Shown here: one piece after another, positions 1-64,000 of the stretch
Layout of the letters: the number at the start of each line of letters is the position of its first letter
How positions within the stretch are numbered: position 1 is the first letter of the stretch
From: an uncultured Candidatus Berkelbacteria bacterium
Lineage (GTDB): Bacteria; Patescibacteriota; UBA1384; UBA12157
Assembly (NCBI GenBank): GCA_903877885.1
Contig: CAIRFN010000006.1
Span: forward strand, 3,342 to 67,341
DNA length: 64,000 nucleotides
Reading direction: 5' to 3'
The notes under the pieces: generated by a model
The model's input: only the letters and a program-made list of their open reading frames with translations
The model's database searches: none
What the model was told of the DNA's origin: nothing
Made by a program: the position numbers and the translations under genes

Positions 1-1217
1 TTAACGGTGTCATCACTGAACCTAAAGTTTCCAATCCTAAATTAAGTGGTGTGACATCAAGTAATAATAAATCTTTAACTTCACCAGTCATCACGCCACC
101 TTGAATGCCGGCACCGAGGGCAACGCATTCATCAGGATGGACTTCTTGGCTTGGCTCTTTACCAAAGATTTTTTTAACTGTTTCTTTAATCAAAGGCATG
201 CGGGTTTGACCACCAACTAAAATGACTTCTTTAATATCAGCCATAGAAATTTTGGCTTCTTCAACCACTTTTTTACAAATTCCTTCGGTTTTGCTAATTA
301 ATTCCCCAGTGAGTTGCTCAAGTTTAGCTCTGGTTAATTTTTTAACCAAATGTTTTGGGCCATTGCTATCGGCAGTAATAAATGGCAAATTGATTTCACT
401 TTCCATGTTGGTTGAAAGTTCAATTTTGGCTTTTTCGGCCGCTTCTTTAACCCGTTGCAAAGCCATGGCATCGTTTCGCAAATCGACACCTTCTTCAGCT
501 TTAAAATCATCAACAATCCAGTCCATTAATTTTTGGTCTAAATCATCGCCGCCGAGGTGAGTGTCGCCGCCAGTCGATAAAACTTCAAACACGCCGTCGC
601 CGATATCCAAAACAGTGATGTCGAAAGTTCCGCCACCAAAGTCATAAACCGCGACTTTACCTTCTTTGTGCTTGTCTAAACCATAAGCCAAAGCCGAAGC
701 AGTTGGTTCGTTGATAATGCGCTCGACTTCTAACCCGGCAATCTGGCCGGCATCTTTTGTTGCTTGGCGTTGCGAATCATTAAAATAGGCTGGCACAGTA
801 ATAACCGCTTTGGTCACTTTTTCGCCTAAGTAATTTTCAGCGTCTTTTTTAAGTTTTTCCAAAATAAAAGCCGATATTTCTTGAGGCGTGTATTCTTTAC
901 CTGACATGACGACTTTGACACCTTCGCCAGCGCGAACGATTTTGTAAGGCATCAGTTTGATGTCTTTTTGGACTTCGGCATCGTCAAAATGACGGCCGAT
1001 CAAGCGTTTCACTGAATAGATCGTATTTTCTGGATTAGTGACCGCTTGGCGTTTGGCCAGTTGGCCAACAAGACGTTCACCATTTTTGGCTTGAGCCACA
1101 ATTGATGGACAAATGTTGCCGCCTTCGGCAGTAGGGATAACTTTCGGTTTGCCGCCTTCAACAACGGTCACTACCGAGTTGGTTGTACCTAAATCGATAC
1201 CAATAACTTTACTCATA
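1..1217 (-). CDS. dnaK: Chaperone DnaK (Hsp70), N-terminal ~405 aa; C-terminus lies beyond the window edge
   Basis: Reverse-complement translation from ATG at 1217..1215 gives [16 protein letters not shown]...[18 protein letters not shown], the canonical Hsp70 N-terminus including the GIDLGTT and DxGGGTFD motifs. Not in the ORF track because it runs off the window. Confidence 0.9.
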
Positions 1218-1390
1218 GAAACTCCTCTATTGTGTCATCGCGAGGAGCCGAAGCGACGTGGCGATCTTTAAATTAGATTGCCGCACTCCTTGCGGTCGTT
1301 CGCAATGACTATTAATTTACTTTTATCCTTATATGTAAAGTATACTTTACATTCAAAAAGTTTGTCAAGAGGGCTAATTTATTATTTAGT

Positions 1391-1861
1391 TCAAATACCT
1401 TTACTCACTCTTACTTTTGCCGGTTTGATCACGCGGCCAGCAAATTCCCAACCGCTTTCGGCTTCGGTGATGATGTGATCAGCGGGAATTTCGGCATTTT
1501 CTTCATAGGAAATGGCTTCATGCAAGTTTGGGTTAAACTCGCCGGAAACATCGATTTTTTTAAGTCCTTCTTGGGCCAAAATATCTTCAAGTTGTTTTTC
1601 AATTTGTTTGATGCCGGAAATGGCCGGATCAGTTATGTCTAAATGCTCGAAGGCGCGACCAAAATTATCGAGAACTGGGGTGATTTTAGTTAAAATTTCC
1701 GCTTTGGCAAAATTAATCATGTCCAATTTTTGCGTTTCAGTACGTTTGCGGTAATTATCAAAATCAGCCTGGCAGCGTTGCCAACCTTCCTGAAATTCTT
1801 TCAACTTAATATCAGTTTCTGTTTTTATTTCTTCGTTTGTTTGTTCTTGTTTCTTTTTCAT
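1391..1861 (-). CDS. grpE: Nucleotide exchange factor GrpE
   Basis: 156 aa ORF immediately upstream of dnaK on the same strand. It has the coiled-coil N-terminus and GrpE-like C-terminus (…FDNYRKRTE…LHEAI…GRVIKPAKVRV). Confidence 0.8.
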   Translation of the reverse strand: MKKKQEQTNEEIKTETDIKLKEFQEGWQRCQADFDNYRKRTETQKLDMINFAKAEILTKITPVLDNFGRAFEHLDITDPAISGIKQIEKQLEDILAQEGLKKIDVSGEFNPNLHEAISYEENAEIPADHIITEAESGWEFAGRVIKPAKVRVSKGI

Positions 1862-1932
1862 ATACTAAGTATATCGTAAATTTTTTAGCCTGTAAATACG
1901 AACGTGTTTTAAATAAGTGATACGATGGAATT

Positions 1933-3396
1933 ATGCAAATCGGACGATCGAAATTCACAATCGGAGTCTTGATCGGATTTTTAAGCGGGATTTTTTTAGC
2001 TAACTTTATGCCGATTAATTTATGGTGGATGGCCAGATTTTTGATTGTTTTAATCGTTTTAATGCTGGTTTTCTGGTCTAACATTTTGCGACGCTTAATT
2101 ATCTTTTGTCTTTTGGGATTAGTTTTAGGCTTAAGTTATTTTAAGATTTATGACTTAAGAGCATCTTACCATCAACTTGTCTATGGTCAAAAAATGGCCA
2201 TTTCTGGGCAAATTCAGGAACCACCAAAAATTAAACCAACGCAAATCCAGGCGATAATTAGTTACAATGGCGCGAAAATTTTAGTTAATTTACCACGCTA
2301 CCCGGAATATCAATTTGGTGATATTTTAAGTTTCAAAGGGGAGATTACCGATCCCAAAACCATCAAACCAATCGATAATTTCAATTACGGCCAATATTTG
2401 ATTGGCCAAAACATTCGCGGCTGGGTCAAAAACCCTGACACAGATACGATCACCGTAAGACGACCTCCGAGGTCGTCGAACAGTGTTAAATTCAAAAAAA
2501 CAATTTTTCAAACCAGTCAAAAATTTCAAGAAAGTTTAACTAAAACTTTGCCCGAGCCATATGCTTCGTTTCAAATCGGTTTAATTTTGGGTAATCGCAC
2601 GACGCAAATTCCCGATTCGCTGACATCGGCCTTTAATCGGACTGGTACAACTCATATTATTGCTGTAAGCGGTTACAATATTACCATTATTATTTCTATG
2701 CTCGCACTCTGTTTCGCTTTATTTTCTAGGCGGCTGGCTTTTTGGTTAACCTTAATTTTTATCGGTATTTTTATTGTGATGACCGGCGCCTCCGCTTCGG
2801 TAGTGCGCGCCGGAATTTTAGGCGGCTTGGTCGCTTGGGGCAGGTTAGAAGGCCGGCGGATTAATCATTTGATTCTACTTTTATTCGTGACATTCATCAT
2901 GTTACTTTTTAATCCTTACCAAATTCACACCGATGCTTCATTCCAATTATCGTTTCTAGCTTTTGCTGGATTAATTTATGTTTCGCCAATGATCCAAAAC
3001 TTTAGAATCGTTTCAAAATTACCAGAAACCATTCGTGCGGTTTTTTCTGAAACCATGGGTGCGCAAATCGCTTGCTTTCCAATTCTAGTTTATAATTTCG
3101 GCATTATCTCTCTGGTGGCACCAATCGTAAATTGTTTAATCTTGCCTTTTGTGCCACTTTCAATGTTGTTAGGATTTATCGCCGGTATTGGTGGTATGAT
3201 TTGGCTTAAACTTGGTCAGTTGTTGGCTGATATCGCTTGGATAATATTAAAGTATATAATAGTTGTAGAGACCTATTTTTCCCAAATTTCTTGGGCAGCG
3301 ATTTCTTTCAAAACCGCCGAGTGGTTCTGGATACCGATTTATTATGTGGTGATTATTTTATTAATTAATAATAATCATGAAAAATCTAAGATCTAG
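1933..3396 (+). CDS. comEC: ComEC/Rec2 DNA internalization channel, N-terminal membrane part (DUF4131 + competence domain)
   Basis: 487 aa polytopic membrane ORF with the ComEC-type motif region ...FNRTGTTHIIAVSGYNI...; followed in a different frame by the MBL domain ORF. Confidence 0.65.
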   Translation: MQIGRSKFTIGVLIGFLSGIFLANFMPINLWWMARFLIVLIVLMLVFWSNILRRLIIFCLLGLVLGLSYFKIYDLRASYHQLVYGQKMAISGQIQEPPKIKPTQIQAIISYNGAKILVNLPRYPEYQFGDILSFKGEITDPKTIKPIDNFNYGQYLIGQNIRGWVKNPDTDTITVRRPPRSSNSVKFKKTIFQTSQKFQESLTKTLPEPYASFQIGLILGNRTTQIPDSLTSAFNRTGTTHIIAVSGYNITIIISMLALCFALFSRRLAFWLTLIFIGIFIVMTGASASVVRAGILGGLVAWGRLEGRRINHLILLLFVTFIMLLFNPYQIHTDASFQLSFLAFAGLIYVSPMIQNFRIVSKLPETIRAVFSETMGAQIACFPILVYNFGIISLVAPIVNCLILPFVPLSMLLGFIAGIGGMIWLKLGQLLADIAWIILKYIIVVETYFSQISWAAISFKTAEWFWIPIYYVVIILLINNNHEKSKI

Positions 3397-4237
3397 ATTA
3401 CAACTTATCTTTACTTCTTTAATTATTTTGGCCATAATCGTTTGGGCTGGCGTTTTTAGTTCTTACAAAGCTGATTCGGCGAGCAACTTGAAAATTTATT
3501 TTCTAAATGTCGGGCAAGGCGATAGCGAATATATTAAATTACCATATGGTCAAGATATTTTAATCGATGGCGGCCCGGATAATTCGGTTCTTTCAGAACT
3601 CGGAAAAGTGATGGCTTTTGGCGATCGCGAAATCAATTTAGTGGTTTTAACCCATCCGCATGCTGATCATATTTCTGGCTTAGTCGAAGTTTTAAAGCGC
3701 TATAAGGTCGATGAGGTCTGGGAAAGCGGGGTAGACTATCCGTCATCTGTTTATGATACTTGGAAAACAGAAATTTCAGCTCAAAAAATTCCCGATCAAT
3801 TTGTGACAATTGGTACTCAAAAAACCTTTGATAATATTAATTTTAAGGTTCTCTATCCCCTGTCTAGCTTAAAAAATTCTAAAATAGATAATGCGAATAA
3901 CGCTTCGGTCGTGACCGAACTGGATTTTAACCAATTTTCTGCTCTTTTTACCGGCGATTTGGAAAAAACCGTTCAACCGGAAATTTATGATAAACTTCAT
4001 GCCGTAACAGTTTTAAAAGTCGACCACCACGGTTCGACTAATGGCACTGATGATAATTGGCTGAAAATTCTGCGTCCGGCCGTTGCTGTGATCGAAGTCG
4101 GATATAATAATACTTATGGTCATCCGGCGCCTTCAACCATCGATTTACTTAAAAGCTATGCCGCTCAAATTTACCGTACCGATCAAGACGGCACAATTGA
4201 AATCGAATCTGATGGTGTCAATTGGGTTGTTAAATAA
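3377..4237 (+). CDS. ComEC C-terminal metallo-beta-lactamase domain protein (separate ORF, 20-nt overlap with the upstream ORF)
   Basis: 286 aa with an N-terminal TM helix, then VLTHPHADHISG (HxHxDH MBL motif) and DHHGS; domain order matches the C-terminal part of ComEC. Confidence 0.65.
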   Translation: MKNLRSRLQLIFTSLIILAIIVWAGVFSSYKADSASNLKIYFLNVGQGDSEYIKLPYGQDILIDGGPDNSVLSELGKVMAFGDREINLVVLTHPHADHISGLVEVLKRYKVDEVWESGVDYPSSVYDTWKTEISAQKIPDQFVTIGTQKTFDNINFKVLYPLSSLKNSKIDNANNASVVTELDFNQFSALFTGDLEKTVQPEIYDKLHAVTVLKVDHHGSTNGTDDNWLKILRPAVAVIEVGYNNTYGHPAPSTIDLLKSYAAQIYRTDQDGTIEIESDGVNWVVK

Positions 4238-4268
4238 AAAAATGTTAAAATAAAATAAAGGAGAAAAA

Positions 4269-4850
4269 ATGGATTTTTTAATTTATGCTAACCAAGAAAG
4301 AGTAACCAAGTTGCTTCTAGCTGTTATACCGGTAACAGTGCTAATTTATTTTTTTACTTATCAATTTTCCAAATGGTTTTTCAACGAACTTATCAAACAA
4401 AAGTTTTCTTTTGGTCAATTTTTCCAAATATTATTAATGATTGGTCTGATTTTAACTTCTATTGTTCTTACTTTAGTTATTGCAATTTACTTATATCGAT
4501 CGTTTCGGCCAACGCCGCTTTTGACTTTAAAAAACGACCAGCTTATTTGGCAAGATATTTTTTACAAAAAAGAAATAACTTTCGAAAGCATTAAAAACGC
4601 TCAAATTAAAACAGAAAATATTAGTACGAGTAGTGAAGGATATTATCCAACTTATGCTAATTTTCTAAAAATTAATTATTCTCAAAATGGAAAGAATAAA
4701 GTTTATGATATTCCTATGATTAATCTAAGTGTCAAACTTGAAGATTTAACAGCCGCTTTAACAACCAGAGGTATTTTGGTGACCGTTAATCAGAATAGTA
4801 TTGATGAAGCTAAGAACGAAAAATGGCCTCATCAAAATTTTGGTAATTAA
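4269..4850 (+). CDS. Hypothetical membrane protein
   Basis: 193 aa ORF with two predicted N-terminal TM helices and an RBS-like GGAG upstream; no recognisable domain. Confidence 0.4.
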   Translation: MDFLIYANQERVTKLLLAVIPVTVLIYFFTYQFSKWFFNELIKQKFSFGQFFQILLMIGLILTSIVLTLVIAIYLYRSFRPTPLLTLKNDQLIWQDIFYKKEITFESIKNAQIKTENISTSSEGYYPTYANFLKINYSQNGKNKVYDIPMINLSVKLEDLTAALTTRGILVTVNQNSIDEAKNEKWPHQNFGN

Positions 4851-4938
4851 ATAAAATAAAGTCAGTTAAATTTATTAATTCTTTCAAGGAGTCCGATGGT
4901 TTTGATTAGTGGATTAAGGCTAATCTACAGCTCAAACT

Positions 4939-5298
4939 TTAGTTTGCTTTTACGATATTTTCGTCAACAATCTTAATTACAAACCAAGCTACAACAAAAG
5001 CAATGGCCGCTGATATCAAATCTACAAATAACATTAGACTGACGATACCAGTGAGAACAATCCCCAGAATAGTCATTGTCGTAGGCTTATGCTTATACAT
5101 TTTAATAAATAAAGCCATAATAATTCCTGGATTTATAAAAGCAATTATAGCTGATATAATACCGATAATAACTAAACCTAAAAGAGATTTATCTGAGTAT
5201 TCGCCGGCCATAGTAAATAGTGTCATAAACAAAAATAATGGCTGCAAGATAAGAAGTGCCCAGGCCCAAACTTTTGCTTTTTCATAACTAATTTTCAT
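4939..5298 (-). CDS. Hypothetical small polytopic membrane protein
   Basis: 119 aa, strongly hydrophobic; abuts the downstream minus-strand ORF. Confidence 0.35.
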   Translation of the reverse strand: MKISYEKAKVWAWALLILQPLFLFMTLFTMAGEYSDKSLLGLVIIGIISAIIAFINPGIIMALFIKMYKHKPTTMTILGIVLTGIVSLMLFVDLISAAIAFVVAWFVIKIVDENIVKAN

Positions 5299-5300
5299 TT

Positions 5301-5897
5301 TTAATTCTCCCAGGCATCAGGATTTTTATCGACTTGGATGCCAATATCAGCAACTTTATTTTGGCCATTTTCTTTAATCACAACTAAGCTAAAAATCGAA
5401 GGTACCGTACCAGCAGTGAATTTTTTTCGAAAAAGAATTTGTGGTTCGTTTGTTTTTGGATCTTTGCTAACAGTGACAAAAGGATTTTCGTCAAATTTGG
5501 CAGTTTGGAAAATATCCGAATAATTTTTAATATATTCTTTAAAATTTTCATTCTTGTATTTTTCTTTGTAAGAAGTCGAAAGTAGCGTTTCTAATTCAGT
5601 TACATCATTAGCTTTAATTTTCGTAATAAAGTCCTCACAAAAAGGTTTCATCGCATCAGCTTGATTGCTTAAATCTAAAGAGTTAGAAATGTCATCACTT
5701 TGAGAAACGTTGGTATAGTTTGGTCCTGTTGGCATCATTTTAACTTCCTTACTAGTAATAACCGCGCCGATGATCATTAAAATAATAAAAATTCCAATGA
5801 TTGATCCAATCGGAATAACAATCCAAAGCCACCAGCGTTTTGGTTTAGTCTGGGCTGGTTGTGCTTGTTCTGGTTTTTGTTCTGTTAGATTTTCCAT
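5301..5897 (-). CDS. Hypothetical membrane-anchored protein
   Basis: 198 aa; N-terminal Pro/Gln-rich region then a single TM helix. Confidence 0.4.
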   Translation of the reverse strand: MENLTEQKPEQAQPAQTKPKRWWLWIVIPIGSIIGIFIILMIIGAVITSKEVKMMPTGPNYTNVSQSDDISNSLDLSNQADAMKPFCEDFITKIKANDVTELETLLSTSYKEKYKNENFKEYIKNYSDIFQTAKFDENPFVTVSKDPKTNEPQILFRKKFTAGTVPSIFSLVVIKENGQNKVADIGIQVDKNPDAWEN

Positions 5898-6008
5898 TTT
5901 CTCCTTTTTTCTCCTTTTTAATTTACTTTAATTATAAATCATTAGTAAACACTGGTCAAAGGAAAAAAATGATGGTATATTAGCATTAGATTCAAAGAGG
6001 AATAAAAT

Positions 6009-6749
6009 ATGTCAGGACATTCAAAATGGTCTAAAATTAAACGGGCAAAAGGTGCGAGCGATGTTAAGCGCAGCGCTTCTTTTTCTAAATTAGCCAATGC
6101 CATTATCGTTGCCGCCAAAAATGGCGGCGGCAATCCGGATTCAAATTTCAGTTTAAAAATGGCGATGGATAAGGCTCGTGTTGGTTTAATGCCTAAAGAT
6201 AATATTGAGCGAGCAATTAAGCGCGGCACAGGCGAATTGGGTGGTGCGGTGGTGGAAGAAGCTTTGTATGAAGCGATTGGCCCAGATGGCACCGGTATCT
6301 TAATCGAGGCGGCTACTGACAATAAAAATCGGACAACTCCAGATATTAAAAATACTCTAAATAAATTTAATGCTAAATTTGCTTCGGCCGGCGCAGTGGC
6401 TTATCAGTTTAATAAACTAGGTAAAATCGTTGTGGATTTAACTAACCATGATCGCGAAGAGGTAGAACTGATGGCGATTGACGCTGGTAGCGAAGATTTT
6501 GCTGAATATGATGAAGATTTGGCGATTTTTACCAAACCAACCGAACTCGATCAGGTCCGAAAATCACTCGAAGCCCAAGGGTTGGTGATTAAAGAAGTCG
6601 GACTTTCTTGGGAACCAAAAGATCTAATTACGATTGAAAATAAAGACGTGGCCGATAAATTAATGAATTTAGTAGAAACTCTGGAAGAACTAGATGATGT
6701 GACGGCTGTTCATATTAACTTTGATATTCATGAAAAATTGTTAGATTAG
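6009..6749 (+). CDS. yebC: YebC/PmpR family DNA-binding transcriptional regulator
   Basis: N-terminus MSGHSKWSKIKRAKG and overall 246 aa are typical of the YebC (DUF28) family; conserved ruvC neighbour. Confidence 0.9.
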   Translation: MSGHSKWSKIKRAKGASDVKRSASFSKLANAIIVAAKNGGGNPDSNFSLKMAMDKARVGLMPKDNIERAIKRGTGELGGAVVEEALYEAIGPDGTGILIEAATDNKNRTTPDIKNTLNKFNAKFASAGAVAYQFNKLGKIVVDLTNHDREEVELMAIDAGSEDFAEYDEDLAIFTKPTELDQVRKSLEAQGLVIKEVGLSWEPKDLITIENKDVADKLMNLVETLEELDDVTAVHINFDIHEKLLD

Positions 6750-6779
6750 CGTTTGCTATAAAATATTAAGGAGTGGAAT

Positions 6780-7292
6780 TTGAGAATACTCGGAATTGAT
6801 CCTGGGACGGCTCGATGTGGTTGGGGTGTCATTGATGTTAGCAAGCATGATGGCAGAGTTACCTATGTCAAACACGGTTGTATTGAAAGCGACAAAATGA
6901 TTAATACTCAAGACAGATTGGTTAAAGTCCATCGCAATATTTGTGATTTAATTCAAGAATACAAACCAGATCAAGTTTCGCTGGAGCTTTTGTTTATGTT
7001 TAATAATCAGAAAACCGTGATGAAAATCTCTGAAGCCCGCGGGGTAATTTTGCTGGCTTGCGGCCAAAATGGGCTTAAAGACCAAACTTATGAATATACA
7101 CCGGGCCAGGTAAAATTAGCGGTGACTGGTTCAGGTCGGGCGGATAAAAAGTTGGTTGTTGAAGAGGTAAAAAAAGCTTTTCCAGAAGCGGCGGTGAGTT
7201 CCGGTAAAAAAGATGGCTTTGATGATGCGGCTGATGCTTTAGCTGTAGCTATGGCTCGCTTTCACAAATATATTGAAGAAGAAATAAAGTAA
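6780..7292 (+). CDS. ruvC: Crossover junction endodeoxyribonuclease RuvC
   Basis: MRILGIDPGTARCGWGVID N-terminus (RuvC catalytic Asp motif), 170 aa, directly downstream of yebC as in many bacteria. Confidence 0.9.
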   Translation: MRILGIDPGTARCGWGVIDVSKHDGRVTYVKHGCIESDKMINTQDRLVKVHRNICDLIQEYKPDQVSLELLFMFNNQKTVMKISEARGVILLACGQNGLKDQTYEYTPGQVKLAVTGSGRADKKLVVEEVKKAFPEAAVSSGKKDGFDDAADALAVAMARFHKYIEEEIK

Positions 7293-7392
7293 TTAGATAA
7301 TTCAGAATTCATAATTTTATATTGAGAATTAATACAATAATTCATCATTCTGCATTATGCATTAAATAATTTAACCGACAAAGGAGGTTATT

Positions 7393-8364
7393 TTGCCTAA
7401 ACTTAGACAAAATATTGTGACCAGCGAATGGGTAGTAATTTCACCAGAACGATCAAAACGACCAGAAGATTATGTCATGGCCGCCGCGCCAAAACACGGT
7501 ATTCCGGCTGATTGCCCTTTTTGTATCGACAATGCCAATGCTTATCAATTTAGTATTAAAGAAGCGGAAACCGAAAATATCTACGTTATTCCCAATAAAT
7601 ATCCGGCTTTTGTGCACGATGACAGTATTATTTCCGAAGGCGACGGTTTTTATGAAGACACCAAAAGTATTGGTGGCCATGAAGTGATGGTGATTAAAAA
7701 ACATGATCAAGATATTTTTGATGATGGTAAAGCGATTATTGAAGAATTAATCGGTGTCTATCAAAGCCGTTATTTACATTATGCCGAGGATCCGACCAAT
7801 GAATATACGATGATTATTCATAATCATGGTCCAGAATCTGGCGCTTCGATTGAGCATCCGCACTCGCAACTTTTTTCTTCAGCGGTGATGCCTAGTTATA
7901 TTAAAAGAGAACTTGATGGCGCGAAAAAATATTTTGATGAGAATCAAAAATGCGTTTTTTGTGAAATTAATCGTGAAGAAAAAGAAAGCGGCTATCGCTT
8001 AGTTTATGAAAACGATCAGTTTATGGTTTACACTTTTTTTGCTTCGCGTTTTCCTTTTGAAATGTGGATCAGTCCGAAAAAACATCAATCAAATTTTGAA
8101 AAAATTAATGACGAAGAAAAAAAACTTTTAGCCGAAGCCTTACATCATGCGATTAAAAAATTAAACAAAGCTTTGAACTTTCCACCCTTTAATTTTTGGA
8201 TCCATACTAATCCTCATCATCAAGAAGAAACCAGCGAATTCTATCATTGGCATATTGAAATTGCCCCACGGGTTAGTAAATTCGGGGGTTATGAACTTGG
8301 TTCGGGCACAGTTATTGACGTTGTCAGTCCGGAAATCGCCGCTCAATTTTTAAAGAAAGATTAA
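7393..8364 (+). CDS. Galactose-1-phosphate uridylyltransferase-like (GalT/HIT superfamily)
   Basis: CPFC zinc motif near the N-terminus and the HPHSQ (HxHxQ) active-site motif; 323 aa; sits upstream of the glycosyltransferase cluster. Confidence 0.7.
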   Translation: MPKLRQNIVTSEWVVISPERSKRPEDYVMAAAPKHGIPADCPFCIDNANAYQFSIKEAETENIYVIPNKYPAFVHDDSIISEGDGFYEDTKSIGGHEVMVIKKHDQDIFDDGKAIIEELIGVYQSRYLHYAEDPTNEYTMIIHNHGPESGASIEHPHSQLFSSAVMPSYIKRELDGAKKYFDENQKCVFCEINREEKESGYRLVYENDQFMVYTFFASRFPFEMWISPKKHQSNFEKINDEEKKLLAEALHHAIKKLNKALNFPPFNFWIHTNPHHQEETSEFYHWHIEIAPRVSKFGGYELGSGTVIDVVSPEIAAQFLKKD

Positions 8365-8427
8365 ACTTTACTCAATCGCTTGATTATTAAGGCAAATTAG
8401 CGTATAATCAGGTAAAGTAAGGTCTTA

Positions 8428-9726
8428 ATGAACAGAAAAATACGAGTTTTACTATTATTAAAATTTCCGCTCTATGGTGGCGGAAGTGGTGCTTTCACTC
8501 GTCGGCTGGCTCAAAAATTAGTTGAGACCGGCCGTTTTGACGTTGCCATTGCCGCGCCAGACAAACGCCAAATTCCAGGGATTAAAGTTTACCAAATTAA
8601 ACCAGCCTTTAAAGCGGTTTTTGAAAGCCATCCTGAATGGAAGCGGGCAGTTAAATATAGTGAACTAACTAGTCCAGAATTTAATCGCCAATATCTTTCT
8701 TTTATGAAGGCAATTACGGCTGTAGTTGAGGATTTTAGACCAGATGTTATTCATGTTAATCATGCCCATTTTTTAACTTGGCTGGCTTCCTTTATTAAAT
8801 CTATTTTTGGTATTACCTTTATTGTTTCGGTCCATGGCACAGATATTTACAATACCACTATTGATCGCCGATATTTGGTTTTGCTTCGACAAGCTGTGGA
8901 ACGGGCCGAGCAAATTATTGCGGTTTCACCGCATACTAAAAAATGGTTTTTGAAAGTTTGCGGTAAAAAATTAGCCAAAAAAACCCGAACTATTACTCAC
9001 GCGATAAATGCTGAAACATATGCTATTGAACCAGAAAATTTAACTATTGATGAAAAATATAAGCTTAAAGGTAAAAAATTAGTTTTATTTGTTGGCCGTT
9101 TAACTCGGGAAAAAGGCGTCGAATATTTAATTAAAGCAGCTAAAGATATTCAGGCCGAGATTTTTATTATTGGTGATGGCGTGCGCAAAGATTATCTGGT
9201 TAATTATGCAAAATTGATTGAGACTAAAAATGTCCGTTTTTTGGGTTATTTTGGCAAGAAAAATGCTGATTATTTGAAAGAATTTTATCATCGAGCTGAC
9301 GTTTTAGTTTTGCCTTCGGTTGTTGATGAATCTTTGGGCCTAGTAGTTTTGGAAGCGATGGCTGCTAAAACGCCAGTGGTTGCTTCTAATAAAGGTGGTA
9401 TTCCTTTAGTTATTAAAGATGGCTATAATGGGTTTTTAATTCGAGCCCGTAGTCCTAAAGCAATTTACGAATCAGTCAACAAGATTTTGCAAAACGAAAA
9501 ATTAGCGCAAAGATTAGGTCAAAATGCTTACAAAACAGTGATCGAAAAATTTGACTGGAATGTGGTGGTGCCACAGTTTGAATCGGTTTATAATAAAGCT
9601 GCGGAGATGACTAAAAAATTGCAGTCCAACTTAAAGAAATCTATTTTCGACCGCGAAGATTTGGTTCGCGAACAAATCGAACTTAAAGAAAAAATCGATT
9701 ACGATATTAATGTATTCGATAGTTAA
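8428..9726 (+). CDS. Glycosyltransferase family 4 (GT-B, group 1)
   Basis: 432 aa; C-terminal ...LPSVVDESLGLVVLEAMAAKTPVVASNKGGIPLVIKDGYNGFL typical of GT4 E-x7-E enzymes. Confidence 0.75.
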   Translation: MNRKIRVLLLLKFPLYGGGSGAFTRRLAQKLVETGRFDVAIAAPDKRQIPGIKVYQIKPAFKAVFESHPEWKRAVKYSELTSPEFNRQYLSFMKAITAVVEDFRPDVIHVNHAHFLTWLASFIKSIFGITFIVSVHGTDIYNTTIDRRYLVLLRQAVERAEQIIAVSPHTKKWFLKVCGKKLAKKTRTITHAINAETYAIEPENLTIDEKYKLKGKKLVLFVGRLTREKGVEYLIKAAKDIQAEIFIIGDGVRKDYLVNYAKLIETKNVRFLGYFGKKNADYLKEFYHRADVLVLPSVVDESLGLVVLEAMAAKTPVVASNKGGIPLVIKDGYNGFLIRARSPKAIYESVNKILQNEKLAQRLGQNAYKTVIEKFDWNVVVPQFESVYNKAAEMTKKLQSNLKKSIFDREDLVREQIELKEKIDYDINVFDS

Positions 9727-9737
9727 AAAGGAGGAAC

Positions 9738-10733
9738 ATGGTTAAAGCTTCGATTATCATTCCAACTTATAAGCGACCTCAAGAAACTGCTGATTGTTTG
9801 AAATTTTTAAGCAATAGCTTAGGATTTGGACAGGAATTTTTATTGGAAGTAATTATTGTTGATAGCTCTCCAGATAAAAAAACTTTTTCCGAAATTAAAA
9901 AATATCAGGAAATTTTCGAACTAAAATATTTACATTTGCGAAAAAAAACTTTGCCTGGTCAAGCGCGCAATATTGGAATTAAAATAGCAAAAAATGAATT
10001 AATTATCATGCTGGACTCTGATATTGAAATTATGCCAGTCACAATTGGTCGAATGATTAATTATTTAAAAAATCATCCGACAGTTTCCAGATTAACCGGA
10101 AAAACCATTTTTTCATCTGGAGAAAATAAAGGCCAAATAGATCGTCCTACTAAGTGGGATCGGCAGGTTATGATCGACCGAACTAATTATATCGAAGGAA
10201 TTTATGGTCGCTATGAAGCTTTTTACAAAACGCCGTTTTTGTCAATTGGCGGATATGACAAAATTTTCGATGTTTGCGGCGAAGGTACGGATCTTTCGAT
10301 TCGTTTTTGGCGGGCTGGCTTTCCTTTGGCAATCGATGAAAATATCATTGCTTACCACAACACTGAAGCGCCGGAAAGTTTGCGTCGGACAGTTATTAAC
10401 AAAATGACCGCAATGTATCGCTCGCTTTTTATTGTAGCCTACAAATATGGTGTTAAGGAATTAGAATCAAGCCCAAATTTTGTTAAATCTCATCAGGAAC
10501 GAGAAGCCGCTTACGGTGAAACGATTGAATTTCATTCGATTGTTTCAGCCGCTGAATCAATCGAATGGTTTAAGAAAAATTATTCTGATTTAGTAAAAAG
10601 TAAAAAAGCCGTTCCAAAATTATTTGATTTTAAACCGTTTGATGTTTTTTCTGATCAAAAACTTTTTGCTCAATGCATAAACCAAGCTTTAGAAATAAAT
10701 GCCAAAAGCTATAAAAAAGTTTTTACTAATTAG
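9738..10733 (+). CDS. Glycosyltransferase family 2
   Basis: Begins SIIIPTYKRPQE... with a DSD (DxD) motif, typical of the GT-A fold; 331 aa. Confidence 0.65.
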   Translation: MVKASIIIPTYKRPQETADCLKFLSNSLGFGQEFLLEVIIVDSSPDKKTFSEIKKYQEIFELKYLHLRKKTLPGQARNIGIKIAKNELIIMLDSDIEIMPVTIGRMINYLKNHPTVSRLTGKTIFSSGENKGQIDRPTKWDRQVMIDRTNYIEGIYGRYEAFYKTPFLSIGGYDKIFDVCGEGTDLSIRFWRAGFPLAIDENIIAYHNTEAPESLRRTVINKMTAMYRSLFIVAYKYGVKELESSPNFVKSHQEREAAYGETIEFHSIVSAAESIEWFKKNYSDLVKSKKAVPKLFDFKPFDVFSDQKLFAQCINQALEINAKSYKKVFTN

Positions 10734-10740
10734 GAGGACA

Positions 10741-11859
10741 ATGAAAATTGCTATTGTTTCCACAATTCATAATGCTATTTCACCCGCTTTTTCTGGTGGA
10801 ATTGAAGTTTTTAACGCCAGTTTACTTAAGGAATTAACTCGACGTGGTCACGATGTTACGATTTTTGCTTCTGGAGAATCTAAAGTTGAAGGTAAACTTT
10901 ATCCGGTTTGTCCTCAAGCTCTTTTCCAAAGCGGAATTGATCCAAACGAATCTCAAGGTATGAGAAAGCTGATTTATCTTGAAAACCATTATTATATTCA
11001 GACAATCGAATATATTAAAAAAAATAATTTTGATATTATTCATCACAGTCACACTTCATTTTTGCCAATGTATTTAGCTTATAAAGCCCAAATTCCTCAA
11101 ATTTTAACTATTCATATGACTGCAAATTCCAACATTACTTTAAATCAAGATTTGACAGAAATTTTTCATAATAATGGAGAAATTGGTCTAATTTCTATTT
11201 CCAAGCGTCAAGAAGAAATTCTAAATGATCTTAAGTTTTTTAAAAATGTTTATAATGGAATAAATCTGGAAAATCTTGATTATAATAAAATACCTGAAGA
11301 TTATTTTGCCTGGCTTGGTAGAATCGCGCCAAACAAAGGCACAAAAGAAGCTGTGGAAATTGCGCTCAAAGCTGATGTTAAATTGAAACTGGCTGGAGAT
11401 ATTGGTGTTGGTAAAGTTGTGACCGATTATTTTGCTCAAATAAAACCATTTTTAGAAAATAAAAAAATCGAATTTTTAGGTAAAGCAGATGCTAAATTAA
11501 GAAATAGTTTGTTAGGTGGCGCTAAAGCTTTGCTTTTTCCAATTCAATGGGAAGAGCCGTTTGGTCTGGTAATGATTGAAGCGATGGCTTGTGGTACGCC
11601 GGTGATTGCTTTTAATCTCGGTGCGGTTTCGGAAATCGTGGTTGACGGTAAAACAGGTTTTATCATTGCGCCTGGCGATCAAAATGCCATGGCTGAGGCG
11701 ATTAAAAAAATTAATAATATGCCGGAAGATGAATATCGCCAAATGCGCCAAAATTGTCGTAAACACATTGAAGATAATTTCACTATTGAAAAAATGGTAA
11801 ATAATTACGAACAAGTTTATAAAGAGATTCTAATTGACTGGTCAAATAAAACTTTGTAG
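10741..11859 (+). CDS. Glycosyltransferase family 4
   Basis: Start chosen at ATG 10741 downstream of a GGAGG RBS; C-terminal EPFGLVMIEAMACGTPVIAFNLGAVSEIVVDGKTGF GT4 motif. Confidence 0.7.
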   Translation: MKIAIVSTIHNAISPAFSGGIEVFNASLLKELTRRGHDVTIFASGESKVEGKLYPVCPQALFQSGIDPNESQGMRKLIYLENHYYIQTIEYIKKNNFDIIHHSHTSFLPMYLAYKAQIPQILTIHMTANSNITLNQDLTEIFHNNGEIGLISISKRQEEILNDLKFFKNVYNGINLENLDYNKIPEDYFAWLGRIAPNKGTKEAVEIALKADVKLKLAGDIGVGKVVTDYFAQIKPFLENKKIEFLGKADAKLRNSLLGGAKALLFPIQWEEPFGLVMIEAMACGTPVIAFNLGAVSEIVVDGKTGFIIAPGDQNAMAEAIKKINNMPEDEYRQMRQNCRKHIEDNFTIEKMVNNYEQVYKEILIDWSNKTL

Positions 11860-11883
11860 AATATACTGAATAAAGGAGGCTAA

Positions 11884-13383
11884 ATGAAAAAAGACAATTA
11901 CAAAGAAAAACTTCGCGTTCTCCATATTACTTCGGAACTAACTCCGATTGCTAAAGCTGGTGGCTTGGGCGATGTCGTTGGTCAGCTTCCAAAAGAAATG
12001 GCTCGCCAATTTCATATCGAAATTCGGATTATTATGCCGAAGTATAAATTTTTAGATTTGGAAAAATATCCGGCGGAAAAGATCATTACCGATTTAAAAA
12101 TCGCTAGTCCTACCGGCGGTTGGTGGAAAATTTCGGTTTGGAAAACACTTATTCCGGAAACAATTATTCCAGTCTATTTGATTGAAAATAACGAAGTTTT
12201 CAATGCCGATGATATTTATAAACACAAGCCAACGAAAATTTCCAGTCATCCTTTTTTCTTTTTATCGACTGTAGCTTTAGAGTTCATAAAAATTATCGAC
12301 TGGCAACCAAATATTATTCATTGCCATGACGGTATGATGGGTTTGGTACCAAAACTTTTAAAAACTGTTTACAAAGATGATCTATTCTATCAGAAAATCG
12401 CCAGTGTTTTAACGATCCATAATTTACAATTTCAGCCATGGTTTCAATTTAGCGAAGCGAAAAGTGTTGGTCTAAAGCAATCAGATTTTAAACCCACTTC
12501 AAAATTTTTAAAACTTAAAGTGGCTAATGTTATGGCCGAAGCGATTGCTAATGCTGATATGATCAACACAGTTAGTTTGACCTATGCTAAAGAAGTTTTG
12601 ACTAAAAAGTATGGTGCCAGTTTGGATAAATTGCTACGAACTAAGAAAAAGCAATTTACCGGTATCTTAAACGGAGTTGATTATTCTCATTTTGATCCAC
12701 GGACAAACCCTGATGTTCCAGTTAAATATTGGCTTGATTCGCTGGATAAAAAAACAGAAAATAAATTATATTTACAAAAAAAATTAGGTTTAATTCAATC
12801 AGCGAGCATTCCGCTAATCTGCGTAATCAGCCGCTTAACTGATCAAAAAGGTGTTGGTTTAATCGAAGAGGTTTTAAAAAATTTGGTTAATATGGGGGCA
12901 CAGTTTGTGATTTTGGGTAGCGGCGGCAAGTCGGTAGAAAAGATTTTTGTTAAAGCAGAAAAAGATTATCCAAAAGAAATTGCGGCTGAAATTGGTTTTG
13001 ATGCCGATTTTGCTCAAACTATTTATGCTGGTGCTGATATGATTTTAATGCCAAGTCAATTTGAGCCATGCGGATTATCGCAAATTATTGCCATGCGTTT
13101 TGGTACAATTCCGATTGTGCGAAAAACTGGCGGATTGGCTGACACGGTTCGCGATGGCTACACCGGTTTTGTTTTTAAACATTACGATAAAAATGCATTT
13201 TTATGGGCGATTAGCCGGGCAGTTGATGTTTATTATAAACAAAAAGATTATTGGAAAAAGATGCAAATCATGGGTATGAAAAAAGATTTCTCTTGGAAAA
13301 ATTCTGCCAAAAAATATATTTGGTTATATAAAAAAGCAATTAGAAATAAGAAAAAATATCTCGAAGGATTAAATGACAAATAA
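11884..13383 (+). CDS. glgA: Glycogen/starch synthase-like glycosyltransferase (GT5)
   Basis: N-terminus LRVLHITSELTPIAKAGGLGDVVGQLPK (the KxGGL motif) and C-terminal KTGGLADTVRDG, both GlgA hallmarks. Confidence 0.8.
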   Translation: MKKDNYKEKLRVLHITSELTPIAKAGGLGDVVGQLPKEMARQFHIEIRIIMPKYKFLDLEKYPAEKIITDLKIASPTGGWWKISVWKTLIPETIIPVYLIENNEVFNADDIYKHKPTKISSHPFFFLSTVALEFIKIIDWQPNIIHCHDGMMGLVPKLLKTVYKDDLFYQKIASVLTIHNLQFQPWFQFSEAKSVGLKQSDFKPTSKFLKLKVANVMAEAIANADMINTVSLTYAKEVLTKKYGASLDKLLRTKKKQFTGILNGVDYSHFDPRTNPDVPVKYWLDSLDKKTENKLYLQKKLGLIQSASIPLICVISRLTDQKGVGLIEEVLKNLVNMGAQFVILGSGGKSVEKIFVKAEKDYPKEIAAEIGFDADFAQTIYAGADMILMPSQFEPCGLSQIIAMRFGTIPIVRKTGGLADTVRDGYTGFVFKHYDKNAFLWAISRAVDVYYKQKDYWKKMQIMGMKKDFSWKNSAKKYIWLYKKAIRNKKKYLEGLNDK

Positions 13384-14335
13384 ATTACCACAAACCCTTG
13401 ATTTTTTATTAGATAAAAATTGGATCGAAGATTTTTTTAATCAAAATGTTGAAAAAATAATCGGTCGTCAAGCAGAAATTACAGTTAAAGAAGTGAAACG
13501 TTCAAAATCATATGCGCCGGAATCTTTCGCCATGTATTATTCCGTTTTAGTTAACGCTCAAGAAACTTTCTGGCGTGTGTCTGCTTCAACTAAGCAAGAT
13601 CGTTTTTTGCCATTTCAGGCGATGAGTTTTGTTTATAAAAATGGTTTTAACGAAGGCGATATTAGAACGCCACAACCATATTATTTCTTTTCCAAATATA
13701 ATTTTTACATTTATCAAGATGTTTCTGGCCACATGTTAACAAGTTTTTTAAAACAAAAAGATCAAGAATTGGAAAAGAAAATGTTCAAAGCTGGGGAAGT
13801 TTTAAAAAAATTTCATCTTTTACCAACACCGGATTTTGCCCTTTCAAAATTGCAATGGGATTTTCAAAAAGAAAAAATTTTAGAATACGCGCCAGAAATT
13901 AAACAAATTTTTGAAGAACCGTTAACTAAAGCTTTAGAAAAAATTACCATTAACGGTAAGAAATTATGCCATGGTGATTATCAAACCGAAAATTTAATTT
14001 TTGGTCATTTAACTTATCTTATCGATTTTGGTTCGGTTGTCACGGCTCACAAAGAAGCGGATATCGCTAGTTTCATCAGTCAACTAGCCGTGATGCTAAA
14101 ACGTTTTGGTGATATCAATGATTTTGATAATTTATCAAAATCATTTTTTGACGGCTATGGCGCAGATTTTGAAAACGAATTTTTCGAGTCTTATTGTTTT
14201 CTTTATCGATTACAGATTCTACAAGCCTTAATTATTATGTATGAGGTTGACCCAACGGTGGACAAGGAAGAGATTAAGCAAACTATAGAATTTTTATATA
14301 ATAAAATTAAACTCGATAATGAACCTCGAAACTAA
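13373..14335 (+). CDS. Phosphotransferase-family (APH/choline-kinase-like) protein
   Basis: HGDYQTENLIF (catalytic loop) and LIDFGS (DFG-like) motifs; 320 aa. Confidence 0.5.
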   Translation: MTNKLPQTLDFLLDKNWIEDFFNQNVEKIIGRQAEITVKEVKRSKSYAPESFAMYYSVLVNAQETFWRVSASTKQDRFLPFQAMSFVYKNGFNEGDIRTPQPYYFFSKYNFYIYQDVSGHMLTSFLKQKDQELEKKMFKAGEVLKKFHLLPTPDFALSKLQWDFQKEKILEYAPEIKQIFEEPLTKALEKITINGKKLCHGDYQTENLIFGHLTYLIDFGSVVTAHKEADIASFISQLAVMLKRFGDINDFDNLSKSFFDGYGADFENEFFESYCFLYRLQILQALIIMYEVDPTVDKEEIKQTIEFLYNKIKLDNEPRN

Positions 14336-16370
14336 AGTTCAACTTTTAACTGGCGTTGGGCCAAAGACGGTACAAAAATTAGAAAGGTTGGGGATTAATT
14401 CGGTCCGCGACCTTCTTTTTAATTGGCCACGCACGTGGCAGGATTTTAGTTCACCACGCGATATTTCAAGTTTAAGAATTAATGATGAAGCAATTATTAA
14501 AGCAAAAATAAAATCTGTTAAAGAAATTAGAACCAGAAATCGCTGGATGAGTATTATCGAAGCCAATTTGGTTGACGATAAAAATTATGAAATTAAAGCG
14601 ATTTGGTTTAATCAAACTTTTTTAAAAAGTGTTTTACGTGTTGATGATGAATGGCTGTTTTTAGGTAAAATTGGTTGGGATTTTAAAGCTAAACAAAAAA
14701 CTTTAGCCGTCAGTCAAATGGAAAAAGAAGCAGTTATTCTACCAGTTTATTCTGAAACTCCCGGCATAACCAGCAAATTTTTACGCAAATTAATCAAACC
14801 GATTTTAAGCGAAATCGATGCCATAATCGACGATTATTTGCCAGACGAAATCAGAGGATTTTTACTAGACTTACGAACAACGCTTAAGTACATTCATTTT
14901 CCTAACTCCAATGAAAGTTTGGCTAAAGCTAAAAATCGACTCGCTTTTGACGAATTATTTTTAATTGCTCTAAGATTTCTAACCATCAAAAAAGAATTGC
15001 AACAAAATGTGGCGCCGCCGATGCAAATCGATGAAAAAGTTTTGCAAAATTTTACTAAAAAATTGCCATTTAAATTAACTGATGCTCAACGAAAAGTTGC
15101 TTGGGAAATAATTCAGGATTTGGCTAAAAATGTGCCAATGAACCGATTACTGGAAGGCGATGTTGGTTCCGGAAAAACCGTGGTGGCTGCCATGGCTGTG
15201 CTCGTCGCTGCTAAAAATAATTTACAAACAGTCTGGCTTGCGCCAACTGAAATTTTAGCCAATCAACATTATCAAAATATAAAACCGTTGATACACCTCG
15301 TAGGTGTATCAACTGGTTTGTATACCTCGGCCAATAAAATTGCCGATACCCAAAAAGATGATTTAATTATTGGAACACATGCGGTTTTGCAAAAAAATGT
15401 TTCTTTCCCAAATTTGGGCTTAATTATTATTGATGAACAACATCGATTTGGCGTCAAGCAACGCGCTCATCTTCGAAAACCCATACTAACTTCCACCTTT
15501 AGGCAAGCGGTTAGTATGGAAAAAGTTACAATCCCGCATTTACTTAGTATGACAGCCACGCCAATTCCGCGAACACTGGCTTTGGCACTCTATGGCGATT
15601 TAGATCTTTCGATTATCGATCAAATGCCGGCTGGACGACAAACAATTATTACTAAAATTATTAATGAAAAGAATCGCCAAAAAACCTACGATTTTATACG
15701 ATCGGAAATTAAAAATGGTCGCCAAGCTTTTGTTATTTGTCCTTTAATCGAAACTGGCGAAGTAACTACTGGAAAATTATTTGATACCGATCGCAAATCA
15801 GTCATGGAAGAATATAAAAAATTATCAGAACAGATTTTTCCAGAATTTAAGATTGGATTCTTGCATGGCAAAATGAAATCAAAAGAAAAAGAAGCGGTGA
15901 TGAACTCGTTTCACGAACGTGAGCTAAGTATCTTAGTTTCGACTGCCGTGGTGGAAGTGGGGATTGATGTTCCCAATGCCACTGTCATGATGATTGAAAG
16001 CGCTGATCGATTTGGATTAGCACAACTGCATCAATTTCGCGGCCGGGTCGGCCGCGGTAAACATCAATCGTATTGTTTTTTATTAAGCGATTTACGAAGC
16101 GAAAAGTCTGCACAAAGGCTAAAAGCAATGGAAGATTGTTTTGATGGTTTTAAATTAGCCCAAATTGATTTAGAATTAAGAGGCTCGGGCGAAGTAGTCG
16201 GGCTCAAACAATCTGGGCTTGATAATTTAAAAATGGCATCACTTTCCGACACGATTTTAATCGGTGAGGCCCGCGCTGCGGCGCAAAAAATTGTCGAAGA
16301 CGGCATTGAAAAATATCCTTTACTTTGCGCTAAATTAAAAGAGTTTGAAATAGAAAAACATTTGGAATGA
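14319..16370 (+). CDS. recG: ATP-dependent DNA helicase RecG
   Basis: 683 aa; Walker A GDVGSGKT, DEQHRFGV, and the helicase C-terminal motifs QLHQFRGRVGRG. Confidence 0.9.
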   Translation: MNLETKVQLLTGVGPKTVQKLERLGINSVRDLLFNWPRTWQDFSSPRDISSLRINDEAIIKAKIKSVKEIRTRNRWMSIIEANLVDDKNYEIKAIWFNQTFLKSVLRVDDEWLFLGKIGWDFKAKQKTLAVSQMEKEAVILPVYSETPGITSKFLRKLIKPILSEIDAIIDDYLPDEIRGFLLDLRTTLKYIHFPNSNESLAKAKNRLAFDELFLIALRFLTIKKELQQNVAPPMQIDEKVLQNFTKKLPFKLTDAQRKVAWEIIQDLAKNVPMNRLLEGDVGSGKTVVAAMAVLVAAKNNLQTVWLAPTEILANQHYQNIKPLIHLVGVSTGLYTSANKIADTQKDDLIIGTHAVLQKNVSFPNLGLIIIDEQHRFGVKQRAHLRKPILTSTFRQAVSMEKVTIPHLLSMTATPIPRTLALALYGDLDLSIIDQMPAGRQTIITKIINEKNRQKTYDFIRSEIKNGRQAFVICPLIETGEVTTGKLFDTDRKSVMEEYKKLSEQIFPEFKIGFLHGKMKSKEKEAVMNSFHERELSILVSTAVVEVGIDVPNATVMMIESADRFGLAQLHQFRGRVGRGKHQSYCFLLSDLRSEKSAQRLKAMEDCFDGFKLAQIDLELRGSGEVVGLKQSGLDNLKMASLSDTILIGEARAAAQKIVEDGIEKYPLLCAKLKEFEIEKHLE

Positions 16371-16807
16371 TGGAAAATTTTGACGAAATAATTTATAAAT
16401 ATCGATTTATTATTGGCGGCGCGCTGATTGTTATAATTTTGATCGGTTCTGGCGTAATTTTCTTTAACTACTATAATCAAAATCAGCAAAAAAAAGAAAA
16501 CCAAAAATTGGCTAATTTAAAACAAGAAAATGATCAGTTGCGTCAGGAGCTTTCCGCTCAAAACACTAAACAAGTCGCTGGTGTGCAGACGATTAATCAA
16601 AATCAAGGCAGTAAAATTAATTTAAATACAGCCACAGCCGAAGAATTAGATAAAATTCCGGGAGTGGGTCCAGCTCGCGCTAAAGCGATTTTAGATTATC
16701 GCAGTGAACACGGCAGTTTTAAAACCATCGAAGAAATCAAAAACATCAAAGGTATCGGCGATAAAAGTTTTGAAAATATTAAAGATTTAATAACGGTAGG
16801 AGAATAA
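16367..16807 (+). CDS. comEA: Competence protein ComEA (helix-hairpin-helix DNA-binding)
   Basis: N-terminal TM helix; C-terminal INLNTATAEELDKIPGVGPARAKAILDYR...IKGIGDKSFENIK tandem HhH. Confidence 0.8.
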   Translation: MMENFDEIIYKYRFIIGGALIVIILIGSGVIFFNYYNQNQQKKENQKLANLKQENDQLRQELSAQNTKQVAGVQTINQNQGSKINLNTATAEELDKIPGVGPARAKAILDYRSEHGSFKTIEEIKNIKGIGDKSFENIKDLITVGE

Positions 16808-17398
16808 ATGGAAGAGCAATTAAGATCAATAGAGCAAGAAAAAATTAAAACAATTGGAGATGTAGAAAAAATTGGTTCGAGTGGCGCATTAATAAAAAAC
16901 ACAGAACAAATAAAAGAATTAGTTGAAGAGCCTTTAATCCTTGCTTGCCAAATTTTGTATGATAAAAATATCCAAACAGTGGCAAGTAACGCTAATTGCG
17001 AAGGTGAGCAAGGCGAGGCTAGTATTGGAATTGATTGGAATAGTTTATCGGAACAAAACCGTAAAATTGCTGAAAGTCTTGGGCTAACTCCGATTCAGAA
17101 TGAATTTGGTCAAACAATTTCTTTTACAATGCCAATTACAAAAAATACAGTTCTGGAACAAGTGGAAGATTATTTTTCAAAACTTGCTCAAATGTTTGTT
17201 CTGCAAGAACCCTCATGGATACCAAGATATTCGATTGACGATCTTAAAACTATTTATGGCTATCCAGAAAATGAAGAGGCTGAGCCAAGTGAATTTGTTG
17301 AATCAGGCTATTTTTACGATGATGTGTTAAAAACGTTTTATGAAAGCGAAGACCATTATCGAAAAATAAATGAATGGCAGAAATCGGAGAATAAATGA
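16808..17398 (+). CDS. Hypothetical protein
   Basis: 196 aa ORF translationally coupled to comEA and to the next ORF. Confidence 0.4.
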   Translation: MEEQLRSIEQEKIKTIGDVEKIGSSGALIKNTEQIKELVEEPLILACQILYDKNIQTVASNANCEGEQGEASIGIDWNSLSEQNRKIAESLGLTPIQNEFGQTISFTMPITKNTVLEQVEDYFSKLAQMFVLQEPSWIPRYSIDDLKTIYGYPENEEAEPSEFVESGYFYDDVLKTFYESEDHYRKINEWQKSENK

Positions 17399-18129
17399 CA
17401 ATTGAAGAATTTGCCAAAATAAATAATGTTCCAGTTTTAAATAGCCATTCGGTTTTTCCAGATTTTTATGTCACACATGCTTTGGTTGACGAGAAAGCAC
17501 TTGATGAAGATTTTTTGTTATGTTCAGACTTACTAACAGATAAACAATTTTCTTTGAAAATTGATGAATATTTAAACACAACCAAATATGTCTTTCTTGC
17601 TTTAGGCAAAGGTTATTTAAAAACAAAAGATTCTATTGGTCTTATTTACGATCCTTTTGAACTTTCTAAAATAAAAGGTGCTAATATTGTAATGCAAGAT
17701 TTATTATACGAATTAGAAAAAACAGACATCTTGGCAAGTTTTTGTTTAAAAAATAAAAAAGAAATTGAGGAAATAATTTCTGCTGATGACGCACAAATAT
17801 TATTTTATTCAATCGAGCATAAAGAAAGTTTGCTAATTTTTAGTGACAAAACTTCTTTACAATACAGAGCCACGATTATTTTCGATCGCTTGCTAAAATC
17901 TATGTCAGAAAATTTAGAGCAGGAATTAAAACAAGCTATTAAAACTGAAATCAGCGATAAATTTACGATTTTTAATGATTTAGAAAGTAAAATCAAAGAA
18001 ATCTTTTCGACTGAAAAAAGTTTTATTAATTTATTTTTTGATCAAACTTCAGAAGAAAGAATGTTCGAGCTTCGAGTTCCTGAAAAACATGAAATTATAA
18101 AAGGCCTAATTGCTGTTTACAGAAGTTGA
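17395..18129 (+). CDS. Hypothetical protein
   Basis: 244 aa ORF; start overlaps the stop of the upstream ORF. Confidence 0.4.
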   Translation: MTIEEFAKINNVPVLNSHSVFPDFYVTHALVDEKALDEDFLLCSDLLTDKQFSLKIDEYLNTTKYVFLALGKGYLKTKDSIGLIYDPFELSKIKGANIVMQDLLYELEKTDILASFCLKNKKEIEEIISADDAQILFYSIEHKESLLIFSDKTSLQYRATIIFDRLLKSMSENLEQELKQAIKTEISDKFTIFNDLESKIKEIFSTEKSFINLFFDQTSEERMFELRVPEKHEIIKGLIAVYRS

Positions 18130-18220
18130 ATTAAAAGTAATTTTCAGGTATAATAATCAAAGGATGTAAATAATTTTTAAAATTCATGATTCATACTTCT
18201 TGATTCATGATTCAATTTTA

Positions 18221-18307
18221 GCCCGGGTGGAGAAATTGGTAAACTCGTATGATTTAGGATCATATGCTGTAAAAAGCTTGGAGGTTCAAGTCCTCTCCCG
18301 GGCACCA
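18221..18307 (+). tRNA. tRNA-Leu(TAG), type II, CCA encoded
   Basis: Manual cloverleaf: acceptor GCCCGGG/CCCGGGC, anticodon stem TATGA/TCATA with loop TTTAGGA, long variable arm, T-loop TTCAAGT. Confidence 0.8.
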
Positions 18308-18333
18308 AATTAGAAATGAAGTATTGAGAAATT

Positions 18334-18504
18334 ATGAACGATAATAATGACTTAGATGAATTGGAAGACGAGCTAAAGCAAGAAGAAGCCGAAGAAGATT
18401 TGACTGGACATAAAGTTTCGGGTCATTCGGTTTTTGAACTTGAACGAATTATTAAAGAAAAATCTAAAGATAAAGCTGACAAAGAACTCGAAGATAAAAA
18501 TTAA
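18334..18504 (+). CDS. Hypothetical small acidic protein (56 aa)
   Basis: ATG 18334 to TAA 18502..18504, MNDNNDLDELEDELKQEEAEEDL...; below the ORF-track size cutoff, so speculative. Confidence 0.25.
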   Translation: MNDNNDLDELEDELKQEEAEEDLTGHKVSGHSVFELERIIKEKSKDKADKELEDKN

Positions 18505-18517
18505 GAATATTCAAGTT

Positions 18518-19432
18518 ATGCCTAAAATTAATGAACTCGATAAAAAAGTTTTGGCCATTGTTGGTCCGACTGGTTCAGGTAAAACCGCCTGGGCTAGAGT
18601 TTTGGCACAAAAATTTGACGGTAAATTAATTTCGGTCGATTCTCGACAAATTTACAAAGGTATGGATATTGGCACAGCCAAAGACACAAGTTTTCCTCAA
18701 GACTTAATTGATATTGTTGATCCAAGTTATAATTTTACTTTGGCTGATTTTCAAAAAACCGCTACCGAACTAATCGAGCAATATTTAGCGAGTAAAAATC
18801 TACCGATTTTGGTCGGTGGCACTGGTTTGTATTTGGATTCGATTGTGTTTGGTTATGTTCTGCCTGACTTACAAAAAGAAAGTTTAAAGCTGCGCGAGGA
18901 ATTAGAAAAATTATCAGCCGAAGAAATTTTAGCAAAATTAAAAACCGTTGATCCTGAATCGGCCGCCACGATCGATCCGCAAAATGTTCGTCGATTAATC
19001 CGCGCGCTTGAGGTTAGTTTACTTAGCTCACGTTCGTTTAGTAAGCAAAAAAGAAAAACTAAATCTAAATTTAATACTTTGGTGATTGGTATCGATATTC
19101 CAAGAGAAACTTTGTATGCCAAAATCGACGCTCGGGTGGAAAAAATGATTAAAGATGGTTTGGTTGAAGAAGTGCGAAACTTAATTAAAAAATATCCTAC
19201 TGATTTGCCGGCTCTTAATACGATCGGTTATAGAGAAATAATCGATTATTTAAAAAATCGCCAAACTTTACCAGAGGCAATTCAACAAATCAAATATCAT
19301 ACTCACGCTTATGTTCGTCGTCAAATGACCTGGTTTCGTCGCAATGAAAGTATCAAATGGGTTAAAACCATTGCCGAAGCCGAAAAATTGGTTAAAAACT
19401 TTCTTGTTCGTCAAACTACTCTTGACATTTGA
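18518..19432 (+). CDS. miaA: tRNA dimethylallyltransferase MiaA
   Basis: VLAIVGPTGSGKTAWARVLAQKFDGKLISVDSRQIYKGMDIGTAK P-loop/MiaA signature. Start placed at ATG 18518 (MPKINELDKK...), in frame with track ORF 18434. Confidence 0.85.
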   Translation: MPKINELDKKVLAIVGPTGSGKTAWARVLAQKFDGKLISVDSRQIYKGMDIGTAKDTSFPQDLIDIVDPSYNFTLADFQKTATELIEQYLASKNLPILVGGTGLYLDSIVFGYVLPDLQKESLKLREELEKLSAEEILAKLKTVDPESAATIDPQNVRRLIRALEVSLLSSRSFSKQKRKTKSKFNTLVIGIDIPRETLYAKIDARVEKMIKDGLVEEVRNLIKKYPTDLPALNTIGYREIIDYLKNRQTLPEAIQQIKYHTHAYVRRQMTWFRRNESIKWVKTIAEAEKLVKNFLVRQTTLDI

Positions 19433-19501
19433 CTGAAAATCTGTCATACTTTCCATATCCTATTCATTCGCAGCAAGGTCGCTGCAAAAGGAGTTACAGT
19501 T

Positions 19502-19792
19502 ATGGAAGTTTTACGTGTTTCGGCAAAGTCCAATCCGAATTCGGTAGCTGGTGTCCTCGCTGGTGTGATCCGTGAACAAGGCGCCGCCGAATTACAGACC
19601 ATCGGTGCCGGTGCTTTAAACCAAGCGGTTAAAGCTCTGGCTATCGCCCGTGGCTTTATGGCTCCGAGCGGTGTCGACCTGATTTGCCGGCCAGCCTTCA
19701 CGGACTTGTTGGTTGATGGCGCCGAGCGCACCGCCATTCGTCTGATGGTCGAACCCGCGCCCGAGAAGTTGCGCGGACCGCTCGCTCTTTGA
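19502..19792 (+). CDS. spoVS: SpoVS-family protein (stage V sporulation protein S homolog)
   Basis: MEVLRVSAKSNPNSVAGVLAGVIREQGAAELQTIGAGALNQAVKALAIARGF... closely resembles SpoVS. Gene GC is far higher than its flanks. Confidence 0.8.
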   Translation: MEVLRVSAKSNPNSVAGVLAGVIREQGAAELQTIGAGALNQAVKALAIARGFMAPSGVDLICRPAFTDLLVDGAERTAIRLMVEPAPEKLRGPLAL

Positions 19793-19810
19793 CCTCGTTT
19801 GCCAGGCAGT

Positions 19811-19856
19811 CGTATCGAAAGATATAATGACTGCCTGGCTTTTTTAAAATTTGAAT
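19811..19856 (+). terminator. Rho-independent terminator after spoVS
   Basis: GCCAGGCAGTC...GACTGCCTGGC stem followed by TTTTTT. Confidence 0.6.
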
Positions 19857-19885
19857 TTTCGTTACAAAAGGCGCAAAATAAATAT

Positions 19886-20638
19886 ATGCGCTATTCTCAC
19901 ATTTTACACAAAAGTCGGGGTAAGCATACTCTTTTTAACTGGCAATCAATTTTGACTGTTTTTTTGATTTTAGCGGTTTTTACAACCGTAGTATCGTTAT
20001 CAGGAACGATTCATTTAGATAAAATCGCTTTTGTCGGCGGTCTGATTGCTAGTTTAAGCCGGGTTGTCATCGCCTATATGATTGCTTTTGTTTTGGCGAT
20101 TCTTATCGCTCTAATTGTTGTTTCCAATAAAACCGTCGAAGCCTTACTACTACCAGTCTTTGATGTTTTACAGAGTTTCCCAAGTTTTATTTTGTTTCCG
20201 GTTTTAGTTGTGGCTTTAAATAATCAGCCAAACACGGTGATTGTTTTTGTGCTAGTCATCACCATGATTTGGCCTTTGCTGTTTGCGATTATCTCTGGCA
20301 TTAAAGGGCGTCGAAATGATTTGGAAGAGGCGGCAACAGTCTTTGGCGCGGTGGGATTAAAAAGATTTTATGAATTTACTTTGCCAATGTTAATGCCATC
20401 GATTATTACCGGTTCGATTGTAAGTTGGGGCGAAGGTTGGGAATTTATCATTGGTGCAGAACTTTTGGTTCATACTAATTTTGGTGTTGGCCAATATTTA
20501 GGATTTCTGGCTGACTCCAAACAAAATCAACCTTTAGTCTTTGGGATTATTTTACTTTTATTCTTCTTATTCATCTTAAATAAATTAATCTGGTTACCGC
20601 TTTTACATGCCAGCACAGAATATCAGGCGGACGCATGA
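19886..20638 (+). CDS. ABC transporter permease (binding-protein-dependent, NitT/TauT-like)
   Basis: Six TM helices and an EAA-like loop; start at ATG 19886 just after the spoVS terminator. Confidence 0.7.
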   Translation: MRYSHILHKSRGKHTLFNWQSILTVFLILAVFTTVVSLSGTIHLDKIAFVGGLIASLSRVVIAYMIAFVLAILIALIVVSNKTVEALLLPVFDVLQSFPSFILFPVLVVALNNQPNTVIVFVLVITMIWPLLFAIISGIKGRRNDLEEAATVFGAVGLKRFYEFTLPMLMPSIITGSIVSWGEGWEFIIGAELLVHTNFGVGQYLGFLADSKQNQPLVFGIILLLFFLFILNKLIWLPLLHASTEYQADA

Positions 20639-21354
20639 GTATAATTGTTACTTTGGAAAAAGCCAATAAATATTTTGATGATAATTCGGTTTTGCGCGAT
20701 GTTAATTTTGACATTGAAAAAGGTGAATTTCTGTCGCTGGTTGGTCCATCAGGTTGCGGTAAATCCACGTTACTGCGTGTGCTTTTAGGTTTCGAAAAAC
20801 TCGATCATGGTAAAATGACAATCGAACCAAACCTTAAAAAAACTTTAGTTTTTCAAAATTTTGCCCTTTTTCCATGGTTAACCGTGTTTGAAAATATTAG
20901 TTTTGGTCTTAAAATGCAAGGTATGCCAAAGGTAGATATTGATAGAAAAGTCACCGATATTTTGCATGAATTAGATCTTCATGGCGCCCAAAATTTACAT
21001 CCGAAAGAATTGTCTGGTGGTATGAAACAAAGAGTTGGTTTGGGCCGCGCTTTGGTCATGGATCCAGATATTTTATTTTTAGATGAACCGTTTAGTGCGG
21101 TGGACGCTTTTACGGCTAGGGATTTACGCCAAAAACTTTTGGAAATTTGGGAAAAACGTAAAATTACGGTTGTGATGGTAACACATCTAATCGAAGAAGC
21201 AATTGAGCTTTCTGACCGAGTGATTGTAATGTCTAGTGATAAAAATCAAGATTCGATTGTAGAAATCTATACTAATAAATTAGCTCGTCCTCGTGACAAT
21301 CGTTCAAAAGAATTTTTTAACGAAGTTGATTTTTTGGAAACTAAAATTAAATAA
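20635..21354 (+). CDS. ABC transporter ATP-binding protein
   Basis: Walker A GPSGCGKST, ABC signature LSGGMKQR, Walker B ILFLDEP. Confidence 0.85.
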   Translation: MSIIVTLEKANKYFDDNSVLRDVNFDIEKGEFLSLVGPSGCGKSTLLRVLLGFEKLDHGKMTIEPNLKKTLVFQNFALFPWLTVFENISFGLKMQGMPKVDIDRKVTDILHELDLHGAQNLHPKELSGGMKQRVGLGRALVMDPDILFLDEPFSAVDAFTARDLRQKLLEIWEKRKITVVMVTHLIEEAIELSDRVIVMSSDKNQDSIVEIYTNKLARPRDNRSKEFFNEVDFLETKIK

Positions 21355-21365
21355 CAGGAACTATT

Positions 21366-22874
21366 ATGCCTTTAGCCAAAGTTAACTCGGCAGCCGTAAT
21401 TGGATTGGATGCTTCGCCAGTTGAAGTGGAAGTGGATATTTCAAACGGTCTGCCGTCTTTTAGTATTGTGGGACTGCCGGACAAAGCGATTGAAGAATCG
21501 AAAGAGCGAGTTCGCTCGGCGATTAAAAATTCTGGAGCAAATTTTCCAATGAGCCGAATTACAGTTAATTTAGCGCCAGCCGATATTAAAAAAGAAGGTC
21601 CAGCTTATGATTTGGCTATTGCCTTAGGAATACTTGTTGCTGATGGCCAAATTCCAGATATCAGCGAAGATATTTTATTGGTTGGCGAACTGGCTTTGAA
21701 TGGTCGACTTCGACACATCAACGGCATTTTACCGATTGCCATTAGTTTAAATAAGAAGTACTCACAAATCATTTTACCAAAAATCAATGCCGAAGAGGCG
21801 AGTCTGGTTGAAGATATGAATATTTTACCAGCCGAAACTTTGAAAGATTTAATTTATTATTTTAAAAAAGAAAAAATTCTACCCTTTTATACCAAGAAAA
21901 TCACAATCAAAGAAAGAGACGATTACGAGTTTGATTTTGCTTTCATTAAAGGTCAGGAACAAGCTAAACGGGCCTTGGAAATTGCCGCTTCGGGCGGCCA
22001 CAATTTGATTTTTTGTGGGCCGCCCGGATCTGGTAAAACCTTACTGGCTCGAACTATTCCCTCAATTTTACCCAAACTAACCAAAGAAGAAATTTTGGAA
22101 GTGACGAAAATTTATTCTGTTGCCGGACTCTTATCAAACGATTTGCCAATTATCTATGAACGGCCGTTTCGTGCACCGCACCATACCACTTCCAGTGTTG
22201 CCTTGGTTGGTGGCGGCGCCTATCCGCGGCCGGGTGAAATTACTTTAAGTCATCGTGGCGTCTTGTTTATGGATGAATTTGCCGAATTTCCTCGTTCAGT
22301 CTTGGAAGCTTTGCGTCAACCCTTGGAAGACGGCGTGATTACAGTCAGTCGTGCACAAGGTTCAATTACTTATCCAGCCAAATTTATTTTAGTGGCAGCG
22401 CAAAACCCGTGTCCTTGTGGCTATTTGGGGGATTTGAAAAAGCATTGTATTTGTACGCCAGTTCAAATTTTACGTTATCAAAAACGTGTTTCTGGGCCAC
22501 TCCTTGATCGAATCGATATTCATATTGAAGTTCCTCGAGTCGATTACGAAAAGCTTTCTTCGAATGAAATTGCCGAAAGTTCCAAAAAGGTTAGAGAACG
22601 AGTCGAATCTGCCAGGTTAATTCAACTTAAAAGATTTGGTAAGACTAATTCGGAAATGTCGCCGCGAGAAATTAAAAAATATTGCGCGCTCGCGCCTGAC
22701 GTTCAAGAGATTTTAAAATTGGCTATGGCTCAATATGATTTGTCGGCTCGTCAATATACGCGGATTTTGAAAGTCGCTCGAACAATTGCTGATTTGGCTG
22801 AATCAGAAAATATCGAAAAAGAGCACTTAATGGAAGCGATTCATTATCGAGCCAAAGAAAAAAGCACTTATTGA
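21366..22874 (+). CDS. comM: YifB/ComM family Mg-chelatase-like AAA+ ATPase
   Basis: N-terminal Lon-like domain (AAVIGLDASPVEVEVDISNGLPSFSIVGLPD), Walker A GPPGSGKT; 502 aa. Confidence 0.9.
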   Translation: MPLAKVNSAAVIGLDASPVEVEVDISNGLPSFSIVGLPDKAIEESKERVRSAIKNSGANFPMSRITVNLAPADIKKEGPAYDLAIALGILVADGQIPDISEDILLVGELALNGRLRHINGILPIAISLNKKYSQIILPKINAEEASLVEDMNILPAETLKDLIYYFKKEKILPFYTKKITIKERDDYEFDFAFIKGQEQAKRALEIAASGGHNLIFCGPPGSGKTLLARTIPSILPKLTKEEILEVTKIYSVAGLLSNDLPIIYERPFRAPHHTTSSVALVGGGAYPRPGEITLSHRGVLFMDEFAEFPRSVLEALRQPLEDGVITVSRAQGSITYPAKFILVAAQNPCPCGYLGDLKKHCICTPVQILRYQKRVSGPLLDRIDIHIEVPRVDYEKLSSNEIAESSKKVRERVESARLIQLKRFGKTNSEMSPREIKKYCALAPDVQEILKLAMAQYDLSARQYTRILKVARTIADLAESENIEKEHLMEAIHYRAKEKSTY

Positions 22875-22881
22875 ATATGTT

Positions 22882-22920
22882 AAACCATATATCCCACCTC
22901 CAGGGTGGGCTATATGGTTA
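22882..22920. repeat. REP-like palindrome TAACCATATATCCCACC-TCCA-GGGTGGGCTATATGGTTA, a member of the window's REP family
   Basis: Near-perfect 17-bp inverted arms. Lies between the convergent comM and small minus-strand ORF, so may act as a bidirectional terminator. Confidence 0.7.
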
Positions 22921-23095
22921 CAAAAAAACCGGCTGCTAAGAGACCGGCCAGGACAGTGAGCACCTGGATAACATTAGTGGCGAAATTTTCGACCTTAGAA
23001 ACATCAGGCGCATCGGCCAGCGCCGGACTGATTGAAGCGAACACTACGAGAAGTGTACCGCCCAAATAAACAATGAGGGATCGGAAAAGACTCAT
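22910..23095 (-). CDS. Small secreted/membrane protein (signal peptide then hydrophobic C-terminus; possibly pilin-like)
   Basis: 61 aa: MSLFRSLIVYLGGTLLVVFASISPALA | DAPDV...VLTVLAGLLAAGFFVTI. Confidence 0.35.
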   Translation of the reverse strand: MSLFRSLIVYLGGTLLVVFASISPALADAPDVSKVENFATNVIQVLTVLAGLLAAGFFVTI

Positions 23096-23358
23096 ACAAA
23101 TCCTTTCTTCCCTCCAAGTTAAAATATATTTTATCTACAAAATAATTTTAATCCAAACTCATCTATTAATTATGGCATATCAGAGTAAGCGCTTTCTTGT
23201 CAATAGGGCGTCGACAGATTAAGTATGATAATTTCATATTTCAAACCTTATAAAATTGATAACGGGATATCCGTAAGGGCGTTAGAATATATTTTATGGG
23301 CAATTTAGATTTTGTAAATATTCCTGAATTAAAACCAATAATTTGATATAATTACTTT

Positions 23359-24129
23359 ATGGAACTAATTAGAGTTAATACAAAAGAAATTTTTACAAAA
23401 ACCAATTTGCCTGGGGCCGATTATGTAATTAACCAATATGTCGGTTGTGAACACAATTGTGCTTATTGTTATGCCAAATTTATGTCTCGCTGGAAAAAAC
23501 ATGGTCAGTGGGGCACGTGGGTCGAAGCCAAAATGAACGCTCCAGAGTTAGTAAAAAATAAAACTGTTTCTGGCTGGGTGTTTATGAGTTCCGTCTCAGA
23601 CGCCTATCAACCAATCGAGAAAGATCTTAAATTAACTAGACATGTATTAGAAAACCTAGACAAAAGAATAAAACTCTCTATTTTAACAAAATCAGACTTA
23701 GTTTTAAGAGATATTGATCTACTTAAACAATTTAAAGATTCGGAAATCGGTCTCACAATTAATACTTTTGTCGGTAAAGAAAAAGATATTTTTGAACCTA
23801 ATTCACCTTCAAATCAAAAAAGAATTGAAGCTCTTAAGATTCTTAAAGAAAACGGTTTAAAAACTTATGCTTTTATTAGCCCGTTAATACCTGGCTTGAT
23901 TGATCTGGAAAAACTAATAGATGAAACTCGAGAATTTGTAGATTATTATTGGTTAGAAGTGTTGAATTTAAGAGGAGCTGGCAAAGAATTTTCCAATATT
24001 TTAGAAACAGACTATCCGAAAAGTTTTCGAATACTAAAAAAACCTGACTTGTTCAATCAATTTATAAATGAGTTAAAAATCATTTGTAAGAAAAAAGGAA
24101 TCAAAGTCAGAGGATTCGAGGAGCACTAG
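23359..24129 (+). CDS. Radical SAM protein, SplB/DNA-photolyase-like (COG1533-type)
   Basis: GCEHNCAYCYA (CxxxCxxC radical-SAM cluster motif) near the N-terminus; 256 aa. Confidence 0.65.
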   Translation: MELIRVNTKEIFTKTNLPGADYVINQYVGCEHNCAYCYAKFMSRWKKHGQWGTWVEAKMNAPELVKNKTVSGWVFMSSVSDAYQPIEKDLKLTRHVLENLDKRIKLSILTKSDLVLRDIDLLKQFKDSEIGLTINTFVGKEKDIFEPNSPSNQKRIEALKILKENGLKTYAFISPLIPGLIDLEKLIDETREFVDYYWLEVLNLRGAGKEFSNILETDYPKSFRILKKPDLFNQFINELKIICKKKGIKVRGFEEH

Positions 24130-24593
24130 CTCATTTTAGCTTCCCACTCTTTTATAATATCCAAGCATTCGTTCTCAAAATCACCGATATATTCAAGCTC
24201 TATTTGACGATTATTTTTACTATTTATTTCACTGTTTACATTAAAACCTTCATAGAAATTTTTTCCAATCATTTCTTCAGTTCTTTTGCAACCATAAACA
24301 ATCTTCGAAATATTAGCCCAATTTGCCACTGAAAAACACATCAAACACGGTTCTAACGCAGCATACAATATACAACCGGACAAATCTGTTGTCCCAAGTT
24401 TTTTACATGCTTTCCGAATAGCGGAAGTTTCCGAATGTTCCGTTGGATCATTTAATTGTCTGCCAAGACTAATTCCTTCAGAGATTATTTCGCCATCTTT
24501 TACGACCACGGCACCAGCTGGAAATCCGCCTTGCTCAAATGAAATTTTTGCTTGCTTGATTGCTTCTTTAAGAAATATTTTATTTTGTTCCAT
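24126..24593 (-). CDS. CMP/dCMP-type nucleoside deaminase (TadA-like)
   Basis: HSE...PCLMC zinc-binding deaminase motifs; 155 aa. Confidence 0.75.
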   Translation of the reverse strand: MEQNKIFLKEAIKQAKISFEQGGFPAGAVVVKDGEIISEGISLGRQLNDPTEHSETSAIRKACKKLGTTDLSGCILYAALEPCLMCFSVANWANISKIVYGCKRTEEMIGKNFYEGFNVNSEINSKNNRQIELEYIGDFENECLDIIKEWEAKMS

Positions 24594-24901
24594 ACTTAAA
24601 TATTAAACTATTTTGAAATTTAAAAATAGGCCCGAACTATTTGCAAACCTAATTACTTTGTGATAAGCCTAACTTATATGAGGAGGGGCAATTTTATTTT
24701 CAAGAGGTTGAATACCCCGTCAGCTTGCTGCGGGGATGAAAACCTATGAAAACAAACTTTTCCGCAGGAATACCGCTTTACCTAAAGGCGTCAGCTTGTT
24801 GCGAGGTAGTTTATGGCAGGGAGAATTTATGGAATCCTTCCAAAAAATCAATTTAATTGCCGCCCTGAAGTTCTCGCCCCAACTGACAGATCTGTTTAAT
24901 T

Positions 24902-24942
24902 TAACCTTATATAGCCCACCCTGGAGGTGGGCTGTGGTATAA
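24902..24942. repeat. REP-like palindrome, inverted orientation (…AGCCCACC-CTGGA-GGTGGGCT…)
   Basis: Loop CTGGA is the reverse complement of the TCCAG loop in the downstream copy. Confidence 0.65.
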
Positions 24943-24949
24943 TAAATAG

Positions 24950-25621
24950 ATGAATACAAGAAAAACACAATTAACCAACGATCAGCATTACCATATTTTT
25001 AATCGAAGTATAGCGAAATTTGTCATTTTTAATAATGATGATGATTATCTTCGAATGAAAGAGATGTTGAATCTATATCGTTTTGCTGATTTTAATTATA
25101 AATACTCTAAATTTATAATTTTGGATGCGAATCATCAGTCAGCAATTATTCATGATATTACTAAGAAAAATGATTTACTGGTCGAGATAGTGGCGTATAG
25201 TTTAATGCCAACGCATATTCATTTGGTTTTAAAACAGGTGGCTGATGGCGGAATTACAAAATTTATGGGCAAAATTTCTAATAGTTATACTCGATATTTT
25301 AATATCAAACATCATCGTAAAGGTCCACTTTGGGAAGATCATTTTAGAAATGTTTTGGTTTCAAGAGATGAACAAATGTTACATCTAACACGTTACATTC
25401 ATTTAAATGCTAGTTCGGCTGGTTTAGTTGAAAATCCTTCTGACTGGCCATATTCTTCTCTAAAAGAATATACCGACCAAGATGATTATGGATTTTGCGA
25501 TTTTAAGGATGTTATTGATATAGTACCGGCAAAATATAAAAAATTTGTTTTAGATTATAAGGATTATCAACGACAAATTTCTTTAATCAAAACCATTCTA
25601 ATTGATGATTATTCAGGATAA
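24950..25621 (+). CDS. REP-associated tyrosine transposase (RAYT; IS200-like Y1 HUH transposase)
   Basis: HUH motif PTHIHLVL and catalytic Tyr region LTRYIHLN; 223 aa; flanked by inverted REP hairpins. Confidence 0.75.
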   Translation: MNTRKTQLTNDQHYHIFNRSIAKFVIFNNDDDYLRMKEMLNLYRFADFNYKYSKFIILDANHQSAIIHDITKKNDLLVEIVAYSLMPTHIHLVLKQVADGGITKFMGKISNSYTRYFNIKHHRKGPLWEDHFRNVLVSRDEQMLHLTRYIHLNASSAGLVENPSDWPYSSLKEYTDQDDYGFCDFKDVIDIVPAKYKKFVLDYKDYQRQISLIKTILIDDYSG

Positions 25622-25624
25622 TCT

Positions 25625-25657
25625 AACCATATATCCCACCTCCAGGGTGGGCTATAA
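25625..25657. repeat. REP-like palindrome (TAACCATATATCCCACC-TCCAG-GGTGGGCTATA)
   Basis: Same sequence as the 22882 copy; immediately follows the RAYT stop codon. Confidence 0.7.
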
Positions 25658-25709
25658 TTTCGGTAGAAATTTCGGCGACTTTAGTCTATATGGTTAAGCA
25701 CTTATTAGT

Positions 25710-26036
25710 CTATTGAATATGAAGAAGTTTAAAGAGGAAATTGCCAAAAGTTAAGAGAACGTGATGTTTCTGATCTAAAATGGCTAGCACCAAAATTGCG
25801 ACAGCCAAAACTGCAACCACAATACCGGTTTTAGCTAAATCAGCTTTAATTTGTTTTAAGTTTTGAATTTCAACAACTGGTTTAGCGATGTTCGCGGCCA
25901 GATTTTTTTTAATCGATTCGCTCGGCTCAAGTTTGGTATTTCCAACCGTTTCAGCTTTATTGCTAGTTTGGGCAATCTGATTTAATACTTGGTTCTTGAT
26001 TTGGCGAACAAATTTAGCTTTGTTTTTCTTTGACAT
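25710..26036 (-). CDS. Hypothetical protein with C-terminal TM helix
   Basis: 108 aa ORF downstream of tRNA-Cys on the minus strand. Confidence 0.3.
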   Translation of the reverse strand: MSKKNKAKFVRQIKNQVLNQIAQTSNKAETVGNTKLEPSESIKKNLAANIAKPVVEIQNLKQIKADLAKTGIVVAVLAVAILVLAILDQKHHVLLTFGNFLFKLLHIQ

Positions 26037-26069
26037 TTGATTCCTTTGGATTCTATTTCAACCAATAAT

Positions 26070-26144
26070 TGGAGGCGTCGCCGGGACTTGCACCCGGGTA
26101 CGCGGTTTTGCAGACCGCTCCCTGAACTGCTCGGGCACGACGCC
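26070..26144 (-). tRNA. tRNA-Cys(GCA), CCA encoded
   Basis: Reverse complement GGCGTCG-TG-CCCG...GCGGT-CTGCAAA-ACCGC...CCGGG-TGCAAGT-CCCGG-CGACGCC-T-CCA folds as a canonical cloverleaf. Confidence 0.8.
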
Positions 26145-26145
26145 A

Positions 26146-26805
26146 TTACTTATAATAATTTTTATATATTAAGTTTTTTCGGTTTAGAAATAGATTATTA
26201 CTTTCTTCATAAATTTTGTCAAGAACTATTTTGGAATCATGAGTATAATATCTTAGTTGATAGCTATCCTTACAAAATAAAACAGGTCTTTTTTTAATTT
26301 GTAAAAATTTCGATAGCTTTTCTGATAAATTTTCCAGGAACAAGGAATTGCCGCAGGTAAAAACAGTTAATAGTAAATTATTTTTTGTTAAAAATACTGA
26401 ACCATCTCCGTCAAAATACCCTCTGACAAAATGCGGAAAAAATAATGTAGGAATTTCAGGAAATTTAAGTGTTAATGATTTTCGTGTTGTGACACCGAGA
26501 TTAATTAGATCATCAAATATTTTATGATCGCCAATTCTTAATAAGTATAAAACTTTCGAGAAATAAGTACTTTTTTTAAAGTTGATTTTAATAGGTTTTC
26601 TTAACTGTAATTTATGACTCGAGTTCAATATTTTTTTAATTTTTAACAATATTTCTTCGTCTTTGCTTGTTATCCTAAGATATTTCCCTCTTAAATATGA
26701 TGCATCTTCCAAACTTCCATCAGCAAAAATATACCCCAATATATAAGCCATTTCTGGAGTCCATTTTTCAAAGAAACTAGAATTAACTTGATATTTAATG
26801 CCCAT
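26146..26805 (-). CDS. LAGLIDADG homing endonuclease, double-motif single-chain
   Basis: Motifs ILGYIFADGSL and VRGYFDGDGSV about 100 aa apart; 219 aa. Sits 1 nt from tRNA-Cys and 6 nt from the upstream tRNA on the same strand. Confidence 0.8.
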   Translation of the reverse strand: MGIKYQVNSSFFEKWTPEMAYILGYIFADGSLEDASYLRGKYLRITSKDEEILLKIKKILNSSHKLQLRKPIKINFKKSTYFSKVLYLLRIGDHKIFDDLINLGVTTRKSLTLKFPEIPTLFFPHFVRGYFDGDGSVFLTKNNLLLTVFTCGNSLFLENLSEKLSKFLQIKKRPVLFCKDSYQLRYYTHDSKIVLDKIYEESNNLFLNRKNLIYKNYYK

Positions 26806-26811
26806 ATTTAT

Positions 26812-26886
26812 TGGAGCGGGTAACGGGAGTCGAACCCGTATCTCATCCTTGGCAAGGACGTATAAGAACCGTTATACGATACCCGC
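26812..26886 (-). tRNA. Putative tRNA-Gly(GCC), CCA encoded, slightly atypical D-arm
   Basis: Reverse complement GCGGGTA...CGTCC-TTGCCAA-GGATG...ACGGG-TTCGACT-CCCGT-TACCCGC-T-CCA: acceptor, anticodon (GCC) and T arms fold well, but the D-arm spacer is irregular. Needs tRNAscan-SE. Confidence 0.5.
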
Positions 26887-26972
26887 GTGCCATATGCAAT
26901 TATCATTTTACACTGTACTTTTATATTATAGCATCTTTACTTCTTCTCGTAAATACATTATATTATTGTCAT

Positions 26973-27188
26973 ATGCAAAATATCTTAAATTATATTCAAA
27001 TTTGTGTCGGTATTCTTCTGATTACCAGCATTTTACTCCAGCATCGTGGTACCGGCCTTGGTGGTGCTTTTGGTGGCGAAGGTAATGTTTACCGCAGCCG
27101 CCGTGGTGCCGAAAAATTTCTCTTTAATGCGACTGTCGCCCTGGCTGTGATTTTTGTTGGCCTGGCAGTTGCTCATATCGTTCTTTAA
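26973..27188 (+). CDS. secG: Preprotein translocase subunit SecG
   Basis: MQNILNYIQICVGILLITSILLQHRGTGLGGAFGG… is the SecG signature (TM helix + GLGGAFGG). Start chosen at ATG 26973, in frame with track ORF 26811; the upstream part of that track ORF overlaps the tRNA. Confidence 0.8.
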   Translation: MQNILNYIQICVGILLITSILLQHRGTGLGGAFGGEGNVYRSRRGAEKFLFNATVALAVIFVGLAVAHIVL

Positions 27189-27204
27189 GTTCTAAGGAAA
27201 CCAA

Positions 27205-28584
27205 ATGCAAAACAAGGATTGGTTTAGTTTTAGTAAAATCAAAAAATACTTTTACCGTCAGACTTGGACTGGGATCAAGACGGTTCATGAACGTTTGACT
27301 CAAATCGATCAAGCGATAATTTTTGTTTTGATTTTGGCAATTTTTGCGTCAGGCTTTTTTATTTGGCGTAATCATTGGATTAAAACTACTTATGAAGTTC
27401 CGGCAAATGGCGGAACTTTGGTTGAGGGAATTGTCGGCGAACCCAAAAATTTGGATCAATATTTAGCCAGATTGACTAGCGCGGGTTTAACTAAACTTCA
27501 GCCAACTGGTGAAGTCAAAGGCGATTTAGCTGAAAGTTGGCAAGTTTCAACAGATAATAAAACATTTGATTTTAAATTGCGTGATGGGGTTAGTTCCCAA
27601 GATCTTTCAAATCAACTTCAAGCATCAAATATTTGGCCAAATATTGAAGTTGCCACCCCAACCGATGATCATATTCAATTTAAATTTAAAGCTCCATTTA
27701 GCCCATTTTTATACACTTCGACTGAACCGGTTTTTAATCTTGGACCATATAAAATCACTAAAGAAGATAAAACTCAAATTACATTGGTGGCGCGTGATGA
27801 TTATTGGCAGGGAAGACCTTATATTGATAAAATTATTGTTCGACTTTATCCGAATGAAGATGCTTTAATTCGGGCCGCTAAAAGTCATCAGATTATGAAT
27901 TACGTTATTGTCGATAAAAACGAGTGGCGAACCAGTAATTCTAATCTATTGGAAATGGCCTTACCAAAGCAATTAGATCTTTTCTTTAATATGAATAATG
28001 CTGATTTGAAAAATAAAGCTTTACGCCAGGCTTTGCGTGATAATAAACCAGCCGACAAGGCATATAAATTTACTTTAGTTACCTCTGACACGACTAAAAA
28101 TATACAGATGGCCGAACAAATTAAAGCTCAATACGCGGCTTTAAAGGTTGATGTTACGATTCAAAAATACAGCAATGTTGTTTTGCAGAAGGATATTATT
28201 CCCAAACGGAGTTACGATATACTACTCTATGGTTTGGATTACGGTCCTGATCCTGATCCGTATCCATTTTGGCATTCGTCGCAAATTGCTTCAACTAAAA
28301 ATCCGACCGGGATGAATTTATCAAATTATTATAATAAATCAGCTGACCGGTTGCTCGAAGATGCACGTCAAACTTTTGATTTTAAGGTGCGCGAAGATAA
28401 ATATAATCAATTTAATAAGATTTTAGATGATGATGTACCATATATAAAATTGTTACAAGAGTCGATGGATTATGTGGTTAGCCCCAATGTAAAAGGTTTG
28501 GATAAGATTTTTGGCTTTAGTGAAACCGACCGATTCTTAAATGTGAACCAGTGGTATTTAAAGACAAAGAGAATTAAAAAATGA
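27205..28584 (+). CDS. Extracellular solute-binding protein, family 5 (OppA/DppA-like), membrane-anchored
   Basis: N-terminal TM anchor; 459 aa with periplasmic SBP_bac_5-like organisation. Assigned by overall similarity, weakly. Confidence 0.5.
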   Translation: MQNKDWFSFSKIKKYFYRQTWTGIKTVHERLTQIDQAIIFVLILAIFASGFFIWRNHWIKTTYEVPANGGTLVEGIVGEPKNLDQYLARLTSAGLTKLQPTGEVKGDLAESWQVSTDNKTFDFKLRDGVSSQDLSNQLQASNIWPNIEVATPTDDHIQFKFKAPFSPFLYTSTEPVFNLGPYKITKEDKTQITLVARDDYWQGRPYIDKIIVRLYPNEDALIRAAKSHQIMNYVIVDKNEWRTSNSNLLEMALPKQLDLFFNMNNADLKNKALRQALRDNKPADKAYKFTLVTSDTTKNIQMAEQIKAQYAALKVDVTIQKYSNVVLQKDIIPKRSYDILLYGLDYGPDPDPYPFWHSSQIASTKNPTGMNLSNYYNKSADRLLEDARQTFDFKVREDKYNQFNKILDDDVPYIKLLQESMDYVVSPNVKGLDKIFGFSETDRFLNVNQWYLKTKRIKK

Positions 28585-28631
28585 CATCGTAATGTCATCC
28601 TGAGCCGCTATCCGGCGAAGGATCTTAATTT

Positions 28632-28717
28632 GCCCGAGTGGTGAAACGGTATACACGCATGCTTCAGGTGCATGTGATCGCAAGGTCGTGGAGGTTCAAC
28701 TCCTCTCTCGGGCACCA
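28632..28717 (+). tRNA. tRNA-Leu(CAG), type II, CCA encoded
   Basis: GCCCGAG...CATGC-TTCAGGT-GCATG, long variable arm, GGAGG-TTCAACT-CCTCT, CTCGGGC-A-CCA. Confidence 0.8.
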
Positions 28718-30769
28718 TCAATATTTTACTTGATAAATTCTAGTTTGATTTTGGTCATAGATTTTTGAGAAATTTTCCGGATGTTTTACTAAATCAATTT
28801 CAAGAACATTGGTTTCTGGTGTAATAATAAACTGAATTTTATATTTTTTAATTAAATTTAATTTGTTCTCAAAGCTAATATTTGTAAAAATTGAATCGAT
28901 CTTTTTTTGATTGGTAGAACGTGGATAGGCAGCCATAAAATTGTCGGTCAAAAGCGGTAAAATATCGGTCGTGTAATCATTAGCTAATATCACTGATTTG
29001 GCTGGAATTTTTGAATTTACAAAATCAATCATATTTTGGCCACCGATAGAATCTAATTCTAATTTAGTATGATCGGCATCATATTTTTCAGGTTTTTGAG
29101 CTAAATCGATATAAGCTGGCGAAAAGAAAAAGAAAAGAATAACAGTAGCTAATAAAAAGATTATTAAATAATTTTTAAAATGATCTTTAATGAAATTATT
29201 GAAATTGATTTTCGTTTGCCAAAGACAAATGAGAGAAATAATCGCGATGATTATTATTAATAAAAACCAATAATAATTATTTAATAAATTTGTGAGATTT
29301 AAATTTACAAAAGTCTTGTTATATAAGTTTGAAATAAAATGAAACTTTTGTTCTAGAAATATTTCGATTAAGAAAACTAAACTCAAACCAATATTCAATA
29401 TTTTTTGCCATTTAATTTCAGTAATTATAGAATCTAAATAACTTAAAAATAAGGTTAAACAAACACCCCAAATCGCGAAATCCCAAGTGACGTAACTATC
29501 TAAACGTGATAAAAAAACTGACCCAAAAATATGCAAAAATAAAATTTGTATAAAACTTAAATTAAAAAAATAAATAATTGGCAAAACCAAAAACAAGCTA
29601 AAAATAAAAACTAGTCGTATGTTTTTTCGAATTAAGAAAATCAAAACAGGAAAAATCAAAAAAGTAATTTTACTAAATAAAAATAAATTATTAAACGTTG
29701 GCTGGCTGATTTCTTCCGATAATTCTTGGTTAAAGTTAAACAAATGCCAGTGCCAAAATATTAGAAAAAATACTAAAACAATAATAAAATAACTAGCTAA
29801 AATAGCTAGAGACTTTTTAAATAAAATTTTCAAATTCTCATTTTTGAAAGAAAAAATTCCAAAAGTTAAAACAAAAAAACTGTAAATTAGGCCAAAATAA
29901 ATAAATTGTAAACTATGAATAAGGCTGGTAAAAAAAAGTAGCAACCAAAAAATTGTTAATATTTTTTGATTATTTTGTTCAAAAATGTATTTTAAACTTA
30001 AGCCAAATAAAAGCGGTATTAAAATAAAAAGTCCAAGTGTATTTGGCACGGCTAGGCGTTCAAACAGATAACTATGATTAAAAAGTAAAATCGTAATTAG
30101 AAAAAAACTTAAACTAAGGGCGGATAGAGTTCTGTTTTGAAAAATTAAACTTAGTAGCCAGGCCCAAATAATGATAACAAAAATGCTTAAGGGAATAAGC
30201 GCGGCTTGCCAGATGATAAAAATATCAGTTTTGCAAATATGACTTATTAGCGCCAAAAAAATGTGCCAAAGCGGAAAACTGTAAACGGGATGAAAAATAT
30301 TTGTGCCAATAAAATTAAGATTCTTGATACTTAAAGCTTGGCCACTGACCGCCTTTTTCATAATCGCCAAATGGAAAAATGATTCTTCTTCGAAAATAGC
30401 GCCGTGACTTTGCGCTACGTAAATCGTAAAAATGGCTAAAATAATTGGCAAAATCCAAATAAAATTTTCTTTAAAAAAGTTAAAATTAATTTTCCATTCA
30501 AGATTAAATCGGTCCGGAATTTTAACTTTGCTAACTACAACCAAAACAAAAAATCCAATAAAATAAAAAATAACGAGTTCGCCAATATTTAAATTTGTTA
30601 AAAGCCCAATAGCCGTTAGAAACATATTCCAAATGAAACTCAAAATAAACCAAGAAATAATTTTTTCTAGTAAGTTGTTTTTAGACCAAAAATTAAAAAT
30701 TAGAGCCAAGAAAAAACCTGGCAAAAGCATTAAAATAAATAAAATTATCGCCGAGTAAAACATGACCAC
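28718..30769 (-). CDS. Large polytopic membrane protein (≥12 TM) with C-terminal extracytoplasmic domain; possibly a GT-C-type glycosyltransferase
   Basis: 683 aa, extremely hydrophobic N-terminal 540 aa, soluble C-terminal ~140 aa. The function is a guess from architecture only. Confidence 0.4.
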   Translation of the reverse strand: MVMFYSAIILFILMLLPGFFLALIFNFWSKNNLLEKIISWFILSFIWNMFLTAIGLLTNLNIGELVIFYFIGFFVLVVVSKVKIPDRFNLEWKINFNFFKENFIWILPIILAIFTIYVAQSHGAIFEEESFFHLAIMKKAVSGQALSIKNLNFIGTNIFHPVYSFPLWHIFLALISHICKTDIFIIWQAALIPLSIFVIIIWAWLLSLIFQNRTLSALSLSFFLITILLFNHSYLFERLAVPNTLGLFILIPLLFGLSLKYIFEQNNQKILTIFWLLLFFTSLIHSLQFIYFGLIYSFFVLTFGIFSFKNENLKILFKKSLAILASYFIIVLVFFLIFWHWHLFNFNQELSEEISQPTFNNLFLFSKITFLIFPVLIFLIRKNIRLVFIFSLFLVLPIIYFFNLSFIQILFLHIFGSVFLSRLDSYVTWDFAIWGVCLTLFLSYLDSIITEIKWQKILNIGLSLVFLIEIFLEQKFHFISNLYNKTFVNLNLTNLLNNYYWFLLIIIIAIISLICLWQTKINFNNFIKDHFKNYLIIFLLATVILFFFFSPAYIDLAQKPEKYDADHTKLELDSIGGQNMIDFVNSKIPAKSVILANDYTTDILPLLTDNFMAAYPRSTNQKKIDSIFTNISFENKLNLIKKYKIQFIITPETNVLEIDLVKHPENFSKIYDQNQTRIYQVKY

Positions 30770-30871
30770 ATCATATAGATTCTAACGTTCGTCCGCAAGG
30801 CGTTTGACAAGCTGAAAAATAGTTGAGATGATAATTAAAAGATTAATTTAACGAACTAAAAAGGAGACGGG

Positions 30872-32008
30872 GTGACTAAAAGATTAAAGATTCTACTATC
30901 GATCTGGGTGGTTGTCATGATGGTATCAGCCGGCGGGCTTTTTATGTATCAAAAACAATTAAGGAGTTCGGCCGATACGTTATCACCGTTTAGTTCTTTA
31001 AGTCATCATCATGGAACACCGAAGCCACGTCCATCAAGTCCTTATATTGGTCTAAATCATAATCACAAAAACTTTTTAATAGTAACAACTAATCCAGCTT
31101 CTAGTGTGAGTACAACTAGTGCTACACTAAATGGATCAGTTAATAAGCAAGCGGCAAATCGAGGTTTTGTGCTTTACACTGGTTCAACTTGTGTCACTGG
31201 TCCGCATTATTTTGATTCTGCAATTGGCGGTATCGGAAACTTCTCTCAAACGTTAAAAACAACAAGTTCTTTTACTTTGCAACCGAACACAGCCTATTCA
31301 TATAAGGCCTATGCTAGTGCTGTATCTGGCGGTTTGAGCCTTTATGGTAACTGTGTCCCATTTACAACTACATCTACAAATCCGGTTATTGCCACTTATA
31401 CCATTACGTCATCAGCAACTTCACTATCAGCGAATTATACTGGTACGATTACGCCTTTAGGTAACACCACTGTTCAATTAGGTAAAAGTCAACAATATAT
31501 AATTAAGTCAAATGCAGGCTCAAACCAATTTGATGTTTTAGTTGATGGTAAATCTATTGGTGCGGCGCAGCTTTACACCTTTACCAATGTAACTACTAAT
31601 CATACGATTGTAGTAAATTTTGGGCCAATTCCGGTCGTACCAACTCCAACTCCAAAACCAACACCGACAGTACCTAAACCAACTCCAACTCCTACACCTA
31701 CACCAACAATTATTCCACAAGCTATGGCCAGTGGTATAGTCACTTATTCTAGCGCAGCTTCATCTGGTGCAATCGTAACGATCGCGAAAACCGGTATTGT
31801 TACTATTTTGAAAACTTTGACTACAGATACCAAGGGTATCTACCAAGTCACCGGCTTAGCGGCGGGTAACTATTCAGCTACAGCTAAACAGCATATCTGC
31901 ACAAAGTATTTCTTCTTTATTAATATTTGTCGCGATTATACTGGTACAGCCAATTTCACTTTAACGGCTGGCAAAAATACGGTTATTCCAAATATTGTCT
32001 TAAAATAA
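30872..32008 (+). CDS. Secreted/cell-surface protein with Pro-Thr-rich linker
   Basis: N-terminal TM/signal; low-complexity PTPTPKPTPTVPKPTPTPTPTPT linker; Thr/Ser-rich beta-type domains. Confidence 0.5.
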   Translation: MTKRLKILLSIWVVVMMVSAGGLFMYQKQLRSSADTLSPFSSLSHHHGTPKPRPSSPYIGLNHNHKNFLIVTTNPASSVSTTSATLNGSVNKQAANRGFVLYTGSTCVTGPHYFDSAIGGIGNFSQTLKTTSSFTLQPNTAYSYKAYASAVSGGLSLYGNCVPFTTTSTNPVIATYTITSSATSLSANYTGTITPLGNTTVQLGKSQQYIIKSNAGSNQFDVLVDGKSIGAAQLYTFTNVTTNHTIVVNFGPIPVVPTPTPKPTPTVPKPTPTPTPTPTIIPQAMASGIVTYSSAASSGAIVTIAKTGIVTILKTLTTDTKGIYQVTGLAAGNYSATAKQHICTKYFFFINICRDYTGTANFTLTAGKNTVIPNIVLK

Positions 32009-32053
32009 ATTAAAGATAATATATTAAAAAAGACCCAATAATATGGGTCTTTT

Positions 32054-33301
32054 TTAATTAGCGCAAGATTTTCCGGCTAAATATCCGGAGCTCCAGGCCC
32101 ATTGTAAATTAAAACCACCAGAGTCGCCGTCGACATCCAAAATCTCGCCAGCGAAATAAAGGCCGGGCACAATTTTTGATTCCAGAGTTTTAACATCAAC
32201 TTCATCTAAATTAACACCGCCGTGGGTAACTTGCGCTTCTTTAAATGGTCGAACGCCAGAGATTGTTAATTCGATGTTTTTTAAAATTTTACTGATATTT
32301 ATGCGATCAACTTTGGAAACTTCGGCCGCTTTTTTGTCAGGATTAATTTTTAAGATTGATAAAATAATTGGCGCTAAATTTGAAGGGATTAAGCCAGCTA
32401 AAACATTTTTAATTTGTTTGGCGCCATTTGAAGAAATAATCGAAATAATTTTTTCATCTAATTTTTTAAGTTCCATTTCCGGAAATAAATCTAAACTGAT
32501 TTTAACATCTGATTTACCTAAAAACGGTCCAATAAAACCAGCTTGAGCCATAGCTGCTGGGCCAGAAAGTCCAAAGTGGGTGAATAACGAATCACCATAT
32601 TTTTCGTGAATTTTTTCATTATTAACTATTGTTTTAACATTAGCTTCAACTTTTAAACCTTGAACATCTTTAATCCAAGTTTCTTTTATTTCGATGGGCG
32701 ATAGAGCAGGGTAGAGGTCGGCTATTGTGTGCCCCATTTTGGTGAGCCAGAAATACGCATCCCCCGAAGTTCCTAAGTGTTCAGCGGATTTGCCGCCAGT
32801 GGTTAAAATTAATTTATGCGTAATTATTTCTCGACTATCTTGTAGAACTATTTTAAACGCTTCCCCTACTTTTTCGATTTTTCGAACTTGATTACCAAGA
32901 ACTATATCAATATTTTGATTTTCAATTTCGCCGATTAGAGCATCAACCACGCTACTGGCCTGATCACTTCGTGGAAAAATTCGGCCCAAATTTTCTTCCT
33001 TCAAAATTAGTCCCAGATTTTCAAAAAAATTCATTGTGGTAAACTGATCAAAATTTTTCAAAACCGACTCAATGAATTGAGAATTTCCACCGTGATAGCG
33101 GCTAACATCAGCGAATTTATTAGTCAAATTACAGCGACCGTTACCGGTCGCAAGGACTTTTCGACCTAGTTGAGGATTTTTTTCAATCAAAATCACACTA
33201 GCTTTATTTTTACTAGCTGTGATTGCGGCCATCATACCAGAGGCACCGCCGCCAACAATGGCAATGTCATATATTTTTTGATTTAATTTACTCATATCCA
33301 A
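32054..33301 (-). CDS. HI0933/BaiN-family FAD-dependent oxidoreductase
   Basis: YDIAIVGGGASGMMAAITASK dinucleotide-binding motif and ...GRCNLTN, characteristic of the HI0933-like family; 415 aa. Confidence 0.8.
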   Translation of the reverse strand: MDMSKLNQKIYDIAIVGGGASGMMAAITASKNKASVILIEKNPQLGRKVLATGNGRCNLTNKFADVSRYHGGNSQFIESVLKNFDQFTTMNFFENLGLILKEENLGRIFPRSDQASSVVDALIGEIENQNIDIVLGNQVRKIEKVGEAFKIVLQDSREIITHKLILTTGGKSAEHLGTSGDAYFWLTKMGHTIADLYPALSPIEIKETWIKDVQGLKVEANVKTIVNNEKIHEKYGDSLFTHFGLSGPAAMAQAGFIGPFLGKSDVKISLDLFPEMELKKLDEKIISIISSNGAKQIKNVLAGLIPSNLAPIILSILKINPDKKAAEVSKVDRINISKILKNIELTISGVRPFKEAQVTHGGVNLDEVDVKTLESKIVPGLYFAGEILDVDGDSGGFNLQWAWSSGYLAGKSCAN

Positions 33302-33489
33302 AATATTATAGCATAAAAATTCGGTTTTGTCGACCCTAAAAAGCTAAAAAACCTCACCTCCACTTCCGCCTTTAGGCATGCAGTGGCGGTGGTCGAAAAT
33401 TCATCTCAGTCTTTACAATCAAATTTGATAGTGGTATTTTAACAAAGGGAGCTCTACGACAATTATGTCCGAAATAGCTCTCTTTTTGT

Positions 33490-33954
33490 GTGATTAGAAT
33501 TCAAGGGGGAAGCATGAGCAATGCAACTCTGGTTCACAAGAATTGGCCAACATTCCCAATCATCAGACTGGACATCACTAGTCCAGAAATTGGCAAGCAT
33601 TTGGCAGACTACATCAGACAGATGTTCAAGGTTTGCTTCAAAAACGGAATTGATGTTGATAGCCTTTGTCTAAACGGTGGCTATCTGATAGTTGGCCACA
33701 AGCCAGGATTTGGTACATCAAAACTGGCACCAACTAGTGAATCCCACTGGCAATTTGTGATTGCGATCGATCCATTGCTTACTGGCTCGGAGCGAACAAG
33801 AGCTATTCTTGGAGCAATCGCTGACAGTTTTTTCTACGATCGCAGTTTGCGCTTACCAAGGTCTTTTGTTGATGACAATGAAGTCTCGACTCATCCGAGA
33901 GCGATAAGAATTCGAAACGCCTTTGTCGAATCGATCATGTCGTACTCTGACTAA
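33490..33954 (+). CDS. Hypothetical protein (GC richer than its surroundings)
   Basis: 154 aa ORF followed by a strong terminator; no recognisable motif. Confidence 0.35.
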   Translation: MIRIQGGSMSNATLVHKNWPTFPIIRLDITSPEIGKHLADYIRQMFKVCFKNGIDVDSLCLNGGYLIVGHKPGFGTSKLAPTSESHWQFVIAIDPLLTGSERTRAILGAIADSFFYDRSLRLPRSFVDDNEVSTHPRAIRIRNAFVESIMSYSD

Positions 33955-33962
33955 ATTACTTT

Positions 33963-33991
33963 CTCCTCCAGGGTAACTTGGAGGTTTTTTT
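33963..33991 (+). terminator. Rho-independent terminator (CCTCCAGGGTAACTTGGAGG + T7)
   Basis: Hairpin plus T-run; the stem sequence resembles the REP core CCTCCAGGG. Confidence 0.55.
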
Positions 33992-34035
33992 GTTGATTTT
34001 TTTAGGAATTTAAGGTATGATGGAGATACAAGTGT

Positions 34036-34122
34036 GCCCAGGTGGCGGAATTGGTATACGCTTAGCCTTGAGGTGGCTATGGGAGCAATCCCGTGCAGGT
34101 TCAAGTCCTGTCCTGGGCACCA
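34036..34122 (+). tRNA. tRNA-Leu(GAG), type II, CCA encoded
   Basis: GCCCAGG...TAGCC-TTGAGGT-GGCTA, long variable arm, GCAGG-TTCAAGT-CCTGT, CCTGGGC-A-CCA. Confidence 0.8.
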
Positions 34123-35633
34123 AATGAGACAGGTTCGCTGTTTAAGACCAATATTGAGGTATAAACAGGGCTAATTTCGGTGTTTAATAAGCGTTTTTCA
34201 TTATATCGCAATCCGGTGGGGTATATTGAACACAAGAGCGCCCGCTTCTGTTCCAGGTTTGATTTTTGATATGTTTCCACTAAATTCGCTAATTTCGTTT
34301 CGATAAATTTTATAATGAGCTCCAAGCTGTATTTGCGTAGCAAGTCGTCATTTTTGGTAATCTGAATGTCTCTCACCTTTTCTTCGACGATTTTGTTTTG
34401 TTCTTTAAACATTTCATCGGAATAAACACCCGATAAATTCTTTTCGATCAACGCCTGCCGAAATTCATACAGTTTTTTCAGTTCATCGTCCGCCTGAGCT
34501 CTTCTTTTAACCAATTCCGAGGCCCGACTGTAGTATTTTGTCCGAAGATAGGAAATAAATAATTCGATAGTTTTCTTTTTCGGAGCCACTTTGCCCAACT
34601 CTTCAATCGTTGCTTCCTCCAACAATCCTGCGGCCACATTTGAGCCGCTACAACGATGGGAACAGAAATAATGGGCGTAATGCTTCCTTTTCCCTTTACA
34701 CCAACCGCCGGTCATTGAGGCGCCACACTTGCCGCATTTTATAATTCGTCTTAATGGAAAATCGGGATTGTCTGGATTTCTTCTGGCCAGCGGCGCCGAT
34801 ATATTGACGTTTCTGCCATCCAGGACGGCCTGCACCCGATAAAATTGTTCCTCGGTTACCATCGGCGGGTGCTGACCTTGAGTTTCCAGTCCATGCTTTT
34901 TGGAGACGATTTTACCGATATAAAATTTATTGCGGAAAATTCTACTCAACTCTTGTGGGTATATTTTTCCGCCTTTACCGCTTGTAATGCCTTTTTCGTT
35001 GAGAATTACGGCCAGCTGCCGCAAAGTTTTGGTACCGGTAGCCGTTTGAGCCCAAGTTTCTTGCCAAATATCCCAAGTTTTGGAGTCTTTAATGGCATAA
35101 CCGCTTTGAGATATATAGCCAGGAGGTACGCAGCCGTTACTTGGGAGACCTGCCCAAAACCTGGCACGCATACCGTTTTTAGTTCGTTCGCTTCGGACAT
35201 CATTATCCATTTGAGCAAAACCGGCCAGCATCGTTTCGACGAATTTTTCCGTCGGGCTGTTGCCGGTCGGCTCGGTCACGGAAAGCAGTTTAATTTCCGA
35301 TTCCATCAACTTTTTCCTGATAGCCAAATAGTCCGCCGTTTGGCGCGAAATTCGGTCTAATCGGTAAACAATCACCGCGTCGACCTCTTTCCGATGTTTT
35401 CGACAATACTCTAACATCTCAATTAATACTGGTCGACCGGTAATCGTTTTGGCGGATCGTCCCTCTTCACGAAAAACCTGTAAAATTTCGATTTCCCGGC
35501 GTTCCGCTTCCTTGCGGCAAATGTCCTCCTGTGTTTCCAGCGAATAATTGCCGACTTGTTCTTCGGTTGAGACCCGAAGATAAACCACCGCCTTGGATGG
35601 TTGTTGGGTTTTACCGGCTGTAAAATGCTCCAT
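34101..35633 (-). CDS. Large serine recombinase (resolvase catalytic domain + recombinase domain + zinc ribbon); candidate integrase of an integrated element
   Basis: N-terminus AVVYLRVSTEEQ (catalytic Ser), ...DAVIVYRLDRISR; C-terminal Cys cluster CGKCGASMTGGWCKG...HYFCSHRC. The 3' end overlaps the tRNA-Leu(GAG) 3' end by ~22 nt. Confidence 0.85.
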   Translation of the reverse strand: MEHFTAGKTQQPSKAVVYLRVSTEEQVGNYSLETQEDICRKEAERREIEILQVFREEGRSAKTITGRPVLIEMLEYCRKHRKEVDAVIVYRLDRISRQTADYLAIRKKLMESEIKLLSVTEPTGNSPTEKFVETMLAGFAQMDNDVRSERTKNGMRARFWAGLPSNGCVPPGYISQSGYAIKDSKTWDIWQETWAQTATGTKTLRQLAVILNEKGITSGKGGKIYPQELSRIFRNKFYIGKIVSKKHGLETQGQHPPMVTEEQFYRVQAVLDGRNVNISAPLARRNPDNPDFPLRRIIKCGKCGASMTGGWCKGKRKHYAHYFCSHRCSGSNVAAGLLEEATIEELGKVAPKKKTIELFISYLRTKYYSRASELVKRRAQADDELKKLYEFRQALIEKNLSGVYSDEMFKEQNKIVEEKVRDIQITKNDDLLRKYSLELIIKFIETKLANLVETYQKSNLEQKRALLCSIYPTGLRYNEKRLLNTEISPVYTSILVLNSEPVSFGAQDRT

Positions 35634-36108
35634 TTTGTCCCTCCTTTGTTAATTGCTTTAATGTTTTGCCATCAAAAACTTGTTTTTCGTACTCGTCAAG
35701 CCAAGAATCTAAAAGAAATTGAAACTCGGCGATATAGACTCCCAATTCTTCATCAGGAACTCCAGCCACTTCTTCCCCAAGAATCTTTCTGGCTTTTTGA
35801 AGCTTGGTCTCTTCTTTCTTGTCTAAAAATATGGTGTTAAGCGTCTCTTCATCAATGTTTCTTCTGTCGTTAGTAAAATCCATCATTACAGCGGGGCTTT
35901 TTATGGAAGGTGGAACGGTAGGGCGGTTAATTATTGGGATATCCAATAAGGCTGTGCTGCCGGTATTTTGTTCAATTGATTTTAATTGAGATAACTGCAA
36001 TTTAACCTCCAAAGTATCGCTATATTTATATAATACTATCGTAATAGCGATACTGTCAAGAGGGTGAATTGAACCTGTAATAAGTGCGAGAAGTGGCTTT
36101 GAGATCAA
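35611..36108 (-). CDS. Hypothetical protein upstream of the recombinase (possible excisionase/RDF position)
   Basis: 165 aa ORF overlapping the recombinase start; function not recognisable. Confidence 0.3.
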   Translation of the reverse strand: MISKPLLALITGSIHPLDSIAITIVLYKYSDTLEVKLQLSQLKSIEQNTGSTALLDIPIINRPTVPPSIKSPAVMMDFTNDRRNIDEETLNTIFLDKKEETKLQKARKILGEEVAGVPDEELGVYIAEFQFLLDSWLDEYEKQVFDGKTLKQLTKEGQNGAFYSR

Positions 36109-36249
36109 AATATTATAAGTTATCCACAGGACTTTTTGTGGTCATAATAAGCAAGCAAAAAATTGACAATTTATGAGATCATCTGTTAGTATGCAGGTGA
36201 ATTAACAAGCGATAATTTCTAAAGTAAAACGGAGGGGAAGGAGTATGTT

Positions 36250-39129
36250 TTGGACATATTTTCCTACCTCGAACAAAACGATCAGATCAAAAACTATCAG
36301 CCGACACCTCAAGACGGCAAATTCGTGGCCGATCTGTTTAACGCCTTTCACCACCACCTGCCACTCGATTTTCTTCAAAAGTCATTCGTGATCTCTATTT
36401 TATTTCCGGGAACCGTTTCGTCAAAATTAGCCTTTTTCTCATATTTATCATCTCTATCGTCGCTCTCATTCGCGCCGATTTTTGTAATTATCGGTATTAT
36501 CGCTCTCTTATTTATCCTTTACCTGATATTCAAATTGTTCGGCCACAAACTGATTAAAAAAGAACCTCTTGCTTATTTGATGCTCACGTTTCCATCCAAT
36601 ACTGAAAAGTCCGCCTACGCGACAGAGCAGCTCTTTTCGCTCTTTCACGCTTTAGCCGGACAGCGTTCCTTTTTTCAAAGAATTTTAAGATCAAAAACAG
36701 AGTATTCTTTGGAAATCGTGTCGAGCCGAGAATTGGGAATAAGATATGTTATGAGTGCGCCCGCTTCCGATGCCGAAATCATCGCAAAAAGCCTTATCTC
36801 TTTTCTACCAGGTCTCTCAATCGAGGAAATTGAAGATTATCTGCCGGACAATTTTGTCTCCGATTCTTTTAAAGAAAAACAAAAAGCGGGTATCGGTATC
36901 ACCGAACTGAAATTAAAAAACGATTTCGCACTGGCCTTGGAAAAAAACAAGGTGTTGGCTGAACACGACACGATCGCCTATTTAGCCGGCAATATGACCA
37001 AACTCGCATCTGGCGAAGAGATGGTTTTTCAAATCGTCTTGACGCCCATAACCGATTCCGCCCACGGTAAAATTATGAAGCGCGTCTTAGAAATCGAAAA
37101 TAAAATTTATACCAATCAACCGCTATCGGGGGAACTGCACAAAAGTGCAATCGAGGCATCTTTATCGTGGCCGGCGGCTGTCTTCGAATGGCTCGGTGGT
37201 CTTGTCGGAGCTTTTGCCAGAACCGTTTCGGACGTGATTGGGCATTTTTTAGGTGGCTCGCAGGAATATCATGATCCGGTTTCGCAACGGTCAACTCTTT
37301 TAGCCGCCCAGCGTCAGGAGATTATTAACCCTTACGAACAGGAACTGCAAATAAGGGTTAAGGAAAAACTGGGTCAGCCGATGTTTGAAACCTCGCTTCG
37401 CCTATATGTTCGCGTCAAAAACAAGCGAGAATACGGTTTAAGAGTTTCAGGCTTTCTGGCCTCGCTCGGACAGCTTTCAGGTCGTCATCAATCATTGGTC
37501 GTCAAATCTCCGGGGTGGTTTACTTCGGTCAAGTCTGTACTCTCGGCGTTCCAGGGCCGAGAATTGTCTTCGGCCCACAATCCGATTCTTTCGGCCTCGG
37601 AACTGGCCGATCTCTATCATTTCCCATATGCAGGCACGACCAAAACCGAGGATCTTGTTAAAAGCAAAAATAATCCGCTGCCGGCGCCGTTATCGTTTAA
37701 ACAGGCTTCGACCGAGTTTGATAATGTCTTTGCTAAAAACCTTTACGGAGGCTCCGAAACTTTAATCGGACAAACCCTGGAAGAACGCCGGCGCCACACC
37801 TATATTTTAGGGGCGACGGGTTCGGGTAAAACAACCTTGTTGTCGACCATGATTTACAACGATATTGCCAATGGCAAGGGGGTAGCCGTAGTCGATCCGC
37901 ACGGACAACTGGTGGAGAATCTTTTACGGGTAATTCCCGAAGAACGCATCAAAGACGTGGTATGGTTCGCGCCCGACGACGACGGATATCCCGTCGCCTT
38001 AAACTTGTTGGAACTCGAATATGATAACACTCTTACTTCGAGTCAGCTTGAAAAACGAAAGTCTCTGGTGGTAAGCAGTATCGTCTCCATTATTAAAAAG
38101 TTTTATCCCGTAAATTCGTTCGGCCCGAGAATGGAATATGTTTTAAAAAACGCGATTCTAACCGCTCTGGAAACGCCTGAGCCGACACTGCAAACGGTTC
38201 TCGACATTTTAACCAAAGAGGCTTATCGCAAGGAGGTGATGAAAACTTTGGAAAACGAAACTTTAAAAGACTACTGGACTTACGAATTCGCCAAATACGG
38301 CGACCTTCAAAGAAACACTGTCGTCTCTCCGATTACCAACAAAATCGGCGGACTCTTAAGCTCGCCGATTAATCGCAACATCCTGCTTCAAAAGAAAAGC
38401 AAGTTGGATTTTGACGAGGTTTTGAATTCTGGTAAAATTCTGCTCTGTGATTTAAGCAAAGGTAAAATCGGCGAAGACGAATCAAGCTTTTTCGGCTCGC
38501 TGGTCATTGCCAAAATCCAGTTGGCGGCGCTCTCCAGGGCCAGGATTCCGGAAGAAAAACGAAAAGATTTTTACCTCTATGTCGACGAGTTTCAAAACTT
38601 CGCGACTAAAAGTTTCGGCGAATTGGTCTCGGAAGCCAGGAAATACCGGCTTTCAACGATTTTGGCGCATCAGTCGATTTCGCAGATCGAAGACCAAAAT
38701 ATCGTCAAAACGATCCTAGCCAACGTCGGCACGGTCATTTGTTTTAGAACGGCCAATCCCGAAGACGAGCAATTCATTCTGCCGATCTTTTCGCCCGAAG
38801 TTTCCAAACACGAAATCGGAAACTTGCCGCTTTACAACTTTTACCTGAAAATATCGGTGGGCAAACCCCAAGACGCTTTCCTAGCACAGGCAGATGATTT
38901 TACAATTGAAAGTAACGAGAAAACCGCCGAAGACACGATCAACCGTTCTCGCAAACAATACGCCGTGCCAGTCGAGACATTAAAGAAACCGCGGGCGGTG
39001 AAAACGGAGAATGAAGAAATCAAAAAAGTTAAGACTAAAGCTATCGCAAAAAAACCGATCAAACAGCCGGAAACCGAACCCGAATTAGAGCCGAAAACGG
39101 AGTCCGAAAACGGGAAAATTTGGTGGTAG
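36250..39129 (+). CDS. Membrane-anchored FtsK/HerA/TraG-VirD4-like P-loop ATPase (candidate DNA-translocation or coupling protein)
   Basis: 959 aa; N-terminal TM helices, Walker A ILGATGSGKTTLL, Walker B-like FYLYVDEFQNFA, Lys/Glu-rich C-terminal tail. Confidence 0.55.
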   Translation: MDIFSYLEQNDQIKNYQPTPQDGKFVADLFNAFHHHLPLDFLQKSFVISILFPGTVSSKLAFFSYLSSLSSLSFAPIFVIIGIIALLFILYLIFKLFGHKLIKKEPLAYLMLTFPSNTEKSAYATEQLFSLFHALAGQRSFFQRILRSKTEYSLEIVSSRELGIRYVMSAPASDAEIIAKSLISFLPGLSIEEIEDYLPDNFVSDSFKEKQKAGIGITELKLKNDFALALEKNKVLAEHDTIAYLAGNMTKLASGEEMVFQIVLTPITDSAHGKIMKRVLEIENKIYTNQPLSGELHKSAIEASLSWPAAVFEWLGGLVGAFARTVSDVIGHFLGGSQEYHDPVSQRSTLLAAQRQEIINPYEQELQIRVKEKLGQPMFETSLRLYVRVKNKREYGLRVSGFLASLGQLSGRHQSLVVKSPGWFTSVKSVLSAFQGRELSSAHNPILSASELADLYHFPYAGTTKTEDLVKSKNNPLPAPLSFKQASTEFDNVFAKNLYGGSETLIGQTLEERRRHTYILGATGSGKTTLLSTMIYNDIANGKGVAVVDPHGQLVENLLRVIPEERIKDVVWFAPDDDGYPVALNLLELEYDNTLTSSQLEKRKSLVVSSIVSIIKKFYPVNSFGPRMEYVLKNAILTALETPEPTLQTVLDILTKEAYRKEVMKTLENETLKDYWTYEFAKYGDLQRNTVVSPITNKIGGLLSSPINRNILLQKKSKLDFDEVLNSGKILLCDLSKGKIGEDESSFFGSLVIAKIQLAALSRARIPEEKRKDFYLYVDEFQNFATKSFGELVSEARKYRLSTILAHQSISQIEDQNIVKTILANVGTVICFRTANPEDEQFILPIFSPEVSKHEIGNLPLYNFYLKISVGKPQDAFLAQADDFTIESNEKTAEDTINRSRKQYAVPVETLKKPRAVKTENEEIKKVKTKAIAKKPIKQPETEPELEPKTESENGKIWW

Positions 39130-39293
39130 GCGTTACCACCAACAAATGACGGGTTTTGAGATTAAAACAATGGAATGTTTTCGCATTAACCTTATACAAG
39201 GAGGAGTAGGTAGGGATTGGCATAAGTATAAGTAAAAAAACAAAAATACAAACAAACTGCAACACAACAACATCAATCAAATTAAAAACTCCA

Positions 39294-40070
39294 ATGACTA
39301 AACTACCCTCAATTACCAAAACACAAGAAAATATTATCCAACTCATCTATCGCTTCAGATTTCTTAATCGAATCCAAATACAAAAATTACTCAAAATTAA
39401 ATCGGTCAGTAAACTCAATTACTATCTAAAAGACCTGACCGAAAAAGAATATCTTAAGCGATCACATGAAGATACGTTCCCAAACAAACTTCGGCCGGCC
39501 GTTTACCATATCGGCCCAAACGGGATCCGGTTTTTGAGATCGCAAGATAATTGCGAAGCCGAAGCGATCAAGAATCTTTATCGGGAAGATAATCGATCAA
39601 GCAGTTTTAGGGATTGTTGTCTTCTGCTGGCCGATATTTACCTCGGATTTGAAAACCGCCAAGACAAAGATGTCCAATCGATCATGCAGATGAGAAGCGA
39701 TTATCCGGCCCATCCGCTCAAAGATATACTTAGCGATCTCAAGCCTTCCGCCTATGTTGCCCAAAAGAAATCTGGCAAGACTAAACGGTCCTTTTTGGAA
39801 ATTTTGTACGATCTGCCGGATCAATATTTAAGGCAAAGAATAAAGCAATATCTTAAATTTTATCGAGGAAGCGTTTGGGAATCAGAAACGAAAACGGATT
39901 TCCCGACGATTATGATCGTCTGCCCCAATGACAGAGTTCTGGCCTACGTCAGACATTACGTCAAAACAAAGCTCGCACAATTCGACGGATCGGATTTGAT
40001 CATCGATTTGACCACGTCCGATAAGGTTAAAGAGTTTGGCCTTACCAGTGATATTTGGAAGAAAATTTAA
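39294..40070 (+). CDS. Hypothetical protein with N-terminal winged-helix region (possibly replication-relaxation-like)
   Basis: 258 aa; ...ENIIQLIYRFRFLNRIQIQKLLKIKSVSKLNYYLKDLTEKEYLKR HTH-like N-terminus. A weak call. Confidence 0.3.
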   Translation: MTKLPSITKTQENIIQLIYRFRFLNRIQIQKLLKIKSVSKLNYYLKDLTEKEYLKRSHEDTFPNKLRPAVYHIGPNGIRFLRSQDNCEAEAIKNLYREDNRSSSFRDCCLLLADIYLGFENRQDKDVQSIMQMRSDYPAHPLKDILSDLKPSAYVAQKKSGKTKRSFLEILYDLPDQYLRQRIKQYLKFYRGSVWESETKTDFPTIMIVCPNDRVLAYVRHYVKTKLAQFDGSDLIIDLTTSDKVKEFGLTSDIWKKI

Positions 40071-40086
40071 GCAATAAATTTCGCTT

Positions 40087-40794
40087 GTGTTTCTATCGGC
40101 GATAAAATTTGCTATAGTTTGGGCAAGAAAGGATAATATGGAAATATTCGTTGAAGAATATCTGGCGAAATCGGTGCCGAATACAAAACAGTGGGTTGAA
40201 AAAATTATTGACAAATGCGCCAGGAGAATAAAATTTAAGGATGCCAAAATCGGTGTTTTTCTAACGCCGGGATCGAATGGCTTGGAAGATGTCAACGGTA
40301 TCGGAGGGTACTGCCCTTCGAGCGCTCTTGTCGAGATAAGCGTCGATTTAAATCATCCGAATTTTGATTTTGATTCGCTTAAATTAACTTTGGCTCACGA
40401 ACTTTACCATCTCGCGCGCCGACAATCGGGAATCAAAATCGGCGAGAGTACGGTTTTAGAATGCCTAATCAGCGAAGGGTTGGCCGATCGATTTGTCTAC
40501 GAAACTTACGGATTAACACCCGTCTGGATTTCTAAACTAGGTGGAACGGATGCGGCCAAGTTACTAAAGAAAATATCCCCAATTTTGGATGAAAAAATTG
40601 ATGATGAAATTTACAACGATTGGTTTTTAAGCGGTTCAAAGAAACTAGGCGTTGCTAAATGGTCGGGCTACTCGCTTAGTTACGCGTTAGTGTCGCAGAT
40701 ATTAAAGAAGGATAAAAAGTTGAATTCCATATCATTTTTAGATGTTCCCGCGAAAGAAATCGCCGATATAACCACTTTGTATGATAAAGTATGA
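40087..40794 (+). CDS. HExxH-motif protein (putative zinc-dependent peptidase, DUF2268-like)
   Basis: LAHELYHLARRQ contains HELYH (HExxH); 235 aa. Confidence 0.4.
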   Translation: MFLSAIKFAIVWARKDNMEIFVEEYLAKSVPNTKQWVEKIIDKCARRIKFKDAKIGVFLTPGSNGLEDVNGIGGYCPSSALVEISVDLNHPNFDFDSLKLTLAHELYHLARRQSGIKIGESTVLECLISEGLADRFVYETYGLTPVWISKLGGTDAAKLLKKISPILDEKIDDEIYNDWFLSGSKKLGVAKWSGYSLSYALVSQILKKDKKLNSISFLDVPAKEIADITTLYDKV

Positions 40795-40845
40795 ATTTCA
40801 ACCACAAAAAAAGCCCGGAAGTCTGGAAACTCCCGAGCCTTTTAA

Positions 40846-41178
40846 TTAGTACTCTTTGGCAAGCATTATAGTCACAACCCGTTTGCATGTATCTGAAAGC
40901 GGATCCTCAAAATGTGTTAAAGTCGGATCAAAGTAATCGATCTTCCAAAGTACTCTTTGACCTTTCCAATCAAAATATCCCAAATCGTGCCAGCCGTAAA
41001 AATCATCATGCTTGTTAAACTTATTAAAAGAACGGACTGCATAAAGCAATTCTTCAATATCCGGTAATTCAGCCGCCTTGTTAGTTAATACAACATTTAA
41101 ACCTAGCTGTCGGGCAACATCGTTGCGCCTCGCCATCTCTTTGAACTTATTTTCCTGATTATCCATTTTAACCTCCAA
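40846..41178 (-). CDS. Uncharacterised protein, paralog of the adjacent ORF
   Basis: 110 aa; shares ...LLxAVRxFxxFxxxDDxYGxHDxG...WxxQRVxWKIDYxD...DPxSxxCxRxxTxMLAxEY with the 41240..41650 ORF. Confidence 0.45.
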   Translation of the reverse strand: MEVKMDNQENKFKEMARRNDVARQLGLNVVLTNKAAELPDIEELLYAVRSFNKFNKHDDFYGWHDLGYFDWKGQRVLWKIDYFDPTLTHFEDPLSDTCKRVVTIMLAKEY

Positions 41179-41239
41179 TAATTAAATTAAATTAAAGAAA
41201 AAGGCCTGAAAGTCACCACAACTTCCAGGCCCTCATCTC

Positions 41240-41650
41240 TCAATACTCCTCAGCCAGCATCACCGTTAACCTGCGCTGGCACTCCGGAGATGTCGGGTCT
41301 TGCCAATAGCCCAATGATTGATCGTAGTAATCAATCTTCCAAAAAACTCTTTCCCGCTGCCAAATGAGCGAACCGAAGTCATGCTCACCATAGGGATCAT
41401 TGTCATCGGTAAACCGATCGTAATCGCGCACCGCGGCTAGTAACCCTTCGGGATCCGGTAAGTCCCGTGCTCCAGAAGTCATTAACACTCCATATCCCAT
41501 CCTACGGAACCCATCGTTCTTTTGCGCCACGTCCAAAGTTTGTACACAGTTCATTTTGACCTCCATTCTATTATCTTTAATCTCAAGAACAAGCGTATCG
41601 ACCTTCCGCCTGTCGACTGGAAGGCAAGGACAGCACGCTAAAATAGTCAA
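41240..41650 (-). CDS. Uncharacterised protein, paralog of the 40846..41178 ORF (N-terminally extended)
   Basis: 136 aa; C-terminal 100 aa align with the neighbouring ORF. Confidence 0.45.
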   Translation of the reverse strand: MTILACCPCLPVDRRKVDTLVLEIKDNRMEVKMNCVQTLDVAQKNDGFRRMGYGVLMTSGARDLPDPEGLLAAVRDYDRFTDDNDPYGEHDFGSLIWQRERVFWKIDYYDQSLGYWQDPTSPECQRRLTVMLAEEY

Positions 41651-41833
41651 GGTGGAGTCCTACCTTAATGAAAGTATTTAATAGTCAAAAGAACCGACCT
41701 TGACGATTTTAGACCTGTCCTTACGATGGGAAGACTGGGCGGAAGAAAAGAAACCCACCATTGACAAAATCTTGACGCCAGTGATGGGGGGGTAAAATGA
41801 AAATAGGAAAGCTATTAAAAAAGGAGTAACAAT

Positions 41834-42214
41834 ATGTCAAATTTAGAAAGTGAACAAGGAGAATTTAAATCAGAAGAAGAAAGACAAGCCGCAGAAGGTT
41901 TTGAAGCACCGGTTAATGGCCAACAAGAAATCAAAGAAACTGAAAATATCACTGTCCCGGAAAGAAATGGAAGAAATTTTATTCAGTCTATGCGAGAAAA
42001 ATTTCCCAAGATATCCGATGAAGACAAAAAAGCAATTACGGCAGGCATCCTGAGTGGTCTTATGGCGGTTACGGGAGTTGGCATGGCTCTTGGCGCAGGC
42101 ATTGATAAAGGGCTTACCGGAGCAGAAGCAATAGAGTTGGCTTCAGCTGGTGCTGGTTTTATGATGACGGGAATAATTGCATTAGGATCATTAGGGCAGA
42201 GAAGAACGCAATAA
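41834..42214 (+). CDS. Small acidic protein with Gly-rich hydrophobic C-terminus
   Basis: 126 aa, RBS AAAGGAG; N-terminal GEFKSEEERQAAEGFE motif shared with the 43444 ORF. Confidence 0.4.
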   Translation: MSNLESEQGEFKSEEERQAAEGFEAPVNGQQEIKETENITVPERNGRNFIQSMREKFPKISDEDKKAITAGILSGLMAVTGVGMALGAGIDKGLTGAEAIELASAGAGFMMTGIIALGSLGQRRTQ

Positions 42215-42227
42215 AAAGGAGATTATA

Positions 42228-42530
42228 ATGAACAATGATTTGAATTTAATCGAATTATCAAATAAAACTAAAAATGTACTAGTATCGGTTGGTTTTTCAG
42301 AAGAAGAAGCGAACAACCAATTAATGGACTTGTCGGAAATTATTACATCCGCTTTTGCTCAAAAAATGACAGACAAATCACTGTTAAACAACCCCGAAGA
42401 GACAAGAAGAATATTTTTTGAAACCGCTAAACCAATAGTTAAAGAATATCTTCAGAATATTAGTCAAAGTCTGAACGACGACGAAAAGAAAAAGCTATTT
42501 GATCAAATTAATAACTTGCCCGAAAAATAG
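42228..42530 (+). CDS. Hypothetical small protein
   Basis: 100 aa, RBS AAGGAG; no recognisable motif. Confidence 0.35.
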   Translation: MNNDLNLIELSNKTKNVLVSVGFSEEEANNQLMDLSEIITSAFAQKMTDKSLLNNPEETRRIFFETAKPIVKEYLQNISQSLNDDEKKKLFDQINNLPEK

Positions 42531-42561
42531 ATAAACGACGAAAATAAAGAAGGAGACAAAG

Positions 42562-43428
42562 ATGGGCGAATCACTGGGCTACATGCCAGAGGAAGAAATT
42601 GCAAAATTTGAAAAAGAACCTACGCAAGCTGAGCAACCTGTCGGGAATGAGCCCGGCGACCGGTTTGACGAACTTTTACTTGAACAGTTAGGACAATTTG
42701 AAAGAACTCAAACAGAACAGTTTCAAGCTACGAATGAAAGTTTGGAAAATTTTGTCAGAGAAATTAATGAAAAATTTTCTGCCGAAGATCAGAGAGAAAT
42801 CTACGATGCACTAACTTTAATGTTTACTCTGCATATTTATCAAAAAGATCGGCCAGAAGGAAGCCCTTATGTCAGTCACCCTCTGGCTGTTGCCCAAAAA
42901 GCCATCGGTATGTCGCCCAACCCGGACAAAGGATTGGTTATCGCAGCCTTAATGCATGATTCGGTTGAAGATCAAGCCGATAAATTAGCGTCTCTGACCG
43001 AGCAGACTGACACATCTCTAACGGACGAGCAAAAAGCTTTGACGGAAATTCAAACCAAATACGGTGAGAGAGTGGCAAATATTGTCTCACATCTATCAAA
43101 TCCCGATTTTGATGCCGTTTTAGCTAGTCAAGGTATTACCAAAGAAAATTCTCAATATAAAGAATTAAAAAATAAACTTTATGCCGAACATGTAGCGGAA
43201 GCCATTGAAGATCCTGATGTTTTGCGGATTAAATTGGCGGATTTTTCCGAAAACGCTTTAAAATTATCAAAATTACCAACCGAGACAGATGCTCAGATAA
43301 AGCAAAAACAAAAATATATTGATAAATACGTGCCGGTTATGAAAATTTTCGCCGATCGCCTGCAACGCGACAATCTTTTTCCGGAATATCAAACAGCATT
43401 AATTGAAGAATATAACAAATTAAAATAA
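42562..43428 (+). CDS. RelA/SpoT-type HD-domain protein (small alarmone hydrolase-like, (p)ppGpp pyrophosphohydrolase fold)
   Basis: ...YDALTLMFTLHIYQKDRPEGSPYVSHPLAVAQ...VIAALMHDSVEDQ matches the SpoT/Mesh1 HD motifs (HxxQ…YxxHP…HD…ED). Confidence 0.65.
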   Translation: MGESLGYMPEEEIAKFEKEPTQAEQPVGNEPGDRFDELLLEQLGQFERTQTEQFQATNESLENFVREINEKFSAEDQREIYDALTLMFTLHIYQKDRPEGSPYVSHPLAVAQKAIGMSPNPDKGLVIAALMHDSVEDQADKLASLTEQTDTSLTDEQKALTEIQTKYGERVANIVSHLSNPDFDAVLASQGITKENSQYKELKNKLYAEHVAEAIEDPDVLRIKLADFSENALKLSKLPTETDAQIKQKQKYIDKYVPVMKIFADRLQRDNLFPEYQTALIEEYNKLK

Positions 43429-43443
43429 CTAAAAAGGAGAAAA

Positions 43444-44067
43444 ATGTCAATTGAAGACAATGGCGAGTTCAAGTCTAAAGAAGAAAAACAAGCGGCCGAA
43501 CAGTTTGAATTAGAACAAGAGAATACTTCTTCACAAAACGAATTACAAACAGATCCTGTACTCGGTGAAGTCGATGCTTTTCTTGAAAGATGCAGATCAG
43601 GGCTTTCACAAGAAGAATCTAAACGTACAGGCAACGGATCAATCATATCTGAAATTCGTAATGCTACTCAAGAATGGAAAGATTTAGCCGCCAAATACAA
43701 TGAGTTATCCAATCAGATTCAAGGAGAAGATAGGACTGCGACAGAAGCAGAGTGGTCTGAACTAAATAAACTACAAAATAAGATAACTAAAAAACAAGCA
43801 GAAGCTATCTCAAATTACAATAAAGTTGCTAACGGCCTTTTACTGCCAAATAAAACAGAGCAGCATTCTAGAGGTGAAGCAGAAAAATCAAGACAAGAGG
43901 TTGACGATGCATACTGGCATATGCGACATGCCGAGCTTAATGGCGATCCCGATGATTTAACCGAGGCAAGATCTAATTACAAAAAATTATCCGAGGAACA
44001 TCAAACTCGTTCAAGCGATGTCAGACAAGACGAGAGAGATTTCGACGATCAAATGTCTGGAAGATAA
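43444..44067 (+). CDS. Hypothetical acidic protein (shares N-terminal motif with the 41834 ORF)
   Basis: 207 aa; MSIEDNGEFKSKEEKQAAEQFE... Confidence 0.4.
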   Translation: MSIEDNGEFKSKEEKQAAEQFELEQENTSSQNELQTDPVLGEVDAFLERCRSGLSQEESKRTGNGSIISEIRNATQEWKDLAAKYNELSNQIQGEDRTATEAEWSELNKLQNKITKKQAEAISNYNKVANGLLLPNKTEQHSRGEAEKSRQEVDDAYWHMRHAELNGDPDDLTEARSNYKKLSEEHQTRSSDVRQDERDFDDQMSGR

Positions 44068-44086
44068 CAAATAGAGAAGGAGAAAA

Positions 44087-44602
44087 ATGGACGAACAGCA
44101 AAATGAAAAAGAGCAAGCTTCGTTTGAAGAAAGCTTGAGCGATGAGCAAAGAAAAAAAATGGCAGGACAGATTACCGAATTGGGTGGCCAATTGCATGAC
44201 GAATGGCGCGCACCAAGAAAACAAGAAGACGGCACATTCGAGCCGCGAATAAAAACGACAAAAGATCAAGCTTGGATTGAAAAAAACGGAACCGACCAAA
44301 TAGATATCGCAAATAACTCTTATGAAAATTTACCGGAAGATTGGAAAGGCGAAAACAAAGCTTCAGCCGAAGTAGCAATTCCGGAAATTTATAAAGCTAT
44401 TTCTGAAGGAAAAGAATTAGATGATCAATTTATTGAAGAAACGAGCGATATAATTCATCAAAAATGGCTTGAGAGAAACGGTAGCTGGGCTCCCGCAGAA
44501 CAAAATAAACCATATGCGGAACTTTCCGAAGAAGAAAAAGAAAAAGACCGCGCAATTGTCAGAAAAGCGGTTGAAACTTATAAAGAAAACGCTACCAACT
44601 AA
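44087..44602 (+). CDS. Hypothetical acidic protein
   Basis: 171 aa, RBS GAAGGAG; followed by a terminator. Confidence 0.4.
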   Translation: MDEQQNEKEQASFEESLSDEQRKKMAGQITELGGQLHDEWRAPRKQEDGTFEPRIKTTKDQAWIEKNGTDQIDIANNSYENLPEDWKGENKASAEVAIPEIYKAISEGKELDDQFIEETSDIIHQKWLERNGSWAPAEQNKPYAELSEEEKEKDRAIVRKAVETYKENATN

Positions 44603-44623
44603 AGATAAAAACATGTAAATTGA

Positions 44624-44666
44624 CCCGCAAAGTAAATCGCAAGATCGAAATGCGGGTTTTTGTTTT
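44624..44666 (+). terminator. Rho-independent terminator
   Basis: ACCCGCA...TGCGGGT stem + TTTTGTTTT. Confidence 0.55.
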
Positions 44667-44893
44667 GGCCTGTTTGTTTTATAAATGTCATTTTTAGATC
44701 TAAGCCGTAAATGACATTTTCCGCGAGAGCGAGCCGAAGCGAGATCTCTATACAATTAGAAGACAGGTGGAAGAAAACCCTTGATTTTTCTTGAATTATC
44801 CGTAGCTTTTCGCTACGATAAGATTGAGATTATTATACAAAATCATTTGATTAATTCTGGTGGATTCCCTGAAACAATAAGGAGAATAAAAGG

Positions 44894-47800
44894 ATGGGTG
44901 AATTTCAAAATCATAGTGTAGAATTTGATAATTTAGGTGGATTAACTTCTGAAGATCGGCAAGCAATTTTGATGCGAGGCGATTTAAGAAAGCGCAGTCA
45001 AGAACTCAAGGTTAACGCGCTTAATTTAAATCCACCAGAAAGTACGCCTGAACACAAAGCTTACTACGAACGAATTTTATCTTTAGTAAACCGTGAGGCA
45101 GATGGCGAAGAAAAGATGGATCCAGCTCAAGCCGAAGCCACTTTGGATGAAAAAGAAAAAGGTATGCGTGTTAAGATCGCCACCATGGGAGAAATTGCTC
45201 CTAACTTTGGCGGCTACTTGTATGCTAACTTAGCAAAATATGAGCAACTTGCCGGACAAGATTTTTCAGAGGATTTATCCAAATCAAAAGAATACATGGA
45301 CCGAGCGACTCATATTCCAAAACTCGTGCCTTCAAACCTGCTGCCGGATGCAATTACGCTTGGTATTCAAAAAAGATTTTTAGATACTCAAGAATTGCCA
45401 AGCAAAGAAAAAATTGCTCAAGCCGCCCAAATGGATCCAGAACTTATTAAATCATATGCTTTAGTTCTCCATGAAAATGAACGTGAAGATTTTCTAAAAC
45501 TTATCCCTGAGGATCAACGCCGCCAGATTGGTATTGAACTAGACACATCGGTGTCGAGTGTTTTACACCAATCGTTAATTGAAAAAAATACACCAGAAGA
45601 AGAGCAACGCCGCCAAGTCAGAATGCGTTTATTTAGAGAGTTAAGAAGCTCTCTATCAGAAACTGATCCGTCGGACAAAAAAACAGTTCAATTAATGGGT
45701 GAAGCTTTAGGAACTCTTGGCGAAGATGCCAGACAGTTGATCTTGGAACTCATTCGGGATGAAACGGATAGTCGAGAAGAAGGTGTAGATAGACAAACAG
45801 ATCATTTGCCCCGAATCATGAAAGTGATGATAGATAATTTTGATGATTGGCGTGGCAACGATATTATTTTGCAAACAGCAGCGTCTCCAGAATTAAATCA
45901 TCATATGTCTATTTATCTATTTGGCAAACTGGTAGATAAAGGATACTTACCAAAAGATGTTGCCGATTGGTGGAACACAAGAAAAACAACTGCTTCCAAT
46001 GAGGGTCGTGAGCCAGATGATGAAAAATTTAGGCTCGATATCCTAAAAGGTACGGTTGATGAATTAGGAGTTATTCCTAATAAAGAAATTTTGGAATTCA
46101 TTTCAAAGGATGAAAACTGGCAAGGTGATGATGGGCAAACAGTTCCGGTTTCCGAGCGTTTTGAAAGAATTGCCTCATCTCAAGCAGAATTCAGTGGAGT
46201 TAAGTCTAACAGTGAGCTAGTAGATTTACTAAAAAATAATGAAAACAAAGCGATGATTTATTTCCTTCTTCACGGCGGAGATGATCGCTTTAATTTAATT
46301 AACAATTATAGTTTTGATAAATTTAAGGAAATGCTTGGACTTATATCCGATTTGGAAATAAATGAACGACCGATTCAAAGTTTCAAAGAAACCTTGCTAA
46401 ATTCTGGAATGAACGAGGGTCAAGCAAATGATGTTATTACCAGACTAAGAGCAGGCCATTTTCCACTGCCAAATTCACAACAGGCATATCAAGAGGTTAG
46501 CTTTGAAATCTCGGAAAATGCTGCTTTAAATAATGCTAACGGCGAAATCGGTCAGGTTTTGGGTAAAGATCAGTTGGGCGTGGTTTTAACTTTCCCAATG
46601 TATCGTGAATACTTGGAAGCCGACGGGAGCGAACAAGCACAAGAAATGTTTGCCAGAATGCAGCAAGCCACTACTTTTACCGACAGACAGGCAATAATTG
46701 CCGAGATAAACGGATTATATCCGGATTTTCAAGAGAGAATTAAAAACGATTTGCAAGATTCTTGGATTAAATTCGGCGATAAAATGGTTATTGAAACAAC
46801 TCTGGATCAAGTTTTAACCAGCGATCAAATCCAGATTCATGGCGAAGAATTATTGCCTAAACTAGATGCTAAAAGAATTGATTTAAAACGCATAAATAAA
46901 GAATTGCTTATTGCCTTAAAGAGTGAAAATAGAAATGTTTCGGATCTAAACAGTGAAATTTCTCGTAAAAAGAAAGCCAGAACTGGCCTTGAACAAGGAT
47001 TGGCCAGGCAAACTGATGTAGGCAAGCGCGGTGAGCTTCAAAGAAAAATTGACGAAATCGATTCAGATATTGCTAACTTAGAAACTCGTCGTGCTGCAGT
47101 TGGAGAAATGAAAGTTGATGATCGTTTTACGGGATTAAGCAAGGAAGAAAAAGAGGCTGAAGTTGATCGCTTAAGCCAAGAAATAATTGCTTTGACCGAA
47201 AAAAGCCCGAGCGCGATTTTTACATTCATTACCATGCAGGTTTTAGGCGAACAAAGGTTAAGAGAAAACGATATTACTTTAGTCAAAGAAATGGAAAGCC
47301 ATTTGCAGGGACCGTTTCAAACTATCAATGATGTTCTGACCTATGAACGACCAAAAACAGAAAGCAAAAAACGAACCCGTGTTGGTTTACAATATTTGGA
47401 TAAAGTTGATCGTTTGGCAACTATGGTCCGTTTTGCCGACAGTAAAATTTGTTGTTTTTCCAGCTCTAATTATGAGATGCGGGTTCAACATAATACGCCT
47501 AATAAAATTTGGGTGGCTTCGATTAATAAAGACCCAATGAGTTTTGTTCTTTCGATGGAAATGCCTCAAGTCCAAACTGATCAACCAGGCAAAAAGGTAA
47601 ATGAAAACATCGGGTTTATCTTTGGCAGTTTTGCTCAAGATAATGAGGGCAAACTTGGCGTCATGATGAACGGCATTTACTACGCCCCTGGCATTGAAGA
47701 CGCAAGACAAGTCGAACAAATTATGGGTGGAGTTGAGAAAATTTTCGAGGGCTTACCCATTAATACCGAAGTGATAGCAACCCAATATGGCGGTTCAGTT

Positions 47801-47986
47801 AAAATGCCGGAGAGTTTTTCAACGGAACCGATTGAGATGACACGATTAAGAGCTATTGACGACGGTCGTGGTAGGCCGGAGTCAATGATATATGATGATT
47901 TGGCGACTGGTACCGATTTAAACAAACCTCATATGTATGGCGGCTCCGCTTGGCACAGATCGCTAGAAGGTAGGACTAATGGGTGA
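44894..47986 (+). CDS. Large hypothetical protein (1030 aa) heading the tandem paralog array
   Basis: Long ORF with a good RBS (AAGGAGAATAAAAGGATG); its stop overlaps the start of the first paralog. No domain recognisable by eye. Confidence 0.5.
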   Translation: MGEFQNHSVEFDNLGGLTSEDRQAILMRGDLRKRSQELKVNALNLNPPESTPEHKAYYERILSLVNREADGEEKMDPAQAEATLDEKEKGMRVKIATMGEIAPNFGGYLYANLAKYEQLAGQDFSEDLSKSKEYMDRATHIPKLVPSNLLPDAITLGIQKRFLDTQELPSKEKIAQAAQMDPELIKSYALVLHENEREDFLKLIPEDQRRQIGIELDTSVSSVLHQSLIEKNTPEEEQRRQVRMRLFRELRSSLSETDPSDKKTVQLMGEALGTLGEDARQLILELIRDETDSREEGVDRQTDHLPRIMKVMIDNFDDWRGNDIILQTAASPELNHHMSIYLFGKLVDKGYLPKDVADWWNTRKTTASNEGREPDDEKFRLDILKGTVDELGVIPNKEILEFISKDENWQGDDGQTVPVSERFERIASSQAEFSGVKSNSELVDLLKNNENKAMIYFLLHGGDDRFNLINNYSFDKFKEMLGLISDLEINERPIQSFKETLLNSGMNEGQANDVITRLRAGHFPLPNSQQAYQEVSFEISENAALNNANGEIGQVLGKDQLGVVLTFPMYREYLEADGSEQAQEMFARMQQATTFTDRQAIIAEINGLYPDFQERIKNDLQDSWIKFGDKMVIETTLDQVLTSDQIQIHGEELLPKLDAKRIDLKRINKELLIALKSENRNVSDLNSEISRKKKARTGLEQGLARQTDVGKRGELQRKIDEIDSDIANLETRRAAVGEMKVDDRFTGLSKEEKEAEVDRLSQEIIALTEKSPSAIFTFITMQVLGEQRLRENDITLVKEMESHLQGPFQTINDVLTYERPKTESKKRTRVGLQYLDKVDRLATMVRFADSKICCFSSSNYEMRVQHNTPNKIWVASINKDPMSFVLSMEMPQVQTDQPGKKVNENIGFIFGSFAQDNEGKLGVMMNGIYYAPGIEDARQVEQIMGGVEKIFEGLPINTEVIATQYGGSVKMPESFSTEPIEMTRLRAIDDGRGRPESMIYDDLATGTDLNKPHMYGGSAWHRSLEGRTNG

Positions 47987-48878
47987 AAATTTAGAGCCTT
48001 TTGAAATTCAACGCGAGGCATTAGCTGAAAGATTAAAACTCAAAGAACAATGGGAGTCACAGATTAGTATTCTTAATGAAACAGGAATTCTACAATTGCT
48101 CCCAGAAAGTCAGGAGCTAGGGATCGTTGGTATTGATGGTGAAGAATATCCAATTCCAGATTATAAAGAAATCATAGATCGTCTTACACCAGAAAAAGCA
48201 CAAATTCTGGAGCAGAAAATTGAACAAGGGTTTAGTAAAATGCTATTAGTGCCTTTTGGTATGTCCATGGAGACCTTAGCTCAAAGGTACAGAGAAGTAG
48301 TTCTTAAAAAAAGTAATGAAGAAACTCTTTTGGATACTGATGGTTTAAGGATTGAGTTAGACAAAAATAACCCCTTCCCAAACCTAATATCCCTGAACAC
48401 TGACATCGATAAAAGACTGTCCTACTATCCAAGTAATTTTGAGGAGCAAGAGGGCTTCACTAAGTCTGAGATACTCAGTAGAGGTGCCGGGTTTAAGATC
48501 GAGTTTATCGAGGATCGACCAGACTTATCTGATAACCGGCAAGCTCAAGGTGGAAGATTCAGTCCACCATCCAGGAGTATGCCAGCCAGGTATCTAGAGA
48601 TAATCCAGAACGATGAAAACATGTCGAATGAACAAGGATGGACGATGGAAACGTGGTTAACATATGCTATTACGAATTTAAAAGAAAGAAACCAACAAAT
48701 TGATAGTAATCGTTGGGGAAAGTTTTCTTGGCTTTTGGGCGCCTATTTCCCAGCACAAGCTCCTAGTGTGCCAATAGTGATGTATGCAGGTTGGTCTAAA
48801 GGCAAAGCAGAATTATTTAGTGGTGAATTTGATGATAGGTCAACCAACGCTAGTCTACGTACTTCAGTGGAGATATAA
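47979..48878 (+). CDS. Tandem paralog 1 of the 7-member family (no variable repeat)
   Basis: Conserved N-terminus LEPFEIQREALAERLKLKEQWESQISILNETGILQLLPESQELGIVGIDGEEYPIP; C-terminus ...ASLRTSVEI. Confidence 0.6.
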   Translation: MGENLEPFEIQREALAERLKLKEQWESQISILNETGILQLLPESQELGIVGIDGEEYPIPDYKEIIDRLTPEKAQILEQKIEQGFSKMLLVPFGMSMETLAQRYREVVLKKSNEETLLDTDGLRIELDKNNPFPNLISLNTDIDKRLSYYPSNFEEQEGFTKSEILSRGAGFKIEFIEDRPDLSDNRQAQGGRFSPPSRSMPARYLEIIQNDENMSNEQGWTMETWLTYAITNLKERNQQIDSNRWGKFSWLLGAYFPAQAPSVPIVMYAGWSKGKAELFSGEFDDRSTNASLRTSVEI

Positions 48879-48880
48879 CT

Positions 48881-49798
48881 ATGAATAATGAATCATTACA
48901 ACCATTTGAAATTCAACGTGAAGCGTTAGCTGAGCGATTGAATCTAAGAGAACAGTGGGAATCACAAGTTAAAATCTTGAATGAGACTGGTATTTTGGAG
49001 ATCCTTCCAGAGGCCCAAGAGTTGGGAATCATTGGTATTGACGGTCGAGAGCATCCAGTACCAGATTTTCAGGAAATTATGTCTCGAATTTCGCCGGAGC
49101 AGATGGAAGTCTTAGAGAAAAAGAATGAGCAAGGATTCAATAAAATGGTCCTAGTTCCTTTTGCTGTACCGCTAGACATATTGATTGATCGATACAAAAA
49201 GCTTCTTATTGAAAAAGATGCGGAAGGATCACTCTCATCAACTGATGGTTCAAAACTTAATCTCGATCGCGACCAACCAATCTATGTTTGGGACAAATAT
49301 ACCGGTGCTGATGCAAGCGGTGAGTTAGTTTATTTCCCGAATACATTTGATCAACAAAATCACGGTGGTAAAACAAAAAATACCCTAATACAAGAAGGTA
49401 AATCTTGGCAATTTGAATTACTTGAAGAAAATATTAATATCCCTGCTAAAGGTCAGGGAGAGATACTTGACGGCCGCAAACAACTAGAAGCCGGACAATC
49501 ACCAAATCAATATTTAAAAGAATTACAAATCGATCCTCAATATCAAAATGAGGTCGGCTTGACACCAGAAGCATGGTTGGTTTTAGCTATAACCCAATTA
49601 AAAGAAAACCATGGCCAAATTGACGATTATCAAGGTCAAGGCAAAATAAATTTTCTTACGGGTGCCTATTTCCCCGGTTCTGACAGTGTCCCGCGCGCGC
49701 GCTGGAGCCGTGACGGTCGTCGGGCGTTCTTGGACAGGAGCGTTCCCTCTGGCTCGCTTTCGAGCATTGGGTGTCGCTCCTCGGTGGAAATTCAGTAA
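48881..49798 (+). CDS. Tandem paralog 2; DGR target gene carrying variable repeat VR1 at its 3' end
   Basis: Same conserved N-terminus. The last ~38 codons (…VPRARWSRDGRRAFLDRSVPSGSLSSIGCRSSVEIQ) are the VR copy of the template repeat. Confidence 0.7.
   Translation: MNNESLQPFEIQREALAERLNLREQWESQVKILNETGILEILPEAQELGIIGIDGREHPVPDFQEIMSRISPEQMEVLEKKNEQGFNKMVLVPFAVPLDILIDRYKKLLIEKDAEGSLSSTDGSKLNLDRDQPIYVWDKYTGADASGELVYFPNTFDQQNHGGKTKNTLIQEGKSWQFELLEENINIPAKGQGEILDGRKQLEAGQSPNQYLKELQIDPQYQNEVGLTPEAWLVLAITQLKENHGQIDDYQGQGKINFLTGAYFPGSDSVPRARWSRDGRRAFLDRSVPSGSLSSIGCRSSVEIQ
49676..49789 (+). repeat. DGR variable repeat VR1
   Basis: ~114 bp matching the template repeat at 54708..54821, except at the template's adenine positions (all 17 differences fall on them). 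Confidence 0.8.
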
Positions 49799-49893
49799 TT
49801 TGATATTTGGCTTTTAAACTTTCTTTTTTCTTTATCTTTGATTCGGTATCCCGCCTTCGGCGGGCCACTGCAAAAATTTTAAAGGAGATAGAT

Positions 49894-50781
49894 ATGGAGA
49901 GTAATATGAGTGAAAATCTTCAACCATTTGAAATACAGCGCGAAGCACTTGCTGAACGGCTAAAACTCAAAGACCAGTGGGCATCACAGGTTAAGATGCT
50001 GAATGAAGCGGGTGTTTTGGAATTGCTTCCAGAGAGTCAGGAGCTAGGAATTATCGGAATTGATGGACAAGAATATGCAATACCTAGTTATGAACAAATT
50101 TTAGGTCGTATTACTCAAGGAAAAGCTGAGATTTTAGAAAATCAAACAGAAAACGGTTATAAGCAATTAATTTTAACTCCTTTCGCAATGCCTTTGAGGC
50201 AACTGTGTAAATTAGTTGAAGGATCATTTAAGAAAGTCTTATCAGAAAACCAAGTTGTTGATGCTTATGGAAGTGATGAAAGAATCAATTCTGATAACTT
50301 TATTGAAGATAATGGAAATATTCTCGATTCCGATATTAACGGAGAAATGGTTTACTACCCAAACTCAGACGATAGCAAAGACGGTTTGACAAAAATAGAT
50401 TGCATTAAAGAAAATGGTGGTTGGGAAATTGATTTTATTGCCAAAGAACCTCAGAAATACATACAAGATATCAACAAGCAAAAAAAGGCCATGGTGCAAG
50501 GTGGATTTAGAGGATTAACTCTTGAAAGCTGGTTGACTCAGTCAATGAATTTTTTCCAGAACGAGAAAAAGTTTTCAGATTATCTCGAACCATGTCTTTT
50601 GGCGGGATCGTCTCTGCGAGAGAAGAGGACTATCCCGGCAGCATGGTTTGCTGATAATCGATCTAATTACAAAGGTAAATATTTAGTAATAAAAACTTTA
50701 GAAGAAAATCGTAATCAAAATAAAGCATTTGGCGGTTTTTCGCAAACTGACGGAAATGCGCGTTTCAGCGTGAATTTATAA
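49894..50781 (+). CDS. Tandem paralog 3
   Basis: Start chosen at ATG 49894 after RBS AAAGGAG; the ORF track starts earlier at 49807. N-terminus MESNMSENLQPFEIQREALAERLKLKDQW... Confidence 0.6.
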   Translation: MESNMSENLQPFEIQREALAERLKLKDQWASQVKMLNEAGVLELLPESQELGIIGIDGQEYAIPSYEQILGRITQGKAEILENQTENGYKQLILTPFAMPLRQLCKLVEGSFKKVLSENQVVDAYGSDERINSDNFIEDNGNILDSDINGEMVYYPNSDDSKDGLTKIDCIKENGGWEIDFIAKEPQKYIQDINKQKKAMVQGGFRGLTLESWLTQSMNFFQNEKKFSDYLEPCLLAGSSLREKRTIPAAWFADNRSNYKGKYLVIKTLEENRNQNKAFGGFSQTDGNARFSVNL

Positions 50782-50790
50782 AGGGAAAAT

Positions 50791-51675
50791 ATGAATGAAT
50801 CCTTACAACCATTTGAAGTCCAAAGAGAAGCTTTAACTGAAAGGCTAAAACTCAAAGAGCAGTGGGAATCGCAAATAAAAATACTTAACGAAGTTGGAAT
50901 TCTTGAAATTCTACCTGAAAGTCAGGAGCTGGGAATCATTGGAATTGATCAAAAAGAATATCCAATCCCCAATTATGAAGATATTCTTAATAAAATTACT
51001 CAAGAACAAGCAGACTTAGTAACCCAAAAAACTGAACAGGGGTTTAATAAGTTAATATTGGTTCCCTTCGCTAAATCCCTTCAAGAAACCATAGAACTCT
51101 ATGCTAGATTATTAGTCCAAAAAAAACACGAAAAGACCCTTGTAGGGGCTGAAAACGAAGAATTTGACCTCGATATCAATAATCCTATCGTTGATATGAC
51201 TAAAAATGATTCTTTGTTTTATATTCCATCAAATGGAAAAAGATTCACGAAATCGGAATTTCTTGTAAGCGAAATGCGTTACCCGGGTTGGCAAGTCGCA
51301 TTAATCGAAGATTCTCCCGTCCCGTTCGAGAAAGATTCAGATAAAAAGGAATATGGCTACAAACAACCAAATGGCGATTTAGTAAGAGATTGGAGTCATC
51401 AGCTAAAGCTAATGAAAGAGAACGAATCTTATATCGGCGAAGAGGAAATATCTCCAGAGGCATGGCTTGCATATGCCATCACTAACTTAAAGGAAAAAAA
51501 CCAGCAGATTGATTTTCAAAATGAATCAATTGACAGGTGTTGGCTTGGTGCTTTTAGTAAAAAAGGAGAAACTGTTTACTCTTTATTTAAAAACAATCAA
51601 ATTAACTTTCATATCTATTCTCCCTTTGAGAGGGAGAAATCAAAAGCTATTTTTAGGTCGGTCGTACAGATTTAA
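50791..51675 (+). CDS. Tandem paralog 4
   Basis: MNESLQPFEVQREALTERLKLKEQWESQIKILNEVGILEILPESQELGIIGID... Confidence 0.6.
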   Translation: MNESLQPFEVQREALTERLKLKEQWESQIKILNEVGILEILPESQELGIIGIDQKEYPIPNYEDILNKITQEQADLVTQKTEQGFNKLILVPFAKSLQETIELYARLLVQKKHEKTLVGAENEEFDLDINNPIVDMTKNDSLFYIPSNGKRFTKSEFLVSEMRYPGWQVALIEDSPVPFEKDSDKKEYGYKQPNGDLVRDWSHQLKLMKENESYIGEEEISPEAWLAYAITNLKEKNQQIDFQNESIDRCWLGAFSKKGETVYSLFKNNQINFHIYSPFEREKSKAIFRSVVQI

Positions 51676-51704
51676 ACTATTTAAATTTAGATTGAAAAGG
51701 TAAT

Positions 51705-52592
51705 ATGAATGAATCATTACAACCATTTGAAATCCAAAGAGAATCCTTAGCTGAAAGACTAAAACTAAAAGACCAATGGGAATCTCAAATTCGTGTACTA
51801 AATGAGGCTGGTATTTTAGAAATTCTTCCTGAAAGCCAAGAATTGGGAGTTATTGGCGTTGATGGTCAGCAATATCCGATACCAGAATACTCTGATGTGC
51901 TTAACCAACTAACACCAGAAAATTTGGAATTATTAGAGGCAAAACAGGAAGAAGATTATAACAAACTAATTATTACGCCGTTTGCGATGCCTTTAAAACA
52001 ACTAATTGATAGATATTCTTCTCTTCTAAAGAGAAAAGACAAAACAGGAGAACTTAAAGATTCACAAGGAAATAGTATAAATATATCTGACGGTGATGAA
52101 CCTATTAAGTTACCTGTTAAACTTATCGAAGATGGTTACGATGACACACTCTTGTATTTTGGAAAATTGGGCGAAGAACAAGAGACTGGTAAAACAAAAA
52201 AGAAATCGATAGAGCAAGGAAAAATTTGGCACTTTTGTCTGGTTCAGGATACAAACTCTCTTGAAAACAAGAGGATTGAGACGAAAATCGATTCTTATCT
52301 TCAAGAAGGCGGTTTATCTGGATATACGCTTGAAGATTGGTTGATGCATGCAATTACGAATTTGCAAGAAAGTGGAAAACAAATAGATTGCACTGATTCC
52401 AAAGAAATAATCCCAAATTGGTTAATGGGATCGTACCTTCCAAAAGATGATTGTTATTTCAGAGCAGCCTATGATATTCACGATCCCTCTTCTACTGGCG
52501 CTGTCATCGGCGGCGCAAAAGGAGAAATTTTGAAAAGTCGAAAGAATTTTATTAATTTTAGAAACTTGATTGAGCTAGGAAGCAATTTATGA
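51705..52592 (+). CDS. Tandem paralog 5
   Basis: MNESLQPFEIQRESLAERLKLKDQWESQIRVLNEAGILEILPESQELGVIGVDG... Confidence 0.6.
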   Translation: MNESLQPFEIQRESLAERLKLKDQWESQIRVLNEAGILEILPESQELGVIGVDGQQYPIPEYSDVLNQLTPENLELLEAKQEEDYNKLIITPFAMPLKQLIDRYSSLLKRKDKTGELKDSQGNSINISDGDEPIKLPVKLIEDGYDDTLLYFGKLGEEQETGKTKKKSIEQGKIWHFCLVQDTNSLENKRIETKIDSYLQEGGLSGYTLEDWLMHAITNLQESGKQIDCTDSKEIIPNWLMGSYLPKDDCYFRAAYDIHDPSSTGAVIGGAKGEILKSRKNFINFRNLIELGSNL

Positions 52593-53506
52593 ATGAATCC
52601 TTGCAACCTTTTGAAACCCAGTGTGAGGCACTTGCCGAACGATTAAAACTCAAGGAACAGTGGGAATCACAGGTTCAGTTTCTCAATGAAGTAGGTATTT
52701 TAGAATTATTACCTGAATCGCAAGAATTGGGCATTGTTGGAATTGATGGTCGGGAATACCCAGTTCCTGAATATTCGGAGATAATGCAAAAAATCACCCC
52801 GGAAAAGGCGGAGATTTTGGAAAGAAAATCCGAACAAGGATTTAATAAAATGCTCTTAGTGCCTTTCGCGATACCTTTAGAAAGGTTGATAGATCGTTAT
52901 GAACGAGAATTAGTTAAACAATCTGAAAATGGCGGTGTAATCAATTCTAATGGTGAAAAGATAGAAATTAATCCGAAAAATCCAATAACTTTTATGGATA
53001 ATGAATTTAAAAGCTCAGATCTAACTAAAAAGTTAGCCTACTACCCAACTCATCCCGATTATGGTGGCGAAACGAAATCAGAAATAATTTCAAAAGATAG
53101 CCCCTGGAAATTTCATTTTGTTGAAGATTTAGACCATATTCCTCAGCAAGAGGAAGGTCAAACTATTGGCGGCAGAAAACAGCTTGAAACAGGTATGAGT
53201 CCAAGACAATATTTACTTCAGGTACAACGAAATGCTATGTATTCGAACGAACAAGGTATGACACCAGAAGACTGGCTTTGTAATGCAATTTTAAATTTAA
53301 GAAATAACGGAAAGCAAATTGATAGCGCTGGAAGAAACGGTCAAACTTGTTATTTAATCGGTTCTGGTTATCAATATGGCCCGTCAGGTGAAGAAATAGC
53401 TAGTGCTGGATGGGGTCGCATAAAAAGTGATTCTGCTTTTTTGGGTGCCGACTTCAATAGTGAATCACAACAAAATTTTGGCGTTAGAACTGTAGTAGAA
53501 ATCTAA
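52589..53506 (+). CDS. Tandem paralog 6
   Basis: MNESLQPFETQCEALAERLKLKEQWESQVQFLNEVGILELLPESQELGIVGIDG...; C-terminus ...NFGVRTVVEI. Confidence 0.6.
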   Translation: MNESLQPFETQCEALAERLKLKEQWESQVQFLNEVGILELLPESQELGIVGIDGREYPVPEYSEIMQKITPEKAEILERKSEQGFNKMLLVPFAIPLERLIDRYERELVKQSENGGVINSNGEKIEINPKNPITFMDNEFKSSDLTKKLAYYPTHPDYGGETKSEIISKDSPWKFHFVEDLDHIPQQEEGQTIGGRKQLETGMSPRQYLLQVQRNAMYSNEQGMTPEDWLCNAILNLRNNGKQIDSAGRNGQTCYLIGSGYQYGPSGEEIASAGWGRIKSDSAFLGADFNSESQQNFGVRTVVEI

Positions 53507-53515
53507 AGGAATATT

Positions 53516-54421
53516 ATGACAGAAAACTTACAACCATTCGAAATTCAACGCGAAGCATTTGCCGAGCGGTTAAATCTGAAAGAACAATGGGAATCACAGG
53601 TCAAAATACTTAATGAAGTAGGTATTCTTGAGATACTGCCCGAAAGTCAGGAATTAGGGATCATTGGTATTGACGGTCAAGAGTATCCAGTACCAGATTT
53701 CCAGGAAATTATGTCTCGAATTACCCCAGAACAGATGGAAGTTTTAGAAAAGAAAAATGAGCAAGGTTTTAACAAAATGCTTATTACTCCCTTTGGCATG
53801 CCTCTGGACATCCTAATTAGTAGGTATAAAGAACTCTTACTTAAAAAAGATTCTGAAAGCACGTTACTGGCTACCGATGGCTCGAAACTTGATCTTGATA
53901 GAAATGAACCAACATGGGTTTGGGAAGGATACAACGGTGCTGACGCAAACGGAGGGCTAGTTTATTTTCCAGAAAGCTTCACCCAAAATCATGAGGGGCA
54001 AACTAAACAAGAGATATTGGCTAACTCAGGTGCTTTCAAAATCGAGTTTATTGAAGATACGCCAGACATGCCTCGAAACGAACAAACTCAAGGCGGCCGC
54101 ATTAAACCTACTCCAGGTAAAAAAGCGTCTCAGTATCTTGAAATCATGCAAAACGATGAAAATATGACCAACGAGCATGGTCTCACCCCTGAAACATGGC
54201 TGACTTATGCTATTACTAACTTAAAAGAAAGAAACCAACAAATAGATGACTGGCAAGGTCAAGGTAAGGGTTCCTGGCTTACCGGTGCTTATTTCCCGGC
54301 TTCTGGCTTTGTCCCGTGCGCGGACTGGGACCGTGACGCTCGTCTGGCGTACTTGGACGGGAGCGGTCCCTCTGTCTCGTTTTCGGGCTTTGGGTGTCGC
54401 TCCTCGGTGGAAATAAAATAG
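53516..54421 (+). CDS. Tandem paralog 7; DGR target gene carrying variable repeat VR2 at its 3' end
   Basis: Conserved N-terminus; C-terminal …VPCADWDRDARLAYLDGSGPSVSFSGFGCRSSVEIK is the VR copy. Confidence 0.7.
   Translation: MTENLQPFEIQREAFAERLNLKEQWESQVKILNEVGILEILPESQELGIIGIDGQEYPVPDFQEIMSRITPEQMEVLEKKNEQGFNKMLITPFGMPLDILISRYKELLLKKDSESTLLATDGSKLDLDRNEPTWVWEGYNGADANGGLVYFPESFTQNHEGQTKQEILANSGAFKIEFIEDTPDMPRNEQTQGGRIKPTPGKKASQYLEIMQNDENMTNEHGLTPETWLTYAITNLKERNQQIDDWQGQGKGSWLTGAYFPASGFVPCADWDRDARLAYLDGSGPSVSFSGFGCRSSVEIK
54311..54412 (+). repeat. DGR variable repeat VR2
   Basis: Matches the template repeat except at its adenine positions; shares the identical 3' end GGGTGTCGCTCCTCGGTGGAA. 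Confidence 0.8.
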
Positions 54422-54707
54422 TTTTGAAATTTGTTCTTTAATTTTTCTTTATATTTTTAACTTTAGGTGCTGGCGTTAGCCAGCTAGACGCAATTGGGCT
54501 AATGAACCCGCCTTGGGCGGGGCGCCCAAAATTTGTTTTAGAAAATAAGTGAAACTTCGCTAACCGCGAACACTTTCGAAAAACAGCAAACAAATGAATT
54601 TCCACGTGAGCCCCGTTCATTCCGATTTGAGAGGAATGAAATATGAAAGCTAATTCTAAATTGGATGGCTGCGGCTGTCTGATGAATAATGCGGCGGGGT
54701 CACAAAT

Positions 54708-54821
54708 GGTTCTGACAATGTCCCGAACGCGAACTGGAACCGTGACGATCGTCAGGCGAACTTGAACAGGAACGATCCCTCTAACTCGAATTCGAACATT
54801 GGGTGTCGCTCCTCGGTGGAA
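54708..54821 (+). repeat. DGR template repeat (TR), non-coding, rich in AAC codons
   Basis: GGTTCTGACAATGTCCCGAACGCGAACTGGAACCGTGACGATCGTCAGGCGAACTTGAACAGGAACGATCCCTCTAACTCGAATTCGAACATTGGGTGTCGCTCCTCGGTGGAA. Every mismatch to VR1 and VR2 lies at an A of this copy. Confidence 0.85.
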
Positions 54822-54842
54822 GTTCTTTTTGTTTTAAGAAAG

Positions 54843-55884
54843 GGCTTAATATCAAAAACGTGCACCTAGTTTTGCAAAATATAGTTAATTATTTTGTCTT
54901 TTAGTTCTTTGGTAAAGCCTCTGTGAATGTTTACTTTTTGTTTTAGCCAACTAAAACTGCCCTCTAAAGAATTGGTGGTTTTGGGGATATTAAGTTCAGG
55001 ATATTTTAGATACGTAAAAAGATATGGCAAATTAGTTTTAAGGCTTCTAAAAGCCGCTCGCGTTCTCTTGTGAGTATAATGCCATCGGTTTGTAATTTGG
55101 TCGGTTGTTCTCTCCTTTAGAAACTCTTGCCACTTTTGGTGCCATAGGAGTAGTTTTTGGGTAAATTCTTTCTCGGTGGCATAGGTCAAAGTATCGCTAA
55201 TAGCTTTGAGTTCTAAGCTTGCTTCTAACTTTGGGTTTAAGGTTAAATAACGCTGGATAATTTGTTTTTGATGAAAATGACACATCTGGACTGGGACATC
55301 TAAAAATAGATTTCTCACTCCGGGTCTGCCATCCAAAACAATAGCTTTAAACTTAAAGCCTTGATTTTCTAGGGTAATTCTTCCCATTAGGTACTCGTTG
55401 ATTGTCTCGAATATAACAGGTTTGAAATAGAGATTACGTTTGAGCTCGACCGCTCTAAAAACCAGAAAACCGTATGCTCTGCCAAAGAAAGTAGCATCGA
55501 CAACAAAAACTAGACCATCAGGTGTGGTCTTCTTTTTAATGGTTTTCGCTTTCTCGATTTTAGTTCTAACCCAGTTGATGCTTTTGCCGTACTCGCAAGA
55601 GAGATTCTTGAGAGTCTGGCGCTTTCCGACATATTTTCCCAGGATAATTTGTTCTAATTTTTGAGGTCTGGATTTCGTTTGAAAATAACTTTGGCAATCT
55701 TTGCAAAAATATCTTTGCTTTTTTGCCGAGCGAGTACTTTTACCCTTTTTTACGCAACGATTTGAACTGCATTTAGGACAGTTTTTTTAACCATGTTTAC
55801 ATCCTCCTGTAAATTAACTTTAAATTACTGGTTCAAATATATCACATTCAGGTTAAGTTAGGTGCACGTTTTTGATATTAAGCC
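54843..55884 (-). mobile_element. IS1-family-like insertion sequence (1042 bp) with 26-bp terminal inverted repeats and 8-bp target-site duplication TAAGAAAG
   Basis: IRL GGCTTAATATCAAAAACGTGCACCTA (54843..54868) is the exact reverse complement of IRR (55859..55884). The direct repeat TAAGAAAG sits at 54835..54842 and 55885..55892. Confidence 0.8.
54866..55794 (-). CDS. IS1-like transposase (InsA-type zinc finger fused to DDE domain); reading frame requires a -1 shift in an A7 run at codon 4
   Basis: After RBS AGGAGG and ATG at 55794, the 0-frame stops after 14 codons. The -1 frame gives ...CPKCSSNRCVKKGKSTRSAKKQRYFCKDCQSYF... (the IS1 InsA C-x2-C…QRY-x-C-x2-C finger). It continues to ...TNSLEGSFSWLKQK... 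and a stop at 54866. Confidence 0.6.
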
Positions 55885-56202
55885 TAAGAAAGAGATCGAA
55901 TCCATCCGCCAAGCATGCGGCCGATTTCTCTTAAATCAGATTGCGCTTGGAAAATTTTGGTTTCATTCCCTAAATGCAGTTCCAAGCAGGCTCTTAGTTT
56001 CAGAGTAATTATTTCTAATCGGCCGGAAGCTTTAAGGAGATAAGAAGATTTTAGGGTTTTCGGCGCATTTTTAGCCATAATTAGCTCTTCAAGCAGATCC
56101 AAAATCGAATTTTCAAGACTCATGCCCAAAGAATAGCGCCATCTTTTTTCGAGCTTGGCGTTAAATTCAAGAATGAATTTATATAAATCGTAGGATTGAT
56201 TA

Positions 56203-56222
<20 letters not shown>
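55884..56222 (-). CDS. avd: DGR accessory variability determinant (Avd-like four-helix-bundle protein)
   Basis: 112 aa; ...RWRYSLGMSL... and C-terminal ...EIGRMLGGWIRSLS resemble Bordetella bAvd (…EVGRILGSWIARV…). Adjacent to the RT gene. Confidence 0.7.
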
Positions 56223-57214
<992 letters not shown>

Positions 57215-57246
57215 TTAAAACTTGCTCGCTTATAGTTTTTATAATA

Positions 57247-57972
57247 TCACCGCCTATTGTGTGCGGTTTCGATGAAGCGTTTGATTAGCAACTTAATACC
57301 AAGTTTTATAACCTGATAACCGTTCAATAAGCACCATAATAACGCCGGAAATATGACTCCCGTTAAAAACGTCTTGATTGTCTGGAAAAAGTTGTATTTC
57401 GAGTTTGCGACTAAACTCCGGTATAATCTCTCGTACTGGAATTTGTAGCCTTCGACCATTTTTTTGTTTAAATCAAGATAGGTCATAACCTGCATGGCCG
57501 CGTTTTCGTCTACGATTCGACGCATCATTTCCCGACTTTCCCTTTGGGACAAAATATTCAGACTTCCTTCCCAAAGTATTTCTCGATCAATAACGGCCAC
57601 CTTTTCATGAATCAATCCGGGTAGTTGGAAAACACAGACTCCCAACTCTTCGTAATCTTTTATAGCACAGGAAATCTCTGTTCGCATTAGATAGTCGTGC
57701 TCCTCAAGAGGACGAGTGAAGATAAAAACACAAATATTTCTTCTTCGAAGCTCAGTTAATGATTTTCTGAAAAACTCCGATCGGAACTTGCTTACAAATG
57801 GACTGTAAATGATAATTTCTTTTTTGGCCTTGAGCATATCTTGGACGAAAACCCGATAAAATGTCCTTTCATTATAAAGATCGAGTTTTTGTAATTCATG
57901 TAATTTTTTGGCGTCGATTTCGTTCTGGATGTTCATCAAATGTTGTCTATGCGCCGGCGAATTAATTGGCAT
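57247..57972 (-). CDS. Phospholipase D-family (single HKD motif) nuclease-like protein with hydrophobic C-terminus
   Basis: ...LIHEKVAVIDREILWEGSLNI... = HxK(x)4D(x)6GSxN motif; 241 aa. Confidence 0.6.
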   Translation of the reverse strand: MPINSPAHRQHLMNIQNEIDAKKLHELQKLDLYNERTFYRVFVQDMLKAKKEIIIYSPFVSKFRSEFFRKSLTELRRRNICVFIFTRPLEEHDYLMRTEISCAIKDYEELGVCVFQLPGLIHEKVAVIDREILWEGSLNILSQRESREMMRRIVDENAAMQVMTYLDLNKKMVEGYKFQYERLYRSLVANSKYNFFQTIKTFLTGVIFPALLWCLLNGYQVIKLGIKLLIKRFIETAHNRR

Positions 57973-58047
57973 GGTTTTCTCCTTTTTGTTAAAACTATCG
58001 TTCGAAGTCTTTTAATATTTTGGTTTTTATGATACTATGACCTCATA

Positions 58048-58254
58048 ATGGATAATGAAAAAGCAAGAATTAATCTGGTTGGCAAACTTCGTAAAGAAAG
58101 AGAAAAGGCAAGACTGACTCAGGCAGAAGTTGCCACGGCTTCTGGTATTGGCATAAATTATTATGCTCAGATTGAGCGTGGCGAAGTAAATTTCTCGGTT
58201 GAAAAGTTGCTAAGCATAATGAAGAAGCTGAAAATAAAGTCGATAGATATCTAA
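58048..58254 (+). CDS. XRE-family helix-turn-helix transcriptional regulator
   Basis: 68 aa; ...LTQAEVATASGIGINYYAQIERGEVNFSVEKLLSIMKKL is a Cro/CI-type HTH. Confidence 0.7.
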   Translation: MDNEKARINLVGKLRKEREKARLTQAEVATASGIGINYYAQIERGEVNFSVEKLLSIMKKLKIKSIDI

Positions 58255-58397
58255 TCTGGTTAATCTTTTTCCTTGTATGTGCTCACTAAAAAACTGAGCC
58301 ACCTTAAAAGGTGTTCAAATGAAAGTGCATCAAGGGCACCAAACAAAAAACAGACCAGAGTTTTTAATCTAAAAATTCCAGTCTGTTTTTTAGTTTC

Positions 58398-58540
58398 TTA
58401 ACCATATGTTACCACCTCCAAGGTGGCAACGTGGTAAATTTTAACCATATAGCCCACTTCCGAAGTGGGCTGTGAAGTGGGCTGTGACAGGTTAATAACC
58501 ATAGATTCCACCTCTAAGGTGGACAGTGATAAGGTTATGA
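58398..58540. repeat. Cluster of three REP-like palindromes, each preceded by TAACCATA
   Basis: TTACCACC-TCCAA-GGTGG..., AGCCCACT-TCCGA-AGTGGGCT (plus a partial duplication AAGTGGGCTGTG) and TTCCACC-TCTAA-GGTGGA. Compensatory changes in the stems (CCCACC/GGTGGG vs CCCACT/AGTGGG) maintain the hairpins. Confidence 0.7.
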
Positions 58541-58656
58541 TTATTGTTCGAGCCCGCAGGCGAGAACTAATATAAATTTGTCATTGCGTAACGATTTTTC
58601 CCAAACAAAAAACCGCATTTATCCAACTTGATATTTGCGGTTTCTTAAGATTGCTA

Positions 58657-59274
58657 TTATTTCGTAAATTTGAAAGTTTGAAGAATCTGGTCGAACTGAG
58701 TGTAATCTATATTTCCTCTTGAAATAACATATGTCTGAGAATTATTTGCAATGACTACAGCTTCTATCCTTTTACTATTATCTTCTCTTACAGGGTCATT
58801 ACTGAATATTTTAATACCCTTGATATCATCTAACACATAATCCTCTTTCTGGCTATACGAAATACTATAACCAGTTTTTTCATAAATTTGTTCTGGGGTA
58901 AGGGATTCAATATTAATGCTAAATCCAATTTTTTTACCCTTATCGTCAAATGAAACAATATTTAGGTAATATTTGTTTTGTTCCACAGCACCGCTTGTGA
59001 TAGTTTCTGTGATATCTTTTGGGCTAAAATTATTAGGGTACTTTATCGAATAGCTATATTTAGAATTTGTATAAGTTTGCCATTCAGTAGTTGATGTACT
59101 TAAATTTGTTGGTGTGGCTGTTGCAGTATTATTTGACGGAATGGTAGTTGATACTTCTGGTTTGCTAATTGATTTTGAATAAACGATGTAACCAATTAAA
59201 CCGATGATAATTACAACCAAAATGCCAACTAACCACTTCAGGGTGGTATTAGAACCTGATTTGTTCTGTTCCAT
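58657..59274 (-). CDS. Hypothetical membrane-anchored secreted protein
   Basis: 205 aa; N-terminal TM helix, Thr/Asn-rich linker. Confidence 0.4.
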   Translation of the reverse strand: MEQNKSGSNTTLKWLVGILVVIIIGLIGYIVYSKSISKPEVSTTIPSNNTATATPTNLSTSTTEWQTYTNSKYSYSIKYPNNFSPKDITETITSGAVEQNKYYLNIVSFDDKGKKIGFSINIESLTPEQIYEKTGYSISYSQKEDYVLDDIKGIKIFSNDPVREDNSKRIEAVVIANNSQTYVISRGNIDYTQFDQILQTFKFTK

Positions 59275-59460
59275 TTTTCCTCCTCAAATTTTATTTAGTT
59301 TAATTCTACTACTACTACTTTACAACAAAATAGACTAAAAAATATCAGTTTGTATTAAAGCCATTGAAAAATAAGGCAAAATCAGGTAAAATAAAGAAGG
59401 AATGGGCGGTTGGCTCAGTTGGTAGAGCGCTTCGTTTATTTACCCCGTTAAATAGATTCC

Positions 59461-59532
59461 GGCCGCTTAACTCAGCGGTAGAGTACTTCGTTTACATCGA
59501 AGGAGTCGCAGGTTCGAATCCTGCAGCGGCCA
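59461..59532 (+). tRNA. tRNA-Val(TAC), no encoded CCA
   Basis: GGCCGCT-TA-ACTC-AGCGGTA-GAGT-A-CTTCG-TTTACAT-CGAAG-GAGTC-GCAGG-TTCGAAT-CCTGC-AGCGGCC-A folds as a canonical cloverleaf. Confidence 0.8.
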
Positions 59533-59731
59533 AATTTAACGGGGCAAGTCGAGAGGGTCAGAGGCTCGCTTTGCTCCGACTTCCGTCGGCGAATCCTCTA
59601 TTGCCCACCACCTTGTTATTAGGTTACCTTTATGGTAAGATAAATATATCTTAAATATCAGCCTCCTAATACAATAAATTTTCGATAGATTTGCATTTGA
59701 TCTTTGTTTGAACAAGTGAGATAATATTTTT

Positions 59732-60424
59732 ATGAATAGTCTCATCAGTTCAAAAGAAAGAGTCATATCTTTACGAAAAGAAGGTAAAAGTTATGGAGAA
59801 ATAAATAAGATTTTAGGATTACCTAAAAGCACTTTATCAACCTGGCTAAAAGATTTGCCGATTTCTAAAAAGGTAAGAGAGAAAAATATTAATAATGCTA
59901 AATCTGTTTGGGCTAAAAATATTATAGAGTTTAATAAATTACGCTCTGAAAAATACCAAAAAGATACACAATTACTATTAGATAATTTTTCTTTACAAGT
60001 TCCTTTGGTTTCAAAAGATATTCTATTTTTTATCGGTTTGTCGTTATTTTGGGCTGAAGGTGGAAAAAGAGAAAAATGGAGTGTAATATTCGTCAATTCC
60101 GATCCAATAATGGTCAAAGCGATGATGAGATTTTTCAGAGAAGTTTGCTTTGTTCCGGAAGAAAAATTCAGACTAAGAATGCACATCTACCCAAATATCG
60201 ATGAAAATGAAGCTAAAGAATTTTGGTCAAAGATAACCAAATTACCATTAACGCAATTTGGAAAGTCACAAACTCAAATCAGTAAAAGTAGCCAGCATAA
60301 AAGACCAATAAATAGGTTGCCATATGGAACCTTAAATATAAGAATTGGAGATGCCAGCCTAAATAAGAAAATAAAAGGATGGCTTTTAGGATTAGGTAAA
60401 CAATTTAACAATATGCCTGGGTAG
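59732..60424 (+). CDS. HTH + LAGLIDADG-like (I-SceI-type) homing endonuclease-like protein
   Basis: N-terminal HTH (…SYGEINKILGLPKSTLSTWLKDL…); ...IGLSLFWAEGGKREKW resembles the second LAGLIDADG block of I-SceI (LAYWFMDDGGKWDY). The stop overlaps the 5' end of tRNA-Phe. Confidence 0.5.
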   Translation: MNSLISSKERVISLRKEGKSYGEINKILGLPKSTLSTWLKDLPISKKVREKNINNAKSVWAKNIIEFNKLRSEKYQKDTQLLLDNFSLQVPLVSKDILFFIGLSLFWAEGGKREKWSVIFVNSDPIMVKAMMRFFREVCFVPEEKFRLRMHIYPNIDENEAKEFWSKITKLPLTQFGKSQTQISKSSQHKRPINRLPYGTLNIRIGDASLNKKIKGWLLGLGKQFNNMPG

Positions 60425-60697
60425 CTCAGTGGTAGAGCACATGACTGAATTTTCGGTCCACTCGACAGTAATGTCGATGTGAGAATCGGGTGAATTCGGG
60501 GAAACCTCGCAAATCGCGGGTCAATCCCGAGCCGAGCCTCGGTGGGTTTAAGTATCGAGGAAGGTGTAGAGACTAATAGGTGAGTCCCAACAATAATCCT
60601 ATAAATAGCGCCCGACTTCCCTCTGGGAAGATGAGATAGTCCACCACGTAATTGGAAAATCATGGTGTCGGCAGTCCGATCCTGCCCCCAGGCACCA
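60415..60697 (+). tRNA. tRNA-Phe(GAA) interrupted by a 208-nt group I intron in the anticodon loop (exons 60415..60446 and 60655..60697; CCA encoded)
   Basis: Exon 1 is GCCTGGG-TA-GCTC-AGTGGTA-GAGC-A-CATGA-CT. Exon 2 is GAAAA-TCATG-GTGTC-GGCAG-TCCGATC-CTGCC-CCCAGGC-A-CCA. The intron ends in G after a 5' exon U, and contains group I R-like (GGTGTAGAGACTAATAG) and S-like (GATGAGATAGTCC) elements. Confidence 0.75.
60447..60654 (+). ncRNA. Group I self-splicing intron (no ORF) within tRNA-Phe
   Basis: Conserved R/S core elements and terminal G; too short to encode an endonuclease. Confidence 0.65.
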
Positions 60698-60717
60698 GCA
60701 TAAATTTATCAAAGGTG

Positions 60718-60760
60718 ATAAATAGTTTCGGCAGTTCGCCTTTAGGTATAGTTCCTGCCC
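60718..60760 (+). repeat. Duplicated tRNA 3'-end fragment (TCGGCAGTTCGCCTTTAGGTATAGTTCCTGCCCCCAGGCACCA)
   Basis: Ends with the same CCTGCCCCCAGGCACCA as tRNA-Phe, 21 nt downstream of it; an att-site-like direct repeat. Confidence 0.6.
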
Positions 60761-60822
60761 CCAGGCACCAAATTATATCACTGCTAAAAATATTAGTAGT
60801 GAATGTTTAGTATTGGAAAAAC

Positions 60823-61245
60823 ATGAAAATACCAAGCTTAATTAATTTCAAAGATTTAGTGAGTTTCACCCGAATTTTTGAAATTACGCCAAGTGGTACG
60901 GGCAAATATCTTTATTTAGGGATTTTGTTCAGTCTTGGCTTAATTACCGCTTGTGTGATCTGGTTTTTCAATCACTTAATCAAAAAAGATTGGCAAAATC
61001 TTTACGCGAAAATCACCGGTTTATTAGCCACGATTAGTATTATTGGCTTGGTTTTAATCGCGCTTCGGTATCAGCAAGTGCCATATCTTGGCAGCCGCTT
61101 ATTGATGGATATTCTAGGTTTAATTACAGTTTTTTGGATTATTGATATTGTCAGATACCGCTATGTCACTATTCCTGAAGAATTGGGTAAGCGCCAGAAA
61201 AAAGCCGAATTTACTAAATATCTGCCCAAAAATTACAAAATTTGA
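60823..61245 (+). CDS. Hypothetical membrane protein
   Basis: 140 aa with three predicted TM helices. Confidence 0.4.
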   Translation: MKIPSLINFKDLVSFTRIFEITPSGTGKYLYLGILFSLGLITACVIWFFNHLIKKDWQNLYAKITGLLATISIIGLVLIALRYQQVPYLGSRLLMDILGLITVFWIIDIVRYRYVTIPEELGKRQKKAEFTKYLPKNYKI

Positions 61246-61270
61246 TTTTCAAAGAAAGGAAATATATATC

Positions 61271-62416
61271 ATGTCAAACGAACCACAGTCGATGAAAGAT
61301 TTGGTGGCCGATTATGCCAACAGATTAGTCCCATTCAAACAAGGAGATGTTGTTGAAGTTAAAATCCTAGAAGTCAGCCGAACCCGCGCGTTAGTGGATG
61401 TGGCTGGACTCTCTTTGGGTTATATTCCGGAAAAAGAAATGTCGCCGGAAATGGGTGAAATGAAGCCTGGCGATAAAGTCTTGGCTTATGTTTTAGTTTT
61501 GGAAAACCCAGATGGTTATTGTATTTTGTCTTTAAAACGCGCTGATAAAGAACGCGTTACCAAAATTCTGGAAGAAAAATTCACTAGCGGCGGAGTACTT
61601 CCGGTTAAATGTCACGACGCTAACCGCGGCGGTTTGCTTTGTGCCTATGGTGAATACGAAGGATTCTTACCAGTTTCCCAATTAGCATCCTCACATTATC
61701 CAAAAGTTTCTTCAGGTGATAAAGATGAAATTTTGGCTAAACTTCGCCAATTATTGAATCAGACTTTTCAAGTTAAAATCATTTCTTTTGAACCAAATAA
61801 TAATAAATTGATTTTCTCGGAAAAAGCGGCAGGGGATTCTGTTCAACAAGAAAAAATTAAAAACTATCAACTTGGCGATATTTTAGAAGGCGAAATTACC
61901 GGTATTGTTGATTTCGGTTTGTTTATTAGTCTTGGTGAAGTTGAAGGTTTGGTCCACATTACCGAAGTTGCTTGGGGTCATATCGATAATTTACGCGATA
62001 TGTTCAAGGTTGGTCAAAAGGTTAAAGTCCAAATTATCTCTACTGAAAATAATCGTTTGTCACTTTCGATTAAACGGTTGATTGAAGATCCTTGGATTAA
62101 AACTGTTGAAAAATACAAAGTTGGCGACAAAGTTAAAGCTAAAGCGACTCGCAATACTCCATTTGGCGCTTTTGTTACTTTCGATGGTTTAGACGGTTTG
62201 GTTCATAAAACAAAAATGGGCGGCCGAGAAATCGAAGTTGGTTCTGAATACGATTTCTATATCGTTTCGATTGAACCAGAACTTCATAAATTGAATCTCT
62301 CCATGGATGAAGCCGGTTCTGAAGAAGTATCAAAAGAAGAATCAAACGCAAAACCAGCTAAAAAAGCCAAAGCTACTAAAAAAACAGCTAAAGCTAAAAC
62401 CAAAAAATCTAAATAA
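61271..62416 (+). CDS. rpsA: 30S ribosomal protein S1 (four S1 domains, Lys-rich C-terminal tail)
   Basis: Start at ATG 61271 after AAAGGAAAT; repeated S1-domain pattern (…GDVVEVKILEV…, …GDKVLAYVL…, …GDILEGEITGIVDFGLFISL…, …GDKVKAKATRNTPFGAFVTF…). Confidence 0.85.
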   Translation: MSNEPQSMKDLVADYANRLVPFKQGDVVEVKILEVSRTRALVDVAGLSLGYIPEKEMSPEMGEMKPGDKVLAYVLVLENPDGYCILSLKRADKERVTKILEEKFTSGGVLPVKCHDANRGGLLCAYGEYEGFLPVSQLASSHYPKVSSGDKDEILAKLRQLLNQTFQVKIISFEPNNNKLIFSEKAAGDSVQQEKIKNYQLGDILEGEITGIVDFGLFISLGEVEGLVHITEVAWGHIDNLRDMFKVGQKVKVQIISTENNRLSLSIKRLIEDPWIKTVEKYKVGDKVKAKATRNTPFGAFVTFDGLDGLVHKTKMGGREIEVGSEYDFYIVSIEPELHKLNLSMDEAGSEEVSKEESNAKPAKKAKATKKTAKAKTKKSK

Positions 62417-62447
62417 CAAAATTTAGTAAAAAATACGGAGGTGGTTC

Positions 62448-62927
62448 ATGATTGTCACTTGGCAAGGCGGACAGGATTTTACTTTAAAATCCAAAGGTAT
62501 AAACGTGGTCTTGAAAGATAAACCAAAACTAGGGGATATGGTTATCGACGAGCCAGGCGAATATGAAATTGGCGGTGTCCAACTCGATTGGATCGACGGC
62601 GTTGTTCAAGTTTATTTAGAAGGTTTAAATGTCAGCCATATTAAAAAAGGTAAAGTTTTATCTGACGAAGAGTTAGAAAAGTTAAATGGGATTGATATAT
62701 TGCTGATTGGCGTTGGTGGCGGTGAATTCACTGAAACAAAAACTGCTCATGCCGTGGTCAACCAAATTGATCCATCAGTGGTAATTCCGATGTATACCAA
62801 CCCGATCGAAGATTTTATTAAAGAAGAGGGGGGCGCGTCCGAACCTCTGGCTGAATACAAAGTTACTAAGCCAGAATTGCCGATTGATGGTCGAAAAATC
62901 GTCATCCTCAATGCTGAATCTAAATAA
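62448..62927 (+). CDS. Hypothetical protein
   Basis: 159 aa ORF with RBS GGAGG; no domain assigned. Confidence 0.4.
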   Translation: MIVTWQGGQDFTLKSKGINVVLKDKPKLGDMVIDEPGEYEIGGVQLDWIDGVVQVYLEGLNVSHIKKGKVLSDEELEKLNGIDILLIGVGGGEFTETKTAHAVVNQIDPSVVIPMYTNPIEDFIKEEGGASEPLAEYKVTKPELPIDGRKIVILNAESK

Positions 62928-62961
62928 AACCCCAATTCACAAAGTTATCGCCAGGTTTGCA

Positions 62962-63894
62962 ATGGCAGAAAAAATTCTGTTGATTATTCACGAAACTCCT
63001 GATGGCGATACTTTGGCTGCGGCCACAGTTTTATCTAAAGTTCTTAAAAAAATGGGTAAAAGTCCGGCGATGGTTTGTAAAGATTTGATTCCTAAACCAT
63101 TTCTTTTTTTGCCAGAAGTAAGCGAAATCCACCACGATCTTTTATTCGGCGATTATGATTTGCTGGCCGTGATTGATTGTGGCGATATCAAGCGAACTGG
63201 TTTTGCCGACCGACTTAAAAAATTTTCTAAAACAAAATCCAAAACAATTATCAATATTGATCATCATCCCAAAAATGATTTGCATAAAATTGCCCATTTG
63301 AACTTAGTTGATTATGAGGCGTCATCGACTTCAGAAATTGTTTATGAATTGTGTCAAAAGATGAATGCCGATTTGGATAAAAATCTGGCGACAGCTCTTC
63401 TAACCGGAATTTACACTGATACCGGCGGTTTTAAACATTCCAATACTTCGGATAAAACTTTGCGGATTGCCGGCGAACTATTGCGAAGTGGTGGTAAAAT
63501 TAAAACTATCACAGAAAATATTAGCTTGAATAAGACTGTGCCGGCCTTAAAACTTTGGGGTTTAGCCTTAAAGCGAATGCATCGTCATCCAAAATTAGGT
63601 ATTGTTTCATCGGTCATTACGCGTGAAGATTTGACTAATTGTGGTGCGACTGATGATGATTTAGCAGGGGTCGTTAATTTAATCAACACTGTACCAGATG
63701 CCAAAGCGGCGATTTTGTTTCATGAAACACAAGACAAAAAAATCCGCGCCTCGCTTCGAACCGAAAGCGATTCGGTTGATGTCTCGCGCCTAGCTAATAT
63801 TTTCGGCGGCGGCGGACATAAAAGAGCGGCTGGTTTTACGATCGATGGTTATTTAAAAACCACCGATAACGTCTGGCAGATTGTATTAAATTGA
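62962..63894 (+). CDS. nrnA: DHH-family phosphoesterase (NrnA-like oligoribonuclease/pAp phosphatase)
   Basis: ...LLIIHETPDGDTLAAA... (DHH motif I), ...INIDHHPKN (DHH); start placed at ATG 62962, in frame with track ORF 62884. Confidence 0.75.
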   Translation: MAEKILLIIHETPDGDTLAAATVLSKVLKKMGKSPAMVCKDLIPKPFLFLPEVSEIHHDLLFGDYDLLAVIDCGDIKRTGFADRLKKFSKTKSKTIINIDHHPKNDLHKIAHLNLVDYEASSTSEIVYELCQKMNADLDKNLATALLTGIYTDTGGFKHSNTSDKTLRIAGELLRSGGKIKTITENISLNKTVPALKLWGLALKRMHRHPKLGIVSSVITREDLTNCGATDDDLAGVVNLINTVPDAKAAILFHETQDKKIRASLRTESDSVDVSRLANIFGGGGHKRAAGFTIDGYLKTTDNVWQIVLN

Positions 63895-63917
63895 GTTTTA
63901 AGGTATAATAATAGTGT

Positions 63918-64000
63918 GCCCGAGTGTTGGAACGGTAGACAATCATCGCTTAAAACGATGCGACTCGAAAGGGTCATGCGAGTTCGAATCTCGCCTCGGG
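63918..64000 (+). tRNA. tRNA-Leu(TAA), type II, truncated by the window end
   Basis: GCCCGAG...CATCG-CTTAAAA-CGATG, long variable arm, GCGAG-TTCGAAT-CTCGC, CTCGGG…. Confidence 0.75.

Follow-up and report, generated by a model that had tools for sequence, protein, structure and literature searches.

The 64-kb stretch of DNA analyzed here (the window), from a Berkelbacteria-like CPR genome, probably carries a REPtron-like locus: a class-2 (TnpAREP-like) Y1 HUH transposase gene bracketed by cognate REP-like hairpins (Table 1). This taxonomic placement follows the names attached to the nearest RecG and RAYT homologues. The window contains a single copy of this gene. The HIHLVL motif and catalytic tyrosine that a first-pass annotation had assigned to its product are present, and H89, H91, Y149, and N153 are invariant among 28 aligned homologues. 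The tyrosine motif of this protein clade is YIHLN(P/A), with N in place of the Q of IS200 (28 homologues; Quentin, 2018, Table 1). The protein scores above the cut-off of Pfam Y1_Tnp (35.7 bits), and the comparison of RAYT and IS200 profiles proposed by the annotation gives 62.6 bits for NCBIfam REP_Tyr_transpos vs. 19 bits for IS200, although the former misses the curated equivalog threshold (NF047646; 80 bits). The top PDB sequence match is TnpAREP (4ER8; 1.6e-6 by single sequence, 1.4e-6 by profile), whereas IS200-type chains reach 1e-3 or worse. An AlphaFold model (pLDDT 84.6) also has 4ER8 as its top fold match (E 2.4e-8), with ISDra2/IS608 at 1.4e-5 or weaker. A TnpB-like neighbor, which the annotation had named as a sign of a mobile IS200/IS605 element, was not identified among the ORFs adjacent to the gene, and the last 50 residues of the protein gave no HTH match in Pfam. 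The core of the first-pass interpretation, a RAYT-type Y1 transposase with cognate hairpins and not an IS200/IS605 element accompanied by TnpB, holds; the interpretation as a whole is partly supported.

Table 1. Features of the RAYT-like locus and of REP-like units in the 64-kb window.
Feature	Position	Strand	Evidence or remark
Possible REP unit in comEC-like ORF, weak	2449..2487	+	21 bits, E 5e-4; z -2.6
Intact REP unit in recG	15281..15319	+	33 bits, E 6e-8 (best in window); fold z -8.3
Decayed REP unit in recG	15477..15523	+	8.1 bits; RecG comparison
Left copy of duplicated target, AAGCACTTATTGAATATG	22862..22879	+	Comparison with L096
REP-bounded block, ~2.8 kb	22880..25695	.	Absent from syntenic relative L096
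REP unit A, complete palindrome	22880..22922	+	30.5 bits, E 4e-7; fold z -6.2
REP unit B, directly 5′ of transposase gene	24904..24942	+	25.5 bits, E 1.8e-5
Putative promoter with extended -10 box TGgTATAAT, joined to unit B at its 3′ foot	24935..24943	+	Sequence; spacing common to homologous loci
RAYT-like Y1 HUH transposase gene, 223 aa	24950..25621	+	ORF, profile, and fold evidence
HUH motif H89-I-H91 of transposase	25214-25222	+	In MPTHIHLVL
Catalytic Tyr149 of transposase	25394-25396	+	In RYIHLNA (Y149, N153)
REP unit C, loop TCCAG	25622..25662	+	25.4 bits
Displaced outer 3′ arm of unit C, TATATGGTTA	25687..25696	+	Right end of inserted block
Right copy of duplicated target, AAGCACTTATTAGTCTATTGAATATG	25696..25721	+	Comparison with L096
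REP unit D, apex CACCT-CCA-AGGTG	58398..58440	+	29.2 bits
REP unit E, apex CACTT-CCG-AAGTG	58441..58496	+	30.8 bits
REP unit F, apex CACCT-CTA-AGGTG	58494..58538	+	13.9 bits, E 0.1

The extended -10 box ends 6 nt ahead of the transposase ATG, and there is no Shine–Dalgarno sequence. This spacing suggests that the transposase mRNA is leaderless, and of 72 homologous loci, 41 have exactly this 6-nt distance.

The palindromes flanking the gene are units B and C, with the loops CTGGA and TCCAG that had been described for them. Unit B has the stem GCCCACC/GGTGGGC and is flipped relative to the other copies; unit C begins 1 nt past the transposase stop codon, and its outer 3′ arm lies ~30 nt further downstream. 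Units A and C, 2.7 kb apart, are 100% identical over 32 nt. Unit A separates yifB from a convergent 61-aa ORF (22910-23095, minus strand), of which its 3′ foot forms the last codons and stop. Units D, E, and F form a tandem triplet between convergent genes, with all loops in the same orientation; the 3′ arm of unit E holds a 12-nt tandem duplication, and unit F is the most diverged member. These are, within a few bases, the recurrences that had been reported at 22882..22920 and 58398..58540, and the compensatory stem changes noted there (CCCACT/AGTGGG and CCACC/GGTGG) are as described. Each unit comes close to a perfect palindrome, and its feet are symmetric (TAACCATATA...TATATGGTTA); z-scores for folding of the units as single-stranded DNA range from -2.8 to -6.2. 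The core pattern CCCACY-N5-RGTGGG has four matches in the window vs. 0.00 expected (100 shuffles).

A covariance model that draws on 113 units from other species and on none from the window recovers all six copies A–F and adds those at 15281-15319 (recG) and 2449-2487 (comEC; apex GACCT-CCG-AGGTC). The earlier count of at least six copies thus holds and is extended by these two, the latter weaker, and by a decayed unit at 15477-15523, all three in ORFs; palindromes do occur away from the gene. The annotation had also listed a REP-like stem at 33963..33984, which proves to be a T-tailed terminator-like hairpin outside the family, with only a 10-mer in common with the repeat (9 bits, E 3.8). A motif repeated at 24715/24790 (GTCAGCTTGYTGCG) was dropped, as its folding does not surpass that of shuffled sequence (z -1.5), and the hairpin type associated with a second RAYT of the same samples (GTACAC...GTGTAC; L006) is absent from the window. 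Rfam contains nothing relevant at the locus, the only match being a sub-threshold one of unit B to the Pseudomonas sRNA P9. Canonical REPs are imperfect, extragenic palindromes of 20–40 nt that for the most part lie downstream of ORFs or between convergent genes. The units agree with this pattern, A and D–F being located between convergent genes, and the intragenic position of some has precedents among REPs. Their density in the window is about 8–9 per 64 kb, far below that of classical REP/REPIN populations, in which the flanking repeat has tens to hundreds of copies genome-wide.

The transposase clade comprises at least 1406 protein clusters (90% identity), and those that are named belong to CPR. 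The first-pass annotation had considered a CPR genome an unusual host; text searches found no literature linking RAYT or REP with CPR/Patescibacteria, but the size of the clade means that this host is no one-off. Our comparative set contains 75 distinct homologous genes, 72 of them with both flanks, and hairpin–gene–hairpin bracketing is found in most of these 72 CPR loci. Similarity between the upstream and downstream flanks averages 25.8 within a locus vs. 10.3 across loci, and a locus's own-flank similarity exceeds the 99th percentile of cross-locus scores in 41 of 72. The opposite orientation of the two flanking palindromes, correctly read from the loops in the window, is not a conserved feature: the pair is flipped in 30 loci and in the same orientation in 27. 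Because the units are near-perfect, symmetric-footed palindromes, this orientation is defined by only the 5-nt loop and one mismatch.

Across species, the repeat unit spans ~39–45 nt and has an 11-bp stem closed by a 3-nt loop, with (A)ACC as its 5′ foot and GGT(T) as its 3′ foot. ACC is present in 91% and GGT in 94% of 117 units vs. 21–24% in controls. In the alignment of units, 91.9% of cells are paired vs. 66.4% after shuffling and 39–46% in slid controls, and the covariation score is 0.625 vs. 0.18 in shuffles (exceeded by 0 of 500). The apical stem pairs, CACCT-NNN-AGGTG, are conserved across the whole protein clade, whereas the lower stem pairs are species-specific and covary. The hairpins lack the canonical GT[AG]G (or CGTC) foot.

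Solo units are real but sparse in the related genomes. Strict criteria identify 13 in 611 kb of related loci vs. 11 in 2948 kb of control sequence, and family-level criteria identify 14 in 642 kb vs. none in shuffles, for a density of roughly one per 20–50 kb. A single scan of GTDB representative contigs with a degenerate REP pattern returned two stretches only, of which one, in a Lewinellaceae coding region, looks like chance, and the other (L005) is a real homologous locus. The proposed check for REP doublets found these on both sides of the gene in two loci (L084 and L088), with 20–23 nt spacers, in addition to the D–E–F triplet. A REPIN consists of two inverted REPs with a short spacer that replicate together; as regards such an arrangement, the orientation within doublets and triplet is ambiguous, because each unit is a palindrome by itself.

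The transposase gene lies within a REP-bounded block with the order unit A, 61-aa ORF, radical-SAM gene, deaminase gene, unit B, RAYT-like gene, and unit C. Judged by comparison with the syntenic relative L096, this block is an insertion flanked by an 18/26-nt target duplication, with 11-nt inverted termini (TTAAACCATATA/TATATGGTTAA). The left target copy contains the yifB 3′ end together with a second, non-functional 3′ end of a 108-aa gene; in the right copy, the yifB 3′ end is the non-functional one, and that of the 108-aa gene is genuine. In another locus (L029), ~46 nt of the upstream gene's 3′ end are duplicated. Long target duplications are no general feature, because L029 alone among 51 cassettes has a genuine one and the remainder are at background; L084 and L088 were rejected as candidates, their apparent duplications being the REP doublets. 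A search for the empty site with the exact YifB protein returned only contigs that break at unit A, as expected given its 32-nt identity with unit C, and is uninformative on polymorphism. The position of the gene differs among the window, L059, and L096 despite an otherwise common gene order. With target duplications at two loci, this variable position is more transposon-like than domesticated, and since the block is an insertion, its gene may be less domesticated than classical RAYTs.

Units also occur within coding sequences, two of them in recG. The intact unit at 15281-15319 reads AAACC-GTTGATACACCT-CGT-AGGTGTATCAAC-TGGTTT and encodes KPLIHLVGVSTGL; it was rejected as a simple insertion, because RecG orthologues have the same length at that place; here a perfect unit overlies native codons. 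The decayed unit at 15477-15523 adds 14 aa in frame to RecG, within a variable loop. At the same loop, L096 carries an intact in-frame unit, and the two differ by compensatory stem changes.

Among characterized systems, the closest is E. coli TnpAREP (RayT/YafM) and its REPtron (PDB 4ER8; Ton-Hoang, 2012, PMC3333891; Messing, 2012, PMC3479197), which provides the best sequence and fold match to the Y1 HUH protein. As in the E. coli REPtron, a single gene lies between cognate extragenic palindromes that also have copies elsewhere, units occur between convergent genes, and doublets can flank the gene. The window protein differs in its length (223 vs. 165 aa, ~16% identity), an additional N-terminal strand–helix and two C-terminal helices, and a T-H-I-H context of the HuH motif; where the E. 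coli repeat has a 5′ GTAG, the hairpin here has a conserved CACCT apex and double feet (ACC/GGT), its copy number is far lower, and a leaderless-type promoter is fused to the hairpin. The tyrosine motif matches that of TnpAY1 subclass 2.1 (Bertels Group 1, TIRYT; Y[IV]HLNP), which is the most IS-like RAYT group and has a similar length (median 238 aa) and a C-terminal extension; the inverted termini of the block recall this group. However, subclass 2.1 is reported to lack REPs and to have TIRs with GGGGWSAS (Quentin, 2018, PMC6006769; Di Nocera, 2013, PMC3733652), a HuH motif of NH[VYF]H, and an HTH/DnaA_C-like C-terminal domain; by this published description, the hairpin flanks found here, with no GGGGWSAS TIRs and no such Pfam match, are distinct. 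Double-foot REPs are known from subclass 2.4 of Cyanobacteria and Bacteroidetes (Quentin, 2018, PMC6006769), whose units likewise end in a foot on one side and in its reverse complement on the other and keep the reading frame when inserted in genes, but their feet are GT[AG]G/C[TC]AC, and the protein motifs are NH[IFV]H and YIxNNP. Units within genes, here recG, and unit termini that give stops to neighboring ORFs have parallels in intragenic REPs and the Rickettsia RPEs (Di Nocera, 2013, PMC3733652); those belong to other sequence families (GTAG or CGTC tags), and RPEs have no dedicated transposase.

The locus might instead be an autonomous IS200-like transposon (the cassette or the larger block), of which the flanking hairpins would be the ends and the solo hairpins MITE-like or one-ended copies, with no domesticated RAYT. 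We consider this unlikely, although the cassette of ~760 bp, with one Y1 gene and subterminal hairpins abutting its start and stop codons, does resemble IS200 (TnpAY1 subclass 1.1). The variable gene position in a conserved backbone, the insertion with its duplicated target and the second case in L029, the scarcity of solo copies, and a gene that is 88% identical in L070 and L074 with no flanking similarity also favor a mobile element. Against this reading, IS200/IS605 elements make no target duplications. IS200 is characterized by multicopy near-identical elements and frequent TnpB, neither of which is seen here (for TnpB, among the adjacent ORFs): near-identical genes from different samples are invariably found in one and the same context, all 18 gene pairs with ≥99% identity agree in whichever flanks are comparable, and one protein (P0001) has a single context on 17 contigs. 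L013 and L033 are syntenic, with 86% nucleotide identity in the gene vs. 72–74% in the flanks; no relatives were found on viral contigs. The N of the tyrosine motif, where subclass 1.1 has Q, and the greater proximity of the protein to TnpAREP than to IS200 transposases point in the same direction.

It is far less probable still that the hairpins serve only for cis-regulation of the gene, as a promoter-overlapping operator and a terminator or mRNA stabilizer, with the other copies unrelated. The constant spacing at which the upstream unit is fused to the -10 box, the start of the downstream unit at the stop codon, and the flagging of unit C in a terminator scan would fit such a role. It would leave unexplained the solo units that lie far from the gene yet share its hairpins' feet and apex (none in shuffles), the in-frame recG units in two species, the identity of units A and C, and the doublets and triplet; most units also have no T-run.

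Under the favored REPtron-like interpretation, the protein is predicted to recognize the apex and feet of the hairpin folded in single-stranded DNA, with replication forks as the likeliest site. Cleavage would take place beside the feet via Tyr149 and a metal site of H89, H91, and N153, and rejoining of the ends would spread or reshuffle hairpin units and REP-bounded segments. Protein bound at the upstream hairpin could also autoregulate its own gene. Peel-and-paste Y1 chemistry is not expected to produce long target duplications, which speaks against this interpretation, as do the NCBIfam score below the curated threshold, the absence of the canonical foot, the reported lack of REPs in subclass 2.1, the low density of units, and the variable position of the gene. 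A bolder proposal, which we regard as doubtful, is that the clade is an undescribed Y1 HUH subclass widespread in CPR and characterized by a distinct repeat (ACC/GGT double foot and invariant CACCT apex), which also moves REP-bounded blocks and writes hairpin peptides into RecG-type loops. If so, blocks would have been moved into tight convergent-gene junctions with 18–46 nt target duplications, and hairpin-encoded peptides would be placed in surface loops of DNA-repair proteins (RecG), with the hairpin kept by compensatory changes; such a mode of action would be unlike the peel-and-paste of IS200/IS605.

CPR genomes measure ~1 Mb, have a high coding density, and are thought to be repeat-poor. 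RAYT/REP systems have been characterized mainly in Proteobacteria, Cyanobacteria, and Bacteroidetes, from complete genomes, and the large surveys do not cover CPR (Bertels, 2017; Quentin, 2018, PMC6006769). The RAYT/REP arrangement is known, and it is the lineage and hairpin type that we did not find described; because all the phenomena have precedents elsewhere, the system extends a known kind and does not found a new one. The comparative set defines candidate recognition determinants, namely the apex and feet, and the constant 6 nt between -10 box and ATG provide a clear CPR example of predicted leaderless expression. The target-duplicated insertion and the in-frame recG units would be footprints of how REP-type elements move. 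The size of the clade and the strongly conserved layout of hairpin, promoter, gene, and hairpin suggest that, even where genomes are streamlined, a single-stranded DNA enzyme and its hairpins have long been associated.

The RAYT-like gene encodes a Y1 HUH transposase with the motifs MPTHIHLVL and RYIHLNA; on reading the sequence, this ORF and the palindromes on both sides of it are present as described in the first-pass annotation. The protein matches Pfam Y1_Tnp (35.7 bits; cut-off 23), and comparison with NCBIfam profiles favors a RAYT over an IS200 transposase (REP_Tyr_transpos, 62.6 bits vs. 19 bits), although the former score lies below the curated cut-off of 80 bits. By sequence, E. coli TnpAREP (4ER8) is the closest protein of solved structure (1.6e-6 in a single-sequence search, 1.4e-6 in a profile search), and ISDra2-type transposases are found at ~1e-3. 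The AlphaFold model (pLDDT 84.6; input alignment of 28 sequences) also has 4ER8 as its top fold match (E 2.4e-8; TM 0.69 on the target); ISDra2/IS608 rank behind it (1.4e-5 or weaker). H89, H91, Y149, and N153 do not vary across the 28-sequence alignment. Y---Q is the motif of IS200 transposases, and YxxxNP that of class 2 (TnpAREP-like) proteins (Quentin et al., 2018; PMC6006769). On its motif alone, YIHLN(P/A), the RAYT-like clade comes nearest to subclass 2.1 (Y[IV]HLNP; median 238 aa), for which no REPs are reported and which is equivalent to the TIR-flanked "TIRYTs" (PMC6006769). The residue preceding HuH is an invariant Thr in the RAYT-like clade, and D or N in the subclass consensus motifs (Quentin et al., 2018; PMC6006769).

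Relatives of the protein form at least 1406 clusters at 90% identity; those with names belong to Berkelbacteria, Woykebacteria, and the "Patescibacteria group," and none was found in the viral contigs searched. The closest named homologues of the window RecG are from Candidatus Berkelbacteria (65% identity). The exact RAYT-like protein occurs on 17 contigs from several samples, with the same neighbors every time.

Recurrence of the palindrome beyond the gene, claimed at 22882 and three times at 58398, is confirmed (units A and D–F in the table). The core CCCACY-N5-RGTGGG has four matches in the window vs. 0.00 expected from shuffles, and units A–F fold as single-stranded DNA with z-scores of −2.8 to −6.2. 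The REP-like stems reported at a further site proved to be a T-tailed, terminator-like hairpin ahead of a tRNA-Leu gene; with only 9 bits against the family model (the hairpin covariance model), this site is rejected as a family member. The palindromy of each unit takes in its feet, TAACCATATA...TATATGGTTA, so that "orientation" rests only on the loop and one mismatch. Units A and C are identical over 32 nt, and two Logan contigs (L097 and L002) end exactly at these units, as such identity would lead one to expect.

Positions of hairpin units and other features in the window
Feature	Position	Strand	Description
Possible comEC unit	2449–2487		Covariance-model match, 21 bits, E 5e-4
recG unit	15281–15319	+	AAACC-GTTGATACACCT-CGT-AGGTGTATCAAC-TGGTTT; z −8.3
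Decayed unit in recG	15477–15523	+	~200 nt downstream of the recG unit
Left target copy	22862–22879	+	AAGCACTTATTGAATATG; adjoins unit A on its left
Unit A	22880–22922	+	Near-perfect palindrome (sequence reading)
Unit B	24904–24942	+	Loop CTGGA; directly 5' of RAYT-like gene
Extended −10 box	24935–24943	+	TGgTATAAT, then AAATAG, then ATG
RAYT-like gene	24950–25621	+	223 aa
Unit C	25622–25662	+	Loop TCCAG; directly 3' of RAYT-like gene
Segment before outer arm of unit C	25657–25690		~30 nt, ATTTCGGTAGAAATTTCGGCGACTTTAGTC
Right target copy	25696–25721	+	AAGCACTTATTAGTCTATTGAATATG; adjoins outer arm on its right
Convergent gene	25710–26036		
tRNA-Cys	26070–26144		
LAGLIDADG ORF	26146–26805	−	219 aa; Pfam LAGLIDADG_3
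tRNA-Gly	26812–26886		
Terminator-like stem	33963–33984		
Tandem paralogous genes	47979–54421		Seven genes, ~300 aa each
Inverted repeat arms	54843–54868, 55859–55884		Perfect, 26 nt
Reverse-transcriptase gene	56203–57214	+	RVT_1 in 56203–56844; YGDD in 56810–57214
PLD-like nuclease gene	57247–57972	−	
Small HTH gene	58048–58254	+	
Units D, E, F	58398–58538	+	Three tandem copies
ORF	59732–60424		230 aa; N-terminal HTH
Group I intron	60437–60664	+	Rfam, 51.9 bits (gathering score 50)

We fetched ~90 homologous loci, representing 75 distinct genes, 72 of which have both flanks. A matched hairpin pair brackets the gene in nearly all of them: comparing 100 nt upstream with 100 nt downstream, mean local similarity is 25.8 within a locus and 10.3 between loci, and own-flank similarity exceeds the 99th percentile of cross-locus scores in 41/72 loci. 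An alignment of 113 distinct units, from other species only and anchored on the loop, has an 11-bp stem in which the apical pairs C-A-C-C-T / A-G-G-T-G are nearly invariant. Because two apical pairs formed part of the selection criterion for units, the informative covariation is that of the lower stem, where all four Watson–Crick types occur at pairs 6–11 and pairing is still 76–91%. Across the alignment, 91.9% of cells are paired (66.4% in shuffles; 39–46% in slid controls), and covariation is 0.625 vs. 0.18 in shuffles, with 0/500 shuffles exceeding the observed value. Outside the stem are a 5' ACC foot in 91% of units (AACC 66%) and a 3' GGT foot in 94% (GGTT 52%), vs. 21–24% in random windows; the canonical REP foot is instead GT[AG]G (Quentin et al., 2018; PMC6006769). 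The opposite loops noted for the two flanking copies do exist in the window, but orientation is weakly defined, and with loops flipped in 30 loci and the same in 27, the inverted arrangement is no family rule. Loop triplets are biased (CCA on the sense strand of the gene, 17 vs. 2), and ACG and CGT loops are mixed across loci, CGT being commoner upstream and ACG downstream.

The upstream unit merges into an extended −10 box (TGnTATAAT). Among the 72 loci, 54 have a −10 hexamer (at least 5/6 positions) 3–13 nt ahead of the start codon, with a TG extension in 37 of the 54; the box ends exactly 6 nt before ATG in 41 loci, and only 10 have a Shine–Dalgarno-like sequence. A leaderless transcript of the RAYT-like gene would be a straightforward reading of these sequences. 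The downstream unit starts from 3 nt before to ~10 nt after the stop codon, and at many loci the stop is a TAA supplied by the TAACC foot or by the stem.

With no window sequence in its training, the covariance model recovers units A–F at 13.9–30.8 bits, and gives its top score in the window to a match within recG (33 bits, E 6e-8); a lower match in comEC may tentatively be regarded as a REP unit. Outside cassettes (hairpin–gene–hairpin), related loci hold 13 units with the locus's own arms in 611 kb, compared with 11 in 2948 kb for foreign arms. Family-level criteria, which recover 47% of flanking units, identify 14 solo units within 642 kb vs. zero in shuffled sequence; many of the solo units differ in their stems from the hairpins of the local gene. 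Dispersed units are real but sparse, at roughly one per 20–50 kb. At two loci (L084 and L088), REP–spacer–REP doublets lie on both sides of the gene.

The top-scoring recG unit, encoding KPLIHLVGVSTGL, is a perfect 39-nt palindrome that stands where 13 native codons were. Orthologues are equally long at this site (...ILAPFGIKVGLLT...), so that a simple insertion is rejected, and the variant peptide is common to one orthologue, P0124. The decayed unit farther downstream, with a 10-bp outer stem intact, encodes a 14-aa insertion in a variable-length loop of the window RecG. In the syntenic locus L096, the same loop contains an intact in-frame unit, AAACC-CATCCCGACTT-CCA-AGGTTGGGATG-GGTT, encoding KPIPTSKVGMGS. 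By-eye reading of the two sequences indicates compensatory differences between their outer stems, and the units would fit one old insertion in which pairing was kept; recurrent insertion is also possible. At the protein level, loop peptides of several other orthologues (TSKV, TCQVG) would be compatible with a CACCT-NNN-AGGTG core read in the same frame.

L096 and the window have a common gene order (recG ... IPPT, yifB, small convergent gene, SBP). In L096 the yifB stop abuts that of a convergent gene of 107 aa (40% identity to the convergent gene of the window); in the window, the two genes are 2.8 kb apart. The intervening DNA carries unit A, an ORF of 61 aa, genes for a radical-SAM protein and a deaminase, unit B, the RAYT-like gene, and unit C, whose outer arm is displaced. 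The right target copy includes a useless yifB 3' end and the left copy a useless 3' end of the convergent gene; thus, the junction was duplicated upon arrival of the block, which is an insertion between two abutting convergent genes that both remained intact. The segment separating unit C from its own outer 3' arm has CTATA repeated at both sides, and partial likeness to the duplicated target sequence. A further example is L029, where ~46 nt (six mismatches) from the 3' end of an upstream gene are duplicated; this gene is probably sugar-transferase-like, judging by its C-terminus. Most cassettes of the homologous loci have no such target duplication. Y1 peel-and-paste chemistry would not be expected to yield long target duplications, which may reflect either selection for events sparing both abutting genes or another insertion route. 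In a closer relative (L059/L005) the cassette is upstream of yifB. L013 has a methyltransferase gene between two units identical over 34 nt (9218–9961), and syntenic L033 a single unit without this gene (8500–8560); this could be either REP-bounded gene gain or deletion between the two units. Nucleotide identity between these loci is 86% for the RAYT-like gene and 72–74% for the flanks. Near-identical RAYT-like genes were never found in two contexts among the homologous loci compared.

Other features of the window include two tRNA genes that enclose, with hardly any spacer on either side, a free-standing LAGLIDADG homing-endonuclease-like ORF. A group I intron, just over its gathering score, is directly 3' of an HTH ORF, with tRNA-Val ~0.9 kb upstream of it; no host gene for the intron was identified. 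The tandem paralogues form ~900-nt units (64–72% DNA identity), and the one searched against Pfam had no match. Nor did a 173-aa ORF within the inverted repeat; the ~1 kb so enclosed may be either a small IS or a segment capable of inversion. Just upstream of units D–F are a reverse-transcriptase gene, apparently split over two overlapping frames, and the PLD-like nuclease and small HTH genes.

REPtrons, palindromes with double feet, REPs lying in frame within repair genes, and REP-supplied stop codons each have published precedent; our literature search found no description of a CPR-wide RAYT-like clade, of an ACC/GGT-footed, CACCT-apex hairpin, or of a fixed hairpin–promoter fusion. The RAYT–REP interpretation of the first-pass annotation is partly supported, by the TnpAREP-like protein and by the bracketing and dispersed hairpins; the profile score, the departure from GT[AG]G feet, and the sparseness of units count against it. 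The insertion and the variable gene position favor mobility over evolutionary time; the single fixed context within a species and the absence of duplicates speak against an active IS. The best reading of the locus is REPtron-like, with a TnpAREP-like enzyme and cognate hairpins that have dispersed in small numbers. If it acts analogously to TnpAREP and IS608, the protein would bind and cleave the hairpins, with single-stranded DNA at replication forks as its substrate; it may also regulate its own expression through the promoter-fused upstream unit.

Follow-up and report, generated by a model that had tools for sequence, protein, structure and literature searches.

The window analysed here, a stretch of 64,000 nucleotides from a Candidatus Berkelbacteria relative (CPR/Patescibacteria), contains a LAGLIDADG reading frame that fills the spacer between two tRNA genes. 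The order on the minus strand is tRNA-Gly, 6 nt, ORF, 1 nt, tRNA-Cys, for which the coordinates and the sequence agree with the first-pass annotation of this DNA. The features of the locus, in the direction of transcription, are as follows:

26925-26953, minus strand: candidate promoter TTTACG-17-TATAAT with TG before the -10 box (10/12 in a consensus scan), 38 nt 5' of tRNA-Gly
26899-26904, minus strand: second candidate -10 box, GATAAT, 12 nt 5' of tRNA-Gly, from aligned upstream sequences; its -35 is weak
26812-26886, minus strand: tRNA-Gly(GCC), complete, CCA encoded (ARAGORN; Rfam tRNA model, 54.9 bits)
26806-26811, minus strand: 6-nt spacer ATAAAT, from the CCA end of tRNA-Gly to the ATG (sequence)
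26146-26805, minus strand: LAGLIDADG ORF, 219 aa, ATG start, TAA stop (ORF call, Pfam, homologues)
26194-26222, minus strand: candidate internal promoter TTGACA-17-AATAAT (11/12), in the 3' end of the ORF, about 50 nt 5' of tRNA-Cys
26145, minus strand: single T between the ORF stop codon and nucleotide 1 of tRNA-Cys (sequence)
26070-26144, minus strand: tRNA-Cys(GCA), complete, CCA encoded (ARAGORN; Rfam tRNA model, 52.8 bits)
25710-26036, minus strand: 108-aa ORF (MSKKNKAKF...) with a hydrophobic C-terminal segment, 33 nt 3' of tRNA-Cys

The edges of the ORF read CCA, ATAAAT and ATG on the 5' side, and TAA, T and GGCG on the 3' side. Both flanking tRNAs are intact, as they had first appeared to be, and intron-free; ARAGORN recovers each of them, and in a local scan both cover positions 1-71 of the Rfam tRNA model in full, although a run over the whole window listed only tRNA-Gly of the two because speed filters dropped tRNA-Cys. 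We also looked for a split tRNA with the ORF inside its intron, the outcome named beforehand as the one that would make this an ordinary intron-encoded gene, and rejected it on the tRNA prediction and Rfam. No intron RNA family matches in Rfam between 25600 and 27300, even at E <= 10, and with complete tRNAs at distances of 6 nt and 1 nt, the ORF is free-standing and outside any intron. The T-loop of the window tRNA-Cys is UGCAAGU, in which G55 replaces U55. The 108-aa ORF has no Pfam match and is probably co-transcribed with the tRNAs; homologous small ORFs also lie 3' of tRNA-Cys in three relatives (L001, L209, L211).

The protein carries the two motifs first reported for it, ILGYIFADGSL and VRGYFDGDGSV, centred on D29/G30 and D134/G135, and its Pfam LAGLIDADG_3 (PF14528) score of 40.7 bits (E = 2.9e-10) exceeds the cut-off of 22.5. 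A database search at E <= 1e-3 finds 1456 homologues. The AlphaFold model (pLDDT 93.4, pTM 0.90) comprises two repeats, each a helix with four strands, and Foldseek ranks I-AniI-like enzymes, I-Tsp061I, the bI3 maturase and I-SceI as its best matches (TM 0.57-0.65). The homologues, together with a confident fold that matches solved single-chain LAGLIDADG endonucleases, rule out a chance origin of the 219-aa frame. As modelled, the chain would form the pseudo-dimer of two alpha-beta-beta-alpha-beta-beta-alpha domains. The catalytic aspartates are conserved across all site classes of the family (D29 in 93 of 94 members, D134 in 94 of 94), and the window ORF is full length, with every invariant family residue present. 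PHROG 4645, annotated 'endonuclease', also matches (E = 1.2e-40); the annotated sequences nearest to it are 'DOD' endonucleases from introns of Staphylococcus and Bacillus phages (31-35% identity), and characterised enzymes share about 35% identity at most and the best PDB sequence has E = 1.7e-7. The WhiA-type Pfam family (PF14527) scores 20.9 bits, under its cut-off of 23.2, no HTH domain was detected in the protein, and NCBIfam returned no match. PADLOC defence-system models gave no match at E <= 0.01, on which ground we rejected an anti-phage defence nuclease. By its two motifs, Pfam score above cut-off, predicted fold and the acidic residue ending each motif, the ORF is a gene for a single-chain, two-motif LAGLIDADG homing endonuclease, whose enzymatic activity is predicted.

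An abundance of LAGLIDADG genes in CPR genomes was known beforehand. The clade to which this ORF belongs has members in at least 544 species genomes from the CPR and Omnitrophota, and comparison of their sequences places its niche at the 5' border of particular tRNA genes. Among roughly 100 family ORFs, 73 lie directly 5' of tRNA-Cys(GCA) on the same strand, 10 lie 5' of tRNA-Asp(GTC), six of them with tRNA-Met 2-12 nt upstream, and five are wedged between tRNA-Cys and tRNA-Leu(TAA); others adjoin tRNA-Leu(TAA), tRNA-Val or tRNA-Leu(GAG). A survey of 87 loci placed the stop codon between -129 and +39 nt relative to nucleotide 1 of tRNA-Cys, with a mode of -18, and family ORFs often run 18 nt into the tRNA. 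A neighbour-joining tree places each site class in a clade of its own, with sister clades 5' of tRNA-Asp or tRNA-Leu that are often wedged between two tRNAs. Within the family, tRNA-Gly is found directly upstream of the ORF only in the lineage of the window and L001, so that the Gly-Cys setting given in the first-pass annotation holds there but not family-wide: the conserved partner is the downstream tRNA-Cys, not the Gly-Cys pair. Most family copies are intact, and their N-terminal 45 residues are unusually conserved. As a negative control, a tRNA neighbour was seen in just 1 of 87 more distant viral homologues; phages were considered as carriers of the clade and rejected, the viral homologues being 28-42% identical and, bar that one, without a tRNA neighbour. 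The literature searched, the coverage of which is incomplete, does not describe LAGLIDADG genes that flank tRNAs in CPR, and an earlier description is possible.

Comparison with related genomes, which had been proposed as a check, shows a polymorphism of presence and absence with a clean empty site, as expected of a free-standing homing endonuclease gene. The ORF is missing from the corresponding SecG/SBP locus in seven relatives (L207, L208, L209, L210, L211, P0122, P0128), and five of the seven are closer to the window than is the ORF-bearing L001. Without the ORF, tRNA-Gly and tRNA-Cys are spaced by 4 nt in L209 and by 2 nt in L211, where the empty junction reads ...CACCCGCTCCA-tt-GGCGTGATGGCC...; the window-type empty junction, as reconstructed, is ...TACCCGCTCCA-nn-GGCGTCGTGCCCGAG... 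Syntenic pairs of occupied and empty loci occur elsewhere too (L038 against L091, L046 against L192), and among 92 tRNA-Cys loci sampled without regard to ORF presence an ORF lies upstream in five (~5%). For the metagenome scan, an exact pattern taken from the 5' part of the window and L001 tRNA-Cys found no match, and a looser pattern of anticodon arm plus T-loop was used. Degenerate ORF copies are present at three loci (L018, L111, L159), the last retaining only the tRNA-proximal 76 codons, and a partial copy identical to the window ORF lies on another assembly (P0001).

Upstream of empty tRNA-Cys genes there is no conserved left half-site; only a T at -1 is conserved, which is the commonest base there in unoccupied genes (58%) as it is the base at the window junction. 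Conservation limited to this T implies that, in most lineages, a junction-centred site would have one conserved half only. Some occupied and empty pairs differ by acceptor-stem substitutions (L024, L036 and L063 against L091/L139), but immunity by such substitutions was rejected as a general rule, as other occupied loci match the empty 5' sequence. Nor is the G55 T-loop associated with occupancy, both T-loop types being found among occupied loci.

The similarity of family ORFs is decoupled from that of their flanks, as sequence identities show in both directions: the ORFs of L023 and L024 are 82% identical within flanks of 51%, whereas those of L047 and L056 are 68% identical within flanks of 94%. 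The latter two loci are 91-98% identical in DNA except for one block of 57-74% identity, which begins at the ORF start, extends into tRNA-Cys and stops short of a tRNA-Leu that is identical in both. The window tRNA-Cys is itself a mosaic (Fisher p = 1e-4): nucleotides 1-41 show one difference from L001, the other ORF carrier in the group, while in the variable loop and T-arm 10 of 25 positions differ from L001 and resemble L208/L209. The window tRNA-Gly is an outlier, with 67-71% identity to six Berkelbacteria tRNA-Gly(GCC) genes whose identity to one another is 79-100%. By this comparative signature, family ORFs and adjacent tRNA-Cys sequence pass between genomes as one block; the L047/L056 block and the window mosaic bear the mark of the co-conversion expected of a free-standing homing endonuclease gene. 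At the window locus, the ORF is 53% identical in amino acids to that of L001, its nearest homologue, a distance at which synonymous sites are saturated, and the SBP neighbours are 47% identical, values that long vertical residence with repeated loss would fit as well as repeated invasion.

Signals for expression were sought by consensus, and all promoter calls given here are consensus matches in AT-rich DNA. The candidate promoter at 26925-26953 is predicted to serve a unit of tRNA-Gly, ORF, tRNA-Cys and small ORF, and the GATAAT block downstream of it is homologous to a GATATAAT block at equal distance from tRNA-Gly in L001, L209 and L211. Across the family, promoter matches of at least 9/12, like the candidate at the ORF 3' end, are reached by 49% of the segments that form the last 95 nt before tRNA-Cys as against 10% of ORF interiors, an enrichment at family ORF 3' ends with Mann-Whitney p = 1e-15. 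No Shine-Dalgarno sequence is present in the 6-nt spacer before the window ATG, and SD-like tetramers precede 4 of 64 family members compared with 21 of the 43 long ORFs of the window. Seventeen of 64 loci carry TTGCA-N16-19-TAnAAT with the start codon 6-9 nt past the -10 box, a count that leaves out loci with a second spacing variant. This conserved cassette promoter has a -35 TTGCAG, a 17-nt spacer, a -10 TATAAT and the start codon 6 nt downstream, and its spacer bases GTAT after TTGCA and TTACCAC before TATAAT are conserved as well. We had considered the upstream motif TTGCAGTAT...TTACCAC as a tRNA remnant or RNA element, but a sigma-70-type promoter fits better.

Our preferred reading, to which we assign a probability of roughly 0.7, is that the ORF is a mobile, free-standing LAGLIDADG homing endonuclease of a tRNA-junction niche, lying where relatives have a Gly/Cys spacer of 2-4 nt. 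We infer that the enzyme would target a tRNA gene by cutting the unoccupied tRNA junction, with the first ~10-20 bp of tRNA-Cys as the conserved half-site and, at this locus, the 3' end of tRNA-Gly as the other half. Repair would then copy the gene in and co-convert neighbouring tRNA sequence, which would account for the mosaic tRNA-Cys and the foreign-looking tRNA-Gly of the window. The ORF would be transcribed with the tRNA operon and its mRNA freed when the tRNA ends are processed; given a leader of 6 nt that lacks a Shine-Dalgarno sequence, translation would be leaderless or nearly so, and expression from such an excised message is probable on sequence grounds. In cassette-type relatives the same outcome could be reached through the promoter with its -10 box 6 nt before the start codon, while a promoter inside the 3' end of the ORF may keep tRNA-Cys expressed. 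Points against this reading are the single conserved half of empty junctions and the ORF and SBP identities that vertical residence would fit equally well. Occupied alleles also retain the tRNA half unchanged and would have to avoid self-cutting in spite of it, and occupied and empty alleles would have to meet within one CPR cell; furthermore, the intact copies and the conserved N-terminal 45 residues could also reflect selection at the level of the host.

The last observation is shared with an explanation that we consider distinctly improbable, in which the protein is a domesticated host factor serving the tRNA operon, either a transcriptional regulator or an RNA-binding, maturase-like helper of tRNA-Cys. 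The linkage to tRNA-Cys is tight and long-lived over very different genomes, the N-terminal region is very strongly conserved in copies that are mostly intact, the GTAT and TTACCAC bases of the cassette promoter could be an operator, and the bI3 maturase is among the structural matches. However, the ORF is missing from the seven relatives, five of them closer than L001, and from ~95% of the sampled tRNA-Cys loci; it has paralogous clades at other tRNAs, has been swapped as a block between near-identical genomes, matches the WhiA-type model only below cut-off and keeps its catalytic aspartates, unlike WhiA and many maturases. The suggestion of a domesticated maturase-like protein, made in the first-pass annotation, is not supported, given the absence of the ORF from those relatives; the other suggestion made there, an intron-less free-standing homing endonuclease, is supported by the whole tRNAs, the empty relatives, the retained catalytic Asp, the patchy distribution and the block exchange.

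It is unlikely, though less easily dismissed, that the window copy is an immobile relic of a once-mobile family, kept in place since its removal would be costly: it borders directly on two essential single-copy tRNAs, and the tRNA-Cys promoter may lie within its 3' end. Consistent with this are the divergence from the nearest homologue, similar to that of the flanking SBP gene, the internal promoter-like site 50 nt before tRNA-Cys with its family-wide enrichment, and the L159 remnant, which keeps just the tRNA-proximal codons; yet the window ORF runs to full length and has kept every invariant residue, the two catalytic Asp among them, and the mosaic tRNA-Cys and outlier tRNA-Gly indicate recombination at this very locus. 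An ordinary intron-encoded endonuclease, with a tRNA gene interrupted by a group I or archaeal-type intron, is scarcely tenable. The closest annotated relatives are indeed the intron-encoded 'DOD' enzymes of phages, and elsewhere in the window, at ~60.4-60.7 kb, a group I intron does interrupt a tRNA, but the tRNAs flanking the ORF are complete cloverleaves with different anticodons, the 6 nt and 1 nt outside the ORF leave no space for a ribozyme, no Rfam intron family was matched, and the two tRNAs are adjacent in relatives.

Returning to the mobile endonuclease, we propose tentatively, at somewhat less than even odds, that it belongs to a class of tRNA-junction homing endonucleases in ultra-small bacteria (CPR and Omnitrophota), not described in the literature searched and defined by homing site, expression and tRNA shuffling. 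The homing site of such a class would be the mature 5' end of one particular tRNA gene, plus the 3' end of the preceding tRNA where one is available. Its messages would be leaderless and punctuated by tRNA processing, often with the stop codon inside the tRNA, such that RNase P cleavage would yield a non-stop mRNA and throttle the enzyme. Through co-conversion, tRNA genes or halves of them would be reshuffled among lineages, the unusual G55 T-loop alleles among them.

If the mobile reading is correct, LAGLIDADG genes have a new, intron-less niche in the gaps of a few bases that separate tRNA genes on cellular chromosomes, where a selfish gene is rendered harmless by exact ends, the lack of UTRs and a replacement tRNA promoter in its own coding sequence. 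It would also provide direct comparative evidence of recombination in CPR and Omnitrophota populations, with essential tRNA genes or their halves travelling horizontally as passengers, and a bacterial test case of tRNA-punctuated, leaderless expression. Should the class be real, it would drive tRNA-gene mosaicism and mark recombination in organisms whose exchange of DNA is considered slight. Family ORFs are at present annotated as hypothetical or generic LAGLIDADG proteins, and gene callers prolong them into tRNA genes; the family may represent many natural meganucleases, with targets presumably derived from tRNA genes.

Several known systems resemble this one in part. WhiA is a domesticated bacterial LAGLIDADG protein that has lost its catalytic residues, carries a C-terminal HTH and is universal in its clades; it shares with the window ORF a LAGLIDADG-derived fold and a chromosomal bacterial gene, but the window ORF has kept its catalytic residues, has no HTH, is patchily distributed and matches the WhiA family below threshold. 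In mitochondrial 'tRNA punctuation', reportedly described by Ojala et al. in 1981, tRNA processing is said to set the mRNA ends, and coding regions are bounded directly by tRNAs, as is the window ORF. Free-standing LAGLIDADG ORFs of fungal and algal organelles, in the titles and abstracts surveyed, are likewise intergenic and often near tRNA clusters; these are organelle systems whereas the window ORF is bacterial, and the same titles and abstracts describe no clade fixed 5' of one tRNA and no ORF reading into a tRNA. Intron-encoded LAGLIDADG enzymes (the 'DOD' proteins of Staphylococcus Twort-like phages, I-Tsp061I (2DCH), I-AniI and I-SceI) have the same single-chain fold and catalytic Asp but reside within self-splicing introns or rRNA insertions, while the window ORF occupies an intron-less tRNA spacer; LAGLIDADG endonucleases in rRNA insertions have been described in CPR (PMC11270868). 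SegB of phage T4, a free-standing homing endonuclease whose gene lies within a tRNA cluster, recognises a tRNA T-arm motif and spreads neighbouring tRNA genes (PMC2330249). It differs in its GIY-YIG fold and catalytic motif, in being phage-borne and homing during co-infection rather than residing on a cellular chromosome, and in neither abutting mature tRNA ends nor reading into a tRNA, as family ORFs do. SegB recognises tRNA-gene sequence, while for the window family, known here from sequences, cleavage is predicted. Like the window ORF, SegB is free-standing and lies between tRNA genes, and its co-conversion of neighbouring tRNA genes parallels the block exchange of ORF and tRNA-Cys (PMC2330249).

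On the minus strand, the coordinates reproduce exactly the arrangement reported in the first-pass annotation, in which a LAGLIDADG ORF is separated from tRNA-Gly by 6 nt and from tRNA-Cys by 1 nt:

27205-28584, family-5 solute-binding protein (SBP), divergent from the tRNA unit
~26975-27188, SecG, divergent from the tRNA unit
26953-26925, minus strand, candidate promoter TTTACG-17-TATAAT upstream of tRNA-Gly (consensus match only)
26812-26886, minus strand, tRNA-Gly(GCC), 54.9 bits against the full Rfam tRNA model
26806-26811, minus strand, spacer ATAAAT from tRNA-Gly to the ORF start
26146-26805, minus strand, LAGLIDADG ORF, 219 aa
26222-26194, minus strand, candidate promoter TTGACA-17-AATAAT in the ORF 3' end, ~50 nt before tRNA-Cys (consensus match only)
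26145, minus strand, single T between ORF and tRNA-Cys
26070-26144, minus strand, tRNA-Cys(GCA), 52.8 bits against the full Rfam tRNA model
25710-26036, minus strand, 108-aa ORF 3' of tRNA-Cys, same strand

Both flanking tRNAs are intact, as had been claimed, each fitting the full model; tRNA-Cys is absent from the whole-window Rfam output owing to speed filters and was recovered in a local scan. With two complete tRNAs and no match to an Rfam intron family in the ORF/tRNA region, even at E <= 10, the possibility that the ORF lies inside the intron of a split tRNA is refuted. The ORF encodes a genuine LAGLIDADG protein: it scores 40.7 bits against Pfam LAGLIDADG_3 (cut-off 22.5), and its AlphaFold model (pLDDT 93.4) is closest, at 12-18% identity, to the single-chain I-AniI-like, I-Tsp061I and I-SceI structures and to the bI3 maturase, while the solved structure nearest by sequence is 2DCH (E = 1.7e-7). 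Homologues of the neighbouring SBP that bear names belong to Candidatus Berkelbacteria, which places the host in CPR/Patescibacteria. An IS200-like ORF of the Y1 transposase family (24950-25621, plus strand; Pfam Y1_Tnp, E = 1.1e-8) lies near the tRNA unit, ~90 nt past the end of the 108-aa ORF.

At E <= 1e-3, the window ORF has 1456 homologues in a protein search, those with a named source coming in most cases from CPR; identity does not exceed 53%, except in one partial match (P0001) that is 100% identical. The first three to be located all sit just 5' of tRNA-Cys(GCA), in surroundings that are otherwise unrelated, and several homologues carry the tRNA-Cys translated as a C-terminal extension. 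Scanning one genome per species, we found family relatives in at least 544 genomes.

Positions of family ORFs at tRNA genes (80 loci fetched out of the at least 544 genomes, pooled with later loci)
Directly 5' of tRNA-Cys and on its strand: 73
5' of tRNA-Asp(GTC): 10, of which 6 have tRNA-Met 2-12 nt upstream
Wedged between tRNA-Cys and tRNA-Leu(TAA): 5
51-82 nt downstream of tRNA-Cys: 4
Adjoining tRNA-Leu(TAA)/tRNA-Val(GAC) or tRNA-Leu(GAG): a few

These classes form separate clades in a neighbour-joining tree, in which the ORF of locus L001 is the sister of the window ORF. Only these two have tRNA-Gly directly upstream, so it is the downstream tRNA that is the family's conserved partner. Stop codons of the tRNA-Cys class fall between -129 and +39 nt relative to tRNA nucleotide 1 (87-locus survey), with a mode at -18, which corresponds to five codons 'GxVVK' plus stop in frame with that nucleotide. 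As a control, only one of 87 more distant homologues from viral contigs (28-42% identity) adjoins a tRNA, and annotated phage relatives are intron-encoded endonucleases. The single exception (L221, 3001-3720, on a 427 kb IMG/VR contig) abuts tRNA-Trp(CCA), with tRNA-Ala(GGC) at 74 nt; being on a very large viral contig, it is possibly a phage carrier of the tRNA-wedged layout. Two bins hold two members each (L024 and L063 in MAG DATDVS01; L041 and L082 in MAG CAZYSI01), one with two tRNA-Cys-linked copies on different contigs and the other with one Cys-linked and one Asp-linked copy, although bins may mix strains.

Occupancy is patchy. When tRNA-Cys loci were sampled by a pattern inside the tRNA alone, blind to the ORF, 92 had sufficient upstream sequence; five carried the ORF upstream, including one 76-codon remnant, and about eight sampled loci carried a member of another clade downstream, one of them frameshifted. 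The L018 ORF contains an in-frame stop. In syntenic pairs of occupied and empty loci, the cassette stands in place of the 36-110 nt that separate the stop codon of the upstream gene from tRNA-Cys nucleotide 1. At the SecG/SBP locus itself, the ORF is present in only one of eight relatives, the most distant.

Relatives of the SecG/SBP locus (SBP identity to the window)
L207, 71%: ORF absent; pair inverted, 29 nt between tRNAs
P0122, 70%: ORF absent (from the gene map alone)
P0128, 61%: ORF absent (from the gene map alone)
L208, 59%: ORF absent; pair inverted, 149 nt between tRNAs
L209, 55%: ORF absent; oriented as in the window, 4 nt between tRNAs
L211, 55%: ORF absent; oriented as in the window, 2 nt between tRNAs
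L210, 54%: ORF absent; pair inverted, 52 nt between tRNAs
L001, 47%: ORF present

The tRNA pair is co-directional with SecG in L207, L208 and L210 and not in the window, L001, L209 or L211, so that its inversion is independent of the presence of the endonuclease gene. In the unusually long spacer of L208, a perfect 27-nt direct repeat, AATAATCGCTGAGTGGCGTTGTGTCCG (3070-3096 and 3167-3193; starts 97 nt apart, 70 nt between), repeats tRNA-Cys nucleotides 1-13 together with the 14 nt before them, and may be a trace of something once inserted or lost at the 5' end of tRNA-Cys. The Berkelbacteria relatives L207 (8149-8491) and L208 (7933-8368), both empty at the Gly/Cys site, have another family-related LAGLIDADG ORF 3' of a purF-like gene, running to the locus edge.

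Whether the protein is an active mobile enzyme or has been domesticated, as a WhiA-like or maturase-like protein, can be weighed on its residues and its inheritance. The catalytic aspartates are retained almost without exception (D29 in 93 of 94 members, D134 in all 94), and among 643 locus pairs whose flanks are homologous the identity of the ORF is uncoupled from that of the flanks: L023 and L024 share 82% in the ORF and 51% in the flanks, L047 and L056 68% and 94%. The latter pair is 91-98% identical in DNA outside one block of 57-74%, which runs from the ORF 5' end to inside tRNA-Cys; their tRNA-Cys genes share the acceptor stem alone and differ in T-loop type, and tRNA-Leu(TAA), the next gene after the block, is identical. 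The window tRNA-Cys is likewise a mosaic, with one difference from L001 over nucleotides 1-41 and ten over the 25 positions of the variable loop and T-arm, which resemble L208/L209 (Fisher p = 1e-4), and the window tRNA-Gly is an outlier among Berkelbacteria. Retained catalytic residues, patchiness, empty sites, exchange and the mosaic tRNA-Cys are, at the level of sequence comparison, the signatures of homing with co-conversion of flanks. Domestication, which the first-pass annotation had offered as an alternative, is unlikely given retained catalytic residues, patchy distribution and exchange of the ORF as a block; the same features, with the lack of an intron and the empty sites, support its other suggestion, a free-standing homing endonuclease.

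U at T-loop position 55 (pseudouridine 55) is near-universal. The window tRNA-Cys (26070-26144, minus strand) has G55, its T-loop reading UGCAAGU. T-loops with G55, of sequence UGCAAGU or UGCGAAU, are common among CPR tRNA-Cys genes (e.g. L009, L011, L013) and are seen also in some tRNA-Gly genes (L001, L207, L208, L211).

The endonuclease would cleave at the tRNA junction. No conserved sequence was found upstream of unoccupied tRNA-Cys genes except T at -1, so the conserved part of any junction-centred site would be the tRNA's first 10-20 bp. At wedge sites (Gly/Cys here; Met/Asp and Cys/Leu elsewhere) the tRNA that comes before could contribute another conserved half through its 3' end, and insertion would split the target. 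A TTGCA-N16-19-TAnAAT promoter precedes 17 of 64 ORFs, with the start codon 6-9 nt past the -10 box; in wedge arrangements the start codon follows the tRNA 3' end by 1-12 nt, 6 nt in the case of the window. Shine-Dalgarno-like tetramers occur in 4/64 family members against 21/43 long window ORFs. Either route would yield a (near-)leaderless message, whose ends in the window would be defined by tRNA processing; for members that terminate within the tRNA, one may speculate that RNase P cleavage leaves a non-stop mRNA. Promoter-like sites (at least 9 of 12 matches) occur in the last 95 nt of 49% of ORFs against 10% for ORF interiors (p = 1e-15), which suggests that the cassette brings a replacement promoter for an essential tRNA; if so, this would also account for the finding that a remnant has kept its tRNA-proximal end.

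Elsewhere in the window, a group I intron (Rfam RF00028, 60437-60664, 51.9 bits) splits the anticodon loop of tRNA-Phe(GAA) (60414-60770, plus strand), a gene overlooked by ARAGORN, and in-silico exon joining restores the tRNA-Phe(GAA) cloverleaf. Two copies of the 16-nt 3'-end motif CTGCCCCCAGGCACCA, at 60682 and 60755, show the tRNA 3' end to be partly duplicated downstream. Between tRNA-Val(TAC) (59461-59532) and this gene lies a 230-aa ORF (59732-60424, plus strand) with only a weak N-terminal, transposase-like HTH match (Pfam HTH_SB, E = 2.9e-6). Its stop codon falls within the first bases of tRNA-Phe, so that this ORF, which bears no relation to the LAGLIDADG family, is the second in the window to enter a tRNA 5' end.

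Beyond the single locus, these results describe a tRNA-junction-specific clade with an apparently leaderless, tRNA-punctuated layout and co-transfer of tRNA sequence. Our literature search, incomplete in coverage and so absence of evidence only, found no description of tRNA-flanking LAGLIDADG genes in CPR, and a 2026 survey of Patescibacteria tRNA introns does not mention them (PMC13011429). By its fold the family groups with LAGLIDADG enzymes encoded in introns, among them those of CPR rRNA insertions (PMC11270868). Functionally, T4 SegB comes closest: this free-standing GIY-YIG endonuclease of a tRNA cluster recognises a motif in the tRNA T-arm and propagates the tRNA genes beside it (PMC2330249). 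It differs from the present family in fold, host and layout.

Follow-up and report, generated by a model that had tools for sequence, protein, structure and literature searches.

Known large serine recombinases (LSRs) use protein-coding genes or intergenic sites as their integration targets. The enzymes of A118/LI, Bxb1, phiC31, TP901-1, CcrAB and TndX share the resolvase, recombinase and zinc-ribbon architecture of the LSR described here, and in phages and ICEs such enzymes act, as at the present locus, on a short attP/attB core with attP adjoining the integrase gene, the zinc-ribbon motif being shifted by 5 bp in attP relative to attB (PMC3783163). For S-Ints, t(m)RNA genes have been stated not to have been reported previously as targets, and such use was seen only as 14 of 297 computational calls (PMC7192596). 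According to the same source (its ref. 22), phiRSM likewise integrates at a tRNA gene, tRNA-Ser, by a serine-family recombinase, but the enzyme of this filamentous phage is a small resolvase-like S-Core without the recombinase and zinc-ribbon domains. In Islander-type tRNA islands, which use tyrosine integrases, the island lies on the tRNA 3' side, the integrase gene is tRNA-proximal and the tRNA is intact, as here. By architecture, the present element can be likened to the streptococcal IME_Class_8 (Coluzzi et al. 2017, PMC5357655), with a shared backbone of large serine integrase, PF13814 relaxase and VirD4; PF13814 represents MobC relaxases, and IMEs with a serine integrase, MobC and VirD4 are known (PMC5357655).

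We analysed a 64,000-nucleotide stretch of DNA (the window) from a CPR/Patescibacteria-like host, in which the block 34,125-58,343 is very probably a 24.2-kb integrative and mobilizable element (IME). The original prediction of a ~24-kb integrated element at tRNA-Leu(GAG) is upheld by homology at the left end, synteny at the right end and the order of the DGR genes in a related locus (L100). Like IME_Class_8, the element is without a T4SS and would be mobilizable in trans. In contrast to that class, its host belongs to the CPR and not to the Firmicutes, its integration sites are the CCA ends of tRNA genes, its coupling protein is much larger, with an N-terminal domain of ~480 aa, its backbone includes DUF3768/DUF2268 genes, and its cargo includes a DGR. 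It differs from the Islander-type islands in having no tyrosine integrase, in a repeat that consists of a 10-bp core without a long displaced tRNA fragment, and in a crossover located at the CCA end, not at the anticodon or T-loop. Unlike the known LSRs, the present LSR family as a whole targets tRNA 3' ends, with ORFs that run into the tRNA.

The integrase gene (34101..35633, minus strand) encodes a 510-aa LSR with Resolvase (PF00239, 8.8e-33), Recombinase (PF07508, 4.2e-13) and Zn_ribbon_recom (PF13408, 2.6e-8) domains and the nucleophile motif YLRVSTEEQ in its translation. As had been claimed, it ends inside the 3' end of tRNA-Leu(GAG) (34036..34122, plus strand; ARAGORN; Rfam tRNA, 52.3 bits): the stop codon is located 22 nt inside the tRNA, and the last seven codons and the stop are provided by the tRNA complement. 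At least 928 LSR homologs were detected at E <= 1e-50. Homologs with 60-72% identity end in or beside the 3' ends of tRNA-Asp (L098), tRNA-Ser (L100), tRNA-Ala (L134), tRNA-Leu(TAA) (L135) and tRNA-Gln (L136). Furthermore, an LSR of only 29% identity ends at tRNA-Ala (L096), and the homolog of 91% identity abuts a tRNA-Arg 3' fragment (L130). The LSR belongs to a large family that uses the ends of tRNA genes of many kinds as targets. A small gene, in the window at 35611..36108 (minus strand; tblastn synteny), is always positioned directly upstream of the LSR gene and co-oriented with it (L098, L100, L101, L105, L130, L133 and L134). Its product of 129-165 aa, conserved in the C-terminal ~75 aa (alignment A2), gave no Pfam, PADLOC or PHROG match, and would be a candidate directionality or accessory factor.

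Both junctions share the sequence GGGCACCAAA, at 34115-34124 (attL core, plus strand) and 58334-58343, with merely these 10 bp duplicated. By itself the 10-mer does not exceed chance (blastn-short E = 7.5), and in blastn-short the same 165-nt query yields many further recurring 10-mers; the weight given to the repeat at 58334-58343 comes solely from the comparative evidence and not from the 10-mer itself. At the left end, the elements whose LSRs are 91% (L130), 85% (L133) and 72% (L134) identical match the window exactly from CCAAA, whereas the tRNA-type sequences beside them differ, homology with the window beginning at the attL core, from ...CCAAATGAGACAGG. In the window, L130 and L133, the homology runs from CACCAAATGAGACAGGTT on, and the acceptor stems are unlike (GTCCTGGGC, CCTAAGCGC and GCCAAGGGC), so that the sequence switches from host to element within ~GCACCAAA.

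The B arm of attL is the T-loop-to-CCA segment of the tRNA (34099-34122, plus strand), with the T-loop GTTCAA at 34099-34104, while attR (58311..58343, plus strand) consists of a P arm, with a T-loop-like GTTCAA at 58313-58318, and the core. The distance from GTTCRA to CCAAA is 26 nt in both P arms, namely that of the window attR and that of the intact attP of a sister element (L105; LSR 66% identical), versus 21 nt in the tRNA, and this 5-bp difference matches the known attP/attB offset of LSRs (PMC3783163). The pattern GTTCRA-N20-CCAAA has two matches in the window, versus 0.24 expected. In the attR of L112/L113, a 57-nt P arm identical to that of L105 continues, immediately after CCAAA, into unrelated DNA that contains a terminator. 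Analogously, the core in the window occurs a second time within the gap of 400 nt behind the XRE gene, the last element-type gene, and is followed on the host side (B') by a bidirectional terminator hairpin (58345..58391; inverted repeat I1, 22-nt arms, 86% complementary), presumed to be the native terminator of tRNA-Leu(GAG). The repeat at ~58334..58343, initially put forward as a weak candidate for the second attachment site, is real, as indicated by the L105 attP architecture, the GTTCAA shifted by +5 and the PLD/XRE synteny, and the supposed REP cluster consists of hairpins outside the element. On the other hand, GTTCRA has no convincing mirrored counterpart in the B' arm, which counts against the IME reading, and the P-arm pattern search did not locate the right ends of other relatives. 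Two assemblies also have contigs that break at 34099, for which the proposed attP does not account.

The tetranucleotide usage shifts across the block, deviating over the whole 33-61 kb (correlation with the remaining window sequence 0.47-0.79, versus 0.75-0.94, mostly at least 0.85, outside). Higher GC had been claimed for everything rightward up to the REP cluster; this holds for 33-42 kb (0.40-0.47, versus about 0.32-0.40 elsewhere), but GC is not clearly raised beyond. The GC rise ending at ~42 kb could indicate a shorter element of ~34.1-41.7 kb (LSR, T4CP, relaxase, DUF2268 and DUF3768) next to an independent chromosomal DGR island, the 58334 repeat being coincidental. The genes at 41.8-48 kb have no homologs in related loci and the 10-mer alone is at chance level, both in keeping with such an arrangement, and chromosomal DGRs are often present in CPR genomes (PMC10907252). 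We nevertheless consider it very unlikely, since the tetranucleotide deviation extends well past 42 kb, and L095, L097, L100, L105 and L134 all show linkage of DGR parts with the T4CP module. In L100, tRNA-Ser, LSR, T4CP, relaxase and DGR follow one another in the same order as in the window, from the tRNA to the RT. Moreover, PLD or XRE genes adjoin the LSR/T4CP backbone in two related loci: L107 has a contiguous PLD(-)-XRE(+)-Rec(-)-T4CP(+) arrangement, in which the XRE homolog lies directly against the recombinase gene, as would be expected of a circularised element, and in L133 the PLD gene is distal to T4CP and relaxase. The core and shifted GTTCAA at 58313-58343 fit the attP architecture of L105, and the pattern search revealed no att-like site near 41.7 kb.

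Within the 24.2-kb IME, the ATPase gene at 36250..39129 (plus strand), described as FtsK/TraG-like in the original prediction, encodes a VirD4/TrwB-type coupling protein (T4CP), not an FtsK-like one, with a long N-terminal membrane domain (TrwB_AAD_bind 5e-12, TraG-D_C 2.2e-8; Walker A GATGSGKT, Walker B LYVDEFQNF). Its TraD and VirD4-like matches in NCBIfam are below cut-off, and its relatives are 57-93% identical. The gene at 39294..40070 (plus strand) follows the T4CP in all relatives; the gene itself is real, but instead of the assigned winged-helix protein its product is a candidate MOB_C-superfamily relaxase (Replic_Relax, PF13814, 4.1e-9), with a modest match of 37.2 bits against a cut-off of 25.3. 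It is followed by a gene for a predicted Zn-dependent protease of the DUF2268 family (40087..40794, plus strand; HExxH; PF10026, 4e-24), also present in L097, L111 and L119, and by two DUF3768 genes (40846-41178 and 41240-41650, minus strand; PF12599, 1.3e-19 and 3.3e-22), which come after the relaxase in most relatives and belong to the conserved backbone of this element family.

The Pfam search of the submitted ORFs detected no T4SS genes in the window, including VirB4 or other mating-pair-formation genes in the 24 kb. Therefore, of the "possibly transferable" element suggested earlier, the T4CP and relaxase are retained, but the element would be mobilizable rather than self-transmissible; a T4SS helper in trans is assumed on the basis of the Patescibacteria literature (PMC12102498). 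No oriT was identified in the element, which counts against the IME reading. Actinomycete AICEs have one large membrane ATPase beside a replication/relaxation protein. This resemblance, together with a weak FtsK_SpoIIIE match (1.8e-4, below cut-off), could suggest a self-transmissible ICE, or AICE-like transfer of dsDNA by a single FtsK-like translocase. Such a system is highly improbable here, since mating-pair-formation genes are missing from the 24 kb, the best matches of the ATPase are to the VirD4/TrwB/TraD families and not to FtsK/TraB, and the presence of a MOB_C relaxase implies that a single strand is transferred.

LSRs are typical integrases of phages, in which DGRs are frequent too. 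In addition, the T4CP matches phrog_5156 (4.8e-62) and weakly a terminase PHROG, and the 91% LSR relative (L130) is linked to a Peptidase_M23 gene and not to a T4CP, which counts against the IME reading, with a terminase gene ~10 kb away on the opposite side. A prophage or phage satellite unconnected with conjugation is nonetheless extremely improbable: phage structural families, including capsid, portal and tail, as well as terminase, were absent from the window ORFs tested (Pfam, PHROG), the viral contig collection contained no relative, and the ATPase has TrwB and TraG-D_C domains, always with the MOB_C relaxase candidate next to it. The L130 arrangement shows that the integration cassette switches backbones, and that the LSR and T4CP need not occur together.

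As for the cargo of the IME, domain matches confirmed the DGR, IS, PLD nuclease, XRE regulator, HExxH protein and SpoT-type HD protein noted before. An operon at 41834..44602 (plus strand) encodes small acidic proteins and an HD_4 protein (42562-43428) resembling RelA/SpoT-type hydrolases (PF13328, 7.9e-13; TIGR00691, partial; phrog_990), the remaining small acidic proteins having no Pfam family match. The gene at 44894..47986 (plus strand; ORF list) encodes a 1030-aa protein for which Pfam, PADLOC and PHROG gave no match. It runs into the beginning of the paralog array, and the two probably share a transcript. At the distal end are the genes for a PLD-family nuclease-like protein with a hydrophobic C-terminus (57247..57972, minus strand; PF13091, 1.2e-9), which resembles DrmC and MkoC, and the XRE-type HTH regulator (58048..58254, plus strand; HTH_3, 5.8e-12; "control protein" models).

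The DGR is genuine. The seven paralogs encoded by its array (47979..54421, plus strand), T1-T7, are DGR variable proteins of ~300 aa with a CLec fold, and live variable regions (plus strand) are located in T2 (VR2, ~49675-49789) and T7 (VR7, ~54306-54412). The mismatches to the template repeat (TR; 54707..54821, plus strand) fall on TR adenines in 18 of 18 cases for VR2 and 21 of 21 for VR7, without decay at other bases, which implies recent DGR activity. The accessory protein Avd (55884..56222, minus strand; PF22296, 2.5e-10; NF033474, 1.3e-16) is 69% identical to its L100 homolog, and the reverse transcriptase gene (RT; 56203..57214, plus strand), with RVT_1 on both halves, is frameshifted at a (GA)18 tract (56722-56757). 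CPR DGRs (Paul et al. 2017, summarised in PMC10907252) have a comparable arrangement of RT, Avd and TR, adenine-specific mutagenesis and a C-terminal CLec-fold variable region, but their CLec targets are often fused to AAA-ATPases, whereas the present targets are stand-alone, as seven tandem paralogs; the present DGR further differs from them in its carriage on a defined, probable IME and in the polymorphic (GA)n frameshift tract of its RT. Long members of the DGR target family carry AAA_5 domains.

An IS256-family element (54843..55884, minus strand; NF048019, 3.5e-63) separates TR from avd and RT. It is bounded by inverted repeats of 25 bp, which have a 23-bp core, and flanked by a duplicated 8-bp target, TAAGAAAG (54835-54842 and 55885-55892). 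Its transposase seems split, as a 173-aa ORF spans positions 134-299 of the 304-position profile. With this IS beside the TR, and with an RT that is out of frame in all assemblies (17, 18 or 20 GA units), the DGR is at present either crippled or turned off. An empty tRNA-Leu(GAG) site was also sought, but ~17 contigs per flanking gene from >10 samples were all in the integrated state, with neither an empty attB nor an excised circular junction. These observations, along with the loss of the N-terminal ~420 residues of the T4CP in the sister element L112, could reflect a real element that is now a fixed, decaying remnant, with no excision or transfer and an inactive DGR. We regard this as unlikely, albeit with an appreciable chance, since full-length ORFs are present for the LSR, partner protein, T4CP and relaxase, the att core shows perfect conservation, and the adenine-only differences of VR2 and VR7 point to recent activity. 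Furthermore, the (GA)n length varies among samples as a reversible switch would, and rare excision events are invisible in the consensus assemblies searched.

For the IME, the data show the gene content, the att cores and arms, the targeting of tRNAs across the LSR family and the authenticity of the DGR, while we infer excision, transfer and regulation. In the proposed integration, the LSR recombined the element attP with an attB at the 3' end of tRNA-Leu(GAG), reading the T-loop (GTTCAA) and acceptor stem of the tRNA as the B arm, and in the P arm the T-loop-like GTTCAA 5 bp farther from the core, the known offset of the zinc-ribbon-domain motif. The crossover falls within the shared core GGGCACCAAA at the CCA end, and therefore leaves the tRNA intact; the empty site would read ...GGGCACCAAA joined to CAAAAAACAGACC. 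The small protein encoded upstream of the LSR may act as directionality factor. After excision, the MOB_C relaxase candidate would nick a putative oriT, and the VirD4-type T4CP would pass the DNA to a T4SS supplied in trans by an assumed helper. The DGR diversifies the C-terminal ligand-binding site, of CLec fold, in two of the seven paralogous cytoplasmic proteins. The targeting of tRNA ends by an LSR family is unusual for the LSR class, and the new aspects of this locus are the tRNA-CCA targeting by LSRs and the carriage of a DGR by a probable IME in the CPR.

The ORF at 34101-35633 (- strand) is, by its domain content, a large serine recombinase (LSR) of 510 aa, in which the Resolvase, Recombinase and Zn_ribbon_recom domains all exceeded their Pfam gathering scores. 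The catalytic domain (PF00239, 8.8e-33) covers residues 15-158, with the serine nucleophile in the translated motif YLRVSTEEQ, and the C-terminal part matched PF07508 (4.2e-13) and PF13408 (2.6e-8). As the original prediction had stated, the gene indeed ends inside the 3' end of tRNA-Leu(GAG), which ARAGORN placed at 34036-34122 (+ strand) in agreement with Rfam; the stop codon lies within the T-loop, and the ORF overlaps the tRNA by 22 nt. Right of the LSR gene and in the same orientation is a small ORF (129-165 aa), whose product, encoded upstream of the LSR, would be its directionality factor. At least 928 LSR homologs were detected at E <= 1e-50, and more than 120 of them share at least 57% identity.

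We then compared the ends of the element with those of its relatives. The tRNA-end 10-mer GGGCACCAAA, proposed earlier as a weak candidate for the other attachment site, recurs at 58334-58343; by itself this is at chance level, and it is the comparison with relatives that supports the site. On the left, alignment of the window with the loci L130 (LSR 91% identical) and L133 (85%) in the tRNA orientation revealed homology running rightwards from CACCAAATGAGACAGGTT, the LSR C-terminal coding region, while the acceptor-stem bases just to its left differ (GTCCTGGGC, CCTAAGCGC and GCCAAGGGC, respectively), thus placing the switch from host to element in ~GCACCAAA, 34117-34124. The right end was compared with a sister element, whose LSR is 66% identical to that of the window. 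Locus L105 reads ...GGGTTCGAGCAGAGGCGAGAACACACCACCAAA|TTGGACAGGCAC into the LSR gene and carries the module of the VirD4-type coupling protein (T4CP) on the other side, indicating that this site is an intact attP. In L112 and L113, the same 57 nt as in L105 continue up to CCAAA and then give way to unrelated DNA opening with a terminator hairpin, and this junction was thus assigned as attR. The right junction of the window likewise reads GGTGTTCAAATGAAAGTGCATCAAGGGCACCAAA|CAAAAAACAGACC..., followed by a hairpin at 58345-58391.

The arms of these sites were consistent with the behavior of known LSRs. In both P arms (the window and L105), GTTCRA lies 26 nt before CCAAA, while the T-loop GTTCAA of the tRNA lies only 21 nt before it. 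This 5-bp difference, seen in the left half-sites only, agrees with the documented shift in which the zinc-ribbon-domain motif is 5 bp nearer the center in attB than in attP, a shift established with the LI integrase and suggested to hold for further LSRs (PMC3783163). The pattern GTTCRA-N20-CCAAA matches twice in the window (expectation, 0.24); its other occurrence is inside a gene at 29977. No mirror motif was clearly seen in the B' and P' arms, and simple symmetry between P and P' of the rebuilt attP, counted by eye at 13/35, barely differed from chance; GTNTTNAA may form a weak inverted pair centered on the core ACC, on which we do not rely. The search for recombinase att repeats yielded a shared 10-bp core and GTTCRA arms. 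From these comparisons, the predicted attL core is at 34115-34124 and the predicted attR core at 58334-58343, with an element of ~24.2 kb between them, and the attB reconstructed from them would be tRNA-Leu(GAG) running straight into its terminator. For the LSR, the B arm would consist of the T-loop and acceptor stem, with the crossover at the CCA end. The proposal of an integrated element at tRNA-Leu(GAG) was borne out, with its ends sharpened by the comparative att evidence.

Two other modes of insertion were considered. Islands of tyrosine integrases duplicate the tRNA 3' part as a long direct repeat. The window holds no such repeat, only other tRNA-Leu genes and chance 9-11-mers; with no Phage_integrase match and no tRNA-derived repeat >10 nt besides the other tRNA-Leu genes, this type of island was rejected. 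A crossover at the shared GTTCAA (34099, 58313) was considered because it could explain contig breaks at 34099, but an attB rebuilt in this way gives no valid tRNA, and close relatives differ in the acceptor stem, so it was also rejected in favor of the CCA-end crossover. The breaks themselves are contig ends within the tRNA 3' end, at 34099 in two independent assemblies (L005, L006), 34093 (L002) and 34122 (L008, L009, L012), of which 34099 is the T-stem/T-loop border and the latter two positions are from Logan contigs. These shared ends suggest an assembly-graph branch, i.e. population heterogeneity, at the T-loop-to-CCA segment. The proposed attP leaves the 34099 break unexplained; this element might also sit in another tRNA with an identical sequence from the T-loop on.

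The choice of a tRNA 3' end proved to be a trait of the LSR family. Wherever DNA past the LSR stop codon was present, it was a tRNA 3' end at every locus but L105, where the LSR 3' end adjoins non-tRNA DNA, the intact attP. The adjoining genes were tRNA-Asp(GTC) in L098, tRNA-Ser(TGA) in L100, tRNA-Ala(TGC) in L134, tRNA-Leu(TAA) in L135 and tRNA-Gln(CTG) in L136; the distant L096 (LSR 29% identity) also adjoins tRNA-Ala(TGC), L130 a 57-nt 3' fragment of tRNA-Arg(GCG), and L133 a tRNA-like end cut by the contig edge. The prevailing view is that serine integrases keep away from tRNA genes. Their use of t(m)RNA genes has been stated as unreported before, with 14 of 297 calls, computational only (Mageeney et al., PMC7192596).

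Two of these loci contain additional tRNA copies. In L130 (3240-3420; also in L131 and L132), the tRNA-Arg(GCG) fragment ends in CCA, and a complete tRNA-Arg(GCG) without an encoded CCA lies 36 nt away. In L096 (11672-11790), the targeted tRNA-Ala is preceded, at a distance of 26 nt, by a degenerate duplicate of its 5' part, which is identical to it as far as AGGTCAGGAG at the T-stem border and resembles the half-tRNA before the tRNA-Val of the window. The right ends of such loci were less distinct: tRNA-end k-mers in L096, L098 and L100 were ambiguous, the P-arm pattern GTTCRA-N19-21-CCAR gave no convincing right end in L096, L098, L100, L134, L135 or L136, and the candidate in L135 is a weak 7-mer only. 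Pfam analysis of the distal part of L098 found accessory genes only, with no clear element end.

We also investigated the genes that would mobilize the element. The T4CP (959 aa, 36250-39129, + strand) has TrwB_AAD_bind and TraG-D_C domains above the gathering scores, Walker A (GATGSGKT) and Walker B (DEFQNF) motifs, and hydrophobic N-terminal segments visible in the translation. It had been described as an FtsK/TraG-like ATPase; the membrane P-loop ATPase part of this description stands, and the two domains assign it to the VirD4/TrwB-type coupling proteins. The gene listed next as a winged-helix protein is likewise present, and its 258-aa product instead matched the Replic_Relax family PF13814 of the MobC superfamily (37.2 bits against a cut-off of 25.3), with no match in NCBIfam. 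Since PF13814 corresponds to the MOB_C relaxase superfamily (PMC5357655), with a PD-(D/E)XK fold (PMC3424549), this protein is a candidate MOB_C relaxase. Right of it follow genes for a DUF2268 protein, two DUF3768 proteins, four small acidic proteins, an HD_4 protein and a 1030-aa protein, and the remaining cargo consists of seven ~300-aa paralogs, the diversity-generating retroelement (DGR), an insertion sequence (IS), a PLDc_2 protein and an XRE regulator. The predicted cargo, i.e. the HExxH protein (DUF2268), the small acidic proteins, the SpoT-type HD protein (HD_4), DGR, IS, PLD and XRE, was found as genes or domains.

As to the class of the element, an integrative and conjugative element was ruled against, since neither VirB4 nor any other family of a type IV secretion system (T4SS) channel was found among the ORFs between 34 and 58 kb submitted to Pfam; only the coupling protein was present, suggesting that the element lacks a mating-pair-formation system. 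A prophage was also rejected, as none of the proteins tested matched a capsid, portal, terminase or tail family in Pfam or PHROGs, the latter on part of the small ORFs. The T4CP does match the uncharacterized family phrog_5156 over nearly its full length (4.8e-62), so that relatives of it are catalogued as 'viral', yet a T4CP scan of the IMG/VR viral contig collection found no relative. [quoted passage not shown] It would be a bounded IME of a known architectural kind, as judged from gene content: in the streptococcal IME_Class_8 (PMC5357655), a serine integrase likewise occurs together with a MobC relaxase and a VirD4 coupling protein. The MOB_C protein would nick an oriT, and the coupling protein would dock onto a T4SS supplied in trans.

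A published survey found chromosomal T4SSs to be widespread in Patescibacteria. It counted 5,713 VirD4-type T4CPs, the majority remote from virB4, as against only 109 recognizable relaxases, 58 of them MOB_C; its authors viewed conjugation as marginal in this group unless very different relaxases exist (PMC12102498). Part of this T4CP/relaxase imbalance could be due to IMEs of the present family, since their candidate relaxase reaches just 37 bits with Pfam and has no NCBIfam match.

To place the element among its relatives, window proteins were compared by tblastn with the 27 loci from a metagenome scan for the T4CP. As a result, a recurring backbone of LSR, small protein, T4CP, Replic_Relax, in some loci DUF2268, and DUF3768 was recognized. 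L107 and L108, whose T4CPs are closest to that of the window (83-93% identity), contain PLD(-), XRE(+), recombinase(-) and T4CP(+) contiguously, exactly the arrangement that would arise if the right end of the window were joined to the left one, and in L133 the PLD gene is again distal, past the T4CP and relaxase genes. In L130, the small partner ORF upstream of the LSR is followed by a Peptidase_M23 gene in place of the T4CP gene (the same in L131 and L132), showing that integration cassettes evidently move between backbones. DGR genes occur near the backbone in L095, L097, L100 and L105, and also in L134. L100 reproduces the order and orientations of the window: tRNA-Ser(TGA), LSR(-), small ORF(-), T4CP(+), relaxase, DUF3768(-), a large CLec target(+), Avd(-) and RT(+). 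In the sister element, L112 (1291-1560) and L113 have a T4CP gene without the part encoding the N-terminal ~420 residues, and the T4CP match starts at residue 427, only ~200 nt from attR.

The DGR was then examined. Its template repeat (TR, ~54707-54821) aligns with the C-terminal coding ends of paralogs 7 (VR7) and 2 (VR2) of the seven-paralog target array (47979-54421). Every mismatch falls on a TR adenine (21/21 for VR7 and 18/18 for VR2), demonstrating that the predicted DGR is genuine and was recently active. The accessory protein Avd is intact, while the reverse transcriptase (RT, 56203-57214) is split by a frameshift at (GA)18, 56722-56757, and the RT motif GIPIGNLTSQIFANIYL appears only after frame correction there. 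Contigs of the same strain contain 17 (L122), 18 (L124/L128) or 20 (L123/L126) GA units, and 16, 19 or 22 units would give a single RT ORF of 335-339 aa containing GIPIGNLTSQIFANIYL; all assemblies seen are out of frame, with no in-frame allele among those of the same strain. The variation could be slipped-strand phase variation of the DGR, or sequencing or assembly noise. The AF2 model of paralog 7 had a pLDDT of 83.7 and a pTM of 0.89. [quoted passage not shown]

A 1,042-bp IS of the IS256 family (Zn-variant; NF048019 at 3.5e-63) occupies 54843-55884. It has inverted repeats of 25 bp and the 8-bp target duplication TAAGAAAG, its insertion point lying precisely between TR and avd stop codon. 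In ERZ1426562, an assembly of 61 kb, the DNA left of the IS instead encodes Acyl_transf_3, a methyltransferase and Asn synthase, which points to another IS copy, a rearrangement mediated by the IS or a chimeric join.

We also looked for the empty tRNA-Leu(GAG) site by the suggested comparison with relatives. Exact look-ups of the left-flank protein p146, the LSR, the XRE regulator and the right-flank protein p205 returned the same strain in the integrated state only; the contigs, from many samples, were 100% identical (99.9% in L005), and no empty site or circular junction was found among those retrieved. The 415-aa form of the HI0933 protein had no exact-protein record, and a scan of genome contigs with this adjacent HI0933-like gene reached at most 57% identity, in loci that showed neither synteny nor a neighboring tRNA-Leu. 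Moreover, p146 (146 aa, 33514-33954, between the HI0933 gene and the tRNA) matched only itself among 5.8 billion clustered proteins. The distant HI0933 match and this ORFan indicate that no close relative of the host is present in the collections, and the comparison yielded no empty site. In this population, the element may have become fixed and the DGR may be silent. As for composition, the higher GC claimed for the block is clear over 33-42 kb only, and the rest of it does not follow; tetranucleotide usage departs from the rest of the window throughout 33-61 kb, in a test where the outside windows feed their own reference and their correlation is somewhat inflated.

Just outside attR, three tandem ~45-54-nt units (58398-58530) each combine TTAACCATA with a hairpin, CCACYT-NNN-ARGTGG, and one unit holds a 12-nt tandem duplication. 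Exact matches to this motif occur here only in the window, with three 1-mismatch variants at 22.9-25.7 kb, and it is absent from the related loci; being outside attR and absent from relatives, the cluster was rejected as an oriT or iteron array. Further to the right, a seemingly split tRNA-like gene spans 59404-59612, in which an acceptor stem can be formed by the 5' half (GGGCGGTTGGCTCAGTTGGTAGAGCGCTTCGTTTAT) with the 3' end (...AGAGG...CCTCTATTGCCCACCA). Between the halves is a complete tRNA-Val(TAC) (59461-59532), enclosed by a 13-bp helix (ttaccccgttaaat / atttaacggggcaa), and the T-loop also holds a ~23-nt hairpin insert (fold z = -2.8). A nested tRNA, an unusual intron and a pseudogene are possible readings of this locus.

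The element is unusual in its CPR host, in LSR insertion at a tRNA CCA end with an attP arm that mimics the T-loop, and in its DGR cargo. We tentatively offer a joint reading, possible though on the doubtful side, in which a large Patescibacterial LSR family (>900 homologs detected) uses the universally conserved T-loop and encoded CCA of tRNA genes as attB, the target (Leu, Asp, Ser, Ala, Gln, Arg and others) being set by the acceptor and T-stem bases between them and the P arm mimicking the T-loop at +5 bp. Of the thousands of 'orphan' T4CPs of Patescibacteria, many would then belong to IMEs with divergent MOB_C relaxases and VirD4-type T4CPs, and these IMEs would ferry DGRs, with an RT phase-variable via (GA)n, between CPR cells by hijacking chromosomal T4SSs. 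The LSRs that target CCA ends are a naturally occurring series of related enzymes whose targets differ and are highly conserved, and in their target recognition the T-loop would serve as the zinc-ribbon motif, the acceptor stem as the specificity determinant and CCA as the crossover site; this series is directly testable and of interest for integrase engineering. The defined ends also allow the 24 kb to be recognized as accessory DNA in annotation. DGRs are unusually abundant in CPR episymbionts. The placement of T4CPs beside weak-scoring MOB_C relaxases and integrases in this IME family suggests that CPR bacteria commonly carry mobilizable elements, through which DGRs could spread horizontally among them.
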